Assembly: GCA_963701085.1 (NCBI GenBank)
Contig: OY969561.1
Location: 1-64,000 of the forward strand
Length of the DNA: 64,000 bases
From: an uncultured bacterium
GTDB lineage: Bacteria > Babelota > Babeliae > Babelales > Vermiphilaceae
Reading direction: 5' to 3'
How positions within the stretch are numbered: the stretch's first letter is position 1; each line of letters starts with the position of its first letter. Made by a program: the position numbers and the translations under genes. Shown in pieces: positions 1 through 64,000 of this stretch. The notes under the pieces are model-generated. The model was not told where the DNA came from. It did not search any database and worked only from the letters and a program-made list of their open reading frames with translations.

Positions 1-421
1 ATTTTGTTTTTGATAGAGGAATGCATACTGAAGTCAATGGTAATAGTATGTTTTCGTATATATATTTACAGCGTGAGCAAGGGAAATCCTAGTTATGTAT
101 TTAAACATACAAGAGTGGTAGAATGTACGAAGGATAAAGAAGTTAACAGAAATAGGTACTCTTGGATCGCTTGAAAAGGCACATAGACTGTCAGGTAGAT
201 ATCCGTCGGTTCCAGATGCACCATCATTGGAGCCACTTAATAGATTTGAAAAATTTGCACGAATGAACAATGCTATATGTTGTGCTGATGTTGAACAAAA
301 ATTAAATTATTTTGATAAGCCAGAAGATATTGGCGCAATAGTTTATGGTACACAAGATGTAAAAGATTGTGCTTTGGTTAAAGAATATTTAAAGCAACAA
401 ACACTTGCTGAAGAAAAATAA
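1..421 (+). CDS. 3' part of a hypothetical protein, apparently broken by frameshifts and entering from the left edge
   Basis: Open segments run successively in frames 3, 1 and 2 and end at 421 before a terminator; no family recognised. Confidence 0.4.
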
Positions 422-455
422 AAATAAATGTACTGAAAAACAACAATTGTTTAAA

Positions 456-487
456 AAAAACCTCATGCGTAAAAACATGAGGTTTTT
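456..487. terminator. Bidirectional intrinsic terminator
   Basis: AAAAACCTCATG-loop-CATGAGGTTTTT between convergent genes. Confidence 0.8.
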
Positions 488-491
488 ATGT

Positions 492-1923
492 TCAGAATGT
501 TGCTGATAATTTTACCCATACTTTCCAGAGTTGCAGTAATGATGTTTCGAATGGAACATCAACAGATCCGCCTACACCTAAGATGGTATCAATGGAATTT
601 CCTTTATGCATCCATCCAAGACTCATGAGAGCGCGTTGCGCAAATCCGCCATTACTTTCCCCTGATTCTCGATCAAGATCAAATCTTGTTATTGGTACAA
701 AATCAAGATCGTCCGGTGCTTGGAAGGCGATAGTACTTTTACTTGCTGTTTTGCCCGAGCGCTACCCGCAATACCAAAAACGTGCGTAAATGTTGTATTA
801 AGATTAGTGCGTTCAGTACCATGTCCCCAAATACCATAACCAATTTCAGCTTCTACACATTGTGTTGCTAAACGCAATCCGAGTGCAAAATCAACAACGT
901 TGAATAGTTTTGCGTAAATTTTTTGTGTCATAAAATTAACACCAGGTAGATTGGAGATTGATGAAATATCAGTTGGCGGAATTGTGTTTGGTTGGTTCAT
1001 CATAGAAACCGGCTCCATGGTTTATCAAATAAATCATAGGTACGGAACTGTTTATTTCTAATGAGAATGACTGATTCAAGATCAAAAATGCACAAAAAGC
1101 ATAGCTACTGGTATCACGATTAAGCGGCGCTGCATATTGATTCCGGCACCAATTCCTAGATGATGATTGTTACCATTAACGGCTTCAAACATTGTGTGAC
1201 CATTTTGTTTGTTGCCGTTGGTATTGCAAGTATTGAGTAGTAGTTGAGTTGGAAATATTCTTCCGATATGTATGATGTGCCAATTTTTATGCGTAGTTCC
1301 GCTACACCAACTTTCTTTTTTGTATCATTTGTTATACGGCTGAAACACCATGACGGCTGATTAAACGCTTGTAATATATCTTCTGGAAACGTTGTGCCGG
1401 GGTTGGTAACATCAGTTTGTCTGAGATTGATGTGATTGTGTGTTTCAGAAGCGGTCAGTAACATTGTAATATACATATCACGCAGCACTGCAACATTGGT
1501 CCAGTTTTTTAAATCTTGATGGTATTCAAGCTGGCAGCCAGCTTGTTTTTGTTTTGGGTTGACTGAGAGTATGCCCGTAAAATTATCTGGCAGTCCTACC
1601 CATTCAGCACGTATATCTCTGTTGATAAGATCTTCTGGGGAAGTTTTATCACCCGCAACAAGGAGCTCTGTTTTGCCTTTCATAAGAAAGTAACGAGCAT
1701 TTTTTTCAAGAGACATTGATTGTTGGAAAAAAGGAATGAGTTGAATGCCGCCTTTAATTGAGCCTTTTTTATTATACGCAATGTTATGCCAGAGCGCTTG
1801 TTCCATGACAACATCATAAAATGCCGGCTTGGTATACATAAAAGAATGCGCATAGACTTTGCGATCATAGGATTGTACTGGGACAAAAAAAACAATGGAA
1901 AGCAGCGCGAGATATTTTTTCAT
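492..1923 (-). CDS. Secreted, probable outer-membrane beta-barrel protein split by several frameshifts (ORFs 1156-1923, 689-1018 and a C-terminal segment ending at 492)
   Basis: Signal peptide MKKYLALLSIVFFVPVQS; hand-translated C-terminus ...LLQLWKVWVKLSATF* has alternating hydrophobic residues and a terminal Phe; collinear fragments. Confidence 0.6.
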
Positions 1924-1973
1924 TCAAGAGATCCTTTTTTTTGCTTCTAGCTTAGGATAGGATTAGCATAAAT

Positions 1974-2894
1974 TCAAGAGGATAACAAAGATATGCTTGT
2001 TTTGAGATCGATATTATCATACACAATACCGGCAATTGCATTGGTAAGTGCAATACTTTCTGTGAGAGAGCGTTGAAAAATATTTCTTCCTGTTGCTGTG
2101 CCTGCAGTATCACCATTATGAATTTGATCATACAGTTGTGTAAGGTATGCTTGTGATTCAACCATTGCACCGCCAGAACAAACAATTTTGGTGTTTCCTG
2201 CAGCTGCGCATGCAATTTTAAGACTTGCAGATGATGATAGTATTTCTGTTCTTGCAGGGGACTTTATTTTTGCAAAATCAGCACCGAGTGATAATGCAAC
2301 ACCAGCCGCACCTGCAATAAGATGAGGATTTGTTTCCGCTTCAATTGCTTTTCCGCGTGGATACATCCAAACAATTGTCACAAGACCTTCACTATGTGCG
2401 TGTGTAATGGTACGTGCTGCTTGTGCAAGATGTTCAGCTTCATATTCACTGCCAAGGTAGACCGTAATACCAACGCCGGCGATCATGACTTTATTGTTAT
2501 TATGGTGAAAATTTATGACATCATCAACTGTCCACAACAATGCACTTTTTGGGTCTTGTTGTTTTGTTGGAATAAGATGAGTGGTACCGTTAAGTTTTGC
2601 AATATAGTGTACGTTAGTATATTGCTTGGCATAGCGTGCAAGAAGGCCAAGGTGTGTTGCCATTGCGCCAATATTGCCTTGAGATGCAATGCGAAAAAGG
2701 TGCTCAGGGTGAAGAGCTTGTGCATTAATTGTTGGACCATAAAAATCCTCATTAAGATGTTCTATTTTTTGATCGCATGAAAATAAAAAGAGACGGCCGG
2801 TTTGGCGTGTGATTGCATTATAATTTTTTATAAAGGTGTCATGTTTTTTTTCTGGAACATCCGCCGGAACAAAGCAATGATTTTTATTGTACAT
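1974..2894 (-). CDS. Class I (DhnA/FbaB-type) fructose-bisphosphate aldolase
   Basis: DQKIEH, VYLGSEYE, WMYPRG, LGADFAKI (Schiff-base Lys), SGG and GRNIFQ motifs. Confidence 0.9.
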   Translation of the reverse strand: MYNKNHCFVPADVPEKKHDTFIKNYNAITRQTGRLFLFSCDQKIEHLNEDFYGPTINAQALHPEHLFRIASQGNIGAMATHLGLLARYAKQYTNVHYIAKLNGTTHLIPTKQQDPKSALLWTVDDVINFHHNNNKVMIAGVGITVYLGSEYEAEHLAQAARTITHAHSEGLVTIVWMYPRGKAIEAETNPHLIAGAAGVALSLGADFAKIKSPARTEILSSSASLKIACAAAGNTKIVCSGGAMVESQAYLTQLYDQIHNGDTAGTATGRNIFQRSLTESIALTNAIAGIVYDNIDLKTSISLLSS

Positions 2895-2927
2895 GTACTT
2901 ATTCTCCTAAGAAATAATTTTATCCTG

Positions 2928-4569
2928 TTAAGAGATTATTTTATCATGAATAAGCATACGTTCAGCAACTGATTCAAACAAGGGTACGGATACTGTTGCG
3001 GCATAAATGTTTTTTTGCTGCGCTTCTTTCACAAAAGTTACAATCACTCGTTGATAATCATCTTTTTCCACAATGCCTGCACAGGAGTAGATATTTTTTT
3101 CTGTATCATATTTGCCATCAATGAGCATGTTTGCGGTACCTGTTTTACTCATGACGCGATATCCCTTTATTGCAGCTCTGCGCGCGGTACCGTAGAGAGT
3201 TGTTTTTTCTAATATTTCTTTGATGGTAGTGAGGGACTTCATCTGAGTAGAGTTGTTTACCCCTTTGTGTAGCCTGCCCTTCGAAGCCTTGGCGAAGTAG
3301 GGGCGTCACCTTGTATCCCGTTGCAATTGTACAAAATGCGCAGGCAAGTTGGAGTAATGTTGCAGAAACTTCATATCCATAAGAAAGTGAAATAATTGGA
3401 TTGTTTTGACCAATTTTCAGGAGGGTTAAGGAACCCTGTATTTTCCCCGGGAATTTAATACCTGTTTTGCTGCCAAATCCTAATTGTTTGTAATGATCAT
3501 ACAATTTTGTATCCAATCGTTTTGCAACAATGGCGATGCCAATATTATTTGATAATGCAATAACATCAGTGAATGGAATGGTGCCATGTGCTTGAACCGT
3601 GTTGATAATGCGTCCATCTATGTGCGTAGTGAGACTATTTTTGCAATCAATCAGTTCATCAGGGGTTACTACATCTTCTTCAAGTGCGGCAAGTGCAGCG
3701 CACACTTTCATCACTGAGCCAAGTTCATGAGCATCGGTGATAATTCTGTTTTTAAAGTTTTCACTGCTTGCAGAGTGAGCATTGTTAGGATCAAAATAGG
3801 GGTAAGAAAGCATTGCAATAATTTCACCGTTCTTTGGGTTCATGATAATCACCGCAGCTTCTTTTGCATTAAACTTTTCTACTGTTTGTTGCACGGCTTC
3901 TTGTACTAAGAATTGTAAATCAGCATCGATCGTTAGTTGGAGTGGGTGACCGATATCACCTTGTACGGTTGTTTCTTTTTTGAAATAGTAGTATCCAGAG
4001 CGTGCATCTTTTTCTAAGTGACACGTAGTTGGTTTTCCTGCAAGGGTGTGATTATACAGTAATTCAACACCGAGCAGTCCCTTGTTATCAATGCTCGTTA
4101 GCCCAATCAGTGGGCTTGCTGCCTTGAGGGGGTAGTAGCGTCCCGGTTCAGAGAGTAGGAAAATATCAGGATTTTTTTCTGCGTTAATTATTTCAATTTC
4201 TTGGGGTGATAATCTCCGCTTGATGAACATAAAATGTTTATCTTTATTCTGTTCAAAACGCTTGATAGTTTGTGGAAAATGCTTTTTCAAAAATTTGAGT
4301 GTGCGTTTTTTATCAGCCATCTGTGTTGGTAAAATGAAGGCAGCGATATAATCTTTGTTCATTGCAAGATAGTTACGGCCTGTTCTATCAAAAATTGGCC
4401 CACGCAGTGGTGTTTGTGTGATAGTTACATGATACTGTTGCTCAGCTAATTTTTTATAGAAATCATGCTGTTTTATTTGAATTACGTATAAATTAATACC
4501 AACTAATGCGTACAGTGTGGTGAAGAAAAAGAAAATGATTGTTGAGCGGAGTCTAAAGCTTTGTATCAT
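2928..4569 (-). CDS. ftsI: Class B penicillin-binding protein (FtsI/PBP3-like), frameshifted near 3242 with a compensated pair near 3400-3450
   Basis: N-terminal TM; RGPIFDR, RYYP and GLLGVE motifs; SVMK (SxxK), SNN (SxN), and KTG in the 2928-3242 fragment; follows an FtsL-like gene. Confidence 0.85.
3270..3305 (-). repeat. Structured palindromic repeat (family A) inside the ftsI coding sequence
   Basis: Minus strand CCCTAC-TTC-GCC-AA-GGC-TTC-GAAGGGCAGGC, translated as PLLRQGFEGQA; nearly the same as the tRNA-flanking copies. Confidence 0.8.
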
Positions 4570-4832
4570 GTTGGCAGCTTTTTAACTTGGTTTAAGGCAT
4601 AAGGACGCATTTTTAGTTTATCTTGAGCATATTTTTTAATGCTGTCGCGGTCTTTGAGTGCATAGAGCTCTTGCGTCAGTGTCTGCTTTTTTTCCGTAAG
4701 AGCTGCTATCTTTTTTTCACATTGTTGTTGATGGTAACTGTTTTTGATGAACAGCGTATGTTTATGTACCTGTAAGAAGATCAGTATAATGTGGGTAGTG
4801 ATGACGATGGTGATAAATGAGTTTTTTTTCAT
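4566..4832 (-). CDS. Cell division protein FtsL-like
   Basis: Short N-terminus, one TM segment, coiled coil, IKKYAQDKLKM; overlaps the ftsI start. Confidence 0.6.
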   Translation of the reverse strand: MKKNSFITIVITTHIILIFLQVHKHTLFIKNSYHQQQCEKKIAALTEKKQTLTQELYALKDRDSIKKYAQDKLKMRPYALNQVKKLPT

Positions 4833-4833
4833 G

Positions 4834-5309
4834 TTACCCATTCACAAGCGAATAAATGCAGATATGAGTCATGATGTAGCTATCAAGATTGTCAGCCAGA
4901 TTTTTTAGATAATTATCAGCATCTACTTTTTTATGATATTTGTTTGGGACCATGAAATCATCATTTTCTGGCAATTTCAGAAGGCGTTTTCCACGTTCAA
5001 AATTGTTTTGAAACAACGCAGATGCTTTTTCTAATCTTTCTATTCTGCGCAGCAGCTGTTTGTATTGATTGAGAGACTTCTGATAGTGTGTTTCCTCGTA
5101 TGATATTACATCAGCAGTTGTGCCGCTACACGAAGATAATAGAGATAGTGTTTTTTTTGTCTTCCCCGTTCTCGCATAAGGTATTGTGTATACTTATCTT
5201 TCGCTTGGGTTACTGTTGTACATTGCCTATGTGCTTTAATAGTTGTTTGTAGAATGAGTCGATCAAGACGATCCAGATTTGTTTGAATAGATTCTTCGAC
5301 TGTTTCCAT
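4834..5309 (-). CDS. Hypothetical protein, one gene split by a frameshift near 5110-5150
   Basis: ORF 5106-5309 continues in another frame (ADVISYEETHYQKSLNQYKQLLRRIERLEKASALFQNN) into ORF 4834-5016. Confidence 0.5.
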
Positions 5310-5467
5310 GGCAGTTATTTGAGTTTATATAAATTATTCTTTATGTAGCTTAAACAGATAGAGGGACAAGAGTCAATTGTTTAAAAAAATAAAAAAGCTG
5401 TAACAAAGAGAGCGCAATAGATTGAAGCTTCAAAAAATCACAAGCTGTGAAATTTTAATGCAATAAT

Positions 5468-5869
5468 CTACTGAACAGATTCTATCAATTCAGTAAGGCG
5501 TGTTTTAATAGCGTTAGCTTCAACCTTTTTGCTCGTATTACGTGTGTTATGCGTTTGCTGCTCAAGCTTGCCAAGATAAATTTTTAATTGGTGAATAGAA
5601 TACAGCACATAATGCCGTGCCTCATTAAATTCTTGGCTTGTATCGCAGTCGCCAGCTTGCAGGCATTGTGCTCGTGTAGTAATAAAATATTGTTCGTGTT
5701 TTTCCGCTTGAATAAATAGAGGTTGTCTTTCTTGTGCCTCTTGTTCTGTGTATTGAGGTTTTAAATTCTCTTGCGTTTTAGAGATAATAAGTCCGACAGA
5801 TAATGCATCGCCGTATGCACAATAAGTAACAAATAATAAAGAAACACATACTATTTTTTTGATAAACAT
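5468..5869 (-). CDS. Secreted hypothetical protein
   Basis: Signal peptide; GGGGA RBS; 133 aa. Confidence 0.7.
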   Translation of the reverse strand: MFIKKIVCVSLLFVTYCAYGDALSVGLIISKTQENLKPQYTEQEAQERQPLFIQAEKHEQYFITTRAQCLQAGDCDTSQEFNEARHYVLYSIHQLKIYLGKLEQQTHNTRNTSKKVEANAIKTRLTELIESVQ

Positions 5870-5930
5870 CAGTAATCCCCCTTTTTTGGATTTGACTTAA
5901 AATGAGGTTACTGCAACGGTGTGGCAAGAA

Positions 5931-6884
5931 TCAATACATACATTTTTTTGAGGGAATGGGTATTATTTGGAGATTGAGTTTTTTCATCATTTTTTCGTTG
6001 TATATGTAATCGAATAAGCACTGATCAAGACCGAGTTCAATAACGGTGATTGGTGCAATATATCCCTTAACTCTGGCGAGAAATTGACGTCTTTCTTCAC
6101 TTGCTTTGCAAAAATTGAAGTACGCATTGGTTGCTTTTGCGGCATATTTGTACCGTTTGAGTTCTGCCAATGAAGAAGGGGTATTATATTTTTTATGATC
6201 TATATCTGCTTGTTGATAGAGTTGATATGCTTTGGTTTTTGTAACAGCAAGCCATGCAGCTTCCTTATTTTCTTGGACTTTTTGAGCAAATTTAAGTTCT
6301 CCCATTTTCCAATTATAGAGTGCAGATGAACTACATGTTGCTTTTTGTGCATGAAAGCAATTTTGAGACTTTGCAATATTTTCAACTACATGCATTTCCT
6401 GTGCCGTGGAAGGTTTAAACTCTTGCCACTCTTTTGTGTTGAATAATTCATCTTTACATATATTAACTATATATAATGTGTCAGCGGTATTGTATTGTTC
6501 GTGAGCTGCTTTTGCTGCTTGATATTGTATGTATTCTGGAGTTTTTATCACGGCGAGATTTTTTGTGATTACATTGCCAACAACATCGTTTATCTCTGTC
6601 TTTTGTTGTTTTACCGTTTGAATAAATAATTGTGATTCTTTTGTTTCTAAAAGTTTGCCGGCAGCCTCTTCCAGTGATGCAGATGTTTCTTGTGTGTTGA
6701 ACTGTTCATGCAGTTTTTTTGCTTTTTCATAGTTTTGGAATTGTGGTGTTTGTAAAAAATCACCATATTTTTCTTCCATATTTAAGAATGATCTTTCTGC
6801 AGGTGAGCATGAGTCTTCCATTGCATGCATACTTGCTGTGTTCGTTACAAGAATAAGTAAAAGCAGTCGTGTTATTGCGTGCAT
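5931..6884 (-). CDS. Secreted helical-repeat hypothetical protein
   Basis: Signal peptide ending HA-ME; three internal repeats like TPxYxxYxxAKxxHEQxNT...L..TKE. Confidence 0.75.
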   Translation of the reverse strand: MHAITRLLLLILVTNTASMHAMEDSCSPAERSFLNMEEKYGDFLQTPQFQNYEKAKKLHEQFNTQETSASLEEAAGKLLETKESQLFIQTVKQQKTEINDVVGNVITKNLAVIKTPEYIQYQAAKAAHEQYNTADTLYIVNICKDELFNTKEWQEFKPSTAQEMHVVENIAKSQNCFHAQKATCSSSALYNWKMGELKFAQKVQENKEAAWLAVTKTKAYQLYQQADIDHKKYNTPSSLAELKRYKYAAKATNAYFNFCKASEERRQFLARVKGYIAPITVIELGLDQCLFDYIYNEKMMKKLNLQIIPIPSKKCMY

Positions 6885-7195
6885 AACAATCCTGCTGATT
6901 TTTTAAAATTGTCAGCAACGATTGCTGCTTGCATCCATGCTTGAAATTCTTTAGTTTTAGTTACATCGTTGTATGCTTTTTCGACCAAAAGAGATGTTTC
7001 TGGAGAGTTATTTGTTTGGTGAAGTATTGTTGCTTGTTTCCACTGTGTGCATTCTGTGGTTTGGGCAAAGGCTTTCGCTTTATTTTCCCTATCTTTAATA
7101 ACAGCACACAAATTTATTGGTTTTTCGCACGCATGTATACGTGTTGTGCTTGTGACAAGAACAAGTAAAAGAGCAGAGGTGTTTTTTATGTTCAT
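6872..7195 (-). CDS. Secreted hypothetical protein with a single copy of the neighbour's repeat
   Basis: Signal peptide; TTECTQWKQATILHQTNNS...VTKTKEFQAW resembles the repeat unit of 5931-6884. Confidence 0.7.
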   Translation of the reverse strand: MNIKNTSALLLVLVTSTTRIHACEKPINLCAVIKDRENKAKAFAQTTECTQWKQATILHQTNNSPETSLLVEKAYNDVTKTKEFQAWMQAAIVADNFKKSAGLLCTQ

Positions 7196-7254
7196 GAGAT
7201 TCCTTGAGTAATTGTTGTGCGTTTTTTATCAATTATATGACATATTTGTGTTTC

Positions 7255-9871
7255 TTACCAATCATATGACATACCAAAATGTATCTCAGAAGCAGATTCA
7301 CTTTGGCTAGGATTTAGTTTGTTTTTGCGTGGATCAATTTTAAAGCCCCAATCGATGTTGACTGGCATTGGTTGCAATAATCTAATACCAATACCAACTG
7401 CTTGACGATAATCAAAATTGTTACTCGTAACAAAAGGCTTATCTGCTGCGGTGACGTAAGGGTTATTAAAACCGGTTCCACCATCATAGAATACAACGGC
7501 TTTCATATTCATATCGGCAGTTATTGGTGCAACAAGTTCAGCGTTCCAGAAGAATGCTCGTGAGCCACCAATAGTATCTCCTTCAAATTGTGGCCCTATT
7601 TGTCCAAACAGAAAACCACGAACGGTTGTTTGACCACCAATATGGTAAAGATCGCCAAAGGGAACAATTCTATTTTTGAATGCAGTTGTTATGCCAAAAT
7701 AGCCATGTAGTCTCAGGATAAGATCATATTCGGCAATGAGTGGTGTAAACCAGCTGGCATCAAGCTCTACTTTGTAGTAACCAATATTGTTGCCAAAACT
7801 TGGGAATGCAAATTTTGTTGCGAATTTCCACTTGTGTCCATACATGGTGTGAACGGGATGGTTACGCGTATCTTGCTCCATTTTGGTTGCTATAAATGCA
7901 AAAGTTCCTGGTGTAAATTCTTTTGTTAAAATTTGCTGATACTGTTCTCTTTCCACTGGGTTTGCAAAGAGTGCTTTTGGAGGATTTGCATCATATTTAA
8001 GATCCTCAACACCTGTACTGAAGAGAATGTTAATATCATGGAAAAGATGATTTCTTGATTGCGTAATGCAGCCAAGCGTGACCGATCCACCGGTAAATTT
8101 TTGGTGAATTGTTTTGACGTGTCTCAATTCGTCATAGACTGGACGTCGGTGGTAAATATCAAACGCGCCCATGATCGGCTTATCAAAGAGCCATGGCTGT
8201 GCAACATGGAGCATTGCTGTTTGTTCATCCTTTGCATACGTAGCACTTAAGTTCAAGTGAACACCGCTACCAAAAAGATTGGTGTCAGAGAGCTCAGTTT
8301 TGACTGAAACACCTGAAATAGCGGATCGCCAATCAGCACCACCTGCACCACCAAATCCAAGTTGTGCACCAAAGTGACCTGTTTTTGTCTCTTTTACGAT
8401 AAGGTCAAGATCAGCTTCTTCTTTGCTCAGGCGTTTGATTTTCCAGTTAACACCTTCACGGGGATCAAAATAACCAAGAGAGGCAACATTACGCTTTGAG
8501 ACATTCATTCTATTTTGCGTAATAAGTTCACCTTCATCAAGAATGATCTTACGACGAATAATTTTGTCACGTGTTTTGTTGTTGCCGCGAATATTAATTT
8601 TGTTCAAATATACTTGATCACCAAGTTCAGAAAAGAAAGAAAGTGACACAGTTTTTGTGTCTTCATTTGGTTGTATTGATGGTTCAATGTGTGCAAAAAT
8701 ATAACCGTAATCACCCCAAATAAGCTCGAGCCGTTTTATTGAGTTGCTAATAGCTTCTCGTGAATAATACATGCCAGGACGGATTGGTAGCATGGCAAGA
8801 AGGTATTGTTCAGAAACATTATCAGTGCCGGGAGCGCTAATTTTATCAATGACATAACGGTCCCCTTCTTCTATTTCAAAGGTAAGGATAATATTTTGTG
8901 TTTCTGGATCTATGTCAACAACAATATCAACAACTTTGGCATGTAAAAATCCGCTATTTTGATAATATTGTTCGATAAAATGTTTATCCCCTTCAAGACG
9001 ATCAGGATGATAATTTCCTGATTTGTCTAAGAAACTTAACAACCAATCTTCTTTGGTGAGGGCAACAGCACGTAAATCTTTGCTGCTGATTGTTTTATTG
9101 CCGATAAAGTGAATTTGCTTCACCGTTGCGGCGATTCCTTCATGAACAGTTAATGTAGCGGTTGCACGATTATTATCATCAAGCGATATCTCTGTTTCTA
9201 TATCCGTTTGGTGATATCCCTTTTCAAGATAAATTTCTTTGATTTTGTTGGCGATTATTTTAAGTTCTTCAGGATCAATTGAGGTGATTTCTTCAAGATT
9301 GATTTTTTTTGCAATATCCTTTTCTGATACTTTTTTATTCCCAACTGTTTTGAGTTCCTTGAGCGGAGATTTTTCCTCAACAATAACATGGAGATTCATA
9401 TAATTGTTATCAACTATCTCACTCATCACTTTTACCGTGCGAAATTTTTTGAGATTGTAATAAAGATTACGAATGAGCGTTCTTGTTTTACGTGGATCAA
9501 ATAGTTCACCAATTTTGTAGGGAACTTGTTTGATGATAGCATCTTTTGATGTAGAGATGTTACCATGCACAAGAATGTTATTAATGCGGCGTGATAGCTT
9601 ATTGATTGTTGTGTTGTTCTTGCTCAATGATATCATCGTCATCATTTTCGGTATCATCATTGCTGATTTCATAATCAGTTTCACTGATTTCATTATAAGG
9701 AGCATGTTTCTCCACGTGTATGAAGAGGTAATAGTGGTATCTGGTGCTTCTTGCCTATCCTCGCTCGTCCTGAGCGTGTCGAAGGAGGAAGGTCGTATGA
9801 TACTACTCAGAAGGAGTAGGTAAGTGCATAGTACAATAATTTCGAGGTCCTTTTTTTACTTTTTGAATCAT
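7255..9871 (-). CDS. bamA: Outer membrane protein assembly factor BamA; true start probably 9871, 5' end disrupted by frameshifts
   Basis: POTRA repeats (GNKTI, YYQNSGF, GNNKTRDKIIRR), VRGF motif, C-terminal FGMSYDW; a signal-like segment upstream of the ORF-track start. Confidence 0.9.
9762..9786 (-). repeat. REP-like repeat (family B) within the bamA 5' coding region
   Basis: CGCTCGTCCTGAGCGTGTCGAAGGA matches the arms at 26608-26681 and the copy at 56122-56147; reads SFDTLRTS on the coding strand. Confidence 0.7.
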
Positions 9872-10136
9872 AGATAATCCCGCTGCCCGACGTTGCTTTT
9901 AATTGACACAATAATTGTGATGAATTAATGAAACATACTACTCATTTTTTAATTTTTTGCTAGGGCAGCTCATAAAAAGATAAGTTTTAAGGAATGCGCA
10001 AACAATGGGTTAGTTTAAGTAAAAAGGTGTACAAAAAAATTGTACACCTTAAGAAACAGCTCTATATGATAAGTATATATGGTGGTGTGGGAGATAGGAG
10101 GTGGCTCAGTCACCTCCTACTATTCGATCAACATTA

Positions 10137-12181
10137 TTACGCTGCCGAAGGCACCACAAAGGTTGGATTTGATAGTGGTATTTTCTTTACCAATTTATCC
10201 AATTTTTTGGCTGATAATACGGCACCAAAATATTCTAATGTTTGAAGTGTCGGATCATTACGCCCATCATAAAAACCAAATACTAAATCACCAGTTACTG
10301 TATCAAGTGCCATTGACTGATAACCACGATTGCCAGAATGACTCGTATTGATTCGAATTGGATCAGACCACGTCATGCCATTATCACGTGAGATAATAAG
10401 GGGTATATTGTAATTTTGAGAATAATTGGGGTTTGGCTCAACAGCAATGGCATAGAGAGCTTGACGTTGTTCATCATAAACAATGCCTAATGTAGTATTA
10501 GCAAAAAAACCAACGAGTGGGTACGATATAGCAATTGGGGAAGGGACCGAGCTAAAAGACGTACCGTACAGACCGCTTATATCATTGGAATTTAAGTAAT
10601 CCCACGATCCACTCCAGTTTTCATCGATAGCGCCAGGTGATTTGAATGAAATTGATTGTGGCTGAATGTAGCTTGATGCTTCAAATGCTCTTGGAAATCC
10701 TTGAAACCATACTCGTCCATCTGAGGCTGCTGCAAGATCCCCTATATCGATGCTATTATTCAGTCCAAATAAATCGGTGAAATTGCTGGTTAAAGGAAAA
10801 TCAGAAGGTGTGAGGGGGCCTGGTATTTGTATAAATCCAATATTGGGGTAGGCATCACCATCATTGAGGAAAACAGTAGTTTGGAACCATAAGCCATAGT
10901 TGCCAAATCCATCACCACCAAAACAATATTGTGGATAATCGGTGCTTCCCAAAGAAGGGTCAATTGCAGGTGCTGTATACGCAAGCGTGAAGGTAACACC
11001 ACCATCGGTGCTCACGGCAAAGTATGGTTGATTGATAAAGTTGCCTGAACCATCAAATCTATTTGTTGCAGAATACCAAATATTACCAAATTTATCTGAG
11101 GATACTCCAAGACAGTCGCCAAATCGAGCAGGATTTCCTGTTGGAGGTACGTCCATTAGTCCATTTATAGGCCATGTTTTACCGCCATCAAATGAAACGG
11201 CACGATAAGGGAGGACGGTTAAGTTTGGCGAATTTGATCGATCGATTTTGCCCCATGAAACTACGATATTATTCGGATTAGCTCTATTAATAGCAACTGA
11301 AGTAGTCCATGCCTGAATACCCTGATTGGTAGGTGTTAGCACGTTGTCTGGGTAGTTGGTTAAATTAATTGGTGCATGCATTTTCAGTTCGCCTTTGACT
11401 GTTTTGCCTATTGCAACCAATGTATTCATGGTTCCGTTATTGAGATGTACATTCATAGAATTATCGGTCCAGCTGAATGCAACAACACCATTGAATGCAT
11501 CGTTGACGTGAGAATCTCTAATGCCATTATTCGCTGCTCTACCGGTAAATTGGGTAATATTTGTGGCACCAGTGCTGATTTTGGTATTTTTGGAGAGCTT
11601 TTTGGTACTACTTTTTGCTAAGTAGGAGATAGAACAAGGCATTAAAATTTGTGGACCTGGTGTAATTATGTTTCCAAAGGTTCCGCTGATTGTATTTGCA
11701 ATTCACCGGCATTAGTCACTTGTACAATGTAACCAGCTGGAGGATTGGGTAATGTTGCTGGATCTTGCGTGAATGAAAATACCGGACTTTGACCATTGTT
11801 AGACGCTGCTACAATTGAAGGCGGAACTAAAACGAACGGCCGATTTTTTCTTGATAAAAAACCATCAGAGGTGTAAAGATATCCTCCAGGAACTAATTCA
11901 GAGCCAAACGGATTATCGGGAGAAGGTGCTGCTTGAATTTGAAAGTTAATGAGTGGTAGTTGTAATGTTACTAATGATTTATTCTCCTCGAGCGACTCTC
12001 GGATTACCTCAAGGGTAACCCAGAATTCACTTCCTACAATAGGAAATCCAAGGGAATCAGCAAGCTGTAATTGAATATTATGTTTTTTTATTTTTGTTTT
12101 TGCCGCGACTTGAGACGTAGTAATCAAACCACCAAAAGTGATAAGGCTTACAAGTACTGAACGATATGTTCCTTTTATCAT
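10137..12181 (-). CDS. Secreted BNR/Asp-box (sialidase-like beta-propeller) protein, frameshifted near 11685
   Basis: Signal peptide in the 11666-12181 part; junction reads GTFGNIITPGPQILMPCS in the downstream frame; Asp-boxes SFDGGKTW, STDGGVTF, SRDNGMTW. Confidence 0.75.
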
Positions 12182-12433
12182 TACAATTCCTTTTGAAAAA
12201 TTTTCATCTTTTTTGTGATATGTAAGCTGAGATGTATACTTTGTGATATTAGTTATTGGTACCGCCTAAAAAAAATTATTTTTTTTTAAATAGTTATTTC
12301 TTTTAGGGAGTATATAAAGAGTTCGCGATTGATTTCAAAGAAATAATAAGGTGGCTTTATACGTGTAATTAAAAAATGGTAAAAATGTGGTACGATAAGG
12401 AAAAGTGACTAAAAAACTAAAAGAGAATCTGTT

Positions 12434-13786
12434 ATGCAATTTACTAATACCCTTAGTGGGAAAAAAGAAGAATTTGTGGTGGGCAAGCAACTGAAAATGT
12501 ATGTCTGCGGGGTCACGCCGTATGATGATGCCCATGTTGGACATGGCAGGTGCTACGTTGCTTTTGATCTGTTGTATAGGATGCTTCGTTCTTTTGGTAC
12601 GTCGGTAACGTATTGCAGAAATTTTACTGATATTGATGATAAAACAATGCGCCGTGCGGAAAAAGAGTTTGGAGATCGTTTACGTTTTAACGAGATTGCC
12701 GATCGTTATATTAAAAATTTTCATCATGATATTGGTAAGCTCAACTGTTTGTCGCCGGATGTTGAACCACGCGTAACTGAAAATATTCCGCAGATTATAG
12801 AATTTATAAAAAAGCTTATTGATAAGGGTGATGCGTATCAGGCTGGCAATGACGTTTATTTCCAGATTGAAAAATTCCCAGAATACGGAAAATTATCCAA
12901 GCAAAAAATAGAAGATTTGTATGCGGGAGTTCGTATTGATGTTTGCCAGCAAAAAAAGAACCCGCTTGATTTTGCATTGTGGAAAGGTGAGCCTGAAGGA
13001 GAGTTTTGGTCAAGCCCTTGGGGTTATGGTCGTCCGGGATGGCATATTGAATGTTCAGTGCTTGCGCGCCTTAATTTGGGTGAGCACATTGATATTCATG
13101 GTGGTGGTCTTGATCTGATATTTCCTCATCATGAAAATGAGATTGCGCAATCAGAAAGTTTGTTTGGTGCGCCATTTTCTCGCATGTGGATGCATAACGG
13201 CATGGTGAACAGTAATAAAGAAAAGATGTCGAAATCGCTCGGCAATTTTTTTGTGCTTCGTGATCTTTATAAACATTTTGATCCAATGGTTATTCGTTAT
13301 TATTTTTTGACGCATCATTATCGCATGCCTATTGAATTTTCTTTTGAAGGTCTGACAAGTGCACAAAAAAGCTATGAACGGTTAATCAGGCTTTGTGCCT
13401 TGTCTTCTGACTTGTCCGCCGAAGCTTTACCGTGTCCTCCGAAGCTTTTAGCGAAGGATGGAGCGAAGGAGGGGATAATCGATCGTATGCTTGAATTTTT
13501 GCAAGACGATCTGAACACTCCAGGGTTGCTTGGTGTTATTTTTGAAAATAGTACTGAGATTGCTCAGAATAAGCATGAATTGGCGGCAGTAAAAAATATT
13601 CTTGTTAACGAACTTGGATTAACATTGCAACCGTTACCAGAGCGCACGGTTGAGCTGACGCCGGAAATTGAAGCGTTGATTGATGGGCGTAATAAAGCAC
13701 GCAGGGAAAAAAATTGGACGCGTGCAGATGAGTTACGTGACCAGTTGCAGCAGTTAGGCTTTGATGTGCATGATGGCAAGATTTAG
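12434..13786 (+). CDS. cysS: Cysteine--tRNA ligase
   Basis: YVCGVTPY, HVGH (HIGH), GRPGWHIEC, DIHGGG, FPHHENE, KMSKS. Confidence 0.97.
   Translation: MQFTNTLSGKKEEFVVGKQLKMYVCGVTPYDDAHVGHGRCYVAFDLLYRMLRSFGTSVTYCRNFTDIDDKTMRRAEKEFGDRLRFNEIADRYIKNFHHDIGKLNCLSPDVEPRVTENIPQIIEFIKKLIDKGDAYQAGNDVYFQIEKFPEYGKLSKQKIEDLYAGVRIDVCQQKKNPLDFALWKGEPEGEFWSSPWGYGRPGWHIECSVLARLNLGEHIDIHGGGLDLIFPHHENEIAQSESLFGAPFSRMWMHNGMVNSNKEKMSKSLGNFFVLRDLYKHFDPMVIRYYFLTHHYRMPIEFSFEGLTSAQKSYERLIRLCALSSDLSAEALPCPPKLLAKDGAKEGIIDRMLEFLQDDLNTPGLLGVIFENSTEIAQNKHELAAVKNILVNELGLTLQPLPERTVELTPEIEALIDGRNKARREKNWTRADELRDQLQQLGFDVHDGKI
13397..13474 (+). repeat. Nested family A repeats inserted in frame in cysS
   Basis: GTCCGCCGAAGCTTT[ACCGTGTCCTCCGAAGCTTTTAGCGAAGGATGG]AGCGAAGGAGG: one hairpin unit inside the loop of another; encodes LSSDLSAEALPCPPKLLAKDGAKEG. 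Confidence 0.8.
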
Positions 13787-13848
13787 TTGATATAAAAAAA
13801 ATATAAAAAGATTTATTTGTACACACACTATTACATACAGGAGAGAAT

Positions 13849-14865
13849 ATGTTGCGAGTTTTTTTGAGTGTCTTATTAATGGCAAGTAGTTTTTTGAATG
13901 CGCGTATAGAAGAAGCTCTTTCATTAGATGTTATTTCCTATGAAAAATTAGTTGAGGGAGATGCAGAGACTCTTAAGATATTGAAAGATGCTTTGCATGA
14001 AAAAGGGATTGTAGGGGTTCGCGGTGTTCCTGGCTTTAAAGAAAAGCATGAACGATTCATTGAAGCAGCGAGAGAATTTAATGCTTTGCCCGAAGAAATG
14101 AAAGAGCAATATAAACCAAATAGATCTCTTGGAGATACGTTTCTTGGCTATGAAGAGGGGAAAGAAAAATTCCAAAAACCAAATGGTGATTGGGTAATTG
14201 ATGATTTAAAAGTTTCTTACTATGCACGTATTCCAGATAATTCTAAAAATAAATGGCCTTGTGAGGTTGATTTAAGAATGCCATTTCAAGATCTTGGGGA
14301 AATTATGGCAGAAACGGGAGAGTCGATTATGCGTAAGATCGGGCTTTTGGGAGGTAGTACAGATTTACAACTTGAGGAGGATGCTTGTTTAGGGCGTATG
14401 CTTTATTATCGTAAAAGTGATAGTAATGAAAATCCTTTTTGGTGTGGAGCTCACTTTGATCATGGCTTATTTACGGCCGTTCTTCCAGCTGTTTATTTTG
14501 TAGATGGAGAACAAATTCCTGAACCTGAAGAAGCAGGACTCTTCATACGAACATCAAAAGAAATGACTTTTAAAAAAGTATTTGCAGATGATCTTGATGT
14601 AATGATGTTTCAAGTAGGTGAGTTTGGTCAACTTGTAATGAATGATAGTATTCAAGCTACAGAGCATTGCGTACAAAAGGCAGTGGGAGCTGTAGAGCGC
14701 TATACTCTTGCTGTTTTTTATGATGCACCTATGGATATACCAATTGATTCAACATCTGTACTAACAAATGATGCACGATATGGAGCGAAAACGGGAGAGG
14801 TTTTTACGTATCGTCATTGGACGAATGCTTCTTTTGAGCGCTATTTAGTGAAAAACGATAAATGA
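13849..14865 (+). CDS. 2-oxoglutarate/Fe(II) oxygenase, isopenicillin N synthase-like, with signal peptide
   Basis: WCGAHFDHG (HxD), QVGEFGQLV...ATEHCV (distal His), RYT; hydrophobic N-terminus. Confidence 0.8.
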   Translation: MLRVFLSVLLMASSFLNARIEEALSLDVISYEKLVEGDAETLKILKDALHEKGIVGVRGVPGFKEKHERFIEAAREFNALPEEMKEQYKPNRSLGDTFLGYEEGKEKFQKPNGDWVIDDLKVSYYARIPDNSKNKWPCEVDLRMPFQDLGEIMAETGESIMRKIGLLGGSTDLQLEEDACLGRMLYYRKSDSNENPFWCGAHFDHGLFTAVLPAVYFVDGEQIPEPEEAGLFIRTSKEMTFKKVFADDLDVMMFQVGEFGQLVMNDSIQATEHCVQKAVGAVERYTLAVFYDAPMDIPIDSTSVLTNDARYGAKTGEVFTYRHWTNASFERYLVKNDK

Positions 14866-14894
14866 AAAAGGGGGTTCGCAAGAACCCTTTTTTT
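14865..14894 (+). terminator. Intrinsic terminator
   Basis: AAAAAGGGGGTTC-GCAA-GAACCCTTTTTTT. Confidence 0.8.
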
Positions 14895-14904
14895 CATTTA
14901 TCGT

Positions 14905-14986
14905 TTTGTTGTGTGTTGACTGGTTACTTATTTTTTTGTTATGGAAAGAAATAATATGTTTTTTCTCATAACAAAAAAGGGTTTTT
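14905..14986 (+). promoter_or_regulatory. Shared promoter/palindromic leader of fibre gene 1 (copies at about 17691-17762 and 21190-21272)
   Basis: TTGACT -35-like box, then inverted repeat TTTTTTGTTAT...ATAACAAAAAA, then AGGG RBS; present before all three paralogues. Confidence 0.65.
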
Positions 14987-17620
14987 ATGAAACGGCAACA
15001 TTCTTCACTTTTCTTTTTTCTTGCGCTTTTTTTATCAGCGCAATCCATTTTTTCGGATGATTTGTATCTTGATCTCAGTAGTGACCATGGCAATTTGGTA
15101 AAAATTGTCACGGAAATAAGTTCTTTGGATATGGACGTTAATTCTCCTCTGTGCCAGCTCAATAAATATATTGCTGATGGCAATTCCATTGCGTTGAAAG
15201 ATACTATTTTAGAAATTCTAGCATACGCCGAATCGGTAGTAGAGAAAAAAAGTAACAATATTTCACAAGATAGATTAGACACCATTAATGATTCACTCGA
15301 TACGTTAGCACGCAAAATTAATAATGGAGATTTTGCTACAGATGAATGTTGTGAATCTGATCAAAAATTAGACTGTTTCTTCCCACCAGTTTGTTGTAAG
15401 GGGCCTCGTGGTCCTCGCGGACATAGAGGTCATCGTGGACATACTGGCGTAACTGGAGCTACCGGATCAACTGGTGCAGGAGTAACTGGAGTTACCGGCC
15501 CAACTGGTCCTGGTGGAGGCAATACCGGAGCTACTGGTGCAACAGGTTCTACTGGTGCAACTGGGGCTGATGGATCAACAGGAGCTACCGGCGCAACTGG
15601 TCCTACTGGGGCTGATGGCTCAACAGGAGCTATCGGCGCTACTGGCGCAACAGGTTCTACTGGTGCAACTGGTCCTACTGGTGCTGATGGCTCAACAGGA
15701 GCTACCGGCGCTACTGGTGCAACTGGTTCTACTGGGGCTGATGGCTCAACGGTAACTGGTGCCAATGTTGGTGCAGGAACAGGCCTTATTTTTAGAGATA
15801 AAACAGGTATTTTTATAAACTTTAAATCACTTATTGAAGGAACATTTTTTAGTATAACTAATAATACGAGTGATATAACGCTTGATGTAGAAGGTACAAA
15901 TCTTAACACCCCCGATACTCTTGTAGCTCGTGATGGGACTGGAAGTTTTGCGGCAGAAGTTATTAGTATGGTTGATGGTGTTGTCAGTGAAAATCTTATT
16001 TTAAGTACAGAACCAAGCACAGCAACAGCAGGAAATGTCATAAAAGGTTCAAGCAGATTTATTCACGATTTTGGAACAAATAATATATTCGTAGGTATAA
16101 ATGCTGGTAATTTCACCACAAGTGGTACCGGGCAAAATAGTGGTTTTGGTACAAATGCTCTTACTGCTAACACAACAGGTACTGGTAATACTGCTATTGG
16201 TTATAATACATTAGCAGCTACTACAACAGGGAGTAATAATACTGCTGTTGGGGATGCACTGAGTGCTAATATTACCGGTAGCAATAATACTGCGCTTGGA
16301 GCTAACACATTAAATCTTAACACAGAATCATTTAATACTGCGATTGGTGCAAATACCCTTGCATCTAACGTAACAGGTACTGATAATACAGCAGTTGGTT
16401 ATAATGCATTGACTAATAATACTGATGTTCAAATTACCGCTGTTGGCTCTGGTGCATTGCAAAACTTTGTTAATGGTGATGGCGGTGAGAATGTAGCAGT
16501 TGGTTACCAGGCATTGAATGCAAACATAGGAGGTAATGCTCTCACTGCAGTTGGTTGGACGGCGCTTGCATCGGATGTAACCACTTCTACCGGCAGCAAC
16601 ACTGCGGTAGGATGGGCGGCGCTTTCAAGCAATACAACAGGTAATAGTAATACAGCAGTTGGGTCAAATGCATTAAGTTCTAATATTAGTGGCCAGAATT
16701 GCACAGCCGTCGGTGCTTCTGCTTTACCTTCTAATACAAACGGCATGAACAACACCGCAGTTGGTGAGTTTGCTATGGGAAATGTTACAACAGGCAGTTT
16801 CAATGTAGCAATTGGTGATACTTCATTAGCGAGTAATATAACTGGAAGTAATAATGTGGGGATTGGTTCTGGTGTAGACATATCAGGGAATCAAAATGTT
16901 GTAGTTGGAGCATCTGCAGGTCCTACCAACGGATCGTTTAATGTTGGCGTTGGAAACGGAGTGCTTGTCGAAAATGGAGGAGATAATAATGTTGCCGTTG
17001 GTTATTTTTCAATGAATAATACACTGACATTAACAAATCATGATAATACGGCTGTTGGATTTCAATCGCTTATAAATGTAACGGGGAATTCTAATATTGC
17101 AATTGGCAGTAATGCAGGATTATTGGCTACAAGTGGAGACAATGATATTTATATAGCTCATGAAGGTGTTGCGGCTGAATCTGCTGCTATTCGTATTGGT
17201 ACTCTTGGCACACAAACTACATGCTTTGTTCAGGGAATTAGCGGGGTTACCGTTGCAGCATCTGTACCTGTTCTTATTGATGTAAATGGCCAACTTGGTA
17301 CTATTCTCTCATCAGAAAGATTCAAACACAACATAGCAGATATGGGTAATGATTCTTCAGCTATTCTTAATCTGCGTCCAGTAACATTTGCATATAACAG
17401 TGATGCATCAGAAACAAGACAGTATGGGTTAATTGCTGAAGAAGTTGAACAAGTGTTCCCTGCTATTGTGGTTTATGATGCCGATGGCAATCCTTACACT
17501 GTTCAATATCAAATACTTCCAGTGTTATTGTTAAATGAGTTGATTAAACAAAAAGCAGAATTTAATAGCGCAATGGCAAACATCAATAATCGTTTAGTGG
17601 CACTTGAAGGGCAAAATTAA
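14987..17620 (+). CDS. Secreted trimeric fibre-like protein 1: signal peptide, collagen-like (GXT)n, NTAVG-type repeats, C-terminal intramolecular chaperone (Peptidase_S74)
   Basis: [13 protein letters not shown] then (GATGST/GPTGAD)n; ~14-aa NTAVGxxAL repeats; [25 protein letters not shown]; terminal coiled coil. Confidence 0.9.
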
Positions 17621-17648
17621 GCGGTAAATTTTATACGCTATTACGTAG

Positions 17649-17683
17649 AAAAAGAGCTTTGGTATTTGCCAAAGCTCTTTTTT
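17649..17683 (+). terminator. Intrinsic terminator
   Basis: AAAAAGAGCTTTGG-loop-CCAAAGCTCTTTTTT; near-identical copy at 21087-21123. Confidence 0.85.
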
Positions 17684-17762
17684 ATTGTTTATTGACTGGC
17701 TACTTATTTTTTTGTTATAGAAAAAAATAATATGTTTTTTCTCATAACAAAAAAGGGTTTTT

Positions 17763-20700
17763 ATGAAACGGCAACATTCTTCACTTTTCTTTTTTCTTGC
17801 GTTTTCTTTATCAGCGCAATCCAATTTTTCGGATGATTTGTATCTTGATCTCAGTAGTGACAATGGTAACTTGGTAAGAGTTGTCGCGGAAATAAGTTCT
17901 TTGGATATGGACGTTAATTCTCCTCTGTGCCAGCTCAATAAATATATTGCTGATGGCAATTCCATTGCATTGAAAGATACTATTTTAGAAATTCTAGCAT
18001 ACGCCGAATCGGTAGTAGAGACAAAAAGCAACAATATTTCACAAGATAGATTAGACACCATCAATGATTCACTCGATACGTTAGCACGTAAAATTAATAA
18101 TGGAGATTTTGCTACAGATGGATGTTGTGAATCTGATCAAAAATTTGACTGTTTTTTTCCACCAGTTTGTTGCCAAGGGCCTCGTGGTCCTCGCGGACAT
18201 AGAGGTCATCATGGACATACTGGCGTAACGGGAGCTACTGGGGTAACTGGTCCTGCTGGCCCAGGTTCAGGAGCAACTGGATCAACTGGTGCTACGGGAG
18301 CTACTGGCGCAACTGGTCCTACTGGCGCTGATGGCTCAACGGTAACTGGTGCCAATGTTGGTGCAGGAACAGGTCTTATTTTTAGAGATAAAACAGGTAT
18401 TTTTATAAACTTTAAGTCGCTTATTCAGGGATCATTTTTTAGTATAACTAATAATGCGAGTGATATAACACTTGATGTAGAAGGTACAAATCTCAATACG
18501 CCAAACACTCTTGTTGCGCGTGATGGCACGGGAAGTTTTGCAGCAGAAGTTATTAGCATGGTTGATGGTGTTGTCAGCGAAAATCTTATTTTAAGCACAG
18601 AACCAAGCACAGCAACAGCAGGAAATGTTATTAAAGGTGCAAGTAGGTTTATTCACGATTTTGGAACAAATAATACATTCGTAGGTATAGACGCTGGTAA
18701 TTTTACATTAACTGGCACGCAAAATAGTGGTTTTGGTACAAATGCTCTTACAGCTTTAACAACAGGTACTGGTAACACTGCTCTTGGGTATAATACATTA
18801 GCAGCTACTACAACAGGGAGTAATAATACTGCTGTTGGGGATGCACTGAGTGCTAATATTACCGGTAGCAATAATACTGCGCTTGGAGCTAACACATTAA
18901 ATCTTAACACAGAATCATTTAATACTGCGATTGGTGCAAATACCCTTGCATCTAACGTAACAGGTACTGATAATACAGCAGTTGGTTATAATGCATTGAC
19001 TAATAATACTGATGTTCAAATTACCGCTGTTGGCTCTGGTGCATTGCAAAACTTTGTTAATGGTGATGGCGGTGAGAATGTAGCAGTTGGTTACCAGGCA
19101 ATAAATGCAAACGTAGGAGGTAATAGTCTTACTGCAGTGGGTTGGACAGCATTAGCCTTAGATGTAACAACTACTGTAGGTAATAATACGGCAGTTGGCT
19201 GGGCGGCACTTGCGACCAATACAACAGGTACTGATAATACAGCTCTGGGGAATGATGCATTATCGAGTAATACCACGGGTATTACTAATACAGCTGTGGG
19301 AAGTCATGCATTAGCTGGAAACACCATTGGTACTAATAATACAGGTGTAGGAACTAGTGCTTTAAATTCAAACACAACTGGTACTAATAATACAGGTGTA
19401 GGAAATAATGTTTTAGCTGCAAACACAACAGGTATTAATAATACAGCGATAGGTGACAGTGCACTCAGTGCAAATATCACCGGTCAGGGCAATACTGCTG
19501 TTGGAGAATCTGCACTTGCAAGCAACATCACAGATCTTACCACTGCTGTTGGATATTTTTCATTAAATCAAAATACTACTGGAGCAGGTAATACTGCAGT
19601 GGGTAGTAATACATTGGCAGTGAATGTAACAGGTAATGATAATACAGCCGTTGGTCTCAATGCTCTTGCAGCTAATACTGATAATCAAAATGTTGCTGTT
19701 GGATCTGGTGTATTACAAAATTATGTTAATGGTGGCGGTCAGCATGTGGCAGTTGGTTATCAAGCATTAAATTCCAATGTTACAGGAAGTGGTAACACTG
19801 CGGTTGGTTATCAAGCACTACAAGCAGATGTAACAGTTTCTCCTTCTGGTTTTAATACTGCAGTTGGTTATCAAGCATTAACAGCAAATACAACAGGTCA
19901 TGATAATACTGCAAGCGGTGATAGTGCATTAGTTGCTAATACAACAGGGGTACAAAATACTGCTGTGGGGAGTGGTTCATTATTCACTAACATCACAGGT
20001 TCTGACAATACTGCAGTTGGATATAATGCATTGGTTGTTAATACTGACAATGAAATTACCGCAGTTGGTTCAGGTGCATTGCAAAGTTATACGGTTAATG
20101 TTGCCGGTGGCCAAAATGTAGCTGTTGGTTATAATGCATTGAGTGCAAATACTGTTGGTGCTAATAATACGGCAGTTGGTTGGTCAGCGTTACTCAACGA
20201 TATAACAGTTGAAACGGGTAGTAATACAGCTGTTGGTTCTGCTGCACTTTTTACCAATATAAACGGTTTGAATAATACAGCTGTGGGCGACCATTCATTA
20301 TTCGCTAATACCATTGGTGCTTTTAATACAGCTGTGGGGGCTGCTTCATTAACCAGCAATATCACTGGTAATAATAATACAGCTGTGGGAAATAGCGCAT
20401 TAGCAAGTAACGCCACTGGTAATGATAATACAGCTCTTGGCTGTAATGCTCTTTTAGCTAATTCAATAGGTATACAAAACACTTGCATTGGTAGTAGCGC
20501 TCTTGGGCTGGTGACAGGAAATCATAATATTGCTCTTGGCTATAATGCAGGTGGTGCAGCAACAACAGGAAGTAACGATATTTATATTGGCCATGTTGGT
20601 GTTGCAGCTGAATCTGCTGCTATTCGTATTGGTACTCTTGGTACACAGACAACATGTTTTGTCCAAGGAATTAGCGGGGTTACTGTTGCAGCATCTGTAC

Positions 20701-21062
20701 CTGTTCTCATTGATGTGAATGGCCAACTTGGTACTATTCTTTCATCAGAAAGATTCAAACACAACATAGCAGATATGGGTAATGATTCTTCAAGTATTCT
20801 TAATCTTCGTCCCGTAACATTTGCATATAACAGTGATGCATCAGAAACAAAACAATATGGGTTAATTGCTGAAGAAGTTGATCAAGTATTTCCTTCTATT
20901 GTTGTAAGAGATGAAGATGGAAATCCTTATACTGTTCAATATCAAGTGCTTCCAGCACTTTTATTGAATGAGTTGATAAAACAACAAGCAGCACTAGAGC
21001 AGCACCAAGCAGCAATAGAAAATATGAATGATCGTTTAGCGGCACTTGAAGCGCAAAATTAA
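17763..21062 (+). CDS. Secreted trimeric fibre-like protein 2 (paralogue; shorter collagen, more NTAVG repeats, Peptidase_S74)
   Basis: Same architecture; long near-identical blocks shared with fibre 1. Confidence 0.9.
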
Positions 21063-21086
21063 GCGGTACATCATACGCTATTACGT

Positions 21087-21123
21087 AAAAAAAGAGCTTT
21101 GGTTTTTGCCAAAGCTCTTTTTT
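21087..21123 (+). terminator. Intrinsic terminator
   Basis: AAAAGAGCTTTGG-loop-CCAAAGCTCTTTTTT. Confidence 0.85.
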
Positions 21124-21272
21124 ATTGTTTTCTGTAGCGCTATTGTGAAATTTATTGTGTAAATATGGAAAAATAGAGTTAACTGATTTTTTTGTTGTGT
21201 TGATTAGCTACTTATTTTTTTGTTATGGAAAGAAATAACATGTTTGTTCTTATAACAAAAAAAAGGGTTTTT

Positions 21273-24200
21273 ATGAAACGGCAACATTCTTCATTTTTCT
21301 TTTTTCTTGCGCTTTTTTTATCAGCGCAACCAAATTCTTCGAATGATGTGTATCTTGATCTTAGCGGTGACCATGACAATTTGATAGACATTGTAGAGGA
21401 AATAAGTTCATGGGATGAAAATCAAAATTCTCTTTTGTGGCAATTACAGAGACATATTGCAGAGGGTAATCTGATAGTGCCTCAAGATTTTGTTGTAGAG
21501 GCCTTGGCGTACGCTGAAAATATTGTTGAAAAACAACGTAAAAAACTTTCATCAAATAAATTTAATTATATTAATGATGTTCTTGATCACTTAGCATGCG
21601 TCATTGAAAATGGTGATTTAAATCATGTTGTGCATAGAAAAGATGCGAATATAGATTTTGATGATGCATTGTTTCCCTGCCCGCGTGGCCCTCGTGGGCA
21701 TCGTGGACACCGTGGATATCAAGGAGCTACCGGTGCAACGGGGGCTTATGGTGATGGTGGTACAGGAGCAACAGGTGCTACGGGTGCAATTGGATCAACA
21801 GGAGCTACTGGGTCAACTGGTGCAACGGGGCCTGCAGGTGCCACGGGAACTTTTGATCCTTCAAGTTGTATAGACAGTTTATGCGTTAATAATTTTTCTG
21901 TTGTGAATGAAATAATTAGTGGGCCGTTATCAACGTGTGATGTTTTTGTTGGATGTAATTTGTTTTTAAATGATTCAGCAAGTTCTACGGTTGGTAATGT
22001 TATTAAAGATGGTCAACCATTTATGCATACATTCCCAGGTACTAATTCAGCAAATACATTTGTGGGTGAAAGTGCAGGGAATTTCAGCATGACTGCTGGT
22101 GAAAACACAGCTGTTGGATTCCAAGCTCTTATCGTTAATATAGATGGTTTTCAGAATACAGCAGTTGGAAGCTACGCGCTTAATTCAAATATAGGATTTG
22201 GAGGAGGCATCTTTGGTGGATCTGCTAATACTGCAGTTGGTAATAATGCGTTGGGGAGTAATACAACTGGTTATAATAATACTGCGGTTGGTAATAATGC
22301 TTTAGGCAGTAATGTTACTGGTATTAATAATGTGGCGGTTGGTGCTAATGCTTTATTTATTAGCACAGAAGGTTCAAATAATATTGCAATGGGATATCTT
22401 GCTCTACAAAATAATACAACGGGCAGTGATAATATTGGAATCGGTATTTCTGCTTTAGCAGCAAATCAAACTGGTAGTTCTAATGTTGCTATTGGATCTC
22501 AAGCGCTTGCGAATAATACAACAGGATTTAATACTGCTATTGGATTTAATGCATTACAAAATAATACAATCGGAGATCAAAATACTGCCATAGGACAAAG
22601 CGCGCTTTCTTCTAATACAGCAGGATATCAAAACACTGCAGTCGGACAAGATGCACTTGCTGCTAATACTTTAGGTACTCAAAATACTGCTGTTGGGCAA
22701 GATGCATTGCTCGCTAATACGACTGGTTCTTTTAATACTGGTATTGGGCAAACGACACTTTTATCTAATACTGTTGGTATTAATAATACAGCGGTGGGAT
22801 ACTCTGCATTATCAAGCAATACAACAGGAACTGATAATACAGCAATTGGGTGTAATGCGCTTGCTAACAATGATGCAACTGTTGGTAATACCGCAGTTGG
22901 CAGTGGTTCATTAGCGGCAAATACAACTGGTGTTAACAATACTGCAGTTGGTTATCAAACACTTTTAAATAATACAGTGGGTATTGCTAATACAGCAGTT
23001 GGTTACCAAGCGCTTATAGCAAATACATCAGGTTATTCTAATGTTGCTGTTGGACAAAATGCTCTTCAATTAAATGATGCTGGATATATGAATACAGCTG
23101 TTGGTACTAATGCATTAGAATTTAATACAGAAGGTTCTCAAAACAGTGCTTTTGGCGCAGGAGCATTGCAAGAAAATACGACTGGTGTCAATAATACTGC
23201 CATTGGGCTTGGAGCATTATCATTTAATGTAACAGGAGTTAATAATACAGCTGTTGGATTACTCGCTTTGAATGCTAATCTTGTTGATCATAATACTGCA
23301 GTTGGACACAATGCATTAGCAAATAATACAACAGGTTTCCAAAATACAGCAGTTGGACAAAATTCACTTAATGCTAATTCAACAGGATGGCAAAATACCG
23401 CCGTTGGACAAGGAGCATTGCAATCAAATACCATAGGCATTCAAAATACAGCAATGGGACAAAATGCGCTTTCAAGTAATACTTTTGGTTCTTCTAATGT
23501 TGCTGTTGGTCAAAATGCTTTAGCAAGCAATACAACTGGTTCTTCGAATACTGCTCTTGGAGAAAATGCATTATTGTTAAATACATTTGGAACAAATAAT
23601 ACAGCAGTTGGACAGGATGCACTTCAATTAAATATTATTGGTGTTAATAATACCGCCGTTGGTGTTAATGCATTACAAAATAATGTAGCAAATAATAATA
23701 GTGCGTTTGGAGAATATGCGCTTGCAAATGATACATCCGGTGCAAACAATACCGCAGTTGGGCAAGCTGCTCTTGGTTTGAATACAGCGGGAAATAATAA
23801 CGTTGCTGTTGGATTTAATGCATTAACTTTTAGTATAGGTTCTTTTAATACAGCAGTTGGTGTTAATGCATTGCTTAATAATATAGTTGATGGTAACACT
23901 GCCGTTGGAAACAATGCACTTTTAACGAATTCAACTGGTTTTAATAATGTCGCTGTTGGAAATAGTGCATTACAAAATAACTTAACGGGTAGTAATAATA
24001 CAGCAATGGGTGTAGGTGCATTGTTCGCAAATGGTACTGGTATTAATAATACCGCAATAGGATACAATGTGTTATCAAGTAATACAACAGGTACAGATAA
24101 TACTGCAGTTGGTTATAATGCTCTTGTTGCAAATGATGCAACTGTTGGTAATACAGCAGTAGGTAGCGGTGCATTAGAATCCAATACCGCGGGTGCACCA

Positions 24201-25253
24201 AATACAGCTGTTGGATATAATGCGCTTAATACAAATTCAACAGGCATTGGTAATACAGCAGTTGGTAGTAACGCATTATCATTGAATATGAATAATCTTA
24301 ATACCGCAGTTGGGCAAGATGCGTTAAAATTAAATTCAACAGGTACACAAAATACTGCCATGGGATCAGGTGCGTTGACATTTAATAGTGTCGGGGTAAG
24401 TAATACCGCTGTTGGAAGAAATGCATTGAATAATAATACAGGAGGTAATGCTAATACCGCGATAGGACAATCATCAATGGCAACTAATGGAACAGGTGGT
24501 GGTAATACAGCTGTTGGTGATGAAACATTACAGTTTAATGTTGGTGGTTCAAGTAATACAGCTATTGGTCAGCTTGCGTTAAATAATACCGATGCTGATA
24601 ATAATACGGGGGTAGGTTATAGAGCGATGTTTGCTAATACAACAGGTACGCTTAACACAGCAATTGGAAGATTTGCATTAGCCAATAACACAATAGGTAA
24701 TAATAATGTTGTTCTTGGAGATTCAGCATTAGCAAGCAATACAACAGGAAATAATAATATTGCAATTGGTACTGATGCTGGAGGAACATTAACAACAGGA
24801 AGTAATAATATTTACATTGGTTTTAATATCGGTGCAGTTTCATCATCTGAAAATGACATTACACGTATTGCTAATATTTATGGTACAACAACAGGAAGTG
24901 TAACGACATTATCAGTATTAGTTGATAATACAGGGCAACTTGGTATAGCTGCTTCAACAAAAAGAGTGAAACATGCTATTGCAGATATGAGTAATGAATC
25001 AGCAGCTATTTACAATCTTCGCCCGGTAACATTTGCTTACAATAGTGATGCTTCTGAAACAAAACAGTATGGGTTAATAGCTGAAGAAGTTGATGCAATA
25101 TTCCCTGGTATTGTGGTAAGAGATGCTGAAGATGAACCGTTTACTGTGCAATATCATGTGTTACCAGTATTGTTGTTGAATGAAGTTCAAAAATTATATG
25201 CAAGAATTGAAAATATGAATGATCGTTTGATTGCGTTGGAACAGCAAGATTAA
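21273..25253 (+). CDS. Secreted trimeric fibre-like protein 3 (most divergent paralogue; start MKRQHSS at 21273)
   Basis: Same start context as fibres 1 and 2; collagen tract, Cys-containing linker, very long NTAVG repeat array, [23 protein letters not shown]. Confidence 0.9.
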   Translation: MKRQHSSFFFFLALFLSAQPNSSNDVYLDLSGDHDNLIDIVEEISSWDENQNSLLWQLQRHIAEGNLIVPQDFVVEALAYAENIVEKQRKKLSSNKFNYINDVLDHLACVIENGDLNHVVHRKDANIDFDDALFPCPRGPRGHRGHRGYQGATGATGAYGDGGTGATGATGAIGSTGATGSTGATGPAGATGTFDPSSCIDSLCVNNFSVVNEIISGPLSTCDVFVGCNLFLNDSASSTVGNVIKDGQPFMHTFPGTNSANTFVGESAGNFSMTAGENTAVGFQALIVNIDGFQNTAVGSYALNSNIGFGGGIFGGSANTAVGNNALGSNTTGYNNTAVGNNALGSNVTGINNVAVGANALFISTEGSNNIAMGYLALQNNTTGSDNIGIGISALAANQTGSSNVAIGSQALANNTTGFNTAIGFNALQNNTIGDQNTAIGQSALSSNTAGYQNTAVGQDALAANTLGTQNTAVGQDALLANTTGSFNTGIGQTTLLSNTVGINNTAVGYSALSSNTTGTDNTAIGCNALANNDATVGNTAVGSGSLAANTTGVNNTAVGYQTLLNNTVGIANTAVGYQALIANTSGYSNVAVGQNALQLNDAGYMNTAVGTNALEFNTEGSQNSAFGAGALQENTTGVNNTAIGLGALSFNVTGVNNTAVGLLALNANLVDHNTAVGHNALANNTTGFQNTAVGQNSLNANSTGWQNTAVGQGALQSNTIGIQNTAMGQNALSSNTFGSSNVAVGQNALASNTTGSSNTALGENALLLNTFGTNNTAVGQDALQLNIIGVNNTAVGVNALQNNVANNNSAFGEYALANDTSGANNTAVGQAALGLNTAGNNNVAVGFNALTFSIGSFNTAVGVNALLNNIVDGNTAVGNNALLTNSTGFNNVAVGNSALQNNLTGSNNTAMGVGALFANGTGINNTAIGYNVLSSNTTGTDNTAVGYNALVANDATVGNTAVGSGALESNTAGAPNTAVGYNALNTNSTGIGNTAVGSNALSLNMNNLNTAVGQDALKLNSTGTQNTAMGSGALTFNSVGVSNTAVGRNALNNNTGGNANTAIGQSSMATNGTGGGNTAVGDETLQFNVGGSSNTAIGQLALNNTDADNNTGVGYRAMFANTTGTLNTAIGRFALANNTIGNNNVVLGDSALASNTTGNNNIAIGTDAGGTLTTGSNNIYIGFNIGAVSSSENDITRIANIYGTTTGSVTTLSVLVDNTGQLGIAASTKRVKHAIADMSNESAAIYNLRPVTFAYNSDASETKQYGLIAEEVDAIFPGIVVRDAEDEPFTVQYHVLPVLLLNEVQKLYARIENMNDRLIALEQQD

Positions 25254-25275
25254 ACAAGATTATATATTTTTAGGT

Positions 25276-25313
25276 AAAAAAAGGGCTCTGATTGCATTCA
25301 GAGCCCTTTTTTT
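25276..25313. terminator. Bidirectional intrinsic terminator
   Basis: AAAAAAAGGGCTCTGA-loop-TCAGAGCCCTTTTTTT. Confidence 0.85.
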
Positions 25314-25324
25314 AATTCGATTTA

Positions 25325-25648
25325 TTACTTTAATGCGGCAATAATTTTTTCGTGCAAAACTTCTTTACTCATGTATCCCGTTTCCTTACCTTTAACAACG
25401 CCGTCTTTGATAAAAACAAAGGTAGGAACAGAGGTAACACCGTAATCTTTGATTGATATTTCTCGTGCTTCATCAACATTGAGCTTTGCAAATTTATAGA
25501 TATCGCCGAGCTCTTTTTCCAGTTCCTCCAAGGTTGGATTCATCTGTTGGCATGGTCCACACCAGGTTGCGTATATATCTAAAATTACTGGTTTGTTTGA
25601 GTGTTTGATTTCTGCTTCATGATTTTCTGGAGTAATTGATACAGCCAT
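25325..25648 (-). CDS. trxA: Thioredoxin
   Basis: WCGPC active site; cis-Pro motif SVPT; likely start MAVSIT with AAGGGA RBS. Confidence 0.92.
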   Translation of the reverse strand: MAVSITPENHEAEIKHSNKPVILDIYATWCGPCQQMNPTLEELEKELGDIYKFAKLNVDEAREISIKDYGVTSVPTFVFIKDGVVKGKETGYMSKEVLHEKIIAALK

Positions 25649-25821
25649 TTCTGGTCCCTTATTTATTATGAATGTGATGATAATAAAAAATATAATAACC
25701 TGTAATTGTTCTGATAACAAGGGATAAAAAATTGAAGATATCTTTTGTTGTGATATACTTTCAATGAGAAACAATTGTTATGAATTATACGGCTTTATTA
25801 CACATTTTTATTAGGAATAGT

Positions 25822-26565
25822 ATGCATAAAAATTTATTATTGTTATTTGTGGTAGCTAATTGTGCAATGCTTCAGGCGGGTGAATATAATATGGCTGATG
25901 AAAAAGTTTATGCTGATTATCAAAGTCAGCAAGCTGCTTTGTATCGATCAGCATTGATTAATGCTCTGTCTGATAATGACCAAGCTATTGATGATCAAGA
26001 TAAAAGTAATGCTGATGTAAATGATCAAGAAGAAAAAGATAGCAGAAAAAAACAATATGATGGCATTCTTGGTTACTGGTCAACTGAGCCGACTATTGAA
26101 TCTGAAACAGGACGTAAATTTTATCAATATACACAGCATAAATCGACTAAAAATTCAATAAACAAACAGTTTTCACAAAAAGCTAAAAATGATCAAGACA
26201 CATTTAATACAGAAGTCTTGCCAAATTTTAAACGTAGGTTAGAAGATGATCGTTATTTTATTAATACCTACTGTGTGTCTGCATTAAAAGATTGTCGTAA
26301 AGATCTTGCTTGTTATGATAAAAAAGGTTTATCCCCACAAGTTTTCACTAATCCTCATTTTGATGAACAGCATGAAGAAATGTTGTATGCCTGTGCGGCA
26401 AAATTTGCATCAGAACATGGTGTTAATCTGACAGCTGAAGAGATGAGAATGATTGCTGAACACAACCCAGCAACACAAGAATTTTTTAATGGTATCCAAG
26501 CTGGAAATAAAGCGATATCTGCGGTGCGTCATGAAATTTTGAATACAGATGTGAAAAAAGATTAA
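25822..26565 (+). CDS. Secreted hypothetical protein
   Basis: AGGA RBS, then MHKNLLLLFVVANCAMLQA signal peptide. Confidence 0.7.
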   Translation: MHKNLLLLFVVANCAMLQAGEYNMADEKVYADYQSQQAALYRSALINALSDNDQAIDDQDKSNADVNDQEEKDSRKKQYDGILGYWSTEPTIESETGRKFYQYTQHKSTKNSINKQFSQKAKNDQDTFNTEVLPNFKRRLEDDRYFINTYCVSALKDCRKDLACYDKKGLSPQVFTNPHFDEQHEEMLYACAAKFASEHGVNLTAEEMRMIAEHNPATQEFFNGIQAGNKAISAVRHEILNTDVKKD

Positions 26566-26607
26566 GATATAGCACCATTTGTTAAGTTGTACTCAAAATA
26601 TCTAACC

Positions 26608-26681
26608 GCGCTCGTCCTGAACTTGTTGAAGGATATCCTCGAGCGCTCGAAGAAATCCTTCAACAAGTTCAGGACGAGCGC
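26608..26681. repeat. REPIN-like inverted pair of family B repeats between convergent genes
   Basis: Perfect 27-bp arms GCGCTCGTCCTGAACTTGTTGAAGGAT / ATCCTTCAACAAGTTCAGGACGAGCGC with a central palindrome TCGAGCGCTCGA. Confidence 0.85.
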
Positions 26682-26726
26682 AGGAAAAAATTAGTTTAAA
26701 AGCTGCAGTGATATTTCTGTTGGCAG

Positions 26727-27344
26727 TTATTTTTTGTTAACGGAACACGGAGGGCATGATTTTGAGTTGTCTTTTTTGTCTTTGCTCGTATCACGGTACG
26801 TATAACCTTCAATAGTCAGTGTTTTGAGTGCTGATAATGGTATGATTTTTTCTTGTGGCCCAGCAGTATCAATGCCATCGCAATAGACAGGTGTTTTGCG
26901 TTCCAGGAGATAGTAATTTTTTGTGTTACTTTTAGTGGTAACTACTACTTCTAAATATTCTACTTTTTGTTGATGTTCATTTTTTTGATAATACCAAACC
27001 GTGTTGGGTGATGGGACTTGAATTTCGGCGGTTTCATCAAAATCAACGGTGCCTTTGACAAAGTCTGTAGCAGGATTATCATCAAGTTTAATTTCGAGAT
27101 GTTGTGAATCTTTGTTCATGACAGGCGCAGTATGTGTTGCTGGTTTTGCGTACATGATGATTTGCTTGCATTTGTTATCAATGGAAATATTATCAACGAC
27201 ATATTCTTGTCCTTGGTGGGTGGTGAGTTTTCCAGAAAAATTCACCGGCTGCTTGAGATTTTTGGCCGTTGTTGAACCAAATGAGGTACATTTAATGATG
27301 TTTGCAGAAAGTAGTGAACTGATCAGGAGAAGTACATAAATCAT
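26727..27344 (-). CDS. Secreted or lipoprotein-like hypothetical protein
   Basis: AAGGA RBS, hydrophobic N-terminus, 205 aa. Confidence 0.7.
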   Translation of the reverse strand: MIYVLLLISSLLSANIIKCTSFGSTTAKNLKQPVNFSGKLTTHQGQEYVVDNISIDNKCKQIIMYAKPATHTAPVMNKDSQHLEIKLDDNPATDFVKGTVDFDETAEIQVPSPNTVWYYQKNEHQQKVEYLEVVVTTKSNTKNYYLLERKTPVYCDGIDTAGPQEKIIPLSALKTLTIEGYTYRDTSKDKKDNSKSCPPCSVNKK

Positions 27345-27504
27345 ATTTATTCCTTTAGTTTGCGTGTTTAAGCTATTTTTAACACAGGTGTCTTCTGTTA
27401 TGCAAGTGTATTGTATGCTAAGCTAAAATCATTGTATAATGAGTTATATATCGCGTAGAGTATTAAGCAAATCTGTTAATTAAAAAACCGAAGGGATACA
27501 CAGT

Positions 27505-28197
27505 ATGTTTTCAAATGGCTATGAGCTTGATCGAAAAATGTCATCATTTATGGCGGGAGTCTATGGATGGATGAGTTGTGCGTTAGCACTAACTGCGGGA
27601 GCAGCGTATTACATTGCGAGCAGTCCGGCAATTTTTACGTATATTTATACTCATTCAGCAATTTTAATTGGGTTACTTATTTTCCAATTGGGGCTTGTTA
27701 TTGCAATAGGTGCCCTTATTAATCGCATTTCATTTATTGCTGCATTGGTAATGTTTTTACTCTATGCAATAACACTTGGCGTAACTCTTTCATCCGTGTT
27801 TTATGTGTATACAGAAGCCTCAATTCTTTCTACTTTTTTAACAACAATGCTAATGTTTGCATCTATGTCATTATATGGTTATCTAACCAAAGCAGATTTA
27901 ACTTCCATGGGTAGTATGAGTATGATGGCACTCATTGGTTTGATTATTGGTATGGTTGTTAATATGTTCTTGCAAAGCGAAAAGTTTGATTATATTTTAT
28001 CTGGCATTGGTGTTGTGGTGTTTGTTCTTTTGACGGCTTATGATACGCAAAAGATAAAACAGATCGCACGTCCTATGCTTGCTGATCAACAACTTATTGA
28101 AAAAGTTACGTTATTATGTGCTTTAACATTGTATCTTGATTTTGTTAATCTCTTTCTTTATCTTTTGCGCTTTATGGGTAAACGTCGCGATCAATAA
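27505..28197 (+). CDS. Bax inhibitor-1/YccA family membrane protein
   Basis: About 7 TM segments; VYGWM, YDTQKIK, LYLDFVNLF motifs. Confidence 0.93.
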   Translation: MFSNGYELDRKMSSFMAGVYGWMSCALALTAGAAYYIASSPAIFTYIYTHSAILIGLLIFQLGLVIAIGALINRISFIAALVMFLLYAITLGVTLSSVFYVYTEASILSTFLTTMLMFASMSLYGYLTKADLTSMGSMSMMALIGLIIGMVVNMFLQSEKFDYILSGIGVVVFVLLTAYDTQKIKQIARPMLADQQLIEKVTLLCALTLYLDFVNLFLYLLRFMGKRRDQ

Positions 28198-28244
28198 AAT
28201 TGTTAGAAATAAAAAAATAAAAGAGTAGTAAGGGAGTATTTATT

Positions 28245-29990
28245 ATGAATCGACGTACGGCTTCGTTGTTATTGATTACGGTGTTGGGAGCAGTTGGTTT
28301 TGTTTGGACAGGTAAAACATTGTTTGCTGCGCCTAACAAAACCAGTCAAAAAAAAGATAAATCTGCGCCGCAACCAAGAGTTCAAGAAGATCAGGATCAA
28401 GAAAATGTTATTCGTGGTGCTGATCAAGAAGATGAAAAAGAAGTTGCGGTGGATGAATTTGATATTCAGCGAAAACAAAAAGAAGTACGTAGCCTACTTG
28501 AGCGTGGTGTTAAGTTTTGTGCGAATAATTCTCTGCCAGCAATTTGTCAGGCATTAACGCATACAAAAACATTTATAGAAGGTGAATTGTATCTATTTCT
28601 TTTAGATACAAAAGGTGTTGTGTATGCCCATGGTGATCGTGAAGATCTTCTATGGAGTAATCTTTGGGATTATCGTGATAGTTTTGGCGCTCTTATCATA
28701 CAATCAATGGTTAAAACGGCAAATGCTGGTGCCAATTGGTTGACGTATGAATGGGCTGGTGCGGTTAAAGTTTCCTTTGTGCAAAAAATTAAGATTGATG
28801 ATAAAGATTATGTTATTGGTTGTGGATATTATCCTCATTCCAAAAAATACGCGGTAATTGGCCTTGTTAAAGGTGCGGTGAGTTTATTTAATCAGGATGT
28901 TAAATCTGGTTATCCTGTTGGAGATACGTTCGGTGCAATGGGGTACGCAGAGAGTGAGCGATTTGTTTTTGGAGATCTTTACTTGTATGCGCTTGATTTT
29001 AATGGAAAAATTCGTTCTCAAGGTGAAGAGCCTGGTCTTATTAACAGAAATGCTTTGGATTATAAGGATTCCAAGGGTAAAGCGGTTAATAAAGAAATTA
29101 TTGAAAAACTTAAGGGAAAGCCAGAAGGTGAAGGTATATGGACTGAGTATTATTCAAAAAATGCTTTGAAATATGCTTATGCGGAAAAAGTAAAAGATAA
29201 AGATGGAAATTATTACTTTATTGCATGTGGGTATTATCCTGAACTTAATCGTGATCAAACAGTTGAGTTAGTTCGTCGTGGATATCAACTCATGAAAAGT
29301 AGCGGTATTTCTATTGCATCAAAAGAGTTTACCGATAGAGGTAATAACAGTTATCGCTTGGGTGATCTTTATCTGTTTATATATGATATGAAAGGTAAAT
29401 GTATAGCGCACGGTGGCAACAGTTCATTAATTGATCAAAATCAGTTTGATGAAAAAGATCAGGATGGCCGTTATTACGTTCGTGAAATGATTGATCAAGC
29501 AAGCAAGGCCAGCGGTTGGGTTGATTTTAAGTTAAAAAATTCTTTTGAAGCGGTATACGTAGAAAAAGTTGATATGGGTGTTGATACTTATATTATTGGT
29601 TCAGGTATATTCCCGGTGAGCAAACCGGAAACAATGACGTTGCTTGTCAAAAGTGCGATTGGTTATTTGGAGACCAATGCAGAAGATGTAAGTTTTGAAA
29701 AGTTTGTTGCGCGAAAAGGTGAATTTATGCGTGGCGATCTTTTTGTATTTGCGATAGATCTTGATGGTTATTGCTATGCCTGGGGCGATGATTATCCGCT
29801 GATTTGGAAAAATATCATTGATTGGAAAGATGATGAAGGTAAGCTATTTATTAAAAATATGCTTGAACAATCATCACATGGGCCGGATCATTATATTTAT
29901 AAATTTAATAAAAAAATGCGTGTTGATTATGCTGAACAGGTGGAAAAGAATGGCAAAAAATACCTGATCGGTTCTGGTTTTTATAAGTAG
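28245..29990 (+). CDS. Exported protein with four tandem Cache_2-like domains
   Basis: Four repeats of GDLY(L/V)F..D..G...(A)HG.....D..D..G...I..M.....GW..Y....K..YVEKV....Y.IG(S/C)G.Y; N-terminal signal/TM; no cytoplasmic output domain. Confidence 0.8.
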   Translation: MNRRTASLLLITVLGAVGFVWTGKTLFAAPNKTSQKKDKSAPQPRVQEDQDQENVIRGADQEDEKEVAVDEFDIQRKQKEVRSLLERGVKFCANNSLPAICQALTHTKTFIEGELYLFLLDTKGVVYAHGDREDLLWSNLWDYRDSFGALIIQSMVKTANAGANWLTYEWAGAVKVSFVQKIKIDDKDYVIGCGYYPHSKKYAVIGLVKGAVSLFNQDVKSGYPVGDTFGAMGYAESERFVFGDLYLYALDFNGKIRSQGEEPGLINRNALDYKDSKGKAVNKEIIEKLKGKPEGEGIWTEYYSKNALKYAYAEKVKDKDGNYYFIACGYYPELNRDQTVELVRRGYQLMKSSGISIASKEFTDRGNNSYRLGDLYLFIYDMKGKCIAHGGNSSLIDQNQFDEKDQDGRYYVREMIDQASKASGWVDFKLKNSFEAVYVEKVDMGVDTYIIGSGIFPVSKPETMTLLVKSAIGYLETNAEDVSFEKFVARKGEFMRGDLFVFAIDLDGYCYAWGDDYPLIWKNIIDWKDDEGKLFIKNMLEQSSHGPDHYIYKFNKKMRVDYAEQVEKNGKKYLIGSGFYK

Positions 29991-30011
29991 AACAGGATAA
30001 TCTGAATAGCG

Positions 30012-30042
30012 AAAAAGGGATGCGTAACAGCATCCCTTTTTT
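30012..30042. terminator. Bidirectional intrinsic terminator
   Basis: AAAAAGGGATGC-loop-GCATCCCTTTTTT. Confidence 0.85.
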
Positions 30043-30060
30043 ATTTATTCCGATTGTTAT

Positions 30061-30996
30061 TTATAGCTTTTCAAAAAGTTTGCAATCATCTTCTTGTGAT
30101 AAAATGCCAAGGGTAGTCAATTCTTCAGCAAGTTGAGATGGATTTTTAAACAGTATACCATGCAGCGTGAGATCTGTTGTTGATTGTAGTTTATTAAAGG
30201 CATCAACATTTGTTTTTTTATCATCAATAAAAATCATACAAGTAATATTTTTTTTAGTCTTGCTATGGGCGATCATACGCTCATAAAACGCTGGTTCGGG
30301 TTTTTTTCCTGGTAGATGAATAATGTTGTCTGATTCTTGTATATTCATAGTTTCATCAACTAACTGTTTGTAATTGTTAGGAGTAGTTGATCGGTCCATA
30401 AAGAGCTGAATATCATTGAGCAGTGCGGTACTGTTTCCTGGATGTGCAACAAAGACTTTACTCGGAATTTTACTGAATTTATGGCCAAAATTTTTTACGG
30501 TTAAATCGTAAGCAATGCGATCTTTATTAGTCGCAAAATTTATGTTATACCCTTTTGCTTTTTTGAGATACTTATAAATTTTTCTTGTTCCTGGAATAAA
30601 TTGACGTGAACTTTCGAGAGTTTCAATAAGCCATGGTACATAAATGGTTAAGTTTGTATCTTTCATACCATGATATAAAAAATGAAAAGTGATACCTTCT
30701 ATTGCATCACCACGTTTATCATATAACGCTTCCTTAATACCATCTTTATCATACGCATAAGCTTGCTGTACTTTTAAAAGTGAATATAAATAAGCCAATG
30801 TAGTAAATGGATTAAGGGATATGCCGCCAAGTATAAGTTTGTATGTTGAATATGAAGATTCGATAAGTACTTCGTCAATATCAGAGTAGATATCCACGTT
30901 TTCTGGTTTAAATTGTTTATCCATTGATGCTATGGTGCCAGAAGAAAGAATGAGCAAAATAAATAGTTTTATACATTTTTTCAAGACAATCCCCAT
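30061..30996 (-). CDS. Secreted HAD-superfamily hydrolase-like protein
   Basis: DIDEVL (motif I), ATNK (II), KKP (III), IFIDD (IV); signal peptide. Confidence 0.75.
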   Translation of the reverse strand: MGIVLKKCIKLFILLILSSGTIASMDKQFKPENVDIYSDIDEVLIESSYSTYKLILGGISLNPFTTLAYLYSLLKVQQAYAYDKDGIKEALYDKRGDAIEGITFHFLYHGMKDTNLTIYVPWLIETLESSRQFIPGTRKIYKYLKKAKGYNINFATNKDRIAYDLTVKNFGHKFSKIPSKVFVAHPGNSTALLNDIQLFMDRSTTPNNYKQLVDETMNIQESDNIIHLPGKKPEPAFYERMIAHSKTKKNITCMIFIDDKKTNVDAFNKLQSTTDLTLHGILFKNPSQLAEELTTLGILSQEDDCKLFEKL

Positions 30997-31063
30997 TTTT
31001 TTATATATACAGGCAGCATATCGAGTTGTAATGGGAATTGTCTAGGTTTGTTTATGCAGTACT

Positions 31064-32026
31064 TTATCTTGCAAAAATAGAGTGAAAGTTTTGTTTTATT
31101 TTACCGCTAATTCCTGGATAACGAATTTCATCCAAAAGTGTATGATCTTTTTCTTCTGATACCATTCCAGCTTTTTTAATATCTTCAGCAAATTGATCTA
31201 AGTTGTTTTCATTATAGAGTATGCCAAGACGGAGCTTGGTGGTATCTTTTTGTAGCGCATTAAAGGCATCAACGTTCTCTTCATTGTCATCAATAAAGAT
31301 CATGTCATTGTCAGCACCAAGATTGTTTACTACATAGGTAAAGAACTGGTTTGCTGGTTTTTTGCTTGGTACATGCACAATTGTTGAGGTTTCTTTTAAG
31401 TTGATAGCTTTATGGACCATATTTTTATAGTGTACGGGCGTTGTTGGTTTATCTGCAAAGATTTGTAATTGCGAGATTGCAGTATCTTCACTTTGTGGCT
31501 CGGCTACAAATACTTTATCGACCATGTTGGGAATTTCATTACCTAATGCTTCTATAGAAAGATCATAGAGCATACGATCTTTATTAGTGGCAATAACAAA
31601 ATGATAGCCGTCTTCTTTGAGGTGATGATAAAGGTTGTCAATTGGTTGATTAAGGCAACGAGATTTTCCAATATATTCCACTAATCCTGGAACATATGGG
31701 GCAAGTGTTGGATAGCGTCTACCATAATCAAGAAGTCTTAAAGGAAGATTACCCAATTTACGGGGTTTTTTTTCTGTAGGCCCGCCCTTCGTAGCTTCAG
31801 CGGAGTAGGGTTCGTCAGAAATATCTTTTGTAGACTTTTTGCTTTTGAATAAATTTTCAAGAGGTTGTAAGTAAGCAAGTAAGCCAAGGAAGGATGATTT
31901 TTTTATCAATACATCATCAAAGTCTGTGATGAGAATGGGTTTCTTTTTTGCCACAGGTGTTTCTATTGGCAGCGCTGTGCTGCAAAAGATGCTAGCAAGA
32001 AGAAGTGTGCTATATATTTTTTTCAT
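31064..32026 (-). CDS. Secreted HAD-superfamily hydrolase-like protein (tandem paralogue)
   Basis: DFDDVL, ATNK, KKP, IFIDD; signal peptide. Confidence 0.75.
   Translation of the reverse strand: MKKIYSTLLLASIFCSTALPIETPVAKKKPILITDFDDVLIKKSSFLGLLAYLQPLENLFKSKKSTKDISDEPYSAEATKGGPTEKKPRKLGNLPLRLLDYGRRYPTLAPYVPGLVEYIGKSRCLNQPIDNLYHHLKEDGYHFVIATNKDRMLYDLSIEALGNEIPNMVDKVFVAEPQSEDTAISQLQIFADKPTTPVHYKNMVHKAINLKETSTIVHVPSKKPANQFFTYVVNNLGADNDMIFIDDNEENVDAFNALQKDTTKLRLGILYNENNLDQFAEDIKKAGMVSEEKDHTLLDEIRYPGISGKIKQNFHSIFAR
31778..31810 (-). repeat. Family A repeat in frame within the HAD paralogue
   Basis: Minus strand CCCTAC-TCC-GCT-GA-AGC-TAC-GAAGGGCGGGCC; encodes PYSAEATKGGP. Confidence 0.75.
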
Positions 32027-32137
32027 TATTTTCCTTGGTTTGGAGTTTTTTTTAAGTTTAACTGAAATAGAGTTTAGAAAAGAAGGCTTTTAATAGATAT
32101 GGGATGCCTATTAAAGCATCCCATTCATTTTGCTGTA

Positions 32138-32479
32138 TTAATCCTCATCGAGGGCGGCTAGAGGTATCGCCATTAATATCAGAGTAGTTGTGTATACAGC
32201 GAGAACTTGTTCTAATTGTTTATTGTTTTTACACAGATCATACTTTATGGCTAGAACCGCCGACGTAAGTAAGGCAGCGTATGTGGTTAGAACTATGCCT
32301 GGGTGGTCTTTTGAATATCGTAAAATACGCCCTCTTATAGATTTTTCATATTTAGCAATTGTTTCTTCTTGCTTGATTTGTTCTTGCTCGTTAATAACTG
32401 GGTTAGCGTATGTAGGAACCATTGTTGCCACTGAGAACGATAAAAGAGCCATAGTTGCATATTTTCGTAATGTTTTCAT
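32138..32479 (-). CDS. Small secreted/membrane hypothetical protein
   Basis: GGAGG RBS before ATG 32479; signal peptide plus two hydrophobic helices; acidic tail. Confidence 0.75.
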   Translation of the reverse strand: MKTLRKYATMALLSFSVATMVPTYANPVINEQEQIKQEETIAKYEKSIRGRILRYSKDHPGIVLTTYAALLTSAVLAIKYDLCKNNKQLEQVLAVYTTTLILMAIPLAALDED

Positions 32480-32485
32480 AAGAAC

Positions 32486-32646
32486 CTCCAATTTGGTTAA
32501 AATATTAGCTTCTATATACTATTATATATACTATTTGAAATAAGTCAATCAGGGGGGGTGAAAGTGCGATCAGGACGTATAAAAGCAATTAATTAGGGGT
32601 AGGTTAAAAAAAATCCCCAGTACATACTGAGGATTTTGATTGTTAT
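32486..32646 (-). repeat. Repeated terminator-promoter-RBS module, copy 1
   Basis: Highly similar to 32964-33126 and partly to 34021-34118; TTGACT-16nt-TATAAT and GGAGG on the minus strand. Confidence 0.85.
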
Positions 32647-32657
32647 TATAACACATA

Positions 32658-32957
32658 TTAATCACTGTCAATGTCAATAGCGAGAAACATCGAGGTCATC
32701 ATTAGAGCAGCTGCGGATCCACTGAGTAAGTTACCCAATTTTGTGTCATAGCTTGTATTTATATTATATTTTTCACAAGCTAGACCTGTGAGAACAACGG
32801 CTATAGAACATGCACAACATGCGATGCAACCTATTTGTTTGTATTTTTTTTGAACTTCAAAGTTGGTTTCTTTACCGTCATATGCCGATGTGATAAATGG
32901 CATATTTAAGCCAAAACCCAATATAGCCATACATAATAGTTTTTTTGATATAGTCAT
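32658..32957 (-). CDS. Small secreted/membrane hypothetical protein (probable paralogue of 32138-32479)
   Basis: Signal peptide, two hydrophobic helices flanking KY(D/N), acidic tail. Confidence 0.75.
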   Translation of the reverse strand: MTISKKLLCMAILGFGLNMPFITSAYDGKETNFEVQKKYKQIGCIACCACSIAVVLTGLACEKYNINTSYDTKLGNLLSGSAAALMMTSMFLAIDIDSD

Positions 32958-32963
32958 AGTAAT

Positions 32964-33126
32964 CCTCCAGTTTGGTTGAAATATTAGCTTCTATATACTA
33001 TTATATTATACTATTTGAAATAATTCAACAGGGTGGGTGAAAGCACGATCAGGACGTATAAAAGCGGTTAATTAGGGGTAAAATTAAAGAAAATCCCCAG
33101 TATATACCGAGGATTTTGGTTGTTAT
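32964..33126 (-). repeat. Repeated terminator-promoter-RBS module, copy 2
   Basis: Direct repeat of 32486-32646. Confidence 0.85.
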
Positions 33127-33154
33127 GAGGTCATAATACGCAGCTGGATGCTCT

Positions 33155-34015
33155 TTAATTAAACGAAAATTGCATGCATACAGGGTTGTGGTCACTGGTA
33201 GCTTCACTACTCTCACCACATAATTTGTAGGTTTTTATGTTAAATGCACTGTTAGGTTTAACAAGAATATGATCAATTTCAACGGGGTTCCCTTTTTTGA
33301 GATGCGTAGCAATATGTTGATTGGCTTCTTTTGCTACAGTTCGTGCATGGGTAAAACCAGATTCAGAAAGAGTTGTTTGCATACCGTTAGTAAATGTTGT
33401 GTTTAAATCACCCATCAAAATAACCGGTTTTTTATTACAACGTTTTTCACTATCGGCGATGATATTTTTTATTTGTATAATGCGATTGTCTTGGTTTCTA
33501 TGGTCAAGATGTGTGTTATAGATATAAAATTCTTTGCCAGTTGCTTTTTCTTTTAAAAGAGCCCACGTGCAAATGCGTGGTAGTGATTGCAGGTGCCATT
33601 TTGTGTTGTCATTAATACCAAAGGTATTACTATCAATGAGTTCTATTTTATCCTGATTATAGAAAATAGGGTTATGTTCATCCGTGGCAGCTTTCATGGT
33701 AACATAATGCCATAATTTTCCCATATGAGTACTGCGTGGTTTTCCGACATGACCGTAATTTGGTAATGTTTTTTTTATATCATCAAATTGATTGTTATCC
33801 TTAATAACTTCTTGAAAACCATAAATATCAGCATTCATATTTTTGATTATATTGCATACTCCTTGTTGACGCTTTGGCCAATTACCTTCTTTTGCAAACC
33901 ATCCCTTTGTTCCCCCATGTAATACATTATAGGTACCTGTGGTTAAAGCTTTGAGTGGCATAAAAATGGTGTTGCCTATAAGTAGGCTGATAATAATTGA
34001 TAAGTAGTTTTTCAT
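33155..34015 (-). CDS. Secreted endonuclease/exonuclease/phosphatase (EEP) family protein
   Basis: TYNV, GFQEV, NTHLD, MGDLN, IDHI, SDH motifs; signal peptide. Confidence 0.9.
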   Translation of the reverse strand: MKNYLSIIISLLIGNTIFMPLKALTTGTYNVLHGGTKGWFAKEGNWPKRQQGVCNIIKNMNADIYGFQEVIKDNNQFDDIKKTLPNYGHVGKPRSTHMGKLWHYVTMKAATDEHNPIFYNQDKIELIDSNTFGINDNTKWHLQSLPRICTWALLKEKATGKEFYIYNTHLDHRNQDNRIIQIKNIIADSEKRCNKKPVILMGDLNTTFTNGMQTTLSESGFTHARTVAKEANQHIATHLKKGNPVEIDHILVKPNSAFNIKTYKLCGESSEATSDHNPVCMQFSFN

Positions 34016-34020
34016 ACGAT

Positions 34021-34118
34021 CTCCTGTTTTGGTTAAAATATTAGCTTCTATATACTATTATATATCAATCTGAAATAAGTCAATAAGGGTGGCCAAAAAG
34101 AGCGATCTGTACGTATAA
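34021..34118 (-). repeat. Promoter-RBS module, partial copy 3
   Basis: TTTGGTTAAAATATTAGCTTCTATATACTATTATATAT identical to copy 1, plus TGAAATAAGTCAAT and CGATC..ACGTATAA. Confidence 0.8.
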
Positions 34119-34262
34119 TTATATATTTTTATGTTTATAAAAGGCATAGAAAACTGACAAATGGGGCTATTTTTATGAAAAAGGGCCTGATGGTGGACAA
34201 TTTTTTGCTTTTTTTAGATGCTAATAAGAGAAAATTTGTACCATCTATAAAAAGGAAAAATT

Positions 34263-36020
34263 ATGCAATCGCAAGGGGCATTAGCATTTATTAAGCAGGT
34301 CACAAAGCCTTTCAGATTTTATATTGCAGGAATGGTATTTGTTGCATTTGTCTGGGCATTATTGATTAACGTGCAACCATATATTGTAAAGCTTATTTTG
34401 AATGTAGCAATGACTGATCATGATAATCTTGCAAACCAACTTGCATTGCTGATGGGGTTATATCTTGCTTCTGAGTTTATTTATGTTCTTATTTTTAGAG
34501 TATACGATTGGATTGTACTTAAGTTTATTCCTGCACTTAAAGCAGAGTTATGCCTTGTTCTTATGGATACAATGATGAATCACTCTCATAATTTTTATCA
34601 ACGTCAATTTGCGGGAAGCCTAACAACGCGGATTACCGATATTATTGGTGGAATTCCTGATGTTTTACGTTTGGTGATTGATCGCTTATTGGCATGCTCA
34701 TTGATGTTGCTATTCGCATTGTATAACATATCAAGAATTCATATGAAATTTACCATAGCATTAGGGTTATGGGTATTTTTGTTTTTAGGGATTTCAGTTA
34801 TTCTTGTTTTTCGCAATCAACATTTAGCATACAATGTTGCCGGAGCTCGTGCTGCGGTAATAGGTGTTGTTGCTGATATTCTAACCAATATGACCGGTAT
34901 TCGGTTTTTTGCGAGTAAACGGTTTGAGCTTTCTTATTTGAAGCGCACTGTTGATTTTTCTACTGAAAAAAATCAGGCACGTGATTGGTTTTTTTTGAAA
35001 TTACATGCATTTCAAGGGGGATCTTTTTTATTGTTTCAAGCAGTTTGTTTTTGGTGGTTGCTTGGTGGGTTGGTGAGTAAAACAATTACGCCGGGCGACT
35101 TTATTTTGGTACTCACCTTGAATTTGCATATTATTGAGAATTTTTGGAATATCGCAAAAGATATGCGCGATTTTTGGGAAAAAATGGGAAATATTGTGCA
35201 AGGGCTTGCGGTTATTCAAACTCCTGCTGATATACAAGATAGTCCTGATGCGAAAGAACTTGTTGTCACCAAAGGTGAGATTGTATTTGAGAATGTACAG
35301 TTTCAGTACCATGCTGCTGAATCATTGTTTGAGCACAGATCAGTAGTCATCAAACCAGGTCAAAAGGTTGGGTTGGTTGGGTACTCTGGTAGTGGTAAAT
35401 CAACGTTTGTTAATTTAATTTTACGATTGTTTGATGTTACCGCGGGTAAAATTATGATTGATGGTCAGGATATCCGTAACGTCACACAAGATAGTTTGCA
35501 TGAAGCTATTGCGATGATTCCGCAAGATCCATCGTTGTTTCACCGATCATTATATGAAAATATTTTATATGGTCGTAGGAACGCAACTCAAGAGGAAGTA
35601 ATTGCAGCGGCAAAACGTGCGTATGCACAAGAATTTATTGTAACATTATCGCAGGGGTATGATACACAAGTTGGTGAGCGTGGTGTGCGTCTTTCTGGTG
35701 GGCAGCGGCAGCGTATTGCCATTGCGCGTGCAATATTGAAAAATGCGCCAATTCTTATTCTTGATGAAGCAACAAGTCAACTTGATTCGGTAACAGAGAG
35801 TGAAATTCAAGATAGTATATGGGATTTGATGCAGAATAAAACAACATTGATCATAGCACACCGTCTTTCTACGTTACTTCATATGGATCGCATTCTCGTT
35901 TTTGATCAAGGCACTATTGTAGAAGATGGTTCTCATGAAGAGCTGCTTGAAAAAGACGGCCTCTATAAAAAGCTGTGGGAAGCCCAAATTGGTGGCTTTT
36001 TACTTGATGATGCTGAGTAA
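34263..36020 (+). CDS. ABC exporter, fused permease and ATP-binding domains
   Basis: TM domain; GYSGSGKS, LSGGQRQR, ILDEATS, AHRLST. Confidence 0.95.
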   Translation: MQSQGALAFIKQVTKPFRFYIAGMVFVAFVWALLINVQPYIVKLILNVAMTDHDNLANQLALLMGLYLASEFIYVLIFRVYDWIVLKFIPALKAELCLVLMDTMMNHSHNFYQRQFAGSLTTRITDIIGGIPDVLRLVIDRLLACSLMLLFALYNISRIHMKFTIALGLWVFLFLGISVILVFRNQHLAYNVAGARAAVIGVVADILTNMTGIRFFASKRFELSYLKRTVDFSTEKNQARDWFFLKLHAFQGGSFLLFQAVCFWWLLGGLVSKTITPGDFILVLTLNLHIIENFWNIAKDMRDFWEKMGNIVQGLAVIQTPADIQDSPDAKELVVTKGEIVFENVQFQYHAAESLFEHRSVVIKPGQKVGLVGYSGSGKSTFVNLILRLFDVTAGKIMIDGQDIRNVTQDSLHEAIAMIPQDPSLFHRSLYENILYGRRNATQEEVIAAAKRAYAQEFIVTLSQGYDTQVGERGVRLSGGQRQRIAIARAILKNAPILILDEATSQLDSVTESEIQDSIWDLMQNKTTLIIAHRLSTLLHMDRILVFDQGTIVEDGSHEELLEKDGLYKKLWEAQIGGFLLDDAE

Positions 36021-36114
36021 GTTCATTATGTTGGTTGAGTTTGATCAATGATTTTTTATATGGTAGTGTCATTTTTGATAGTAGTTTAGGAGTAGTTTTT
36101 TTAAGGAGCATGCA

Positions 36115-37242
36115 ATGCAAAAAAAAATGATTGCTAGGTCTTCACAAGTTATGTTGTCTGTTTTGGTGTTATCATTTCCCTTATCGTCTCAGGGCTCAAT
36201 TGCCTATATTCCTCAGGCATTAAGAGAATGTATTAGTGTGGCACATGAAATTACTGAAGCCTCAAGTGATACAAGAAATTTGCAAGAGTTGCACGCAATG
36301 ATTAAAGAAAACAGGATTCTTGCATCTGATAATATGACGCGTATGGCGGTAAAAGAAGCATTTAATGTTATAGAAGCACATAAAAATGACTTTAGAGATA
36401 ACAAACAACATGCAGCAATCAAAAAATATTTGAAGGAATATGTTAAGAGCTTAGATAATGCATCGATACTGCTTGCTATTCAAGGTGAAGGTTCTCGTTT
36501 TGCATCGTGGCCAATATCTTTCGTTGCACGTAGCTTGCCTGGTTATTCGGTTGATAGGGATATGATGCATTTAAGTAGCGAATTAGCTTCGACAAACAAT
36601 ATACAATTATGTGGAAATGTTGCAGCGCATTCTCCTTTGTATAATGATTTAAATACGCGTATTCTAGCAAATGTTTTGAAGAATTTTCAGGTGAATAGTT
36701 CAAAAGACCCAAGCATTATTATTTCTTCTACTATGATGACTAATTCATTATCAAACAATCCTAATGTAATTTTTGGAACAGGTGTTTCTTCCCCAATTAT
36801 TAATACATGGTCGATGGCGCCAAGCACATCAGTGCAATCTCCTATTAATATGCAGTTTTCAATCCCTGCAGATTTAAAAATAGAAGAAGAAATATCGTTA
36901 GAATTGCATTTCTTAGTCAAGCAGCAGCTGGCTCCTGCGGGTAAGGTGTGTATTAGAGTTGATGCTAAATATATGCATAATAACGCGGATTTTGATATTT
37001 TAGCTTCGGATCCGATATTTAATTATACAAATAATTCCAGTAACTTTAAGATTACAGAGCCAAGCTCAGCTGATAGTCTTAAACATGTATCCATAGTAAT
37101 TCCACTTCAATATGCAGTAATAAAAAACTTAGATTTGGCGTTTTTGTCTCTTACACGTATTGCGCCAGTTGCGAGTGCGGAGTATGAGCAAGATATTTAT
37201 TTGGCATCTGCTGTATTTAGATATACACGTATTGATCTTTAA
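36115..37242 (+). CDS. Secreted hypothetical protein A
   Basis: AAGGAG RBS, signal peptide; paralogous to 37787-38866 (AY.PQ.LREC, ENR.LA.D, SWP, P.N.QF.IP.D, SAVF.YT). Confidence 0.8.
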   Translation: MQKKMIARSSQVMLSVLVLSFPLSSQGSIAYIPQALRECISVAHEITEASSDTRNLQELHAMIKENRILASDNMTRMAVKEAFNVIEAHKNDFRDNKQHAAIKKYLKEYVKSLDNASILLAIQGEGSRFASWPISFVARSLPGYSVDRDMMHLSSELASTNNIQLCGNVAAHSPLYNDLNTRILANVLKNFQVNSSKDPSIIISSTMMTNSLSNNPNVIFGTGVSSPIINTWSMAPSTSVQSPINMQFSIPADLKIEEEISLELHFLVKQQLAPAGKVCIRVDAKYMHNNADFDILASDPIFNYTNNSSNFKITEPSSADSLKHVSIVIPLQYAVIKNLDLAFLSLTRIAPVASAEYEQDIYLASAVFRYTRIDL

Positions 37243-37258
37243 ACAAAAGTATTAATTC

Positions 37259-37295
37259 AAAAAGCCTCATCTGTAAAAGGATGAGGCTTTTTTTT
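37259..37295. terminator. Intrinsic terminator
   Basis: AAAGCCTCATC-loop-GATGAGGCTTTTT; related copy at 38886-38917. Confidence 0.8.
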
Positions 37296-37387
37296 AGAGA
37301 GGAAAAAGATCATAGAAAGTTTCGCTTTTTGTAATAGATTGAGAGTTTTTTTATGCGTTCAATAATTTCTGAAGTTGAAATTCCTTT
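37294..37387 (-). pseudogene. Duplicated 3' fragment of the LicD-cytidylyltransferase gene
   Basis: Near-identical to 38918-39010. Confidence 0.9.
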
Positions 37388-37718
37388 TGCCATTGCGCGT
37401 GCAATATTGAAAAATGCGCCAATTCTTATTCTTGATGAAGCAACAAGTCAGCTTGATTCGGTAACAGAGAGTGAAATTCAAGATAGTATATGGGATTTGA
37501 TGCAGAATAAAACAACATTGATCATAGCGCACCGTCTTTCTACGTTACTTCATATGGATCGCATTCTCGTTTTTGATCAAGGCACTATTGTGGAGGATGG
37601 TTCTCATGAAGAGCTGCTCGAAAAAGACGGCCTCTATAAAAAGTTGTGGGAAGCCCAAATTGGTGGCTTTTTGATAGATAATGGCGATGAGATTGTTCAT
37701 CATACATGGAGTAATTGA
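37387..37718 (+). pseudogene. Duplicated 3' fragment of the ABC exporter gene with an alternative C-terminus
   Basis: 37387-37672 near-identical to 35716-36001 ([20 protein letters not shown]...WEAQIGGFL). Confidence 0.9.
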
Positions 37719-37786
37719 TTAATGATTTCTAATGTGATAGGTTTCTTTTTGATAGTATTTATTAATTTTTCTAAAAAGGAGAAAAG

Positions 37787-38866
37787 ATGCAAGAAAAAAT
37801 TGTTTCTAGATTTTCAAAAATAGTAATACCAGCTATTTTGTTGTCCCTTCATATGCAATCTTTTGGAGTTGTTGCATATATGTCTCAAACGTTAAGAGAA
37901 TGTATAGCTGTAGTTTATGAACGAGCTGGATCTAATTGTCGTAAGCAAGCATTAGAAGAATTATATGAGGCTATTAGAGAAAATAGAATGTTGGCTCCTG
38001 ATACTATTGTTTCTCAGGGGATAGCAGAAGCTATTGAAGTTATTAATTCGTCTAATCGCAGTAATCAAAGAGAAATCATTCAATATTTAGAACAATACCT
38101 TAATAATTTAAATGACAGAGGCGTATTGCTTGCTCTTAATGGAGATATGTCTCGAGTCAGATCATGGCCATTGGGATTAATTGAACGTTCTATGATGTTA
38201 GATCAGAGAGAAGCGTGTGATTTGTTGCGTTTAAGTAATGAATTATCATGTAATTTAATATTTTGTGGTAGTGAAGAGAATGGAGTTTCATTAGATGCGT
38301 CCGTAATGAAGAATATTAAACGAGCTTTTACTGATCCATCAATTAATTTTAGGCCGAATGGTATGACTAATTCACAGTCATTAACACCGACCATTATTCT
38401 TGGTGGCACTGGTGTTAATTCTCCTGTTATTAATGGATGGGCTTTAACTCCGAATGATCTGCAATTCCCCGTTAATGTGCAATTTGTGATTCCTGATGAT
38501 TTTGCAAGTCATCAACCAGTAAGCTTAGAACTTGGTTTTTTGATACCAAATAATGGACTTGTTAATGGATATGCAAATTTTTTAGTACAAGCAAAATATT
38601 TAGATTCAAAGCATAGTTTTAATCCTAATGATGTTAGTTGGACGCATGCAAATACATCCGGTAATATAAAAATAACAGAAGCTTCAAATTCAGATAATGT
38701 AAAATATATGCTTATTAATATTCCTCTTTCAAAATCACATATAAAACCTGGTTATTTTGCAATGTTAAGTGTTTCTCGCACATCGCCAACGGGTGGTAAA
38801 TCTGAATATGCTGGTGATCTTTCGCTTGTATCAGCAGTATTCAAATATACATCGCTAAGTAACTAA
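37787..38866 (+). CDS. Secreted hypothetical protein B (diverged paralogue of A)
   Basis: AAGGAG RBS, signal peptide, motifs shared with 36115-37242. Confidence 0.8.
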   Translation: MQEKIVSRFSKIVIPAILLSLHMQSFGVVAYMSQTLRECIAVVYERAGSNCRKQALEELYEAIRENRMLAPDTIVSQGIAEAIEVINSSNRSNQREIIQYLEQYLNNLNDRGVLLALNGDMSRVRSWPLGLIERSMMLDQREACDLLRLSNELSCNLIFCGSEENGVSLDASVMKNIKRAFTDPSINFRPNGMTNSQSLTPTIILGGTGVNSPVINGWALTPNDLQFPVNVQFVIPDDFASHQPVSLELGFLIPNNGLVNGYANFLVQAKYLDSKHSFNPNDVSWTHANTSGNIKITEASNSDNVKYMLINIPLSKSHIKPGYFAMLSVSRTSPTGGKSEYAGDLSLVSAVFKYTSLSN

Positions 38867-38885
38867 CCTGGAATTAATAGTATAG

Positions 38886-38917
38886 AAAAAAGCCTCATCC
38901 GCAGATGAGGCTTTTTT
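38886..38917. terminator. Bidirectional intrinsic terminator
   Basis: AAAAAAGCCTCATC-CGCA-GATGAGGCTTTTTT. Confidence 0.85.
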
Positions 38918-40069
38918 CTATAGAGGAAAAAGATCATAGAAAGTTTCGCTTTTTGTAATAGATTGAGAGTTTTTTATGCGCTCAATAATTTCTGAGGTTG
39001 AAATTCCTTTGGTGTAGGGTGTTATTCGCATAATATTCATAGCTAATGGGTCAGCAAAGTAAGTTTGGAGTGTGCTTGTGGCAAAATCATCACCATGAAC
39101 TACAAAATCAATATTATGAAGTTTAATAAAATCTTTGGTGGGAGCGAGTGGTGCAGAGCAAATAATTTCATCAACATATTTGCATCCGGCCATTACTTGG
39201 GCTCGTTCGTCTTGTCGTAAAATGGGTTGTCTTTTGTATGCGGTTGCTACATCATCAGGTATTAATCCTACGATCAGATGTGTTCCAAGAGCACGTGCTT
39301 GTTTGAGAAATGCTACATGACCATAATGGAATAGGTCGCCTACCATGCTTGCATAGACGCGGATGGAATCTGTTGATTTTTTTAACACGCGATTATGAAG
39401 TGGGCCAGTTGGTTGAGCGGCAATCATATCATCTGTGGTAAGTTCTCGTTCTTCTTGAATATTAAAAAAATGGTTCCATATTTTTCCGTAATGTGGCCAA
39501 TTTGGTGAAAATGATGCATTAAGATAGGGAATTGGATTGTTTGGTCCTAATACTATTGTTTCTCCAAAAGTATAAACTCGCAAGGGATAAAGCTCTTGTT
39601 TTGTTATATAGATTGGTTGATCATCTCTTTGCATCCAATGTTGTTCATAATAAATTTTGTCATTTTTTTCTATGGTTAAAAAGATATCTATACAAGGAGA
39701 ACCTTTGAGTTCGCCAAAGGTAAAGACTTCTTGATTTGTGATTTTGTAGCCAAACCATACCGGTGTTATTCCGTAATTGAGCCGTTGAAAGTCGGGAAGT
39801 AATGAAACAAATAGTTCTTCATCATCTAATTTGATATTGATATCAATATCATCATCCCAGGGAATAATTCCTTTGTGCCGAACTGCGCCCAGTAATGTTC
39901 CTCCTTGGATCCAGTATTCAAGTTTGTTAAGCGTAAAAAGTTCATGGGTGTCTTTCATGAGTTGGTATAGGTGAAGATACCATGCATCAGGCATTAATTG
40001 GTTGTTCTGTGTAGCACCACATAAAGTGAATAGATATAAAAAAGTAATGAGTAGAGTAGTTTTATGCAT
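38918..40069 (-). CDS. LicD-family phosphotransferase fused to a cytidylyltransferase domain
   Basis: YWIQGGTLLGAVRHKGIIPWDDDID (LicD); DLFHYGH (HxGH), [22 protein letters not shown] (CTP_transf_like); signal-like N-terminus. Confidence 0.9.
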   Translation of the reverse strand: MHKTTLLITFLYLFTLCGATQNNQLMPDAWYLHLYQLMKDTHELFTLNKLEYWIQGGTLLGAVRHKGIIPWDDDIDINIKLDDEELFVSLLPDFQRLNYGITPVWFGYKITNQEVFTFGELKGSPCIDIFLTIEKNDKIYYEQHWMQRDDQPIYITKQELYPLRVYTFGETIVLGPNNPIPYLNASFSPNWPHYGKIWNHFFNIQEERELTTDDMIAAQPTGPLHNRVLKKSTDSIRVYASMVGDLFHYGHVAFLKQARALGTHLIVGLIPDDVATAYKRQPILRQDERAQVMAGCKYVDEIICSAPLAPTKDFIKLHNIDFVVHGDDFATSTLQTYFADPLAMNIMRITPYTKGISTSEIIERIKNSQSITKSETFYDLFPL

Positions 40070-41090
40070 ATTGTTTTTCCGTTATGGTTGGTTGATTTAT
40101 TATGTGATTATATAAGTTATTATATTTTGAACAGTCGGCAGTAACATGTTTTACATCTCCTGGTCGTGCTGGCATAAATAAAAATTCATTGTTGTAGGTT
40201 GGATGTTTTTTTTTCAATATATCGATGATATCAAAAATGGTGCTGCTTTTTCCTGTTGCAATATTAAACAGTTCGCCTTGCATAAGTTTTTTTTCACACA
40301 TGCCAAAGAGTATGTTTGCTTCAACAACAGTTTCTACTGGTACATAGTCACGTGTTTGTGTGCCATCACCAAAAATAGTGAGAGGAAGATTATGTTTCAT
40401 GTTGTGCATGAATTTTGCAATGACACCAGCGTAGCTTGCTTGTGGATTTTGACGGAGACCGTAAACATTAAAATAGCGCATTACGACCGTTTCCATATTA
40501 AATGCTTGAGCATATTCTTTGCAGTATAGCTCTCCTATGAGTTTTGAAAAACCGTAAGGGGATATTGGATTTGGTTGTTTTGTTTCAGTGCATTGACCGG
40601 TAGTGTCTCCATAGGTGGCACATGTTGAAGAGAAAACAAAACGTTTAACGCCATTAATGCGTGCAGCTTCAAGCAAGTTTTGTGTTCCAGTGACATTGAT
40701 GGTATGACATTTTTGAGGATCTTCCATGGATCCTGGTACAGATACAAATGCAGCAAGGTGAAAAATAATTTTTTTATTATGCGTTGCTATTAAACATGTT
40801 TCTAAATCGGTGATGCTGCCACAAATGAGAGTAACTTTATCCTTTACGGTAGCAATATTATTTTCATTGCCGGTACTTAAATCATCTAATATTGATACTT
40901 TTGCGCCAAGGTCAACCAGTTTTTCAACAAGATGAGATCCAATAAATCCGCAGCCTCCGGTCACGAGCACAGGAACTCCTTTATAGATATTTTCATATAT
41001 GTTGGCATGTAATCCTATAAAGTTGGTTAATATAGTTAATAGCGTTACAAAGGCTATTGCCGACAGATTAACATTAAAAATATATTTCAT
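40062..41090 (-). CDS. NAD-dependent nucleotide-sugar epimerase/dehydratase (WbpP/GalE-like SDR)
   Basis: VTGGCGFIGSH, YGFSK (YxxxK), RYFNVYG, GDGTQTRD; hydrophobic N-terminal extension. Confidence 0.92.
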   Translation of the reverse strand: MKYIFNVNLSAIAFVTLLTILTNFIGLHANIYENIYKGVPVLVTGGCGFIGSHLVEKLVDLGAKVSILDDLSTGNENNIATVKDKVTLICGSITDLETCLIATHNKKIIFHLAAFVSVPGSMEDPQKCHTINVTGTQNLLEAARINGVKRFVFSSTCATYGDTTGQCTETKQPNPISPYGFSKLIGELYCKEYAQAFNMETVVMRYFNVYGLRQNPQASYAGVIAKFMHNMKHNLPLTIFGDGTQTRDYVPVETVVEANILFGMCEKKLMQGELFNIATGKSSTIFDIIDILKKKHPTYNNEFLFMPARPGDVKHVTADCSKYNNLYNHIINQPTITEKQYA

Positions 41091-41307
41091 TATTTGTCCT
41101 TAATAATATGTATTGTTTTTTTTATATTGATCTTAAGTAAGATGATATGGCAAATCATAGATATAATTTTAGTTCATAGTCAGATGATTGAGTTATAAAC
41201 GTTTTTGTTGGTGAATAAATATAATATTGTTGTAGTCGATTTTGTTTTTTTTGAATGATAGAACTTATATAAGAGTTTTTTTAATTGTATAACTAAAGGA
41301 GTGTTGT

Positions 41308-42177
41308 ATGAAGTTACACTTTTTAAGCAGCAGTATGCTGTGTTTGTTCATAGTAAGTAGTACTGTATTGGCGCATAATACTAATCAGAGTGTTCTACAA
41401 AATAGTGGAAATAATTATACACCAATCGAATGTACTATAATTCCAAAGCATCAATCAGAAAGTAATATTTCACATCCGCATATACCAGGCCCTCGGACAT
41501 CACGAGTTCCAAGTCATCAAGCCTCAAGTACTAACTGGAGTGGCTATGCAGCTGAAACTAATTTCAGTCATCCTCAAAAAAATTCAGTTTCTGCCGTGTC
41601 TGGATCATGGATTGTTCCAACAATTGTAGCAACAGGAATTGACGATTATGCCGCCTTATGGGTAGGTATTGATGGATATAGTACTTCCACCGTTGAACAA
41701 ATAGGCACGGAACATGATTCTATTGGTGGTATTCAGCAAGATTATGCATGGTTTGAAATGTATCCAGGAGGAAGTTATCTTATTAGTGGTTTTCCACTTA
41801 ATCCGGGAGATGTAATTAGCGCATCAGTAGTATTTATTGGACATAATACTTTTGTTATGACATTGATGAATGATACACGACAAGTATCTTTTACTGTTCC
41901 AACCCAATATACCAAATCATCAACAGCATTGAGAGAATCTGCTGAGTGGATTGTAGAAGCGCCGTATTACAATGGTATATTGCCATTAAGTGATTTTGTA
42001 ACGGCCTATATGTTTGGTTGTATGGCAACTATCAATGGTGCTACTGGTCCAATAGGTAATCACTCATGGCAAAATATTGGTATTGAAATGGTAACCAATA
42101 ATGGTATGTCAAAAGATCTTACTTCGCCATTATTGCCAGATAAGGGATCTTTCTTTGTTACATGGCATCATCAATAA
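41308..42177 (+). CDS. Secreted glutamic peptidase, family G1 (eqolisin-like)
   Basis: SSTNWSGY, WVGIDG, EQIGT (catalytic Gln), AWFEMYP, SAEWIVE (catalytic Glu); signal peptide and propeptide. Confidence 0.88.
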   Translation: MKLHFLSSSMLCLFIVSSTVLAHNTNQSVLQNSGNNYTPIECTIIPKHQSESNISHPHIPGPRTSRVPSHQASSTNWSGYAAETNFSHPQKNSVSAVSGSWIVPTIVATGIDDYAALWVGIDGYSTSTVEQIGTEHDSIGGIQQDYAWFEMYPGGSYLISGFPLNPGDVISASVVFIGHNTFVMTLMNDTRQVSFTVPTQYTKSSTALRESAEWIVEAPYYNGILPLSDFVTAYMFGCMATINGATGPIGNHSWQNIGIEMVTNNGMSKDLTSPLLPDKGSFFVTWHHQ

Positions 42178-42257
42178 AAAAATTTTTATGAAATTGTTTT
42201 TATTGCCCCATTATTTGATTAGGTGGGGCATTTTTTTTAATTAATAAAGGAGGGATA

Positions 42258-43250
42258 ATGAGGCTGCTTAGATTGATATTGTGTTTGATTTTTGTTTGTG
42301 TTGCCAGTAATGCTCAAGAGACATTTTTTTCAAAAGTAATCATCTGGGGTCATCCATTACATTCTCATACACACTCATATATTCATGGAGCTTTTTATCG
42401 TGCTTTTAAGCACCTTGGCTATGAGGTTTATTGGGTAGATAGCCTAGATGCAATGCACAATGTTGATATTCATAATGCATTGTTTATTACTGAGGGGCAG
42501 GTTGATGCAGACATGCCAAGACGGCATGATTGTTATTATATACTTCATAATTGGGATCCTGAGAATTATTGGGAGTTATTTGATGATAATCGTTGCATTC
42601 TTTTGCAGGTATATACAAATGAGTGTTTATCTTATGTTACCGAAAAAGTGGATGATTATATTTATAGTAATAGCAAAGAAAAAATGATTTTTATGCCTTG
42701 GGCAACAGATTTACTGCCATATGAAATTGATGATATAAAGAATGGTTGCAATAAAAAAATCAAAAAAGATAATGCTATTACGTGGGTTGGTACTATTGGC
42801 GATGGGAGGTTTGGCAACCAGAATGAGTTAGCTGTGTTTAAAAAAGCTTGTGCAGAAAATAATATTCTATTTAACCATAGGGTCAATGTACCCGAGGAAG
42901 AAGGAATTTCTTTAATTCAAACTTCATGTATGGCGCCAGCTATACAGGGATCCTACCAATGTGAAAAGGGTTATATTCCTTGTAGGATTTTTAAAAATAT
43001 TAGTTATGGGCAATGGGGCATAACCAATAATAAAACGGTGTATGATTTGTTCAAGGGTAAAATAATTTATAATTCTGATACATATCAGTTATTTTATGAT
43101 GCCCAGGAATATATTGCTCAAGCATCAATAGAAGAGTTATATGAATTAATGGATTTTGTAAGAAATAATCATACCTATATTAATCGTATTGAAACATTAT
43201 TAATGTTTATGAAAAAGGCATTACATATAAAGGAAGAATATGAAGAATAA
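42258..43250 (+). CDS. Putative glycosyltransferase (GT-B-like C-terminus) with signal peptide
   Basis: AFKHLGYEV, YIPCRIFKNISYG, VRNNHTYINR resemble CgeB/Glyco_trans_1_2-type termini; glycan locus context. Confidence 0.55.
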   Translation: MRLLRLILCLIFVCVASNAQETFFSKVIIWGHPLHSHTHSYIHGAFYRAFKHLGYEVYWVDSLDAMHNVDIHNALFITEGQVDADMPRRHDCYYILHNWDPENYWELFDDNRCILLQVYTNECLSYVTEKVDDYIYSNSKEKMIFMPWATDLLPYEIDDIKNGCNKKIKKDNAITWVGTIGDGRFGNQNELAVFKKACAENNILFNHRVNVPEEEGISLIQTSCMAPAIQGSYQCEKGYIPCRIFKNISYGQWGITNNKTVYDLFKGKIIYNSDTYQLFYDAQEYIAQASIEELYELMDFVRNNHTYINRIETLLMFMKKALHIKEEYEE

Positions 43251-44019
43251 TAAGGCATTGTTCGCTATTTTTTTGTGTAATTTTTTATCAGTTTATGCTG
43301 ATGATAGCATTAATAGAATATTAGATACATATAGAGATTATTTGGAGCAGGGTACGTATGTTGGATTTGATTGGTCTCATTATATAAAAAAGCCTGAATC
43401 GCGTTATTATACCTTTAAAATGGCATTTGAGCATTTTAAGGAAAGTAGTGGACGTGTTGTTGTTGAATTAGGGACATCGAGGAGTTTTGTGCATGGTGGG
43501 CATCCTGGATGTAATCTTGATGATATACAGTATTGGACTCCCAAAGATCCAAAAAATTGGGACTGGGGTGCAGGATTTTTTACGCGTATGGCAGCTGAAT
43601 GTTTATCTCATCTTAATCCAATAATTCATACGGTTGACCTTATACCAGCTCATATTGAGCGTTGTAAGGTAATTACTGCTGATCTGAATAATTATCTTAT
43701 GTATCACGTTGCATCTTCAGTTGATTTTCTAAAAAACTGTGCACCGCAGAGTATTGATTTGCTTTATGTTGATACAGGTGATATGACGCCAATAGAGCCA
43801 ACAGCGCAATTACAATTGGAAGAGGCTAAGGTTATTGTGGCGCAGGACTTATTGGCACCAAGTGGCATAATTTTAATTGATGATGTGCGTAATCAAACAC
43901 CAAAGCAATATGGAGAAACATCTGAGTTGGGCAAGGCAAAATATTCCATTCCTTATTTTCTTGCCCATGGTTTTGAAATTATTGCTGATGAATATCAGGT
44001 AATTTTACAAAAAAAGTAG
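43240..44019 (+). CDS. Class I SAM-dependent methyltransferase with signal peptide
   Basis: VVELGT, IDLLYVDT, GIILIDD motifs. Confidence 0.75.
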   Translation: MKNNKALFAIFLCNFLSVYADDSINRILDTYRDYLEQGTYVGFDWSHYIKKPESRYYTFKMAFEHFKESSGRVVVELGTSRSFVHGGHPGCNLDDIQYWTPKDPKNWDWGAGFFTRMAAECLSHLNPIIHTVDLIPAHIERCKVITADLNNYLMYHVASSVDFLKNCAPQSIDLLYVDTGDMTPIEPTAQLQLEEAKVIVAQDLLAPSGIILIDDVRNQTPKQYGETSELGKAKYSIPYFLAHGFEIIADEYQVILQKK

Positions 44020-44020
44020 T

Positions 44021-44719
44021 TTAATTGTTTGTGTTCATGAATAAAACATTACCATGCCAATGAGGCTGTATGTCAGACCATATTTCTATAAAGTCATGAT
44101 CATTCATCCATGAGGTAAGTTCATCATACATGACGCAGTTTTCCCAGAAACGTTGTAAATTTACTTCTGTATAAATAAGTTTTACATTTTTTAATGAATT
44201 GAGTGCTCCTTGTAGAGCATTCAATTCATTTCCTTCCATATCAAGCCATAAAAAATCAATGGCACTCACATTATTGTTGTTTGCCCACTCATCTAATGTA
44301 GTAACTTGAACGGTAATGGGATGATCTAAGTCTGAGTGGAAATAGTCTGTATTAAAAGAATCTTGTGGCCGTAAAAGTGAACTTGCTCCGCCGGCTAGAT
44401 AAAAAAGAAATTCACCTTTTGTGTTTGATAGTGCAACTTGTGTAGCCGTGACATTGTCGTTTTTAGTCGCGACTATTTGAAGTGCTGCAAATGATTCTGG
44501 TGATGGTTCAAAGGCATAAATTTTTCCTTGTGGCCAAAGCTGACTCATCCATTGAGTATCTTCACCAAATTGTGCACCAGCTTCGATAATTATTGGATTT
44601 GATGGTAATATCTTTTTGAGTAATACATATGGCACTGCTTCACCTATTGCGTGAGTAATGTTGGTTTGTGCTGCTAAAAACAATAATAATAATGTGTGTA
44701 ATATTTTTTGTGATTGCAT
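44021..44719 (-). CDS. FkbM-family methyltransferase with signal peptide
   Basis: IIEAGAQFG, YAFEP, TTLD, IDFLWLDMEGNELNALQG; likely start MQSQK after AGGGA RBS. Confidence 0.88.
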   Translation of the reverse strand: MQSQKILHTLLLLFLAAQTNITHAIGEAVPYVLLKKILPSNPIIIEAGAQFGEDTQWMSQLWPQGKIYAFEPSPESFAALQIVATKNDNVTATQVALSNTKGEFLFYLAGGASSLLRPQDSFNTDYFHSDLDHPITVQVTTLDEWANNNNVSAIDFLWLDMEGNELNALQGALNSLKNVKLIYTEVNLQRFWENCVMYDELTSWMNDHDFIEIWSDIQPHWHGNVLFMNTNN

Positions 44720-44738
44720 GACTTCCCTTTTTTTTAGA

Positions 44739-45836
44739 TTAATGATTATCGGTGATTTGGCTAAAAATTGACTTCCATTTTTTGATTGTTGCAGCGCGAT
44801 GCTTTTGCGCATACAGTTTTATTTTTGTGCGCAATGCATCAAAGTCAGCTGAATCAATTTTACGTTTAAGATCATCCCACGAATCAAAATATGTTATGAT
44901 TTCACTGTTTTCTCTATTGTACCATTCTGCGAGTTGATAATTGTTTTTAAAATAATTACCATTTTGCCACCAAATTTTTCCTGTGTCTAAGTTGTTAATC
45001 ATAAAGGTAATGGATGGTATGAAGTAGGGTAATCCATTCTGTATGTTTTCAAAGAATGCAACATTAGACCATGCGTAGGGAATATGAATTATGCCTTTAA
45101 AGTCTTTTAAATCACTTGGCCCATTGTATCTTCCATTGTATGCGTTGACTCCTTGGCGTGAACATTCTTGTATAAGATTCATAGATATATCATTAAGATA
45201 AGGTGGAATGAAGAATGTTTGTGATTTATCTATATATGCAGGAATGATAGACTGATTGTTCTGTGTAGTAATAATACCACTTGGTTGTATTGCTTCATGG
45301 TTAAAGATAATGATTTTTTGTTGTGCATAAAAAGATTCAAAAGCGGTGTAAGGAATAGTATAGACGTTTTTTTTGTTTCTAGCTTGTTGAAAAAGATGAT
45401 AAAATTCTTTATCAGGAAATTCACAGTCCAAGCTTGCGAGGTCAGCGTAATCAAAGCGATTGCACACCCAAATAATGAGAGGTTTTGCATAATTGTTTTG
45501 TAAGAAAATTCGTGCAAGTGGTGCCGTGTCAGAGATGATAATTGCGTCAAATTGGTTGAAGTAATCTTTGTGTTTATTCCATATGTTTTCTGCACGTTCA
45601 TGGCCAATATTATAAAGAGTATTTCCCGTTGATGTACCATCAAATTCTTTTGGAGCTAAATCAGAAATAAAAAGAGATGTTACATTAAATTGTAGTTCTT
45701 GCGCTATTGTCTCTATTTCTCGCAAGCATCCTTTATGAAAACTTAGGTGCAAAACATATAATGAGGCACTACAGTAAGTGTGCATAACACCTAATAATAT
45801 ACAAAGAGATAAGAGGTATTTTATTAGGAAATTCAT
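44739..45836 (-). CDS. Secreted hypothetical protein, possibly a glycosyltransferase
   Basis: Signal peptide; located in the glycan operon; FFENIQNGLPYFIP and YFDSWDDL resemble GT-B C-termini. Confidence 0.55.
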   Translation of the reverse strand: MNFLIKYLLSLCILLGVMHTYCSASLYVLHLSFHKGCLREIETIAQELQFNVTSLFISDLAPKEFDGTSTGNTLYNIGHERAENIWNKHKDYFNQFDAIIISDTAPLARIFLQNNYAKPLIIWVCNRFDYADLASLDCEFPDKEFYHLFQQARNKKNVYTIPYTAFESFYAQQKIIIFNHEAIQPSGIITTQNNQSIIPAYIDKSQTFFIPPYLNDISMNLIQECSRQGVNAYNGRYNGPSDLKDFKGIIHIPYAWSNVAFFENIQNGLPYFIPSITFMINNLDTGKIWWQNGNYFKNNYQLAEWYNRENSEIITYFDSWDDLKRKIDSADFDALRTKIKLYAQKHRAATIKKWKSIFSQITDNH

Positions 45837-45838
45837 TT

Positions 45839-46648
45839 TTATTCTCTTATTTCGGCATGATTTTTATCAAGTGCTAATAATTTAGGAGAGCAAGTAGGGT
45901 ATCCTTTTTTTTCCCCGTTTTCTGGATAGCAGTATGAACGATCAAGAATTATGCTTGGTTGATTATCGATAAAATAACGATTTAAATGGCTTTCATCATG
46001 CCATATGGCGATGTAATTATGTTGTTCAATATCGGTGAAAATGTTGTTTGTGATACTATCTGCCATTTTTATAAATTCACTTGTTGTTCCTCCGTAAAAA
46101 CCACCAGCAAAATAATGAGTTCCTGAATCGTACGTTATGTAGGCTGTAGATTTTTCATTGCGATCATAGGGTGGTTCATTACCCCACAAAGGTTTATTTT
46201 TTTCAAAACCAGGATGTTGTGTTGCAACACGATCTGCTAAGATTTCATCACCTTCAGTTCCAACAAAAAGCATATCCGCATCCGTTGCAAACATGTAATC
46301 GGTTTGAGCAAAGAGATTTTTATGTTGATTGTATATTGAAAAGCGCATGAGGGTGTCATAAGGCCAGCCAAGTCGTTTTTGATAGGTAATAACAACGATA
46401 TCCTTGTAGGGGCTTTTTAGCAAACTATTGAGGCCATGAGCTGTACTATCAGTAAAAATGAAATAGGTTTTTTTATGATCAGGACAGAAGTATTTTTCTG
46501 CAGAATCAAGAAGTGGTTTGACGAATGCAATATACTTACCTGTTGCAACAATACATAATCCAATATGTAATGGGTTGCTATTAAGTGAAAACAATGTGCA
46601 GAGCAGTAGAAGCGATATATGTTTAATAGAGCAATTCATAATTTTCAT
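45839..46648 (-). CDS. Glycosyltransferase family 6 (ABO/alpha-1,3-Gal/GalNAc transferase-like)
   Basis: IVATGKY, YFIFTD, WPYDTLMRF, DAD, YFAGGFYGG, AIWHDESHLNRYF, LALDKNH. Confidence 0.9.
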   Translation of the reverse strand: MKIMNCSIKHISLLLLCTLFSLNSNPLHIGLCIVATGKYIAFVKPLLDSAEKYFCPDHKKTYFIFTDSTAHGLNSLLKSPYKDIVVITYQKRLGWPYDTLMRFSIYNQHKNLFAQTDYMFATDADMLFVGTEGDEILADRVATQHPGFEKNKPLWGNEPPYDRNEKSTAYITYDSGTHYFAGGFYGGTTSEFIKMADSITNNIFTDIEQHNYIAIWHDESHLNRYFIDNQPSIILDRSYCYPENGEKKGYPTCSPKLLALDKNHAEIRE

Positions 46649-46659
46649 TGATTTCCTTT

Positions 46660-47556
46660 TTATCGAAGTATGAACGTTGGTTCATACTCAGTATGTACAG
46701 CTTTGTTTTTTATTTTGTAGAGTGGAGAAGTGTCCATTTTGTAGCCAGCTTCAAATTTTTCTAAAAGTTCTTCTGGTGTATAAAGGTTCATATCGCGATT
46801 GAGGATATTTATCGTTTGAACTTTATTGAGTGGTATGTTGAGTATTTTTGAATTTTCATAAAAAAGCCCGATGGGGCTTGGCGCTTTATGTTGTACCCAC
46901 CATGTGGCCCATTTTCCTTCTAAGAGATTGGGGTTTGTGTAATCAAGTGATTTAAAGAGAGAAATGAGATTTTTTTTACGGTATAAGGTCATATCGACGG
47001 TGTTTGGGTAATGCCAATCTTTTTCTCCTGATTCAAATTCCCATGCAAAAATAGTTTTATAGATGTGCGTGAGTGGTGGTATTTTTTGTGTAGCATTTTC
47101 TGTATAGCAGTAATCAAGATGTGATCCAAGTTTTAAGTAGAAGCCATAAGCATTTGTTTTTTCAAGCCAGTCAATGCATTCATGGATTATAATGTTATCT
47201 TTTACTACATTGTCATCAACAGCAAAGATGACATAATCAGAAGATGATGTTTCAATTGCTTGAATTGTTAATGTTTTAAAATCGCTGATACTTTGTTGAT
47301 GTAAAAATTGTACATGGGGAAATTGTGATGCTACTTCATTAAAAGCGGCATCATACCGATCGCTACTTGTGCGGTAAATCACTGCTGTTGAATTGATATC
47401 AGTTGCATATAAGTTCAATGATTCGAGGAGTGCATAAAGTTGTAGTGGTCGATCAAAAGAAAAAATTATAAGATCGGCAGCATATCGTTCTGAGGCTGTC
47501 TCTAGACAAAAAATATGAGTAAACAACAAGGACAGTATAACTATAGTTCTTTTCAT
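46660..47556 (-). CDS. Putative GT-A fold glycosyltransferase with signal peptide
   Basis: IIFSFDRPLQLYALLESL, FAVDD; homologous to the C-terminal half of 47573-49060. Confidence 0.6.
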   Translation of the reverse strand: MKRTIVILSLLFTHIFCLETASERYAADLIIFSFDRPLQLYALLESLNLYATDINSTAVIYRTSSDRYDAAFNEVASQFPHVQFLHQQSISDFKTLTIQAIETSSSDYVIFAVDDNVVKDNIIIHECIDWLEKTNAYGFYLKLGSHLDYCYTENATQKIPPLTHIYKTIFAWEFESGEKDWHYPNTVDMTLYRKKNLISLFKSLDYTNPNLLEGKWATWWVQHKAPSPIGLFYENSKILNIPLNKVQTINILNRDMNLYTPEELLEKFEAGYKMDTSPLYKIKNKAVHTEYEPTFILR

Positions 47557-47572
47557 GTGTCACTCTTCATTT

Positions 47573-49060
47573 TTATGGAATTAATGTAATATGGCTTTCA
47601 TAAAAACAGAGGCCAAGACGGTCAAGGTTTCCTTCATTGGCCCATACCGCCTCTAATCCATTTGGCGTGAGATCATAATGACTTTGTAATACTTGAGTAA
47701 GAGATTCTGTTTTCTTGTGAAGGACAAGATCAAGTGAGTTAGCACATGACCATTTGTCTTGAGCAAGGGCAAAGTTCCAGGTAAAGATATTTTCTCGACA
47801 CTCTACTAATGGTATATTGGGGTAGGTGCGCATACCATTGTTTGCATTAAGTTTAAAGTAAAAAGCGTATGTGTCCGTATCCTCTAGGTTTTTTATACAT
47901 TCATGCAGGGATAATGGTTGTTGAAATTGTGCATCTCCCTTTGCAAAAAGAATGTAGTCGTTGTTTGTTTTTTGATAAAGATCAAACAGAGAAATGCTAA
48001 AATTGCTTCGGTGATCACTGATTAGACAAAATTCTATTGCGGGATATGATTCTTGGATGGTGACATATTCTTTTGATTCTTGCGCGGATAATGGTCGGTA
48101 CATGACAAATATTTGATCAATGCCATTCACGTACATTGTTAAAGATTCGAATAATTGAGTAAGCTTGTTTGGGGTTTGCGCAAAAATAATAGCATCTGCC
48201 TTTACATGTTTGTGATTTCGTTTGTTTGTTGGTTTTTTTGAGAGACAATTATAGCGTTTTTTCTTTTTAATAAGTTGGGCTAAATATGCCTGAAGTTGTC
48301 TGCTGACATGATGGTCGCTGATGCTGTTTTCATCATTATAAATATACATAATGTCAGAAATAAATTGGTGACGCTTTCCTGCCATTTCTATCATGGGAAA
48401 CATCATAGCCATGTCCCAGGTCATAGAATAAAATTTTCCTAAGTATAATAAGTCTTCTAGTTTTATTTCTTTAAATAACCATGCATAAAACGTGCGTAAA
48501 TGAGTTGGTAAATGTTGAAAATCTCTGAACGCATTGTTTTCTACTATGTAATCAGGCATTGGTGATGCCCAGCCTCGTATTCCTGATGGATGTAGTTGAA
48601 ATTGTCCATAGGTAAGCCATATTTCACCTGATGAATAAACTTCGTTGAGACGCGACAATACGTTATCATCAGAGAACCAATCATCTCCGTCAAGTGTGAC
48701 AATAATTTCATCATCATTACAGCTATGAATCATGTTGTAAAGATTATGCAGCGCGCCTTTGCGAGTTTGGTTTTTTATAAGCGCTATTTTATTATCTGGA
48801 TCATTGTGGATGAGGTATTCTTCTACAAGGTCTCCTGTTCCATCAGGAGAGCAATCATCAGTATATATGACACGAAAATTCGTATAATTTTGGTAGAGCA
48901 CTGATTGAAGGTTGTGAGCATACCATTTTTGATTATTGTATGAGGGGATAACGATTACAAATGGTTTTTCTGGATAAGAGCTACTATTTGCTAAGCTTGG
49001 AATGAAAAATAATAAAGATAGTGTAGTGAAAACAGATAAGATGACTGTAAAAAGTTTCAT
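47573..49060 (-). CDS. GT2 glycosyltransferase with a second, degenerate GT-like domain; signal peptide
   Basis: VIVIPSYN, YTDDCSPDGT, TLDGDDW. Confidence 0.85.
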   Translation of the reverse strand: MKLFTVILSVFTTLSLLFFIPSLANSSSYPEKPFVIVIPSYNNQKWYAHNLQSVLYQNYTNFRVIYTDDCSPDGTGDLVEEYLIHNDPDNKIALIKNQTRKGALHNLYNMIHSCNDDEIIVTLDGDDWFSDDNVLSRLNEVYSSGEIWLTYGQFQLHPSGIRGWASPMPDYIVENNAFRDFQHLPTHLRTFYAWLFKEIKLEDLLYLGKFYSMTWDMAMMFPMIEMAGKRHQFISDIMYIYNDENSISDHHVSRQLQAYLAQLIKKKKRYNCLSKKPTNKRNHKHVKADAIIFAQTPNKLTQLFESLTMYVNGIDQIFVMYRPLSAQESKEYVTIQESYPAIEFCLISDHRSNFSISLFDLYQKTNNDYILFAKGDAQFQQPLSLHECIKNLEDTDTYAFYFKLNANNGMRTYPNIPLVECRENIFTWNFALAQDKWSCANSLDLVLHKKTESLTQVLQSHYDLTPNGLEAVWANEGNLDRLGLCFYESHITLIP

Positions 49061-49233
49061 GTAATTCTTCCTTTTTTTGTAATAGTGTCTGTAATTCTTA
49101 TGTTTGTCTTACCATGTGCTATTAGTCGTGTCAATTATAAACAGTTGAGTCTTGATTTGTGGTGTGTCTTATTGTTATTTTAAATATAGATAATTGGAGA
49201 TATTGTTAGGGAATAAATTTTTAAATAAGAGGC

Positions 49234-50244
49234 ATGATGTTGCACAATAGTTCTTTTTTACCGCAGTTTATGTTTTGGATATGCATTTTTTCATCAGCAA
49301 TGATATTTTCTATGCAAAAAGATGCAAAAATTTATGTTGCTGGACATCGGGGGTTAGTTGGTTCAGCTATTATGCGGGCTCTCAACGCTCAAGGTTATGC
49401 AAATATAATAGTCCGCGGTTCTTTTGAGTTGGATTTACGTAATCAGCAGGCAGTGAATGAATTTTTTGAACAGGAGCGACCAGAATATGTTTTTCTTGCA
49501 GCGGCAAAGGTTGGAGGTATTCATGCAAATAATATTTATCCTGCCCAATTTATTTACGATAATATAACTATTCAAACTAATATTATTCATGCAGCATATA
49601 TGAATAACGTAAAAAAACTTCTTTTTTTAGGGTCTTCATGTATTTATCCGCGTGATTGTCCTCAGCCAATTAAGGAAGAATATCTTTTAACATCCTCTCT
49701 TGAAAAAACAAATGAGGCTTATGCAATCGCAAAAATAGCCGGCCTAAAAATGTGTGAATATTATAATAAACAGTATGGAACTCATTTTATTGCCGTAATG
49801 CCCACTAATCTTTATGGACCATATGACAATTTTGATTTGGAATCATCGCATGTGATTCCTGCTTTAATTGTAAAAATTTATAATGCCTATCGAGCCAATA
49901 GTCCAACATGTGAAGTGTGGGGAACTGGTAATCCACGGCGTGAATTTTTACATGTTGATGATCTTGCGCAGGCACTCTTGTTGTTAATGAATACATATGA
50001 TAGTAATGGTATTGTTAATATTGGTTCAGGACAAGACCTTTCAATTCGTGAGCTTGTTACACTTATTAAAAATAGTATCGGGTATGAAGGCGAAATTGTG
50101 TGGAACAGTTCTCAGCCTGATGGGACTCCGCGCAAGTTACTCAATATTGACACGTTAATAAGTATGGGTTGGCAGCCACAAATATCTTTGTTTGATGGAC
50201 TGATCGATACGATATCCTGGTGCAAGAATAATGGTGTTTTTTAG
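49234..50244 (+). CDS. fcl: GDP-L-fucose synthase with a hydrophobic N-terminal extension
   Basis: AGHRGLVGSA, AAAKVGGI, LGSSCIYP, YAIAK, PTNLYGP, SHVIPAL, WGTG..RREF. Confidence 0.95.
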   Translation: MMLHNSSFLPQFMFWICIFSSAMIFSMQKDAKIYVAGHRGLVGSAIMRALNAQGYANIIVRGSFELDLRNQQAVNEFFEQERPEYVFLAAAKVGGIHANNIYPAQFIYDNITIQTNIIHAAYMNNVKKLLFLGSSCIYPRDCPQPIKEEYLLTSSLEKTNEAYAIAKIAGLKMCEYYNKQYGTHFIAVMPTNLYGPYDNFDLESSHVIPALIVKIYNAYRANSPTCEVWGTGNPRREFLHVDDLAQALLLLMNTYDSNGIVNIGSGQDLSIRELVTLIKNSIGYEGEIVWNSSQPDGTPRKLLNIDTLISMGWQPQISLFDGLIDTISWCKNNGVF

Positions 50245-50284
50245 TTAAATGTATGTTTTTTGGACACTTTTTTAGGGGTGAATA

Positions 50285-51391
50285 ATGAAAAAGCAGAATT
50301 ACGTATTATTATTAGTTTTCTTTTCTTATTTTTCGTATGCATTAGACAAAATAGCAATGATTATTGGGGTAACTGGTCAGGATGGGGCATATCTTTCTGA
50401 ATTTTTACTTAATAAAGGGTATATCGTTCATGGTATTAAGCGAAGAGCTTCTCTTATTAATACGCAACGGATTGATCATTTATATGAGAATCCTGATTAT
50501 TATGGGCGGTTTTTTTTACATTATGGAGATGTGACCGATAGTTCTAACATAATTCGTCTTATTCAGGAGATTCAACCAGATGAGATTTATAATTTATCCG
50601 CGCAAAGTCATGTGCAGGTTTCATTTGAAATGCCATTATATACGGCAGAGGTTGATGCTCTTGGGCCGTTGCGAATTCTTGAAGCGATACGTATTGTGAG
50701 CGGTGCAAAAAAAATAAAATTTTATCAGGCATCAACAAGTGAAATGTTTGGTTTAGTTCAAGAGATACCACAAACTGAAACTACGCCTTTTTATCCTCGA
50801 TCTCCCTATGGTGTTGCAAAATTGTATGGGCATTGGATTACTAAAAATTATCGTGAGTCATATGGAATATTTGCTTGTTCAGGAATTCTTTTCAATCATG
50901 AATCACCTGTTCGAGGCGAAACTTTTGTAACACGCAAAGTTTCACGTGCGGTAGCACGGATAGCATATGGCTTACAGGATGTCCTCTATCTGGGTAATTT
51001 GGAGGCGCTGCGCGATTGGGGCCATGCAAGAGACTATGTTGAGGCTATGTGGCTCATGTTGCAACAAGATACTCCGGATGATTTTGTTATTGCTTCAGGT
51101 GAAAATCATTCAGTAAGAGAGTTTGTTGAGCGTGCCTTTGCAGAAATTGGCGTAGATATAGCGTGGGAGGGAAAAGGTCTTGATGAAGTTGGTTATGATC
51201 GAAAAACAGGTAGAGAATTAATATTTGTTGATGCGCGTTATTTTAGGCCAGCAGAAGTTGATCTGCTGATTGGAGATTCCGCAAAAGCACGTAACGTGTT
51301 AGGTTGGCAAGCCAGAACTACCTTTACCCAATTGGTTAAAGAAATGGTAGATCATGAACTTAAGAGCTTGAAAAAAATGTGCGGTCATTAG
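50285..51391 (+). CDS. gmd: GDP-mannose 4,6-dehydratase with a signal-like N-terminal extension
   Basis: [61 protein letters not shown]. Confidence 0.96.
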
Positions 51392-51400
51392 ATATGGGCA

Positions 51401-51697
51401 TTAATGGCGCTCAAAGCTTGGTTGTTTCTCTAAGCTATGTTTTCTGGAGCTATATTTGTCTGTTTCTTCTGTTCCATTATGTGTGTCTAATGAAATTTTC
51501 TCATCTGCTGTTTTGGCACAATCATCATTATCATTGTTATTATAGTTGAGTTGTCCAGGAAAAGTGATTGTGGTTTTTTCGCGATATACCCATTCGGTCA
51601 GTGTTTTTTTTGTGATAGAGAATGAGCGTTTGATTTCAATTGCTGATAAAATTGATGGGACAAGTGCACTTGTGAGCAATAGATGTTTGTAGTTCAT
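51401..51697 (-). CDS. Small secreted hypothetical protein
   Basis: AAGGA RBS before MNYKHLLLTSALVPSILSA. Confidence 0.6.
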   Translation of the reverse strand: MNYKHLLLTSALVPSILSAIEIKRSFSITKKTLTEWVYREKTTITFPGQLNYNNNDNDDCAKTADEKISLDTHNGTEETDKYSSRKHSLEKQPSFERH

Positions 51698-51821
51698 ATC
51701 ATTCCTTTTGTGTATAGATATCATTTTTTTTATAGCAGCATTAGTTATTGCTAATTTATAGAATAAAAATCTAGGCTTGTAGAGAAAATGTATTTTTTAT
51801 GCCTATTATAAAGAGGTTGGT

Positions 51822-52304
51822 ATGAAAAAAAAATATGTAAGTTTTTTGTTTACAACGTTGCTGATTGTTGTTTCAGGAAGGCTTGCTTTTGGTGTTATTG
51901 AGGAAAAAAAAGAACGCCAGCAAATAGACGAGCAACGTAAAAATAATATTGCGCGCAAAGGAGTTGCACAAAAGTGGTTGTGGAACAGTGCAAAAGTGGT
52001 TGGAGCGGTGGCGTTGGTTGGGTTGGCTGTTTATAGTTTTTTTCAAACATCACCTGCAACAACACCGATGCTTTTGCCTGTTACTGGTGATGTAAGCTTG
52101 CCATTATTATCACCGCACGTAGAACCAAAGTCCGTGCCTAATCTCACAAAAGAACAATATGAAAAATATAAGCGCGCATCGAATGCTTATGGGGCAGCAG
52201 CTATTTGGTTTAGTCTTCTAGCAGTAATAGATTATCCATTTTTTGTTCCCTATGCAGCAGTCACTTATTTGGGAAGTTTGTATTATGGTGCAAAGGCATT
52301 GTAG
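51822..52304 (+). CDS. Secreted/membrane hypothetical protein
   Basis: GAGG RBS, signal peptide, further hydrophobic segments. Confidence 0.65.
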   Translation: MKKKYVSFLFTTLLIVVSGRLAFGVIEEKKERQQIDEQRKNNIARKGVAQKWLWNSAKVVGAVALVGLAVYSFFQTSPATTPMLLPVTGDVSLPLLSPHVEPKSVPNLTKEQYEKYKRASNAYGAAAIWFSLLAVIDYPFFVPYAAVTYLGSLYYGAKAL

Positions 52305-52373
52305 CCTCATTTAAAACCAATTGCATGGGATGAAATTAAGATAATTCCTGAAGATCTACCGTATTAATTTGGT

Positions 52374-53510
52374 TTAATATTCTTTTTCTAATACACGCAC
52401 ATACGATTCAAAGAGATATGCTTTATTACGTTGCCGTTGAGCTGTATGAGCAACTAATATTCCACTTTCAATAAATTGTTTTATGAGATTGTTGGCAGTA
52501 TTGTAGCTTTTGTTTAAGTGTATACTGAGTTCTGTAGCAGTAATGATTGGAAACTGAAACAAAATAGTTAGTGCATTTTCAGCCAGTTCCTTTATTTTTT
52601 GAAACGCCTTGCTGGAATGTATGGTCTGTTTAATGTTCTGCTCCAAGCTTTCTATATCTTTTGTTCTTTTATAGGCATCACTGCTGCTTTCTAGGATTGC
52701 ATTAAGATAATACTTAATCCATCCTTCAAAATCACCGTGTGTTCTGACGCGGTCGAGGTGTATATAGTATTCATGATGATGTTTTTTAAAGTAGTATGAT
52801 GGGTAAATAATAGGTGTTGATAGTAAGTTGCTATCAACAAGCATAAGCACGATGAGTAAGCGTCCTATACGACCATTGCCATCTAAAAAGGGATGAATTG
52901 TCTCGAACTGAACGTGAGCAAGACCTGCTTTAATGAGTGGAGGTAGTGAATCATCTTTATTAATAAATTGAGCAAGTTGCGCCATGAGATCTGGAATTTT
53001 TGCGGCGTATGTTGGTATAAGATTGCCGACGCGTACAGGTAATTGGCGATAATGTCCTGGATCTGCTTTGTTGGCATCATTGTCTAGATGCATGAGTTCT
53101 TTATGAGCTTTGAGGATAACTTGTGAGGCTATGGGAAGTCCATCTTGTTTAACCATGGAACAGGCTATTTCAAGTGCTTTTGTATAATTAAGCACTAATT
53201 GTGTCTCTTTATTGAGTTGTGCTCCAGAAAGAGGTTGGGTAAAAACGTCAAGAAGTGTTGTATGGATGCCTTCAATGGCTGATGATAAAAGAGCTTCTTT
53301 GATGACATATGCCTTAATGAATCTTTTTTGGTTTGGAAGTTTGCTAGTTATTTCATTTAACTGTCCTAGTTGATTCATTGCTGAGCCATAAAGGCTTGTT
53401 GTTTCTTCATCAATTACTAAAGAGGGATTGTGGGGAGGCAGAGGATGAGGAATAAAATAGTTTATAGTGCCAATCGTTTCATAGATGCCTGTTATTCTTT
53501 TCATATTCAT
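52374..53510 (-). CDS. Fic family protein (N-terminal Fic_N/DUF4172-like region, C-terminal HTH-like region)
   Basis: HPFLDGNGRIGR Fic motif; EALLSSAIEG inhibitory motif. Confidence 0.93.
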   Translation of the reverse strand: MNMKRITGIYETIGTINYFIPHPLPPHNPSLVIDEETTSLYGSAMNQLGQLNEITSKLPNQKRFIKAYVIKEALLSSAIEGIHTTLLDVFTQPLSGAQLNKETQLVLNYTKALEIACSMVKQDGLPIASQVILKAHKELMHLDNDANKADPGHYRQLPVRVGNLIPTYAAKIPDLMAQLAQFINKDDSLPPLIKAGLAHVQFETIHPFLDGNGRIGRLLIVLMLVDSNLLSTPIIYPSYYFKKHHHEYYIHLDRVRTHGDFEGWIKYYLNAILESSSDAYKRTKDIESLEQNIKQTIHSSKAFQKIKELAENALTILFQFPIITATELSIHLNKSYNTANNLIKQFIESGILVAHTAQRQRNKAYLFESYVRVLEKEY

Positions 53511-53687
53511 AAACTAACCTATCTTAAGAGGTGTTATATGCTTAATCTCTCAAATAAGAATAGCTTTTTTGTCTTCTTATTTCAACTTAGAGGTCTAAAC
53601 TGAAATAAGGAGCTGAAATTTTCTCTCTTATTTCAGTCTAGGGCTATTTTTTGAAATAACAATGCCGATAAAAAAAGGATGACCTAT

Positions 53688-54773
53688 CTATAAATAAATT
53701 GAAGATATTTCCTTACTTTCTAGATTGTTGGTAGTTACGGGTTGTTGAGATAATAAGGCTTGATCAAGAGCTGGCGTTGTTGTTTCATTGTGATAGAAAA
53801 AACGCCATTTAATCATTTTTCCGATGAATTCATCTGTTGCATAATTAGGAATTATTGCAGATTTTGATAATTTTTCGGCCTGTTTGTCGGCAACTGTCAT
53901 AAGATTTCTTTTTATCATTTTTATAGCGATACTTAGGTCTTGATCAGTGAGATTAATCATCAGCTTATTATTCATAAGTTTTTGTAGCACAGATAATTCA
54001 TTATTAACAAATTGATCTAATGTTATTCTTCCAAATAATTTTTTTCGTAATGATGTGTTAGATTTATTGATTAACTCTCGTACAGTATGTCTGTTTTCAT
54101 TCATAATGGAAGCATCAATACGTGGATCAAGCACGAGAATATTTATTATTTTTATATGATTCTTCTCGGCTGCACAGTGTAAAGCAGTCATTTTGCATAA
54201 GTTTTTCATATTTGGTTGTAAAGTTGGTTGTCGAAGTAACTCAATGATAATTTTTTTATAGCCATTTTTTGCTGCAATGATAAACGGAGTATTGCCTTCT
54301 TTATCAGGCATATTGATATTTAAAATTCTTTGTATTCTATTAAAATCATTTTTTTTTACTGCGTCTAATAGAGGATCCTCTGTATCCGAGTCGTCATGTG
54401 ATACAGATTTGCGCGGGGATTTTTCTATAGATGATGGTAGAGGTGGAGTAGATCGAGTGAGTGGGATAGAAGAATGCTTTTTTTTAGTTTTTTGTGATGT
54501 ATTTTCAGTTGTGGGTGGTGTAATTTCAATTTTTGGTGATGTATTCTCCATATTACAAGAATCATATGGTATAGATTGAGCGAGAGAGTTAGAATGGCGT
54601 TTTATTACATTTTTGCGCTGGGATTTTTCTATAGACGATGATAGAGATGGAGTAGATTGAGTAAGTTGGTGAGAAGCGCGTTTCCTTTCAATTTTTGGTG
54701 GTATATTCTCCATGCCATGTGTTGTTATTGCGACTGCAAAGCCAAGAAATAGAGCATAAGATATTCTAATCAT
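53688..54773 (-). CDS. Ankyrin-repeat protein with signal peptide and a Ser/Lys-rich internally duplicated N-terminus
   Basis: GNTPFIIAAKNG, TALHCAAEKN; signal ends HG-ME. Confidence 0.85.
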   Translation of the reverse strand: MIRISYALFLGFAVAITTHGMENIPPKIERKRASHQLTQSTPSLSSSIEKSQRKNVIKRHSNSLAQSIPYDSCNMENTSPKIEITPPTTENTSQKTKKKHSSIPLTRSTPPLPSSIEKSPRKSVSHDDSDTEDPLLDAVKKNDFNRIQRILNINMPDKEGNTPFIIAAKNGYKKIIIELLRQPTLQPNMKNLCKMTALHCAAEKNHIKIINILVLDPRIDASIMNENRHTVRELINKSNTSLRKKLFGRITLDQFVNNELSVLQKLMNNKLMINLTDQDLSIAIKMIKRNLMTVADKQAEKLSKSAIIPNYATDEFIGKMIKWRFFYHNETTTPALDQALLSQQPVTTNNLESKEISSIYL

Positions 54774-54880
54774 TATATGTCCATGTTAAAATATTTTTTC
54801 AATTATTTGTATCATGACTGTTTTTGATGCTGTATTGAGTTTAACGGTAAACATGAAGAAAAAAAAAGGGTTATATTTTC

Positions 54881-55678
54881 TTATTTTAACCATGTTTTGT
54901 TTATTGCATTTAAGCTGAGGCGGAAAAAAATCATATCCATAATAAAGTTATCGGTTGCATACGGAGGCAATAGAGCTGAAGGGGGTAAGTTTCCATCTGC
55001 TTCATGAGCGTCTAATGTTTCTTGTTTCTTTTCCATAGCCCGAATTTTAGTTTTTATCTGTTGTATTGTTTCATTTATAAGCTCAGTTGTTATAAGGCCT
55101 TGCTGATAGGTAGGCCTTATTGTTGTACAAAATTGTGTTGTGATTATATCAAGAGTGGCTCTTGCAAACATAGTTCTTCGTAGTTCGGTTAATTCATCAT
55201 GGAAAGTGACTAATCCATCATGTAGTTTGGTACCAGGTTTAGTACTTTTCATGAGATCACGGATTTTGGCAATATCGATGAGGTCCCTTGCCATTTTATT
55301 TTTTATATTTCTCATGGAAGTATCTATGCGGGGATCGCTGAAAAAGAGTGCGATTGCTACATCGTCTTGATTTTCTGCAGCATAATGGAAGGGAGTGTTA
55401 AGTTCTGGGTCTTGTACATTGGGATTGAAGTAGCGATTGCTTAAATGAAATTTAATTGTGTCATGATTTTTATTGCGGGCTGCGGTTATCAATGAATGTT
55501 CGATGTATATTTCTTTGTGTTCATTAATAGATGATAAAGACACAGATTTTTTTGAAGGCCTTCTTTGAAAAATCGATTTTCTATCTTTTTCTTTTGCGAT
55601 GATTTCTTTGGGTTCCATGCCATGTGCAGTTGTTAAAAATGTGAGACTGATAAAAAAAGCATAATGCATTTTAATCAT
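54881..55678 (-). CDS. Ankyrin-repeat protein with signal peptide (paralogue of 53688-54773)
   Basis: NTPFHYAAENQ; shared DPRID.S, LR...F.R.TLD and P.YATD.FI..MI..R; signal ends HG-ME. Confidence 0.82.
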   Translation of the reverse strand: MIKMHYAFFISLTFLTTAHGMEPKEIIAKEKDRKSIFQRRPSKKSVSLSSINEHKEIYIEHSLITAARNKNHDTIKFHLSNRYFNPNVQDPELNTPFHYAAENQDDVAIALFFSDPRIDTSMRNIKNKMARDLIDIAKIRDLMKSTKPGTKLHDGLVTFHDELTELRRTMFARATLDIITTQFCTTIRPTYQQGLITTELINETIQQIKTKIRAMEKKQETLDAHEADGNLPPSALLPPYATDNFIMDMIFFRLSLNAINKTWLK

Positions 55679-55822
55679 AGTAGGTCCATGTTAAATTATT
55701 TTTTTTGGTTAGTTATACAGGGGACATCCTGATATTTTATCAAGTTTAGCAACAAGCATGAGACGAAGGAAGATTTAGTTTTTTTTCGCAAATATCATGC
55801 GAAGGTGGGAGCTTTATTAATT

Positions 55823-55855
55823 TGTCCGTCTACGTTCTTTGAACTACGTCGGACA
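55823..55855 (+). repeat. Family A repeat
   Basis: TGTCCGTC-TAC-GTTC-TTT-GAAC-TAC-GTCGGACA. Confidence 0.75.
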
Positions 55856-55912
55856 GTCTTCTTTACAAAACTTCAATGTTAATTTTTTTTGCAATATTGA
55901 TTTGTTGGCGTA

Positions 55913-55944
55913 GCCAGACGAAGTTGCGCAGCAACGAAGACTGG
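55913..55944 (-). repeat. Family A repeat fused to the CCA of tRNA-Ser(TGA)
   Basis: Minus strand CCAGTC-TTC-GTTGC-TGC-GCAAC-TTC-GTCTGG. Confidence 0.8.
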
Positions 55945-56033
55945 AGGAGAGAGTGGGATTCGAACCCACGATCCCGATCTCTCGGAATAACGGTTTTCAA
56001 GACCGCCGCATTCGGCCGCTCTGCCATCTCTCC
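55942..56033 (-). tRNA. tRNA-Ser(TGA)
   Basis: GGAGAGATGGCAGAGCGG...CT-TGA-AA, long variable arm, GGTTCGAATCC...CCA. Confidence 0.95.
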
Positions 56034-56059
56034 ATCGATATATGTAAAAGAATTGTTTT

Positions 56060-56163
56060 GCCCTACTTCGCTCTGCGAGCTACGAAGGGTCTTCTTAAGT
56101 TTTCATATGGCCTGCCATACGTCCTTCGACAGGCTCAGGATGAGCGGAAGAAGCGAAGTATGG
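56060..56163. repeat. Inverted pair of family A repeats downstream of tRNA-Arg; a family B unit (56122-56147) is nested in the tRNA-proximal one
   Basis: GCCCTACTTCGCTCTGCGAGCTACGAAGGG + CTTCTTAAGT spacer + GCCATACG[TCCTTCGACAGGCTCAGGATGAGCGG]AAGAAGCGAAGTATGG. Confidence 0.8.
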
Positions 56164-56237
56164 CGCGCCCGGAAGGAGTCGAACCTGCAACCTTCAGATC
56201 CGTAGTCTGACGCTCTATCCAATTGAGCTACGGGCGC
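56161..56237 (-). tRNA. tRNA-Arg(ACG)
   Basis: GCGCCCGTAGCTCAATTGGATAGAGC...CT-ACG-GA...GGTTCGACTCC...GCCA. Confidence 0.96.
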
Positions 56238-56277
56238 ATATATTTCAAAATTTAATCAATCGATTTTTACTTTTTAT

Positions 56278-56364
56278 TGCCCTACGACGCTCTAATGAGC
56301 TTCGAAGGGCATACTTCTTAAGTCTTCTGCTGGCTGCGCCATACGAAGCCTTGGCGAAGTATGG
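56278..56364. repeat. Inverted pair of family A repeats downstream of tRNA-Ser(GCT)
   Basis: TGCCCTACGACGCTCTAATGAGCTTCGAAGGGCA + CTTCTTAAGT spacer + GCCATACGAAGCCTTGGCGAAGTATGG. Confidence 0.8.
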
Positions 56365-56452
56365 TGGAGAGAGAGGGATTCGAACCCTCGTGCCCGATTT
56401 CTCAGACTCTTGCTTAGCAGGCAAGCGCTTTAGGCCGCTCAGCCATCTCTCC
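56362..56452 (-). tRNA. tRNA-Ser(GCT)
   Basis: GGAGAGATGGCTGAGCGG...CT-GCT-AA, long variable arm, GGTTCGAATCC...CCA. Confidence 0.95.
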
Positions 56453-56676
56453 CTCTTTTCCTCCGAATTTTACCGCGTCCTCTGTAGCATTAGCACAAGA
56501 GGATGCAAAAGGAGGATTGGGCTAATATATACAAAAGGATACTGTCATTTACTATTTTTTCAAGTACCATTATGAATCTTTTGTTTAAATATAACATTTT
56601 TTAAACTATTGTATATTAATTTTAAGCTGAGTTAAACTTGATAATAATGCTGAAATTGATCGATTAGGAGGGTAAA

Positions 56677-56964
56677 ATGGCATTTATTTTTGATGTAAAA
56701 GTTTTTCCTAGCTCGCAAAAAAAGGGTTGGGTAATTGATAAAACAGGCAATTTAAAATGTTATCTTAAGAGCCCTGCAGAGCAGGGAAAGGCAAATGATG
56801 AGCTTATTAAAAGTCTTGCAAAAGCGCTTGGTGTTACACAATCTATGATTTCTATTACATCGGGCGCTCAATCGCGTAAGAAACGGATAAAAGTTGATGT
56901 TGATATGACCTTTAATCAACTTTTAGAGTTATTGGGAATTGATTGGCAGATGGATATGTTTTGA
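56677..56964 (+). CDS. DUF167/YggU family protein
   Basis: VKVFP, SPAEQGKANDELIK.LAK.LGV, ISITSGAQSRKK. Confidence 0.9.
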   Translation: MAFIFDVKVFPSSQKKGWVIDKTGNLKCYLKSPAEQGKANDELIKSLAKALGVTQSMISITSGAQSRKKRIKVDVDMTFNQLLELLGIDWQMDMF

Positions 56965-57053
56965 ACCCCATTTCCATTACATTTCAATGGGGACCCCAAT
57001 TGGAGTAAGACGTAAATTGGGGTTAAAAAATGGGGCTAAGTTGATAGGAATGT

Positions 57054-58241
57054 ATGCCGTATTTTAAATGGGTTGGCGTGGATGCTGTTGGTTCTACCAA
57101 AAAGGGTAAGCAAGCGGCATATTCATCACACGAGTTGTCAGAACAACTTTTGGGCCGTGGGGTTGCGTTGTTGCAATGTAAACCCGTGTATACGCCATTA
57201 TTCTTTTGGCCTATCACGAGTAAAATAAAAGGTGATTTGTTTAAACAAAAGGCAAAATTATTGCGTGCAGGGTTATTGTTGCCTCATACATTACAAATTG
57301 CTGCCCAACAATCCCATAATCCTTTTGTATATGATATTCTTTCTGATATAAGTCGTGATATTCAGCAAGGTGTTTCCTTTGCCAAAGCGCTTGAAAAACA
57401 GCATGATCTTTGTGATCCGATTGTTATGGTAATGCTGACTGCGGGGCATGAATCGGGCAACATTGTGAGTGCATTGGAAAATGTAGCACTTTATTTTCAT
57501 AAGCAATATGCATTTAATAAAGCCGTTCGTTCTTCCTTAGCAATGCCATTTCTGACGTTACTCTTTTTTATCGGCATTAGTCTGTTTATTTTTGTTTGTA
57601 TCATTCCACGATTTGCGGATATGTTCAGTTCTTTGCAGCAAGAATTACCAGCTCTGACTCGGTGTATGATTGAGGTGAGTGATTTTATTCGTAGCGCACC
57701 AATGATCTATCTAGTCGGAACGTTAGGGGTATTTGTTGTTGCTGCCTATTATTATGTCCATCATACAGGTAAAAAAGCATGGGATAACCTATTTATTAAG
57801 TTGCCCTTTATTGGCGTGGTAATATGGCAATATCACATGAGTCAGGCATTGCAAGCGTTAGCACTGTTGATTAATAGCGGTGTTACTTTGGTGACGGGGT
57901 TGAATATTGTGAGTGAATCAGTTGGTCATTGTTTAGTTAAATCCCAGCTCGCGGCATTACATGATGATGTTGCGGCAGGGCAGTTATTGAGTAATGCAAT
58001 GGCTGCTTCATCAATTTTTTTACCAGAAATTATTGGGTTGATTCGTATTGGTGAAGAAACAGGAACGCTGGGGCAATCGCTTGAAACTGCGGCGTTGGTC
58101 TATAATGATACATTAGAAGAATCGCTGCGACGATTTATTTTTTTTCTCCAGCCAACCGTTATCATTTTGCTTGGTTTATTAGTAGCAACCCTTATTTTTG
58201 CTGTATACTTACCTATTATGCAGCTTTCTCACGTTTTATAA
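57054..58241 (+). CDS. Type II secretion system F / PilC family inner membrane platform protein
   Basis: Two T2SSF domains (AGHESGN, IGEETGTL), IPRFA, QPTVII..G......A.YLPI. Confidence 0.9.
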   Translation: MPYFKWVGVDAVGSTKKGKQAAYSSHELSEQLLGRGVALLQCKPVYTPLFFWPITSKIKGDLFKQKAKLLRAGLLLPHTLQIAAQQSHNPFVYDILSDISRDIQQGVSFAKALEKQHDLCDPIVMVMLTAGHESGNIVSALENVALYFHKQYAFNKAVRSSLAMPFLTLLFFIGISLFIFVCIIPRFADMFSSLQQELPALTRCMIEVSDFIRSAPMIYLVGTLGVFVVAAYYYVHHTGKKAWDNLFIKLPFIGVVIWQYHMSQALQALALLINSGVTLVTGLNIVSESVGHCLVKSQLAALHDDVAAGQLLSNAMAASSIFLPEIIGLIRIGEETGTLGQSLETAALVYNDTLEESLRRFIFFLQPTVIILLGLLVATLIFAVYLPIMQLSHVL

Positions 58242-58263
58242 GATTTCTTAGGGGGAAATTATT

Positions 58264-60186
58264 GTGATCGTACTATTACTAGCGATTTTTTCTTTTTTTC
58301 AATTTGTTTCAGCAGATCAAGCATTGAGTAATTATGCAGAGCGTGTTCTTGATAGCGCTGTGTACCAGCAGCCTACACCATCTATTATTGGCGAGCGTGA
58401 ATGGAAAGAACTTCAGTTGGATCGTTTGGTGACTACTCTTGATCGTACTACAACATCATTTGGAAGATGGGGGTTGGTTAAATTGCTGCATCCCATTGCC
58501 GATAAAAAGCAACTACAAAAGCGTAAAGAAATTATTACTTTTTTGGTTGATAATCCCGAAAAAATGAATCTTTTTAAGCAACAACTTGAGCGAGTGCATC
58601 GTTTTGAGCAATCATTGTTGACGTATTGGGATGCTCAAGATCAGTTGAACCGCAGTGTTGAGCAGTTTTATTTTTCATCCATTGGGTTGCGTGAACTTAA
58701 TAAAAGCAGTATTGCATTAAATGTTAGCACTGCCTTAGAAGGATTTAATGCAGTAAAAAATCTTTTAAGCGTGCTTGCTATGTGGGGAGTTTCTAAGGAA
58801 TTTCTTTTTTGGTCTGCGGGTATCAAACCAAAATTTAATTTTTGGGAGGGTGTAAAATCAGGATTAATGGATCCTATTATGCGCCATTATCCATGGTTGT
58901 ATCAACTTGAACAGAAGTCACCTGAACAGGAGTCATACACATCAAAAGATTGGGCGCAAGCCACTTCTTGGGGAGATGTTTTTAATATATGGAAAAGTGG
59001 TGTTTCAGATAATAATGAAAAAATTTTTTCTGGGTTTGGTACTATTGGGGGTGCTTTAATGGCGACTGCATCAATGCTTTATTATGATTATCAATGGGTT
59101 AATACGGTTGATTTTATTGCACGACGAATTATTTTTATGAATCGTTCACTTAATCTATTGCAACAACGGGTATCGGATGCTGCTCAGTGTATTGCTGCTA
59201 TCATGGATTTACATAAACTTATTGCATTCCAGAACGCTGAACTGAGCGATTATTTGAATGTGGATGATGAGAGCGATGAGTTAGTAGAAAATTTTGTTAA
59301 AAAATTAGTGCAACAGCGCTTTTTGCAAAAACCGGGTCTTTTGTATTCACGTGGTCATGTGCTGACGATGCATCAAGATATTAAACGAATGAAAAAGTTT
59401 TTAATTCCTTTACTTCATTCAGTTGCACTGCTTGATGCATATTGTTCTATTGCGCAGCTGTATAAAGAGAGTCAAGATGAGTTAGTAGTGTTTAGCTTTC
59501 CAGAGTTTGTCACGTCACCAACACCGTTTATACATTATCATAATGCATGGTTACCGTTATTATCATTTGATGAAGCGATTACCAATGATCTTTCTTTAGG
59601 TGGAGATACACCAGGTAAAATTATTATCACCGGTCCTAGTGGTGGTGGGAAATCAATTATTTTAGAAACATATGCTGTGGCGGCAGTGTTAGCACAATCG
59701 TGGTGTATTATACCGGCACAAAATGCTCGTCAAACGATGTTTGCTCGTATTAGAACGGCTCTTGCATTACAAAAAGAAAAGGGCTTGTCAGATTTTATGA
59801 CAGAGATAAAGACGATGGCAGGATTGCTTAATGATATTCGTAAATCAGATATAGATCATCCTATGCTTGTGTTGATTGATGAGCCGTATAAAACTACTGT
59901 TCCTGATGAATCAGCAAAGCGTATTTATCAGTTTGGGAAAGACATTGCCAGGTATTCGCATGCACTCGTTGGTATTGCAACGCACGTAAAAAAACCAATA
60001 TTGCTTGAACGTGATACGGGCGGCATTTTTGGCAATTACCAGGTGGAAATTAAAGAAAAATCTTTTGGTGTTTTTGAGCGTCTGTTTAAAATCGAAAAAG
60101 GCACAGCTATGTGGTGGTTTGAAGATGAGGACCAACGCAGCAGATTTATTGATTGGATTAGCACAAAAACTGTTGTTTCTAATTGA
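58264..60186 (+). CDS. MutS-related ATPase (domain V only) with a signal-like N-terminus
   Basis: LDRTTTSFGR, LDAYCSIA, IITGPSGGGKS, VLAQS, S.FMTE, LIDEP, IATH; GTG start after GGGGG RBS. Confidence 0.8.
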   Translation: MIVLLLAIFSFFQFVSADQALSNYAERVLDSAVYQQPTPSIIGEREWKELQLDRLVTTLDRTTTSFGRWGLVKLLHPIADKKQLQKRKEIITFLVDNPEKMNLFKQQLERVHRFEQSLLTYWDAQDQLNRSVEQFYFSSIGLRELNKSSIALNVSTALEGFNAVKNLLSVLAMWGVSKEFLFWSAGIKPKFNFWEGVKSGLMDPIMRHYPWLYQLEQKSPEQESYTSKDWAQATSWGDVFNIWKSGVSDNNEKIFSGFGTIGGALMATASMLYYDYQWVNTVDFIARRIIFMNRSLNLLQQRVSDAAQCIAAIMDLHKLIAFQNAELSDYLNVDDESDELVENFVKKLVQQRFLQKPGLLYSRGHVLTMHQDIKRMKKFLIPLLHSVALLDAYCSIAQLYKESQDELVVFSFPEFVTSPTPFIHYHNAWLPLLSFDEAITNDLSLGGDTPGKIIITGPSGGGKSIILETYAVAAVLAQSWCIIPAQNARQTMFARIRTALALQKEKGLSDFMTEIKTMAGLLNDIRKSDIDHPMLVLIDEPYKTTVPDESAKRIYQFGKDIARYSHALVGIATHVKKPILLERDTGGIFGNYQVEIKEKSFGVFERLFKIEKGTAMWWFEDEDQRSRFIDWISTKTVVSN

Positions 60187-60236
60187 CGGTTATAGCTCTT
60201 TGGGGTATTCTAATAATACGTTTGAAATAAATAAAT

Positions 60237-60322
60237 GCCGGGGTGGCGAAATGGCAGACGCACGAGACTCAAAATCTCGCGATGGTAACATCATGTCGGT
60301 TCGAGTCCGACCCTCGGCACCA
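60237..60322 (+). tRNA. tRNA-Leu(CAA)
   Basis: GCCGGGGTGGCGAAATGGCAGACGC...CT-CAA-AA...GGTTCGAGTCC...ACCA; TTGACG-17nt-TATTCT promoter upstream. Confidence 0.96.
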
Positions 60323-60353
60323 TACTACGCCAAGGCTACGTATGGCGTGGCCA
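60320..60353 (+). repeat. Family A repeat fused to the CCA of tRNA-Leu
   Basis: CCATAC-TAC-GCC-AA-GGC-TAC-GTATGGCGTGGCC. Confidence 0.85.
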
Positions 60354-60381
60354 GCTAAATTGTAAAAAAAGGTAGCATTGC

Positions 60382-60723
60382 GTGGAAGTTCAAAACTGTG
60401 TTTTTTGTAAAATTCTTGCAGGGCAGTTACCCGCTAAAGTAATTGCGCAAACGGACGATATTATTGTTATTGATAATATTGCTCCAAAATCTCCTATCCA
60501 TTATCTTATCATTCCCAAAAAACATATTTCCGATATTACTGCATTAACTCAAGAAGATGTCACACTTGCTGGTGATATGGTGTTAATGGCAAAAAAACTT
60601 GCGGCAGATCTTTCTGGCTCGCAAGCTTTTCGTTTAATCGTTAATAATGGCTCTGATGTTGGTCAGAGCGTTTTTCATTTACACTTCCATTTTCTTGCTG
60701 GGCAAAAATTCCTCGATTACTAA
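60382..60723 (+). CDS. HIT family (HinT-like) nucleotide hydrolase
   Basis: CVFCKI, HYLIIPKKH, GQSVFHLHFH. Confidence 0.93.
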   Translation: MEVQNCVFCKILAGQLPAKVIAQTDDIIVIDNIAPKSPIHYLIIPKKHISDITALTQEDVTLAGDMVLMAKKLAADLSGSQAFRLIVNNGSDVGQSVFHLHFHFLAGQKFLDY

Positions 60724-60724
60724 A

Positions 60725-61642
60725 TTATATTTCTACTTGTTTTTCTTCATAATTTGCTTTGTTTTTTAACTCATCTTGGTAGAAAATATAGAGGCCAACA
60801 AGAACAATACTTATAGAAAGATAAAAATGCCAGCTGATTGTTTCTTGAAAAAATGCCCATCCATAGAGCGCTGCAAATAGTGGGCTTAAAAAACTTGTGA
60901 ATGACATAAATGTTGCAGAGTATTTTTTAAGTAATCCTGCATAAATATTGTGGCATAAAATATTGCTAATAAAGATCATAATGATTAATCCTTTGCTAAA
61001 AGCAATGGGGTCAGAGACTTGAGCAGGACCTTCCAGGGCATATGAGGCGATAAGAGAGAGAAGGCCTCCGCTTGCCATGCAGATACCATTGACGATTGAG
61101 GTATCATATTTTTTGTGTTTGACCAATTTTTGTATGAGTAACCAGCTGTAGCAATGGAGTGATACAGAAATGATAAGAAACAGTTCGTAGATAGAAATAT
61201 AAAAAAACTCTCCAAGCGTTGCTTCTTCTGGGCTTTTAGAAATAAGCATGGGCATCATGCCAATAAGGCCTATGGAAAGTCCGAACCATTGCTTGAAAGA
61301 AAGCCGTTCTTTGAATAAAAAATAGGCATAAAGTGCTGATAAGAATGGTGAAAAGTTGTAAAAAAATGATACTTTCCATACAGGAAGCACTTCTAAGGCA
61401 TAGAGTCGTAATCCATACGTTGCAAACATGCCTAAAACAGTTATTTGAGCAAATATCCAAAAATGTTTTCTTTTAATTTTGAATTCTGCTAATGGTAGAA
61501 AATATTGATAAATAAGAAGAATTCCACCTGCAATGAGCATGCGTGTTCCGGATAAAAATAGCGGAGAGGTAAAGCTTAAAAGATATTTACCCATAGGGAA
61601 TGATGTTGCAAAAAGTGCTTGTAGGAGAATGATAAACGTCAT
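60725..61642 (-). CDS. DMT/EamA family transporter
   Basis: About 10 TM segments in two EamA repeats; FLFKERLS and FFQETIS motifs. Confidence 0.88.
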   Translation of the reverse strand: MTFIILLQALFATSFPMGKYLLSFTSPLFLSGTRMLIAGGILLIYQYFLPLAEFKIKRKHFWIFAQITVLGMFATYGLRLYALEVLPVWKVSFFYNFSPFLSALYAYFLFKERLSFKQWFGLSIGLIGMMPMLISKSPEEATLGEFFYISIYELFLIISVSLHCYSWLLIQKLVKHKKYDTSIVNGICMASGGLLSLIASYALEGPAQVSDPIAFSKGLIIMIFISNILCHNIYAGLLKKYSATFMSFTSFLSPLFAALYGWAFFQETISWHFYLSISIVLVGLYIFYQDELKNKANYEEKQVEI

Positions 61643-61743
61643 AATATTCGTACCTATTAAAATGAATAAGGTTATACTGTTGTAAGTTATCAAAATTAAT
61701 GTATAAAGAGTATATCGTACAAATAAGAAATGGGGAAAAAAAT

Positions 61744-63309
61744 ATGAAAAATTTTACACAATGTCCATGGAAGAGAATGGGATTGTTTTTATTTTTTTCT
61801 TTTAATAGTGTGGTCGTTTTTGCGATGAATAGTCCTGTTATTTCGAATGATCTTTCTCTCAAGCCAGATAAAATAATGACAATTTTTGATCCAAAAAAAG
61901 AGTTAGAACTCGGCAGACCATGGAATGAGGTGGTTCCAGGAAATATGATGATTACTCCCGATGGTAAAGGAGTTGTTATAGGGGATTGTGGTAGAGTTCG
62001 TTATGCTCAATTTGATAGAGAGTACGATATTTATCCAGAGACTATTATTGAACATTCTCGGGTTAAACATTCTCCCATGATTGGAATGTCGCAAAAAAAT
62101 GATGGATCTTTGTTGGTTGTATCTGCAGGTAATTATATAAATGTAGATAAGAAGCGTGTTGCTGAATATATTATGTTTTGCAATGGATCATCTCATATTA
62201 AAAAAATAGATTGGCCTATTCAGGCAATTTCTCTTGACTCTTGTGGGAAAATACTTGCAATCGCGCGTCGTGATTCTGTTACGGTTATTGATCTTGAAAC
62301 AGGTAAAAATGCTGAAGTATACTTTAAGGGTAGTGTTTTTGATAAGAATATTTGGATTGTAGATATCGCTATTCATGCAAAAGGTAATTCAATTATAGCG
62401 ACGGGCAGCCAAGGAGGAGTTCAATTGATGGCGTTATCCAAAAAAGATCAAGGTGATATTAATTTAAGTATCCTTACGCAAGTAATGAGTGGTGACAGTA
62501 TTGAAAAAATTTATTATTCAAGTCTTGAAGAGTTGTTGTATGTAACTCATGACGGGAAAGCAAAAATAATTGCCACGTATAATCTATTGGAAAATGACCA
62601 GGAAAATGTTCAAACGACTGTTTTTGCGGCTCCATCATCATGTAATATGGCTATTGCGGATTCCGGTGAGCATATTGCCACGGCACATTGGAATAATAAC
62701 AGAAATGTACGTGAAGATATTCGACGTAAAATAAAAGTATATCGTAAAGGTATGCAATGTATTGAGAAGTTTGTTCTTGAAGTGCCTCAGTTGGAAGATC
62801 GATATGATTATATAACGGAGTTAGGACAGTGTGGACTAGGGGTGGGGCATTTATTGCATGTTGCATTATGTGACAAGTGTGTTGCTGTACTTGCAACGGA
62901 TGGTAAGATTCGCGTTTGGTCTTTGCCTGAAAAGAATGTAATTTGCAATGAGGCTGAAAAAAAAGAGCTAGGATTTCATGAAAAATTAGCAGAATTGCAA
63001 ACCGCTTCCCGTTCAAGGGATGAAAAAGAGCCGATGAAAAGAAATCGTTCAAGTTCAGAAAAGGTTCGTAGACAGAATTTAATAATTTCTGGTGATGCAG
63101 TTGAATTGGGAGAAAAGAAAAAAGTCTCTCCACGCTTTATACACCTCATTAGTAGAGGGTCTCATAATAGTTCCAAAGAGAATAGCCCTGTATTATCAAG
63201 AGAGAGTTCGCCGCATAGAGTTGAAAGGAGCGAAGGGGTTACCTTTGCGACTGATGTTAAAGAAAATAAGACACCACCAAAAAATTGTGAAGATAAAAAT
63301 ATAATATAA
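61744..63309 (+). CDS. Secreted WD40/beta-propeller-like protein with an Arg/Ser-rich disordered tail
   Basis: Signal ends FA-MN; ITPDGK, SLDSCGK.LA, DGKIRVW motifs. Confidence 0.6.
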   Translation: MKNFTQCPWKRMGLFLFFSFNSVVVFAMNSPVISNDLSLKPDKIMTIFDPKKELELGRPWNEVVPGNMMITPDGKGVVIGDCGRVRYAQFDREYDIYPETIIEHSRVKHSPMIGMSQKNDGSLLVVSAGNYINVDKKRVAEYIMFCNGSSHIKKIDWPIQAISLDSCGKILAIARRDSVTVIDLETGKNAEVYFKGSVFDKNIWIVDIAIHAKGNSIIATGSQGGVQLMALSKKDQGDINLSILTQVMSGDSIEKIYYSSLEELLYVTHDGKAKIIATYNLLENDQENVQTTVFAAPSSCNMAIADSGEHIATAHWNNNRNVREDIRRKIKVYRKGMQCIEKFVLEVPQLEDRYDYITELGQCGLGVGHLLHVALCDKCVAVLATDGKIRVWSLPEKNVICNEAEKKELGFHEKLAELQTASRSRDEKEPMKRNRSSSEKVRRQNLIISGDAVELGEKKKVSPRFIHLISRGSHNSSKENSPVLSRESSPHRVERSEGVTFATDVKENKTPPKNCEDKNII

Positions 63310-63999
63310 TTATTGCAATGCTGTATCGATGAACGCAGCAATTTTTTCTTTATATAATTCTTTGTGTATAAGATGATGCTTTGCATGGAATGATTGTTTT
63401 ATCCACCAACATGTTGTGAGTGGCGCCAACTGAGAAAGTTTAAAGGCGTCACTTTTTTTTGCATATGTATCGTCATGTGAGTGAATAAAAAGAATGGGTG
63501 ATGCAATATGATGTATTTTATCAAATAATGTTGTTATTTGTTCGTGGTATTTCACTAATGGCTTTGTGCAAAAATAATAGCTTATTTTACAACTGTTTTG
63601 CGTGATAAAGCTGCATAATTTATAAATGAAGCTTTGTCGAATTTGATTTTTTGTTGCGTATATAAAAGAAAAAAGAGCGGGAAGCCGTTTTTCAATTCCT
63701 GCAGGCGGTGCTGTGCGTGCTATTTCTGTTACTGATCCCCATCCACTGTCAAAAATAAGACCTTTAATATTTGATTGAGTTTTTTTATTATTTTTTTCTA
63801 AATGGATGAGAGCATGAGCGGCATTGAATGCTCCAGAACATATGCCAGTGATAATGATGGGTAAATTGTTTGTGTCATTGACATAAGAAATTGCGCCAAG
63901 AATATCTTTATATTCATGCAAGCCATATTCCCATAGTCTCCATAGTAATGATCCATCGCTTTCTCCGTGTCCTCTGGCATCAAACAGTACTATGTTACA
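63310..63999 (-). CDS. Alpha/beta hydrolase, 5'-truncated by the window edge
   Basis: Open frame to the edge: VLFDARGHGESDG, GICSG elbow, PILFIHSHDD, H near the C-terminus. Confidence 0.85.
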   Translation of the reverse strand, partial: CNIVLFDARGHGESDGSLLWRLWEYGLHEYKDILGAISYVNDTNNLPIIITGICSGAFNAAHALIHLEKNNKKTQSNIKGLIFDSGWGSVTEIARTAPPAGIEKRLPALFSFIYATKNQIRQSFIYKLCSFITQNSCKISYYFCTKPLVKYHEQITTLFDKIHHIASPILFIHSHDDTYAKKSDAFKLSQLAPLTTCWWIKQSFHAKHHLIHKELYKEKIAAFIDTALQ

Positions 64000-64000
64000 A

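What the first reader, a model, noticed from the sequence alone, without database searches (positions are those of the whole stretch)
3270..31810. The same palindromic elements are inserted in frame in protein-coding genes (ftsI, bamA, cysS, HAD paralogue)
Seen in sequence: GC-rich family A units sit at 3270-3305 (FtsI PLLRQGFEGQA), 13397-13474 (CysRS LSSDLSAEALPCPPKLLAKDGAKEG) and 31778-31810 (PYSAEATKGGP). A family B unit sits at 9762-9786 just after the BamA signal peptide (SFDTLRTS). They are read in different frames and strands without stops. Established: Rickettsia palindromic elements create new peptide segments in this way. Inference: an analogous but much shorter element is adding peptide loops to core proteins in this lineage.
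Basis: partly seen in the sequence, partly recalled or inferred. Interest (0 to 1): 0.72.

Follow-up and report, generated by a model that had tools for sequence, protein, structure and literature searches.

The report
Tiny hairpin repeats inside core genes
A small intracellular bacterium of the phylum Dependentiae carries hundreds of very short GC-rich hairpin repeats, and many sit inside essential genes without breaking the reading frame, adding 10 to 35 extra amino acids to protein loops, much as the longer palindromic elements of Rickettsia do.

Summary
All four units are present at the stated places and belong to real repeat families. The genome is 1.2 Mb, 36% GC, phylum Dependentiae.

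- **Family A:** a 30-nt unit made of a 4-nt leader and a 26-nt hairpin with covarying arms.
- **Family B:** core CGCTCGYCCTGA…GAAGG, more than 200 copies.
- **cysS:** two nested A units (63 nt). The segment is 10-14 residues longer than in 10 of 11 orthologues, and an AlphaFold model places it in a disordered loop between two helices.
- **HAD-like gene:** a clean 30-nt, 10-residue insertion.
- **ftsI:** the unit is locally in frame, but the loop is no longer than in orthologues without it.
- **bamA:** the unit is locally in frame, in a variable linker 5-6 residues longer than in three relatives.
- **Frame breaks:** the window breaks the frame three times in ftsI and at least three times in bamA. 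Two ftsI breaks lie in homopolymers and a near-identical public contig contradicts them, so assembly errors are likely.

Elsewhere in the genome, clean in-frame insertions absent from close relatives occur in PepF, PfkB, RecD2 and a Mur ligase. Half of the internal A hits use one frame (…SFAKAS…). No transposase family tested was found.

Verdict: a new, much shorter variant of a known phenomenon.

The parts
3274..3303 (+). Family A unit (leader CCTG, arm CCCTTC, GAAGC-CTTG-GCGAA, arm GTAGGG; 30 nt) inside ftsI, which is on the minus strand. It is read as LLRQGFEGQ.
   Evidence: (E=3e-8). Contigs of other copies end at 3272 and 3302-3305.
2928..4569 (-). ftsI (PBP3), present as two ORFs: 3145-4569 and 2928-3242. 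There is one extra base near 3238-3241. A pair of frame changes at about 3448 and 3398 puts the conserved PPENWSKQS out of frame.
   Evidence: A near-identical public contig differs by one base at 3398 and one at 3448.
9762..9786 (+). Family B single hairpin unit (CGCTCGTCCTGAGCGTGTCGAAGGA) in the variable linker after the BamA signal peptide. It is read on the minus strand as SSFDTLRTS.
7255..9871 (-). bamA. The homologous start MIQKVKKGPRNYC (ATG at 9871) is in a different frame from the signal peptide and unit (frame change near 9831-9835). The acidic linker is again in another frame. The first standard start in the main frame is at 9705.
13411..13473 (+). Composite of two nested family A units in cysS: outer unit 13411-13429 plus 13463-13473 (30 nt), inner unit 13430-13462 (33 nt). 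It is read as DLSAEALPCPPKLLAKDGAKEG.
   Evidence: In the AlphaFold model it is a loop with pLDDT below 50 between helices 304-322 and 348-357.
12434..13786 (+). cysS (cysteinyl-tRNA synthetase), intact, 450 residues.
31781..31810 (+). Family A unit, loop variant (leader CCCG, arm CCCTTC, GTAGC-TTCA-GCGGA, arm GTAGGG; 30 nt), in a secreted HAD-like paralogue on the minus strand. It is read as PYSAEATKGG.
31064..32026 (-). HAD-like paralogue, 320 residues. It has no Pfam hit itself; its neighbour 30061-30996 has a weak HAD_2 hit just below the curated cutoff.
26597..26692 (.). Intergenic family B double unit, a near-perfect palindrome of about 75-96 nt. This is the form found in frame in RecD2 and a Mur ligase elsewhere in the genome.
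   Evidence: (z = -12.3)
56337..56365 (+). Family A unit abutting the 3' end of a tRNA gene (tRNA at 56365-56452, minus strand). The stem begins with what appears to be the encoded CCA end.
60319..60346 (-). Family A unit abutting the 3' end of a tRNA gene (tRNA at 60237-60319, plus strand).

Best explanation
Families A and B are very short, non-autonomous GC-rich hairpin repeats that have spread, and probably still spread, through this AT-rich Dependentiae genome and its relatives. They work like miniature Rickettsia palindromic elements.

Shown:
- The typical A unit is 30 nt, made of a 4-nt leader (CCTG or CGTG) and a 26-nt hairpin. The hairpin has 6-bp covarying arms, a GAA/GAA internal loop, a GC-GC stem and a 4-nt loop.
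- The B unit is a CCTGA…GAAGG hairpin, often doubled into a palindrome of about 75 nt.
- The four window units have no stop in four or five of six frames; the 76-nt B palindrome is open in four.
- Gene-internal inserts whose borders can be read are 30, 33, 60 or 63 nt, all multiples of three; one intergenic nested unit is 31 nt. The frame is therefore kept.
- Copies are present or absent at the same site among species of the genus.
- Units are nested inside other units.
- The same protein loops were hit independently in different species.

Inferred:
- Insertions land anywhere, and selection keeps those in surface loops and linkers, in a tolerated frame.
- The inserted segments are translated.
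- Mobilisation depends on an unidentified host or trans-acting activity that recognises the hairpin.

The frame breaks in ftsI and bamA are most likely assembly errors and are unrelated to the elements.
For: Repeat families are real:
- The A core occurs 23 times against 0 for the control.
- The structural scan gives 106 hits against 9-14 in shuffles.
- The B core occurs 228 times with up to 1 mismatch and 93 times for the 14-mer.

Arms covary:
- On average 4.62 of 6 positions pair, against 3.73 (maximum 4.04) in 500 partner shuffles.
- Pair types switch between CG/AT, TA/GC and CG/TA.
- The leader CCTG or CGTG is present in 42 of 69 copies.

Insertions against orthologues:
- cysS: 165 nt between anchors against 123-135 nt in 10 of 11.
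- HAD-like: 123 nt against 87 and 93 nt.
- PepF: 126 nt against 63 nt in 5 of 5.
- PfkB: 168 nt against 105-108 nt in 4 of 4.
- RecD2: +34 residues in 5 of 5. Mur ligase: +37 to +48 residues in 5 of 5.

Nesting and hot spots:
- Inner units of 30 nt sit inside outer units in cysS, PepF, PfkB and several intergenic copies.
- Independent insertions are seen in the FtsI loop (G004, G003, G006), the CysRS loop (G002), Ddl and the HAD-like orthologue of G005.

Selection:
- 53 of 105 A hits and 133 of 181 B units lie in the roughly 12% of the genome outside crude ORFs.
- 19 of 38 internal A hits use one strand and frame, giving ..S/Y-F/Y-A-K/E-A-S/T.. (binomial 2e-6).

Location in the protein: the CysRS segment 323-347 is a low-confidence loop between two helices.

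Other genes with internal units and open frames: UvrD, PepA, DprA, PBP2, DnaX, MnmG, DeaD and PriA.
Against: - No mobilising enzyme was found. Pfam Y1_Tnp, the TnpB zinc-ribbon domain (PF07282), DDE_Tnp_1 and rve are all absent from the genome.
- No clear target-site duplication; at most an ambiguous CC or CCC.
- No strand bias relative to replication, 23 against 23.
- In ftsI, and in PfkB of G007, the unit occupies a stretch of unchanged length. In cysS the 63-nt composite adds only 30-42 nt net. Simple insertion is therefore not the whole story.
- Single A units do not fold better than shuffled sequence, z about 0.
- Translation of the segments is inferred; no RNA or protein data were seen.
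- The ORF map behind the genome-wide counts is crude. About 10 of the 106 structural A hits are expected by chance, and one seed hit (Lon) was a false positive.
Confidence: 0.78

Rival explanations
1. The hairpins are mainly functional cis-elements at the RNA or DNA level, for example transcript-end, processing or stability signals, or binding sites for a protein. Copies inside genes are a tolerated by-product or regulate those genes.
For: - B units are 73% intergenic, 133 of 181.
- Two A units in the window abut the 3' ends of tRNA genes, and their stems start at what appears to be the encoded CCA. Two more copies elsewhere have similar flanks, though no tRNA scan was run there.
- Arms covary, so the hairpin itself is maintained.
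- The identical core occurs in 45 of 121 Dependentiae genomes from 33 of 80 genera.
- It also occurs with covarying arms in GC-rich viral contigs, 21 of 81 matches.
Against: - No U tract follows the units.
- No Rfam family matches.
- Folding energies of single A units are not better than shuffles.
- Presence or absence at the same gene sites among close species, and nesting of units in units, are marks of spreading DNA rather than of site-specific signals.
- This reading is not exclusive of the best explanation.
Confidence: 0.3
2. The segments are kept for their peptides. They are a recurrent linker or interaction motif selected at the protein level, and the DNA repeats are a consequence of that.
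For: There is strong frame preference: 19 of 38 internal A hits are read as ..SFAKAS... B double units are read the same way (ARPE-L/P-VEG…LQQVQGER) in RecD2, Mur ligase, DprA and others.
Against: - The same DNA is read in at least five of six frames in different genes.
- Half or more of the copies are intergenic.
- Hairpin arms covary at the nucleotide level.
- The CysRS segment is predicted to be disordered.
- Host proteins are unrelated housekeeping enzymes.
Confidence: 0.07
3. The units inside genes are removed before or during translation, as an intervening sequence or by bypass, so they add nothing to the proteins.
For: None direct. They are hairpins, and the window shows frame breaks near two of them.
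Against: - Gene-internal inserts are multiples of three (30, 33, 60 and 63 nt) and free of stops in the frame used. An intergenic nested unit of 31 nt exists.
- Frame use is biased.
- Neither feature is expected if the units were excised.
- The ftsI break lies about 35 nt away from the unit. Two other ftsI breaks, 95-145 nt from the unit, are homopolymer length differences.
Confidence: 0.04
4. ftsI and bamA are real pseudogenes in this organism, and the units mark decaying genes.
For: The window has three frame changes in ftsI and at least three in bamA. The break near 3238-3241 is not in a long homopolymer.
Against: - Both genes are intact in all relatives examined whose contig covers them.
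- A near-identical public contig (2 other letters in 389 nt, depth about 3) differs from the window by one base in each of two homopolymers. By position, these changes would put the invariant PPENWSKQS motif back in frame.
- Other long genes of the genome are intact, including cysS, PepF and Lon.
- The other break sites were not covered by a near-identical contig, so this remains open.
Confidence: 0.12

Closest known systems
Rickettsia palindromic elements (RPE)
   Same: Dispersed palindromic repeats in a reduced intracellular bacterium. They are inserted in frame into unrelated housekeeping genes, absent from orthologues, and tolerated in the protein. Basis: passages of the MITE review PMC10969869 seen, which cites Ogata 2000; I did not see the original paper.
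   Different: RPEs are about 150 bp and each encodes a conserved peptide (review passage). Here the A unit is 30 nt (10 codons) and the B double unit about 75 nt. The units are nested in one another, the phylum is different, and no sequence comparison with RPEs was made.
Very small mobile repeated elements (SDR) of cyanobacteria (Elhai et al. 2008)
   Same: From recall only: repeats under about 30 nt with short inverted arms, found in intergenic DNA and inside genes and nested in each other, with no known transposase.
   Different: The paper is not held. I saw only its citation in PMC3116915, so the comparison is untested. Phylum and sequences differ.
REP / REPIN elements with RAYT transposases
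   Same: Short imperfect palindromes of 20-40 nt, hundreds of copies, mostly extragenic, often paired head to head like the B double units (passages of PMC3116915, and general knowledge).
   Different: No RAYT-type Y1 transposase was found in the genome. Many copies sit inside genes in frame, whereas REPs are extragenic by definition.
MITEs (for example ERIC, BOX, Correia, QMITE1)
   Same: Non-autonomous repeats that can make in-frame fusions with host ORFs (review PMC10969869).
   Different: From general knowledge, MITEs are typically 50-500 bp with terminal inverted repeats and target-site duplications. Here the unit is 30 nt and no clear duplication was seen.
Mobile GC clusters of AT-rich yeast mitochondrial genomes
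   Same: From recall only: short GC-rich palindromic clusters in an AT-rich genome, some inserted in frame in a protein gene.
   Different: Organellar and unrelated in sequence.

Membership tests
Rickettsia palindromic elements | Dispersed repeated palindromic element present in many copies | tested here: met
Rickettsia palindromic elements | Inserted in frame in protein-coding genes and absent from orthologues | tested here: met
   Met for cysS, HAD-like, PepF, PfkB, RecD2 and Mur ligase. Not shown for ftsI; unclear for bamA.
Rickettsia palindromic elements | Length about 100-150 bp, encoding a conserved peptide module | tested here: not met
   The A unit is 30 nt, composites are 60-63 nt and the B double unit is about 75 nt. 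The RPE length is taken from the review passage.
Rickettsia palindromic elements | Sequence similarity to an RPE family | not tested
   No RPE sequence was fetched.
REP/REPIN-RAYT | A cognate RAYT (Y1 transposase) gene in the genome | tested here: not met
   PF01797 gave 0 matches in the genome, while the control rang in 6 of 14 known genomes.
REP/REPIN-RAYT | Short imperfect palindromes, extragenic, often in inverted pairs | tested here: inconclusive
   B units are 73% intergenic and often form inverted pairs. However, 23 B units and 38 A hits lie inside ORFs.
MITE | Target-site duplication flanking the insert | tested here: inconclusive
   Only an ambiguous CC or CCC at three clean insertions.
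MITE | A related autonomous transposase (DDE, rve or TnpB) in the genome | tested here: not met
   PF01609, PF00665 and PF07282 gave 0 matches each. Other transposase families were not tested.
Cyanobacterial SDR | Units under about 30 nt, nested in each other, found within genes | not testable with these tools
   The features are present here, but the defining paper could not be read.
Known RNA family (Rfam) | A match at the gathering score | tested here: not met
   Only tRNAs were found in the window. Nothing was found at 13380-13500. At 26550-26740 only generic hairpin models far below their gathering scores matched.

The most novel reading that the evidence does not exclude
The 30-nt A hairpin and the B hairpin are not confined to this lineage. 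They would belong to a very widespread class of ultra-short mobile hairpins whose unit length is a whole number of codons and which carry few stop codons. An unknown activity that is not a classical transposase would move them, for example hairpin-directed template switching at replication or repair. On this reading they are a general source of loop insertions in bacterial proteins, and of the recurrent ..FAKAS.., ..LRQGF.. and ..RPEPVEG.. peptides in many phyla and phages.

The exact A core with covarying arms and the same leader in GC-rich viral contigs (21 of 81 matches, against about 2.5 expected by my own estimate) points that way. So does its patchy presence in 33 of 80 Dependentiae genera.
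Probability: 0.25. Interest if true: 0.8.

Novelty: new variant of a known kind. Interest (0 to 1): 0.6.

Why it matters
- It shows that in-frame colonisation of essential genes by selfish or structural repeats also occurs outside Rickettsia, in an unrelated phylum of intracellular parasites. The element here is about five times shorter.
- At 30 nt the unit is among the smallest candidates for mobile DNA. It gives a simple system for asking how a hairpin spreads without a recognisable transposase.
- It also lets one ask how proteins tolerate random 10-residue loop insertions.
- Practically, these units inflate ORFs, create spurious N-terminal extensions and break short-read assemblies. Annotators of Dependentiae genomes should know about them.
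- The report also flags probable indel errors in ftsI and bamA of this assembly.

Tried and rejected
- **Read check of the frame breaks.** No run held more than 0.26 of the sampled words. The laid contigs are short and shallow. None that is near-identical covers 3238-3241 or 9831-9835, so those breaks stay unresolved. I draw no conclusion on habitat.
- **Lon.** The B seed hit at genome position 861211 is a false positive; the alignment shows no insertion.
- **Family A sequence profile.** It missed the 31781 unit at E<=1 and gave E=0.07 for the cysS unit. Membership of these rests on the structural scan and shared arms.
- **First two pattern scans.** One was wrongly written and the other too loose, at 165 hits against 180-201 in shuffles. 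Both were discarded.
- **Single-unit folding.** z-scores ran from -0.8 to +0.5, so thermodynamics alone does not mark A units or the single B unit as hairpins. Only the 96-nt B palindrome stands out, at z = -12.3.
- **Other database searches.** Rfam gave nothing beyond tRNAs. The plasmid collection had no match to the B palindrome.
- **Mechanistic marks.** No replication-strand bias and no clear target-site duplication.
- **Transposases.** Y1, the TnpB domain, DDE_Tnp_1 and rve gave no match. Other families were not tried.
- **Literature.**
  - Two searches on Dependentiae with palindrome or hairpin terms, and term searches inside two Dependentiae genome papers, found no description of such repeats.
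  - A search for six typical peptide strings found no paper.
  - Elhai 2008 is not held. Supplements were not looked at.

Full report
**Setting.** The window is the first 64 kb of a single-contig genome of 1,198,634 bases with 34-40% GC. The nearest named relative of its CysRS is a Dependentiae (TM6) genome labelled Vermiphilaceae, at 57% identity. Ten further genomes of the same genus were available for comparison.

**The units exist and are repeats.**
- Read against the rulers, the family A units are 3274-3303 (ftsI), 13411-13473 (cysS, two nested units) and 31781-31810 (HAD-like gene). The family B core is 9762-9786.
- Among frequent GC-rich 11-mers of the genome, the top ones are all pieces of these two families.
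- The exact A core GAAGCCTTGGCGAAG occurs 23 times in the genome, and the backwards control 0 times.
- The B core with up to one mismatch occurs 228 times.
- I also scanned for the hairpin form: the core flanked by five positions of which at least four pair, and GC-rich. This gives 106 hits against 9-14 in five shuffles. With five of five pairing it gives 38 against 0-2.
- A sequence profile was less kind. It gave E=3e-8 for the ftsI unit and 0.07 for the cysS unit, and it missed the 31781 unit. That unit has the same arms as the ftsI unit but another loop.

**Anatomy.**
- Family A is a hairpin. It has six-base arms, then GAAGC, a four- or five-base loop, then GCGAA. The three purines on each side form a symmetric internal loop.
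- The arms covary. On average 4.62 of 6 positions pair, against 3.73 (maximum 4.04) when partners are shuffled among copies. Pair types switch between C-G and A-T, and so on.
- A leader CCTG or CGTG precedes 42 of 69 copies. Leader plus hairpin is 30 nt.
- Where one unit sits inside another the borders can be read directly. Inner units are 30 nt in five cases and 33 nt in two. One intergenic inner unit is 31 nt.
- Family B is a CCTGA…GAAGG hairpin preceded by CGCTCGY. It comes with variable inner hairpins or as a head-to-head double unit of about 75 nt. The copy at 26597-26692 folds at z = -12.3.
- Single A units do not fold better than shuffled sequence. The case for a hairpin therefore rests on covariation, not on energy.
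- The four window units are open in four or five of six frames; the 76-nt B palindrome is open in four.

**cysS.**
- The gene is intact.
- Between two conserved anchors the window has 165 nt. Ten of eleven orthologues have 123-135 nt. The eleventh (G002) has 174 nt with its own pair of nested A units at the same place, and its inner unit is inserted at a different point.
- The composite is 63 nt but the net gain is only 30-42 nt, so some ancestral loop sequence is gone.
- An AlphaFold model built on the 12 orthologues has mean pLDDT 78.7. It puts residues 323-347 between helices 304-322 and 348-357, with pLDDT below 50 at 326-334 and 336-345.

**HAD-like gene.** The two closest orthologues (G007, G005; 69% and 68% identity) lack exactly the unit. 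They have 87 and 93 nt between anchors against 123 nt in the window. G005 has another A unit elsewhere in its copy, read as SYFAKATKDA.

**ftsI.**
- The unit is flanked in one frame by ATGYKVTP and GKQLYSD, and both align with the orthologues. It is therefore locally in frame.
- The loop is 18 residues here and 14-19 in the seven orthologues aligned there that lack any insert, so no net insertion can be shown. At the DNA level the unit simply stands where unrelated loop sequence stands in the relatives.
- The same loop carries larger in-frame inserts with family-B-like peptides in G004, G003 and G006.
- Pfam splits the transpeptidase domain between two ORFs.
- One cause is a single extra base near 3238-3241. 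In addition, the invariant PPENWSKQS is out of frame between about 3448 and 3398.
- A public contig that matches 3273-3661 with two other letters, at depth about 3, lacks one base at 3398 and has an extra G after 3448. Both sites are homopolymers, and by position these changes would put the motif back in frame.
- I read this as assembly error in the window. One shallow contig is thin support, and the site near 3238-3241 was not covered.

**bamA.**
- All relatives start with M-(T/I)-(E/Q)-K-V-K-K-G followed by a signal peptide.
- In the window this start (ATG at 9871) is in another frame than the signal peptide. The acidic linker is again in another frame. The first standard start codon in the main frame is at 9705, downstream of the unit.
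- The B unit lies in the same local frame as the signal peptide, in a linker that is 5-6 residues longer than in three relatives but too variable for a clean call.

**The wider genome.**
- With a crude ORF map (1131 ORFs, 87.6% of the genome), 53 of 105 structural A hits and 133 of 181 B units lie outside ORFs. This is far more than the 12% expected.
- Still, 38 A hits and 23 B units lie well inside ORFs of at least 150 residues. About ten of the 106 A hits are expected by chance.
- Twenty such ORFs were scanned against Pfam. Fifteen had a match, and fourteen of these are housekeeping genes: UvrD, PepA, DprA, PBP2, DnaX, MnmG, Lon, DeaD, a Mur ligase, RecD2, PepF, Ddl, PriA and PfkB.
- I compared six of them with five congeners:
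  - PepF has a clean 63-nt insert, absent in 5 of 5.
  - PfkB has a clean 60-nt insert, absent in 4 of 4 aligned.
  - RecD2 gains 34 residues (5 of 5) and the Mur ligase 37-48 residues (5 of 5). Both come from B double units read as ARPE(L/P)VEG…LQQVQGER.
  - Ddl has a variable region with different inserts in three species.
  - The Lon hit was a false positive.
- Frame use is skewed: 19 of the 38 internal A hits use one strand and frame, giving ..S/Y-F/Y-A-K/E-A-S/T.. (binomial 2e-6).

**Mechanism.**
- Several features fit DNA that spreads and is then filtered by selection:
  - presence or absence of a unit at the same site among close species;
  - units nested in units;
  - repeated hits in the same loops;
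  - insert lengths that are whole numbers of codons inside genes;
  - skewed frame use.
- How it spreads is open. Y1/RAYT, the TnpB domain, DDE_Tnp_1 and rve are all absent.
- No clear target duplication is seen, and there is no replication-strand bias.
- Cases where a unit replaces an equal length of sequence (ftsI here, PfkB in G007) suggest either later trimming of the loop or a copy-and-replace process.
- A cis-acting role is not excluded. Two A units in the window directly follow tRNA genes, with what appears to be the encoded CCA in the stem. Two more copies elsewhere have similar flanks.

**Distribution.**
- The A core is in 45 of 121 sampled Dependentiae genomes (33 of 80 genera). The B core is in 19 of 121 (12 of 80 genera), patchily, with zero or one control hits.
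- In IMG/VR the A core is about as frequent as my rough estimate of chance. Yet 21 of the 81 matches I could examine have five or six pairing arm positions and often the same leader, in GC-rich surroundings. My own estimate of the chance expectation is about 2.5.
- The motif is therefore probably wider than this phylum.

**Known or new.**
- In-frame palindromic elements are established for Rickettsia, at about 150 bp (review passage).
- From recall, very small nested repeats are described in cyanobacteria. That paper could not be read.
- I found no description for Dependentiae. Searches were searches, and searches were term searches within two genome papers. No paper holds the typical peptide strings.
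- I therefore file this as a new, much shorter variant of a known kind.

Noticed in passing
window 14987-25253: Three tandem paralogous large genes (14987-17620, 17763-21062, 21225-25253). They contain arrays of 9-nt collagen-like Gly-X-Thr triplets and dozens of 51-nt (17-residue) repeats of the type NTAVG..NAL..NTTG. They look like surface fibre or adhesin proteins.
   Followed up: no
window 56337-56365 and 60319-60346: Family A hairpins start right at the 3' ends of tRNA genes, with what appears to be the encoded CCA end forming the first stem bases. Two more copies, near genome positions 242808 and 659954, have similar flanks, though no tRNA scan was run there. This may be a processing or end signal, or a preferred target.
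   Followed up: partly
window 3398, 3448, 3238-3241, 9831-9835 and about 9600-9720: A cluster of frame changes in ftsI and bamA within the first 10 kb of the contig. Two are homopolymer length differences against a near-identical public contig. This suggests local indel errors in the assembly.
   Followed up: partly
IMG/VR loci, e.g. L112, L125, L136, L143, L152: The exact family A core with pairing arms and a CTTG or CCTG leader occurs in viral contigs whose flanks are 53-76% GC, so not from Dependentiae-like DNA. L143 has two cores 18 nt apart.
   Followed up: partly
window 55826-56146: The spacers of a tRNA gene cluster are filled with A-like and B units. A spurious 109-residue ORF (55876-56205) runs through them.
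   Followed up: no
G007:C1:475812-478070 (L107): The Lon orthologue of relative G007 matches with six stop codons inside (3 TGA, 1 TAG, 2 TAA). It is either a broken gene or a poor stretch of assembly.
   Followed up: no
L088-L091 (Ddl loci of G007, G004, G005, G006): In the relatives, Ddl lies in open frames of 736-826 residues against 499 in this genome. The gene may be fused to a neighbour there or split here.
   Followed up: no
L095 (G007 PfkB): An A unit (GCCCTTCGTAGCTTTAGCGAAGTAGGGC) occupies a stretch that is only 3 nt shorter than the unrelated sequence in the other species. This is replacement rather than insertion, as in ftsI of the window.
   Followed up: partly

Follow-up and report, generated by a model that had tools for sequence, protein, structure and literature searches.

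A glycan-biosynthesis locus in a Dependentiae genome whose enzymes carry signal-peptide-like N-termini

Genes of the locus and its surroundings

The 64-kb stretch of DNA that was analysed (the window) is from a Dependentiae/Babeliales (TM6) genome. Positions 38918 to 51391 encode 11 glycan enzymes and one interspersed peptidase, in all of which the N-terminus runs from basic through hydrophobic to small residues before the catalytic domain begins. The N-terminal extension that a preliminary description reported on all 11 glycan enzymes was recovered, and the open reading frames and N-termini match those quoted there. Signal peptides were scored with a heuristic that combines a net positive charge in the n-region, an uncharged hydrophobic core of 8 to 18 residues, and small residues at positions -3 and -1.

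GDP-mannose 4,6-dehydratase (Gmd; 50285 to 51391, plus strand; TIGR01472, 577.8 bits versus a cut-off of 415) has signal-peptide-like residues 1-19/20; its Pfam domain starts at residue 25, and the solved structures 7kf3 and 1db3 align from query residue 21-22 onward. GDP-L-fucose synthase (Fcl; 49234 to 50244, plus strand; NF047922, 462 bits, under the cut-off of 500) has a 26-residue hydrophobic extension and then the conserved ancestral start methionine, with the Pfam domain from residue 33. A short-chain dehydrogenase/reductase (SDR) resembling nucleotide-sugar 4-epimerases (40062 to 41090, minus strand; Pfam Epimerase, 5.9e-57, from residue 41) has AAGGA ahead of its ATG and a signal-peptide-like segment at residues 1 to about 29; its best PDB matches are the UDP-hexose 4-epimerases 4zrm, WbgU, and WbpP. 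This gene overlaps by 8 nt the start of a gene for a LicD phosphotransferase domain fused to a cytidylyltransferase (38918 to 40069, minus strand; LicD, 8.4e-19; CTP_transf_like, 2.1e-18; domain from residue 48), in which residues 1 to about 19 (MHKTTLLITFLYLFTLCGA) pass the heuristic. The C-terminal domain of the fusion finds its nearest matches in human ethanolamine-phosphate cytidylyltransferase (3elb, 2.7e-34) and in choline-phosphate cytidylyltransferases, and the N-terminal domain matches FKRP (6kaj).

There are two methyltransferases. The first (43240 to 44019, plus strand; Methyltransf_24, PF13578, 3.8e-06, 28.2 bits versus a cut-off of 26.3) is an S-adenosylmethionine (SAM) methyltransferase with its domain from residue 111, AAGGAAG ahead of the ATG, and a segment at residues 1 to about 20 that passes the heuristic. 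The second (44021 to 44719, minus strand; PF05050, 1.6e-27; TIGR01444, 89 bits) is of the FkbM family, with the domain from residue 78 of the open reading frame 44021 to 44812. Its start is probably codon 32 of that frame (ATG at 44719), which gives the signal-peptide-like N-terminus MQSQKILHTLLLLFLAAQTNITHA; AAGGGAAG lies before this codon, the overlap with the upstream gene disappears, and the heuristic is passed only with this start.

The GT6 glycosyltransferase (ABO/alpha-1,3-Gal(NAc) transferase family; 45839 to 46648, minus strand; PF03414, 9.4e-47, from residue 26) has signal-peptide-like residues 1 to about 24. BoGT6a (4ayj, 8e-41) begins at its residue 28 and has NAN where the locus enzyme has DAD. 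A GT2 glycosyltransferase with a second GT-A-like domain (47573 to 49060, minus strand; PF00535, 2e-21, from residue 36) also has such a segment at residues 1 to about 24, and its relatives adjoin Fcl/Gmd in two relative loci, L001 (41% identity) and L023 (33%). The neighboring GT-A-like protein (46660 to 47556, minus strand; signal-peptide-like residues 1 to about 17; weak GT2 match, E = 0.0044, from residue 30) is a paralogue of the C-terminal half of this 495-residue protein (30% identity over 220 amino acids, against residues 288 to 495), and its orthologue adjoins Gmd in L001 (45% identity).

Two open reading frames of the locus have no Pfam family. One (44739 to 45836, minus strand; signal-peptide-like residues 1 to about 24) encodes a GT-B fold glycosyltransferase-like protein with 915 homologues, the named ones from Babeliales/Dependentiae, Simkaniaceae, Parachlamydia, and Verrucomicrobiota; 37 of the 40 N-termini inspected by eye were signal-peptide-like. 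Its AlphaFold model (pLDDT, 93.1) was compared with the PDB by Foldseek, and among the matches listed all were glycosyltransferases (probability 1.0; TM, 0.40 to 0.53). The other (42258 to 43250, plus strand; signal-peptide-like residues 1 to about 19) has no NCBIfam family either. A weak Glyco_trans_1_2 match (E = 0.069) and ESM Atlas neighbors dominated by viral hypothetical and "glycosyltransferase family" clusters make "glycosyltransferase-like" only a lead for this protein; a single-sequence structure model (pLDDT, 43.6) was unusable.

Inside the locus, though no glycan enzyme, lies a peptidase A4 family protein (41308 to 42177, plus strand; PF01828, 8.4e-30, from residue 75) with AAGGAG ahead of its ATG and a signal peptide by the heuristic.

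Three paralogous signal-peptide-bearing proteins encoded 14 kb upstream of the locus (14987 to 25253, plus strand; Pfam Collagen, Peptidase_S74) carry collagen-like G-x-T triplets (GAT, GST, and GPT) and a C-terminal Peptidase_S74 chaperone domain. Pfam detected no priming transferase, flippase, or polymerase domain between 38918 and 51391. An ABC exporter in which membrane and ATPase domains are fused (34263 to 36020, plus strand; ABC_membrane, ABC_tran) is encoded 2.9 kb upstream, and thus the earlier statement that there is no flippase is true only within the locus itself. Signal-peptide-bearing ankyrin proteins are encoded 2 to 4 kb downstream.

Leader anatomy and start codons

All 12 locus proteins passed the heuristic (FkbM with the codon 32 start). 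The cores, at 8 to 18 residues, are shorter than a typical membrane helix, and 11 of the 12 proteins have a charge of 0 or less behind the core, an arrangement that places the catalytic domain outside under the positive-inside rule. The weakest n-region is that of Fcl, which has no K or R and a net charge of +2 after the leader. No lipobox was seen by eye in the locus leaders. In Gmd relatives a consensus S-x-A precedes the invariant Lys of strand 1 by 2 to 3 residues, and cleavage there would restore a native-like N-terminus. The extensions are real, with features of the Sec/signal peptidase I type.

The heuristic is not specific, because 277 of 903 open reading frames (31%) in 77 loci from other bacteria also pass, and the weight of the evidence rests on comparison of orthologues. 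Within the window, 19 of the 30 other open reading frames of at least 150 amino acids passed, so that the presentation of the locus as special within its genome was overstated. A hydrophobic N-terminus also occurs on a MutS-like ATPase encoded in the window, a warning that such segments need not all mean export. No such N-terminus was found on the housekeeping cytoplasmic proteins CysRS, DeoC aldolase, HIT, and YggU in the window, or on Ndk, S1, and RNR-beta in L023.

Shine-Dalgarno (SD)-like motifs were found by regular expression 5 to 10 nt ahead of the upstream ATG in 7 of the 12 genes, with near matches ahead of Gmd (AGGGG) and FkbM codon 32; none precedes the internal methionines of Gmd or Fcl. 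Gmd had been said to lack a methionine before its first strand. One does exist, at codon 25, although within strand 1 itself, and in relatives the ancestral-start position is not Met. Translation from downstream codons, which the preliminary description had named as a possible objection, thus has no usable site in Gmd; in Fcl the internal methionine, at -6, is kept in 76 of 82 extended homologues but lacks an SD sequence in all three genomes inspected. Since that methionine is kept and 27 of 120 Fcl database entries start there, a leaderless cytoplasmic isoform of Fcl is possible.

Those entries, together with a few Gmd entries called from a downstream start, are what could be said for the extensions being annotation artefacts, open frame ahead of the true start in AT-rich DNA. 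The probability of this is negligible, because the upstream ATGs have SD-like sites ahead of them and relatives retain the extensions, with the basic/hydrophobic/small-residue pattern kept despite sequence divergence. Nor do most of the Gmd genes from other bacteria, many from loci of low GC content, show such an open extension.

Comparison with relatives and other bacteria

The extension is present in 110 of 120 Gmd homologues (67 to 100% identity) and 82 of 120 Fcl homologues, is also found on Fcl in L001 and L023, and is thus conserved across a large clade, as had been proposed for checking. What is conserved is the property of being a leader; the sequence itself diverges. Among the 120 Gmd homologues, six that lie on adequate contigs have no extension at their start. 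On a Gmd tree of 198 rows the trait is clustered, needing 7 changes versus about 63 with shuffled labels.

As an outgroup control, 78 Gmd loci with the motif were taken from other bacteria. No hydrophobic extension was present in 74 of them, 35 of these from loci with GC below 0.38, and 69 of the 78 start at most 13 residues from GxTGQDG. Among SDR representatives with the motif, 2 of 112 have an extension directly upstream of it. The leaders are real, their translation begins at the upstream start, and selection maintains them throughout the clade; orthologues in other bacteria lack them.

Further nucleotide-dependent enzymes of the relatives bear it too: in L023 the leader is also on UDP-glucose dehydrogenase and NUDIX, and in L001 on GT10, sulfotransferase, and GT32-like proteins. 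The UDP-GlcNAc 2-epimerase and UDP-sugar dehydrogenase of L001, and one GT2 and an FkbM homologue of L023, lack it. No second, leaderless copies of the locus enzymes were found in the window.

Proposed export and alternative readings

In this parasite-like bacterium Gmd and Fcl, two enzymes normally in the cell interior, have export-type leaders, and such leaders on a whole sugar-coat cluster suggest that sugars are assembled outside the bacterial cytoplasm from host building blocks. We consider the chances about even that the cluster serves a Dependentiae (TM6) bacterium for glycan decoration and that each of its enzymes has a Sec-type, probably cleavable, signal peptide and would act after export on host substrates. 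Counted against export were the low specificity of the heuristic, the retained start methionine of Fcl and the charge of its leader, the non-universality of the trait in relatives, the MutS-like ATPase, and the nearby ABC exporter.

The segments could instead be uncleaved signal anchors of inner-membrane enzymes with periplasmic catalytic domains, a Golgi-like tethered assembly line in which the domain is exported but not released. The cores of the LicD fusion, the peptidase, and the 495-residue GT2 are long (17 to 18 residues), residues 3 to 20 of the GT-B protein form a free helix in its AlphaFold model, and in one SDR representative (P0345) a longer hydrophobic stretch is found well ahead of the domain. 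In eukaryotes, the counterparts (GT6, GT10, and UXS-type SDRs) are type II membrane proteins. However, most cores have 8 to 16 residues with a small-residue -3/-1 site after each, and the S-x-A of Gmd, so close to the fold, leaves no stem or linker, which a tethered enzyme would be expected to have; we regard anchoring as unlikely. Action in the bacterial cytoplasm, through an inner-face tether, a downstream start that bypasses the segment, or a segment that Sec does not recognize, is in our judgment quite unlikely. The enzyme families of the locus are all cytoplasmic in other bacteria, where 74 of the 78 Gmd loci show no hydrophobic extension. The ancestral methionine of Fcl, the charge distribution around its leader, the leaderless nucleotide-sugar enzymes of L001, and an ABC exporter that could flip a lipid-linked product all fit this explanation. 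Against it, the charge pattern, with positive n-regions and flanks that are neutral or negative, points to an N-in, C-out topology for 11 of the 12 proteins, the internal methionine of Gmd is unusable as a start and that of Fcl has no SD sequence, and the locus has no priming transferase.

That the enzymes are secreted effectors glycosylating host molecules rather than bacterial proteins is, we think, very unlikely. Known glycosylating effectors typically make single-sugar modifications, and a pathway of several steps, comprising fucose synthesis, no fewer than four transferases, two methyltransferases, and a phospho-substituent, is more in keeping with a structural glycan; candidate bacterial acceptors are also encoded nearby. 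In favor of effectors are the downstream ankyrin proteins, a weak match of the L001 GT32-like proteins to the TcdA/TcdB glycosyltransferase domain, and the prediction, in two papers on the phylum, that it secretes many signal-peptide proteins into the host cytoplasm (PMC4378268, PMC6561590).

According to the same papers, Sec together with type II secretion is the sole secretion system known from the phylum, and ankyrin effectors have signal peptides (PMC4378268, PMC6561590). For Babela, the type II system is reported as the only one detected, and signal-peptide ankyrins are predicted to reach the amoeba cytoplasm (PMC4378268); for the cultured relative C. destructans, which lives in the host cytoplasm, a signal peptide on 44% of coding sequences by Phobius and no LPS genes are reported (PMC6561590). 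A T2SS-F/PilC-type platform gene, put forward earlier as an export route, is indeed in the window (57054 to 58241, plus strand; PF00482, 3.8e-41), but T2SS-F is counted among the core genes of the phylum (PMC4776705) and does not mark a route specific to the locus.

For a pathway exported and running on host cofactors, we infer from the leaders that the enzymes most likely cross the inner membrane by Sec; compartment and acceptor are likewise proposals. Their site of action would be the periplasm, the cell surface, or, after type II secretion, the host cytosol, places where the host protist would supply GDP-mannose, NADPH, UDP-sugars, SAM, and CTP. To our knowledge, bacteria have no established Sec route for exporting NAD(P)-dependent Rossmann enzymes; GFOR, a periplasmic NADP enzyme, is exported by Tat. 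Of the 110 Gmd extensions just 1 has an RR, and the cofactor would therefore have to be loaded after export. Gmd and Fcl would convert host GDP-mannose to GDP-fucose, and the transferases would assemble, straight on exported proteins, a methylated glycan that contains fucose and bears phosphocholine or phosphoethanolamine; no lipid carrier, flippase, or polymerase would be required for this. The most plausible candidate acceptors are the collagen-like G-x-T fibre proteins. A literature search found no paper describing such an exported glycan-enzyme locus; a precedent is Chlamydia, whose secreted glycogen enzymes use host UDP-glucose in the inclusion lumen (PMC4829429).

Organization and enzyme families of the glycan locus

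The glycan locus (38918-51391) consists of 12 closely packed open reading frames (ORFs) in four co-oriented runs. Genes for GT2, GT-A-like, GT6, GT-B-like, and FkbM proteins are on the minus strand (49060 to 44021), as are genes for an SDR and then a LicD-cytidylyltransferase fusion (41090 to 38918), which overlap by 8 nt. The plus strand carries genes for a Peptidase_A4, an unknown protein, and a Methyltransf_24 protein (41308 to 44019; 11-nt overlap), as well as Fcl followed by Gmd (49234 to 51391). The named families were supported by Pfam and NCBIfam.

Gmd scored 577.8 bits against TIGR01472 (cutoff, 415), had an intact NADP motif (GVTGQDG), and aligned to E. coli Gmd (1db3) with no gaps across the conserved core blocks, including ASTSE. 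Fcl matched NF047922 over its full length with 462.2 bits (E value, 8.4e-139; curated cutoff, 500), and named homologues with 81 to 83% identity are annotated as GDP-L-fucose synthase. The nearest relatives of the SDR are UDP-hexose 4-epimerases, and those of the C-domain of the LicD fusion are eukaryotic ethanolamine- and choline-phosphate cytidylyltransferases. GT6 (45839-46648), which is nearest to Bacteroides BoGT6a and the human ABO transferases, scored 159.8 bits against the family model PF03414 (cutoff, 25) and 201 bits against the NCBIfam subfamily NF041524 (cutoff, 250). Its DAD motif, which aligns with NAN in the metal-independent bacterial BoGT6a, is like that of the metal-dependent animal enzymes.

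The 365-aa protein (44739-45836) has no Pfam family, and its predicted model (pLDDT, 93.1) suggests a GT-B glycosyltransferase, because the structural neighbours listed were all glycosyltransferases, mainly of the UGT/macrolide GT-B type. The 298-aa GT-A-like protein and the C-terminal half of the 495-aa GT2 are paralogous. For the 330-aa protein (42258-43250), the best relaxed Pfam match was Glyco_trans_1_2 (E value, 0.069), the hhalign probability against the GT-B family alignment was 0.2, and the single-sequence AlphaFold model (pLDDT, 43.6) was too poor to use; its assignment as a glycosyltransferase is a lead.

The preliminary description had reported no flippase, polymerase, or priming transferase in the locus, and indeed no Pfam domain of a priming polyprenyl-phosphate transferase, flippase, polymerase, or chain-length protein was found among the 12 proteins of 38918-51391. 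An ABC exporter (34263-36020) lies outside the locus, 2.9 kb upstream. The stretch at 36115-38866 is an apparent tandem duplication with a unit composed of the ABC 3' end, an unknown gene, and the 3' end of the LicD fusion gene. A remnant of the ABC exporter 3' end (ORF 37353-37718, plus strand) abuts a LicD fusion remnant (37297-37392, minus strand; 59% identity to the last 32 residues of the intact protein), and both are flanked by paralogous signal-peptide-bearing proteins with no assigned family (36115-37242 and 37787-38866).

Leaders of the locus proteins

In all 12 locus proteins, the catalytic domain comes after a segment with a short basic part, a hydrophobic core free of charged residues, and small residues at -3/-1. 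The net charge of the n-region, with the amino terminus counted, was +1 to +3 in every case. The cores were 8 to 18 residues long, with a best-8-mer mean Kyte-Doolittle value of 2.56 to 3.74, and the three cores of 17 to 18 residues are borderline for a membrane anchor. At least one small-residue -3/-1 site followed the core in each protein, as scored by a home-made heuristic rather than a trained predictor. The first residue in solved Gmd structures corresponds to residue 21-22 of the locus Gmd, and that in the BoGT6a structure corresponds to residue 28 of GT6. Among Gmd homologues, there was an S-x-A consensus at -11/-9 relative to the NADP motif.

Thus, the earlier claim that every glycan enzyme of the locus has a signal-peptide-like N terminus held for the whole set and extended to Peptidase_A4, with two qualifications. 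FkbM fits the pattern only with a start at codon 32, which also resolves the overlap with the upstream gene. The Fcl leader is the least typical of the 12, as it has no K or R, so that the amino terminus is its sole positive charge, and positive charge follows the leader.

Two other classes of signal were considered and rejected. Tat is the expected route for cofactor-loaded enzymes. However, a twin-arginine (RR) motif was present in none of the 12 leaders and in only 1 of 110 Gmd extensions, which makes Tat unlikely. A lipoprotein (SPase II) signal was rejected after inspection by eye: none of the 12 h-regions ends in a lipobox (L-[AS]-[GA]-C), and the cysteines that some leaders contain are not in a lipobox context.

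Start sites and conservation of the leaders

The leaders might have been an artefact of wrongly assigned starts, and the preliminary description had allowed for translation from downstream codons. This was not borne out. In 7 of the 12 genes, a Shine-Dalgarno-like motif (AAGGA or GAGG) was located 5 to 10 nt ahead of the upstream ATG, and near matches preceded the Gmd start and codon 32 of FkbM. Neither Gmd nor Fcl had such a motif before its internal Met codon.

Conservation is a stronger argument against an artefact than the Shine-Dalgarno-like motifs. The extensions, whose conservation in related genomes had been in question, were present in 110 of the 120 best Gmd homologues (67 to 100% identity); their sequences diverge, and the basic/hydrophobic/S-x-A layout is kept. 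Of the other 10, 3 were from contigs of <1.7 kb and appear to be truncated, 1 was slightly under the threshold, and 6 start right before the fold. Moreover, the extension is missing from most other bacterial Gmd proteins. Among 120 Fcl homologues, 82 had an extension, 27 were called from a downstream Met, and 11 were ambiguous. The ancestral start Met of Fcl, which lies directly after the leader and is no longer the first codon, was kept in 76 of the 82 extended homologues (set P0121-P0240), the same conservation as that of the adjoining Lys and Ala. Because this Met is kept, the sequences hint at a leaderless second Fcl isoform produced through dual initiation, or at a structural role for the Met, but no Shine-Dalgarno-like motif preceded it in the window or in two related loci with an extended Gmd (L001 and L023).

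The N termini of 37 of 40 inspected members of the GT-B family, which includes entries from Babeliales, Simkaniaceae, and Parachlamydia, were signal-peptide-like by eye. The comparison of leaders in homologues covered Gmd, Fcl, and the GT-B family, with the SDR epimerase represented by only P0242 and P0247. In a FastTree phylogeny inferred from the mature domain alone (198 Gmd sequences), the extension trait required 7 changes versus ∼63 with shuffled labels. Mature Gmd proteins with a leader had 1.78 cysteines versus 2.44 in those without one, a small gap that is confounded by phylogeny and carries no weight here. The observation of N-terminal extensions is robust: the locus enzymes all carry targeting-type leaders that are selectively maintained and lineage-specific.

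Leaders in other bacteria and in the genomic background

A Gmd scan of species-representative genomes, which served mainly as a control and did not include the genome of the window, yielded 80 loci, mostly from Bacteroidota and other phyla. The Gmd motif was present in 78 loci; in 69 of these, Gmd starts 7 to 13 residues before GxTGQDG, and in 74 it has no hydrophobic extension. The extension was detected in three: L001 (uncultured bacterium; GC, 0.34), L015 (labelled Chlamydiae), and L023 (Candidatus Dependentiae bacterium Noda2021). In a Flavobacteriales locus (L020), an upstream open frame looks spurious, and a canonical start (MKKKALITG) lies inside it. For the SDR epimerase, 2 of the 112 representatives holding the motif (150 listed) had a hydrophobic N terminus directly upstream of it; these were 50%-identity representatives, among which close Dependentiae orthologues were not sampled.

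The heuristic was passed by 19 of 30 ORFs of at least 150 aa in the window outside the locus, and by 32 of 41 ORFs in the three Dependentiae-like loci. As 277 of 903 ORFs in the other 77 loci also passed, the heuristic is unspecific, yet the contrast is still clear. No leader was present on housekeeping cytoplasmic proteins, which were represented in the window by CysRS, a DeoC aldolase, HIT, and YggU, and in L023 by Ndk, S1, RNR-beta, and transaldolase. The frequency of leaders in the window and in the Dependentiae-like loci indicates that the locus is no outlier in its genome and is part of a phylum-wide habit. The best named homologues are from Candidatus Babeliales/Dependentiae. A MutS-family ATPase (58264-60186; MutS_III and MutS_V) with a GTG start has a strongly hydrophobic N terminus (MIVLLLAIFSFFQFVSA), which is odd for a DNA-repair-type protein and is a caveat.

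In addition to Gmd, an Fcl leader is present in both L001 and L023. Around Fcl-Gmd in L001 (3343-20768), signal-peptide-like N termini were found on a GT10 fucosyltransferase, a Sulfotransfer_1 protein, two Gly_transf_sug proteins, and several GT2s; a WecB-like UDP-GlcNAc 2-epimerase and a UDP-sugar dehydrogenase have no leader. In L023 (3056-8944), such N termini occur next to Fcl-Gmd on a NUDIX protein and on a UDP-glucose dehydrogenase whose domain begins at residue 29; one GT2 and an FkbM homologue (37% identity) in L023 lack them. In L015 (1-6210), they are present on Gmd, a cyclopropane-fatty-acid-synthase-like methyltransferase, and a phosphoribosyltransferase, alongside a Legionella_OMP-family porin. 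Either the trait reaches beyond Dependentiae or this contig, from a metagenome-assembled genome labelled Chlamydiae, is misassigned. The L001 and L023 loci add families of the eukaryotic Golgi type (GT10, Sulfotransfer_1, Gly_transf_sug, UDP-glucose dehydrogenase, and NUDIX), and signal-peptide-bearing LRR proteins are interspersed among their glycan genes.

Proposed export pathway

Bacterial surface glycans are synthesized in the cytoplasm on lipid carriers or are transferred en bloc in the periplasm. Nucleotide sugars are not known to be present outside the cytoplasm. Judged from the sequences, the best-supported explanation for the leaders is a proposed export of the locus enzymes. The enzymes would leave via Sec and would fold and take up cofactor outside the cytoplasm, acting in the periplasm, at the surface, or, following type II secretion, in the host cytosol. 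There, GDP-mannose from the host would serve Gmd and Fcl as the substrate for GDP-fucose, and GT6, the GT2s, and the GT-B protein would act as the sugar transferases; methyl groups would come from the two methyltransferases, and phosphocholine or phosphoethanolamine groups from the LicD-cytidylyltransferase. Host ATP must already reach the inner-membrane translocases, according to the available text of two reports (PMC6561590 and PMC4776705), so host nucleotides and nucleotide sugars could plausibly reach the periplasm as well.

The most plausible glycan acceptors, by analogy with glycosylated collagen-like proteins, are three signal-peptide-bearing paralogues (877, 1,099, and ∼1,326 aa) encoded at 14987-25253, which combine collagen-like GAT/GST/GPT triplets with an intramolecular chaperone domain (Peptidase_S74) at the C terminus. 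These are fibre-like surface proteins, and a signal-peptide-bearing 2OG-Fe(II) oxygenase encoded ahead of them (region 13849-25253) may be a modifying enzyme.

The enzymes may instead be exported and remain tethered to the membrane, as the three longest leader cores are borderline for an anchor, or they may be secreted and aimed at host molecules. Function in the cytoplasm, for which the nearby ABC exporter and the possible leaderless Fcl isoform could be cited, is less likely.

More broadly, Dependentiae, and possibly some Chlamydiae-like lineages (L015), may carry out a lipid-carrier-independent, Golgi-like glycosylation outside their own cytoplasm that includes interconversion of nucleotide sugars by Gmd, Fcl, a 4-epimerase-like SDR, and Ugd, with the periplasm or host cytosol as an active metabolic compartment fed by host GDP-mannose, UDP-sugars, NADPH, SAM, CTP, and PAPS. 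We consider this broader proposal tentative, with a likelihood a little short of even. If the proposal is true, Sec-exported nucleotide-sugar biosynthesis, and protein glycosylation from soluble nucleotide sugars after export, would each be seen for the first time in a bacterium. Phylum-wide Sec targeting of Gmd, Fcl, the epimerase, methyltransferases, and transferases would mean that an intracellular bacterium could use the host cytosol and an equilibrated periplasm as its own Golgi. The pathway would then be one side of a broader outsourced cofactor-dependent metabolism, as signal-peptide-bearing phosphoribosyltransferase, NUDIX, sulfotransferase, and 2OG oxygenase proteins occur in the relatives and the window. 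It would also help to account for a complex coat in organisms reported to be without LPS genes or complete metabolic pathways, and would provide a concrete role for part of the very large predicted Dependentiae secretome.

Comparison with known systems

Classical gmd-fcl modules of colanic-acid and O-antigen loci have the same two enzymes, adjacent and co-oriented, as at this locus. Classical Gmd and Fcl are cytoplasmic and feed lipid-carrier assembly, in which a priming transferase, flippase, and polymerase take part; this machinery is absent from the locus. The locus Gmd is also extended, whereas classical Gmd starts close to the motif (the 69 of 78 loci in the scan).

The eukaryotic Golgi has type II membrane GT6 and GT10 enzymes, lumenal UXS-type SDRs, and sulfotransferases, which act on already-translocated proteins with no lipid carrier. 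The likeness lies in transferases and a nucleotide-sugar SDR that each have an N-terminal hydrophobic targeting segment; GT6 of the locus keeps the DxD motif (DAD) of the mammalian enzymes, and L001 adds GT10 and Sulfotransfer_1 with similar N termini. However, Golgi anchors remain uncleaved, with a stem region after them, whereas the locus has short, apparently cleavable leaders that directly adjoin the fold. Eukaryotic GMD and fucose synthase are cytosolic, and a transporter brings GDP-fucose into the Golgi.

Bacillus BclA is a glycosylated collagen-like surface protein with GPT repeats, and Mimivirus fibrils receive virus-encoded glycosylation in the host cytoplasm, a giant-virus glycan made by the parasite's own enzymes. 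The resemblance here is in G-x-T collagen-like repeats of secreted fibre-like proteins near a glycan locus, with which they are putatively connected. The enzymes that glycosylate BclA have no signal peptides and are cytoplasmic or belong to the mother cell, in contrast to the locus enzymes with their leaders.

The nearest functional precedent is glycogen metabolism in Chlamydia trachomatis, an obligate intracellular bacterium in which usually cytoplasmic sugar enzymes have secretion signals and the pathway operates outside the bacterial cytoplasm. As described in the available text of Gehre et al. 2016 (PMC4829429), the enzymes carry type 3 signals, none has a signal peptide, and host UDP-glucose is used in the inclusion lumen. 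The signals of the locus enzymes are instead of the Sec type, in a phylum for which the available reports indicate only Sec and type II secretion. In that account the pathway ends in a storage polymer within a vacuole and involves no nucleotide-sugar interconversion, methylation, or protein glycosylation; export of the locus enzymes would widen the idea of sequestered host metabolism to protein glycosylation and Sec-type signals.

Within the phylum, the accessible accounts state that 44% of Chromulinavorax destructans coding sequences have a Phobius signal peptide, that no LPS genes were seen, and that growth occurs in the host cytoplasm (PMC6561590); that 79 of 126 ankyrin proteins of Babela massiliensis have signal peptides, with type II the sole secretion system detected (PMC4378268); and that the core genes of the phylum include those for type II secretion and type IV pili (PMC4776705). 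Export of the secretome through Sec and type II secretion has been proposed in the first two, for the same kind of N-terminal signal as at this locus. These two reports, in the text available, treat proteases, nucleases, ankyrins, and ORFans rather than nucleotide-sugar enzymes or a glycan pathway. The string "glycosyl" does not occur in the text of PMC6561590, nor do "fucose" and "polysaccharide" in that of PMC4378268 and PMC4776705; glycosyltransferases, fucose, and nucleotide sugars are unmentioned in these texts of all three, and the separate supplementary tables might list them. Full-text literature searches returned nothing on a signal-peptide-bearing, periplasmic GDP-mannose dehydratase, and those pairing Dependentiae with GDP-mannose or glycosyltransferase returned only unrelated or, by title, incidental matches. 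Thus, the Dependentiae secretome in general is already known, and a complete glycan pathway with nucleotide-sugar SDR enzymes appears to be undescribed in the literature searched.

Other features of the window

Upstream of the locus, at 30061-32026, are two paralogues with signal-peptide-like N termini, one with a weak HAD_2 match and the other with no Pfam family. At 52374-55678, two ankyrin-repeat proteins with such N termini adjoin a Fic-domain protein that has none. A minus-strand tRNA cluster (55942-56452) encodes Ser-TGA, Arg-ACG, and Ser-GCT; the ORFs called at 55876-56210 are spurious translations of tRNA genes. A separate tRNA-Leu-CAA is located at 60237-60322.

Follow-up and report, generated by a model that had tools for sequence, protein, structure and literature searches.

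Here we present an analysis of a 64-kb stretch of DNA (the window) whose four tRNA genes each carry a hairpin-forming repeat unit at the CCA end. The window hairpins are probably the terminal modules, mostly ORF-less REPIN/MITE-like remnants, of small selfish GIY-YIG elements that lie 3′ of the CCA of tRNA and tmRNA genes, and perhaps of further RNA genes that end in CCA. The repeat is physically linked to a nuclease gene, the two tend to be found in the same genomes, and the sequences suggest that the element is mobile. A complete element would comprise a CCA-ended RNA gene, one unit (U1) at or just after the CCA, a spacer, an inverted unit (U2) and an 80-amino-acid nuclease gene on the tRNA strand, with one more unit after the nuclease gene in some apparently complete elements.

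Both ARAGORN and Rfam call four tRNAs in the window: tRNA-Ser(TGA) (55942..56033, minus strand), tRNA-Arg(ACG) (56161..56237, minus), tRNA-Ser(GCT) (56362..56452, minus; Rfam tRNA 64.6 bits) and tRNA-Leu(CAA) (60237..60322, plus). The initial annotation had proposed that the encoded CCA forms the first three hairpin bases at all of them, and this is the case in sequence at 4/4. All four units follow one plan: an outer stem of 6 bp encloses a T-N-C/T-N-C internal loop, which is followed by a short GC inner stem. At Ser(GCT), U1 (56339..56364, minus; CCA at 56362-56364) reads CCATAC-TTC-GCCAAGGC-TTC-GTATGG with an inner stem-loop GCC-aa-GGC; it was found in the sequence, by regular expression and by the covariance model R1 (41.4 bits), and its tail CGCAGCCA reaches 56331. 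U1 at Leu(CAA) (60320..60345, plus; R1 38.1 bits) has the same pattern with TAC loops, CCATAC-TAC-GCCAAGGC-TAC-GTATGG, and is a solo unit that spans 60320..60353 with its tail CGTGGCCA (sequence, regular expression). U1 at Ser(TGA) (55914..55944, minus; sequence, regular expression, R1 19.4 bits) reads CCAGTC-TTC-GTTGCtgcGCAAC-TTC-GTCTGG, with an inner stem-loop GTTGC-tgc-GCAAC, an outer stem that contains a single T.T mismatch and a tail CTACGCCA that reaches 55906. U1 at Arg(ACG) (56115..56163, minus; R1 18.0 bits, the match spanning the insert) retains an intact outer stem CCATAC/GTATGG, its interior having been swapped for a nested 27-nt element, CCGCTCATCCTGAGCCTGTCGAAGGAC (56121..56147, minus), which k-mer counts place in a second abundant repeat family; the tail CAGGCCA occupies 56108..56114 (minus).

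A second, inverted unit lies downstream of all three minus-strand tRNAs, as had been described. The U2 that faces the Ser(TGA) U1 (55823..55855, plus; inverted repeats I4 and I7) reads TGTCCGTC-TAC-GTTCtttGAAC-TAC-GTCGGACA, and the adjoining positions 55854-55864 complement the 5′ arm of that U1. At Arg(ACG), U2 (56060..56090, plus; sequence, regular expression) reads GCCCTAC-TTC-GCTCTGCGAGC-TAC-GAAGGGT. The Ser(GCT) U2 (56278..56311; inverted repeat I1, sequence) has canonical polarity on the plus strand and an A.A mismatch in its outer stem, CCCTAC/GAAGGG, and together with its U1 it is a REPIN-like doublet. The spacer CTTCTTAAGT is indeed used twice, at 56091-56100 and 56314-56323. The window thus holds three REPIN-like U1+U2 doublets and one solo U1, none with a nuclease gene, in agreement with the earlier statement that no mobiliser is encoded there. 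Three further copies, found by regular expression and R1, are dispersed away from tRNAs on the minus strand, at 3277..3302 (outer stem CCCTAC/GAAGGG), 13436..13461 and 31785..31810.

R1 finds 92 matches (E ≤ 10) in this 1.2-Mb genome. Covariation was assessed on 113 model-aligned copies, 72 of them distinct, in an alignment that is fitted to the model and so leans towards structure. Among the 72 distinct model-aligned copies, 96.9% of cells are paired (78.6% in shuffled alignments) and 6/6 outer-stem pairs show changes on both sides; the covariation score of this model-fitted alignment is 0.42 versus 0.10 for shuffled ones, a value matched by 0/500 shuffles. The proposed stem covariation is confirmed on these copies, strongly so for the outer stem, and nearly always through Watson-Crick pairs. 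The internal loop, described as fixed, is nearly but not strictly so: per arm, the triplet is TTC in 58 of the 72 distinct copies, TAC in 10 and another triplet in 4. The loop-closing pair is T-A instead of C-G in 7/72 distinct copies, and in this genome the His and Lys-CTT units, which have the T-A pair, lack CNNNG on either arm. We found no Rfam family for the unit and no published description of it in the literature searched.

Of 574 cells, 552 are Watson-Crick pairs, 4 are G.T and 6 are A.C. The scarcity of G.T pairs points to a unit that acts as DNA rather than RNA structure; the protein-recognised ssDNA/RNA structure that the initial annotation inferred is still a putative one. The mismatch CCCTAC/GAAGGG is fixed throughout whole subfamilies of units, as expected if these are copies of one master sequence.

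By reading, the unit is present at about 21-23 of the 35 tRNAs of this genome, plus tmRNA. A strict script passes 16/36 tRNA and tmRNA CCA ends and 305 of 33,753 other CCA sites (0.9%); placement on these CCA ends exceeds chance. Hairpins in the CCA register at most tRNAs and tmRNA would also suit a host function, in which the hairpin sequesters the CCA in the precursor (for processing, protection or termination), is kept for its benefit to tRNA maturation, and has the GIY-YIG protein as a possible dedicated RNA or DNA endonuclease. The unit is absent at tRNAs closely trailed by another tRNA or gene, T-runs follow some copies, and the association persists across an order and across phyla, all of which would fit such a role, as would the observation in a 2006 survey that a prokaryotic Slx1-like GIY-YIG domain is fused to a tRNA methyltransferase of TrmH type, which the survey took as a hint of a function in RNA metabolism (PMC1564403).

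We nevertheless consider a host function distinctly unlikely. A genome of the same genus (G001, 95% complete) has 0 model matches and plain AT-rich flanks at 33/33 tRNAs examined. Presence varies between orthologous tRNAs: at tRNA-Thr(TGT), this genome has a doublet of ~113 nt where G001 and another relative, G009, are empty. The unit is thus dispensable and polymorphic within a genus. In the 64-kb window, no terminator-like sites coincide with units, and the near-pure Watson-Crick pairing lacks the G.U pairs usual in RNA. About 70 copies in this genome are dispersed away from RNA genes, some of them nested in other repeats, which, like the fixed mismatches, argues against a maturation signal. 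The suggestion of a tRNA 3′-processing signal is not supported as a necessity, given the bare congener and the lack of terminator-like sites at the window units; the alternative suggestion, a non-autonomous mobile element targeting tRNA 3′ ends, gains support from the genome-wide family, its presence/absence, its nesting and arrays, and the linked GIY-YIG gene described below.

Hairpin units are also nested and arranged in tandem arrays, and each copy finishes in ...GCCA, which recreates the target, with further units beginning after that CCA (at Phe and Arg-CCT). Together with the short imperfect palindromes and inverted doublets, these features would fit a conventional REP/REPIN family mobilised by a RAYT, or a single-strand transposon of the IS200/IS605 type that inserts 3′ of a short target, here CCA. 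Either is highly improbable: the genome (completeness 92.6%) has no match to a TnpA-Y1/RAYT transposase, one of the mobiliser types that had been suggested, even at E ≤ 1. The TTC loop of 58/72 distinct units gives CGAAG, not GTAG, on the opposite strand, and the GTAG or CGTC end tags of REP superfamilies (abstract of PMC3733652) were not noticed by eye.

Beyond this genome, most hairpins in the relatives' loci L021-L050 are on a tRNA or tmRNA CCA end. An exact-pattern scan has at least 86 matches; of the 86 listed, 43 start exactly on a tRNA/tmRNA CCA, and 6 tmRNAs among the pattern matches were confirmed by Rfam. Units in register on tRNA/tmRNA CCA ends occur across many phyla, which among the matches listed are Verrucomicrobiota, Patescibacteria, Nitrospira, Planctomycetota, Acidobacteriota, Pseudomonadota, Armatimonadota and Bacillota. 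In one subfamily the hairpin begins after the CCA rather than on it, so pairing with CCA is not universal.

A stand-alone GIY-YIG nuclease, a candidate mobiliser of another of the types suggested, is encoded beside the units, in this genome outside the window, in relatives and in other phyla. Here, the CCA of tRNA-Glu is followed after ~150 nt by an 80-amino-acid ORF (843858-844097, minus), in the order CCA, U1, facing unit (both units read by eye), ORF and inverted unit. Among relatives, 18/30 nuclease genes have a same-strand tRNA/tmRNA 120-320 nt upstream and 10 more follow a CCA-type U1; an opposite-strand tRNA is near 0/30. Among the 80 cross-phylum pattern loci examined, 19 have the gene on the unit's own strand, 90-350 nt further downstream. 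Of 80 metagenome loci obtained with the protein as query, 68 were informative: 43/68 have a same-strand tRNA/tmRNA ≤500 nt upstream (together spanning 21 tRNA species) and 14/68 have neither tRNA nor U1. In 40 relatives, which as kin are not independent, both repeat and gene are present in 22, the repeat only in 7, the gene only in 1 (G012, without an R1 match) and neither in 10.

Repeats and small GIY-YIG genes could instead have gathered independently in a safe haven downstream of tRNAs, the repeats spreading otherwise, for example by gene conversion, replication slippage or another enzyme. The 7/40 relatives with repeats and no gene would fit, as would the apparent age of nuclease gene copies within one genome (only 72-75% DNA identity) and the tandem duplications of doublets (97-99% identity), which represent local, enzyme-free amplification. 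Among the copies compared, we saw no full element that had jumped recently. In favour of site switching by the element, closely related nucleases are found at different tRNAs: on the protein tree, tRNA identity needs 24 changes versus 25.6 when shuffled, and copies at Arg-ACG and Arg-TCT group with 99% support. A target-site duplication was looked for and none was found, and the right end of the element is undefined. Such independent gathering is still unlikely in view of the fixed order and strand of tRNA, U1, U2 and ORF at 18/30, 19/80 and 43/68 loci of the three surveys and of the co-occurrence in relatives. In addition, inverted copies of the unrelated CCGCTCATCCTGAGCCTGTCGAAGGAC family flank 4/4 examined 'type-1' GIY-YIG genes, a second type in this same genome, so that repeat-plus-GIY-YIG looks like a recurring design.

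The 80-amino-acid protein matches Pfam GIY-YIG (1.6e-15). Among solved structures, the closest to it are SLX1 structure-specific endonucleases (2.6e-6) and UPF0213 BH0048; the best-matching entries are 7wme (2.6e-6), 4xlg and 1zg2. All 36 aligned homologues are exactly 80 residues long, with Y5, Y17, G19, H31 and E63 invariant and R27 present in at least 90%. We take it to be a stand-alone Slx1-like GIY-YIG protein with predicted nuclease activity. A hairpin would suit such a protein as a substrate, given that SLX1 cleaves DNA with branches or stem-loops. In I-TevI, cleavage by the GIY-YIG domain depends on a 5′-CNNNG-3′ motif, with A/T-rich triplets preferred (PMC4065259), a requirement that the conserved C-T(T/A)C-G on each unit arm fits. 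In the mobile-element reading, transcription that continues from the tRNA promoter would express the nuclease, which would recognise an extruded hairpin or cruciform and cut at the two C-TNC-G (CNNNG) motifs. Recombination or repair at the break would then copy the element into new CCA ends, and the 3′-arm TGG may help to select CCA through base pairing. ORF-less copies may come from deletion between flanking units.

The element resembles REP/REPIN systems with their RAYT (Y1 HUH) in its short, GC-rich imperfect palindromes at high copy, its doublets of inverted units, and its one or few small nuclease-type genes flanked by the same units while non-autonomous copies persist. By contrast, its gene is an Slx1-like GIY-YIG rather than an HUH Y1, the element is strictly addressed to the 3′ CCA end of tRNA/tmRNA genes, and its unit sequence is common to several phyla, whereas REP sequences differ between species. 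With the free-standing homing endonucleases T4 Seg and I-TevI it shares a GIY-YIG catalytic domain and a conserved site at which the gene may be present or missing (the gene for T4 SegB is part of a cluster of tRNA genes), and with I-TevI the CNNNG motif. However, the protein is the catalytic domain alone, without their specificity-giving DNA-binding domain; its gene occurs in bacterial chromosomes and is absent from the plasmid and phage collections searched (E ≤ 1e-8), and structured repeats and many ORF-less copies accompany it. SLX1 and bacterial UPF0213 proteins are likewise minimal domains; a RING domain and the partner SLX4 belong to the eukaryotic SLX1 proteins. For prokaryotic Slx1-like members, the passages concerned in the 2006 survey (PMC1564403) describe mainly vertical inheritance and give no link to tRNA genes or repeats. 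Finally, tyrosine-integrase islands at tRNA/tmRNA 3′ ends and the eukaryotic Ty3/TRE elements also exploit tRNA/tmRNA genes as safe places to insert, without damage to the RNA gene. Unlike these, the present element lacks an integrase, does not duplicate a tRNA 3′ segment, measures 0.03-0.6 kb rather than kilobases, and occupies many tRNAs within one 1.2-Mb genome.

All four tRNA genes of the window, on which ARAGORN and Rfam agree, run without a gap into a hairpin unit (hereafter U1) whose first three bases, on the tRNA strand, are the encoded CCA: tRNA-Ser(TGA) (55942–56033, minus strand), tRNA-Arg(ACG) (56161–56237, minus strand), tRNA-Ser(GCT) (56362–56452, minus strand) and tRNA-Leu(CAA) (60237–60322, plus strand). 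U1 comprises a 6-bp outer stem (CCA-NNC with GNN-TGG), a symmetric 3×3 internal loop with T-N-C on each arm, a short, GC-led inner stem and a small loop, and is followed by a tail of the form C-N(2-4)-GCCA. A second unit of opposite polarity (U2; 55823–55855, 56060–56090 and 56278–56311) lies 20–60 nt beyond U1 at the three minus-strand tRNAs, giving U1/U2 doublets at three of the four genes. The initial annotation had described these hairpins accurately, including their start on CCA, the U1/U2 layout and the spacer CTTCTTAAGT, which occurs twice in the window. U1 of tRNA-Arg(ACG) has a 27-nt nested repeat (56121–56147) in place of its interior. A third repeat family is present at window 56966–57035 as paired hairpins (CCCCATT-TCC-ATTACA-TTC-AATGGGG and CCCAATT-...-AATTGGG; 'GGGGTCCCC' type), with dozens of genome copies that often adjoin other repeats. 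The words sampled from window 55700–56700 were present in sequencing runs at a fraction of at most 0.30 per run, and of at most 0.07 in RNA runs.

The genome is a single contig of 1,198,634 bp with 37% G+C, of which the window is the first 64 kb. CCA is encoded in all 35 of its tRNAs; on reading, 14 carry a simple U1 on CCA, 7 an interrupted U1 and 2 a variant, and the 12 tRNAs with no hairpin mostly have a tRNA, rRNA or ORF directly 3'. The CCA of the tmRNA (genome 885563–885932, minus strand; Rfam) likewise starts a U1. The proposed enrichment at tRNA ends was borne out: a strict script placed a hairpin at 16 of 36 tRNA and tmRNA CCA ends versus 305 of 33,753 other CCA sites. Copies are in the CCA register only where they adjoin RNA genes; dispersed ones have stems such as TCCTCC and CCCTAC. 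An ARAGORN 'permuted tmRNA' at genome 884986–885655 (670 nt), with an implausible tag peptide, was rejected, as Rfam identifies the standard one-piece tmRNA; ARAGORN was probably misled by the repeat after the tmRNA CCA.

Two further loci adjoin units. The SRP RNA gene (genome 607766–607858, minus strand) lies directly downstream of the U1–U2 composite of tRNA-Ser(GGA), which forms the entire spacer between these two RNA genes (genome 607766–608057 region). A conserved sequence of ~85 nt at genome about 327380–327461 (L237:480–562; motif CGTCTGAAT ... GNNGCCA) ends in CCA and is followed by U1. It also occurs in loci L213, L214, L219, L231, L233, L234 and L235, and seven relatives' loci have a type-2 GIY-YIG gene (see below) downstream of it. 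No Rfam family matches it at E≤1 and it shows no consensus fold; the RNase P and SRP RNAs of this genome are encoded at other positions, and a search of the genome gave no 6S RNA. The sequence could be an unrecognised CCA-ended RNA gene.

We built a covariance model of the unit from nine tRNA-linked copies (alignment A2; a MAFFT alignment, A1, was dropped for gaps at the 5' end), which has 92 matches in the genome at E≤10. Covariation was assessed in an alignment of 113 matches drawn from 96 sources (72 of the rows distinct), which was fitted to the model and therefore leans towards structure. In this alignment, standard pairs occupy 96.9% of cells versus 78.6% when shuffled, all six outer-stem pairs change on both sides, and the covariation score (0.42 versus 0.10) is matched by none of 500 shuffles; slid controls pair at 25–49%. 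The covariation that the initial annotation had asked for is present across these copies. Mismatches show no strand bias (4 G·T versus 6 A·C among 574 cells), the remainder being almost wholly Watson–Crick, and some fixed mismatches are common to whole subfamilies (for example, CCCTAC/GAAGGG). Because of this near-pure Watson–Crick pairing and these subfamily-wide mismatches, a palindrome copied and selected as DNA fits the unit better than an RNA fold. Nor is the unit an already described Rfam family: at gathering score, no Rfam 15 family covers it in the window, five genome loci and 18 cross-phylum loci, where the only matches are tRNA, tmRNA, rRNA and RNase P, and one further region gave no match at E≤1. 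Long open frames run across the repeats and could lead to mis-called genes. Doublets with no ORF also occur in tandem, at L235:1180–1470 (relative G007) and L234:47–349 (relative G002), as copies of 139–145 nt that are 97–99% identical, indicating that doublets also amplify locally.

Among 40 relatives, 29 have matches to the model at E≤0.01, and the majority of hairpins in the loci fetched from them lie on a tRNA or tmRNA CCA end. None was found in G001, a genome of the same genus (95% complete), in which 33 distinct tRNAs were read, all with plain AT-rich 3' flanks; its tRNA-Ser(GCT) shows an apparent decayed hairpin remnant. Comparison of orthologous loci yielded the empty sites sought: tRNA-Thr(TGT) carries a U1–spacer–U2 doublet of ~113 nt in the genome under study and nothing in G001 or in a second relative, G009, with clean alignment on both sides. 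These observations bear on the earlier suggestion that the hairpin is a tRNA 3'-processing signal. In some copies elsewhere, T-runs occur at a distance of 7–8 nt past the stem, and a scan for intrinsic terminators in window 55600–60500 gave two terminator-like sites, neither of them on a unit. Because the hairpin is dispensable and polymorphic and coincides with no terminator-like site in that interval, it is unlikely to be essential to tRNA processing or termination, and the processing-signal suggestion lost ground. No target-site duplication is visible between filled and empty sites; the recurring ...GCCA tail can be read as a 3-nt CCA repeat, yet it is part of the family consensus. At tRNA-Glu, the right boundary is not definable between this genome and G001 because downstream synteny is lost.

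To find an autonomous copy of the element, sequences exactly complementary to the 5' arm were sought 1–3 kb away. Nearly all complements lie within 100 nt, and the one at 507 nt led to an Armatimonadota locus (L129) where a small ORF, encoding a stand-alone GIY-YIG domain, is bracketed by a pair of inverted units past a tmRNA, on its downstream side. The genome under study contains five small GIY-YIG genes, of which one (type 2) is linked to U1/U2 and four (type 1) are of another kind. The type-2 gene (genome 843858–844097, minus strand; 80 aa) lies on the same strand as tRNA-Glu, ~150 nt downstream of its CCA; U1 and a facing unit (read by eye) precede the ORF, and a further inverted unit follows it. 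A GIY-YIG gene flanked by the unit, which the initial annotation had suggested looking for, exists at tRNA-Glu, outside the window.

This linkage recurs among the relatives, 23 of 40 of which encode the type-2 protein. Of 30 type-2 loci fetched from them, 18 sit 120–320 nt downstream of a same-strand tRNA or tmRNA, most of these with U1 on CCA and about half with an inverted unit 30–80 nt before the start codon; ten more have a CCA-type U1 upstream and no recognised RNA gene. An opposite-strand tRNA was near the gene in none of the 30. Repeat and gene are both present in 22 relatives, the repeat only in 7, the gene only in 1 and neither in 10 (n = 40; kin are not independent). Nine type-2 matches of relatives contain in-frame stops, as expected for decaying selfish genes. 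Recent transposition was also considered, but copies of the nuclease gene within one genome are only 72–75% identical in DNA, and no recent jump was caught. The nuclease has no match in the plasmid and phage collections searched (E≤1e-8).

The type-1 genes (four copies, about 95–103 aa, 'MQNHFYVYILKC...') lie at genome 231.4–232.0, 339.0–339.7, 1091.2–1091.7 and 1102.8–1103.3 kb, and all four are flanked by inverted repeats of a second, more abundant family (twelve-mers CGCTCGCCCTGA, 92 occurrences; CGCTCGTCCTGA, 65; CGCTCATCCTGA, 42). The 27-nt insert in the tRNA-Arg(ACG) unit (window 56121–56147) is a member of this family, which appears to form with the type-1 genes a second system of GIY-YIG gene plus repeat in the genome.

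The type-2 protein consists almost entirely of its catalytic domain, with residues 1–72 of 80 matching Pfam GIY-YIG (PF01541) at 57.6 bits (cut-off 22.6). It matches no NCBIfam model; weak TIGR01453 and T5orf172 matches came from the type-1 and L129 queries. Among solved structures, its closest matches are SLX1 structure-specific endonucleases (7wme, 2.6e-6; 4xlg) and UPF0213 BH0048. Its database label is 'GIY-YIG nuclease family protein', and the closest named homologues are from Dependentiae/Babeliales. In an alignment of 36 homologues from several phyla, all are exactly 80 residues long with no gaps; Y5, Y17, G19, H31 and E63, which include the catalytic Tyr, Tyr, His and Glu, never vary, and R27 is present in at least 90%. 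Nuclease lineages specific to particular tRNAs were rejected, as a tree built from 40 type-2 proteins shows no grouping by tRNA identity (24 changes versus 25.6 when shuffled; 38 of 200 shuffles as low). Closely paired proteins occur at different tRNAs (Arg-ACG and Arg-TCT; SH-aLRT 99). Together, the lack of clustering and these close pairs indicate that the address is generic: an RNA gene ending in CCA, rather than the sequence of one tRNA.

The unit extends well beyond the relatives. An exact pattern (CTTCGC-N(1-2)-AAR-GCTTCG-NN-TGGC) was scanned against one genome per species, giving at least 120 stretches, 80 of which were kept as loci; about 17 matches are expected by chance over the whole collection (rough estimate). 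Among the matches listed (86 in 80 loci), 43 start exactly on an ARAGORN-called tRNA or tmRNA CCA and several others look like missed tRNA ends. The matches listed come from Verrucomicrobiota, Patescibacteria, Nitrospira, Planctomycetota, Acidobacteriota, Alpha-, Gamma- and Deltaproteobacteria, Bacteroidota, Armatimonadota, Bacillota and Dependentiae/Babeliales, and include six tmRNAs confirmed by Rfam, with no family over their hairpins. Also among the matches listed, 19 of the 80 cross-phylum loci have a same-strand type-2 gene at 90–350 nt downstream from the unit. A protein-first search of metagenome contigs, which used no DNA pattern, gave 80 loci, of which 12 had less than 200 nt upstream and were uninformative. 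In 43 of the other 68, a same-strand tRNA or tmRNA lies within 500 nt upstream of the type-2 gene (21 tRNA species). U1 is exactly on CCA in 22 of these 43; the other 21 miss the U1 pattern, and most of them read as a variant hairpin starting on or just after CCA, at least one (L274) having no such hairpin. Of the remaining loci, 11 have U1 only and 14 neither; an opposite-strand tRNA is present at one locus. At a GC-rich Akkermansiaceae locus (L070:4815–4900), the last nuclease codons (...GCCTTTGCCAAAAAACGCCTCTGG TAG) join the 3' half of a U1 directly (GCTTCGGCTGGCAAGCC...), this half being part of a second, decayed tandem element. The coding sequence of the C-terminal 'AFAKKRLW' there resembles the 5' half of U1, a likeness that may reflect codon-usage chance or a recombination joint.

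Element architecture, the CCA address, the co-occurrence of gene and repeat, and dispensability are established. How the element might move can be outlined from its parts. Because an 80-aa domain cannot read a long site, we propose that specificity comes from DNA structure, through extrusion of the units as hairpins or a cruciform. The GIY-YIG domain of I-TevI needs a CNNNG motif for cleavage and prefers A/T-rich triplets, as described in PMC4065259; C-T(T/A)C-G on each unit arm is a CNNNG motif of this kind and a putative nuclease cut site. A target CCA may base-pair with TGG in the 3' arm, and the break would be repaired by copying the element in. Since the gene keeps a constant orientation behind the tRNA, it may be expressed by read-through, and since units lie on both sides of the ORF, doublets with no ORF, such as those of the window, may arise by deletion.

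It is possible, although short of probable, that these elements constitute an unrecognised pan-bacterial mobile-element class, composed of an 80-aa, catalytic-domain-only GIY-YIG nuclease and structured DNA ends, in which the hairpin and not a protein domain sets the target (CNNNG bubbles as cut sites, TGG arm pairing with CCA) and the 3' end of any CCA-ended RNA gene can be colonised. There is a fair chance that the system deserves the name of a new class. Searches of open-access literature turned up neither the hairpin nor any small GIY-YIG element linked to tRNAs. If this reading is correct, part of the large orphan bacterial UPF0213/Slx1-like family would gain a biological role, and for a very small nuclease both a substrate, a hairpin or cruciform bearing two CNNNG bubbles, and an address, CCA ends, would be suggested for testing; an 80-residue nuclease taking its specificity from DNA structure would be a minimal system of interest. 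It would also account for GC-rich tRNA and tmRNA 3' hairpins left blank in annotation, from Dependentiae-like reduced genomes to Verrucomicrobiota and Nitrospira, and element-tagged CCA ends would offer a route to unknown tRNA-like RNA genes. A stable hairpin from C74 would have to come off before tRNA charging.

With integrase-borne islands, the element has its address in common and nothing else. It belongs by motif to the GIY-YIG nuclease superfamily (GIY...YIG with conserved Arg, His and Glu), a 2006 survey of which, in its passages on prokaryotic Slx1-like proteins, describes mainly vertical inheritance and says nothing of linkage to tRNAs (PMC1564403). Free-standing GIY-YIG homing endonucleases (I-TevI/Seg type) have the catalytic fold in common, but the type-2 protein has no C-terminal DNA-binding module reading a long target. 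Such enzymes cut the empty allele and the element is copied in by repair; the observation here is of presence/absence polymorphism. As in a MITE, ends are shared with a gene-bearing partner, U1/U2 modules of the same kind lying ahead of the GIY-YIG ORF at tRNA-Glu and at relatives' loci, although no target-site duplication is visible between filled and empty sites. Unlike IS200/IS605, the system has no Y1 TnpA (PF01797) match in the genome. REP superfamilies are reported to carry a conserved GTAG or CGTC tetranucleotide at one palindrome end (PMC3733652); the units start with CCA or NCC, and 58 of 72 distinct copies, as aligned, have TTC in the internal loop, so that the other strand reads CGAAG, not GTAG. 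A RAYT (Y1_Tnp, PF01797) has no match at E≤1 in the genome (completeness 92.6%), and because no Y1 enzyme is present the units fall outside REPIN–RAYT. They nevertheless resemble REP/REPIN sequences as high-copy, short imperfect palindromes that often form inverted doublets (92 model matches in the genome; three of four window tRNAs), and the likeness to REPIN–RAYT extends to design: palindromic doublets together with a small nuclease gene flanked by them.
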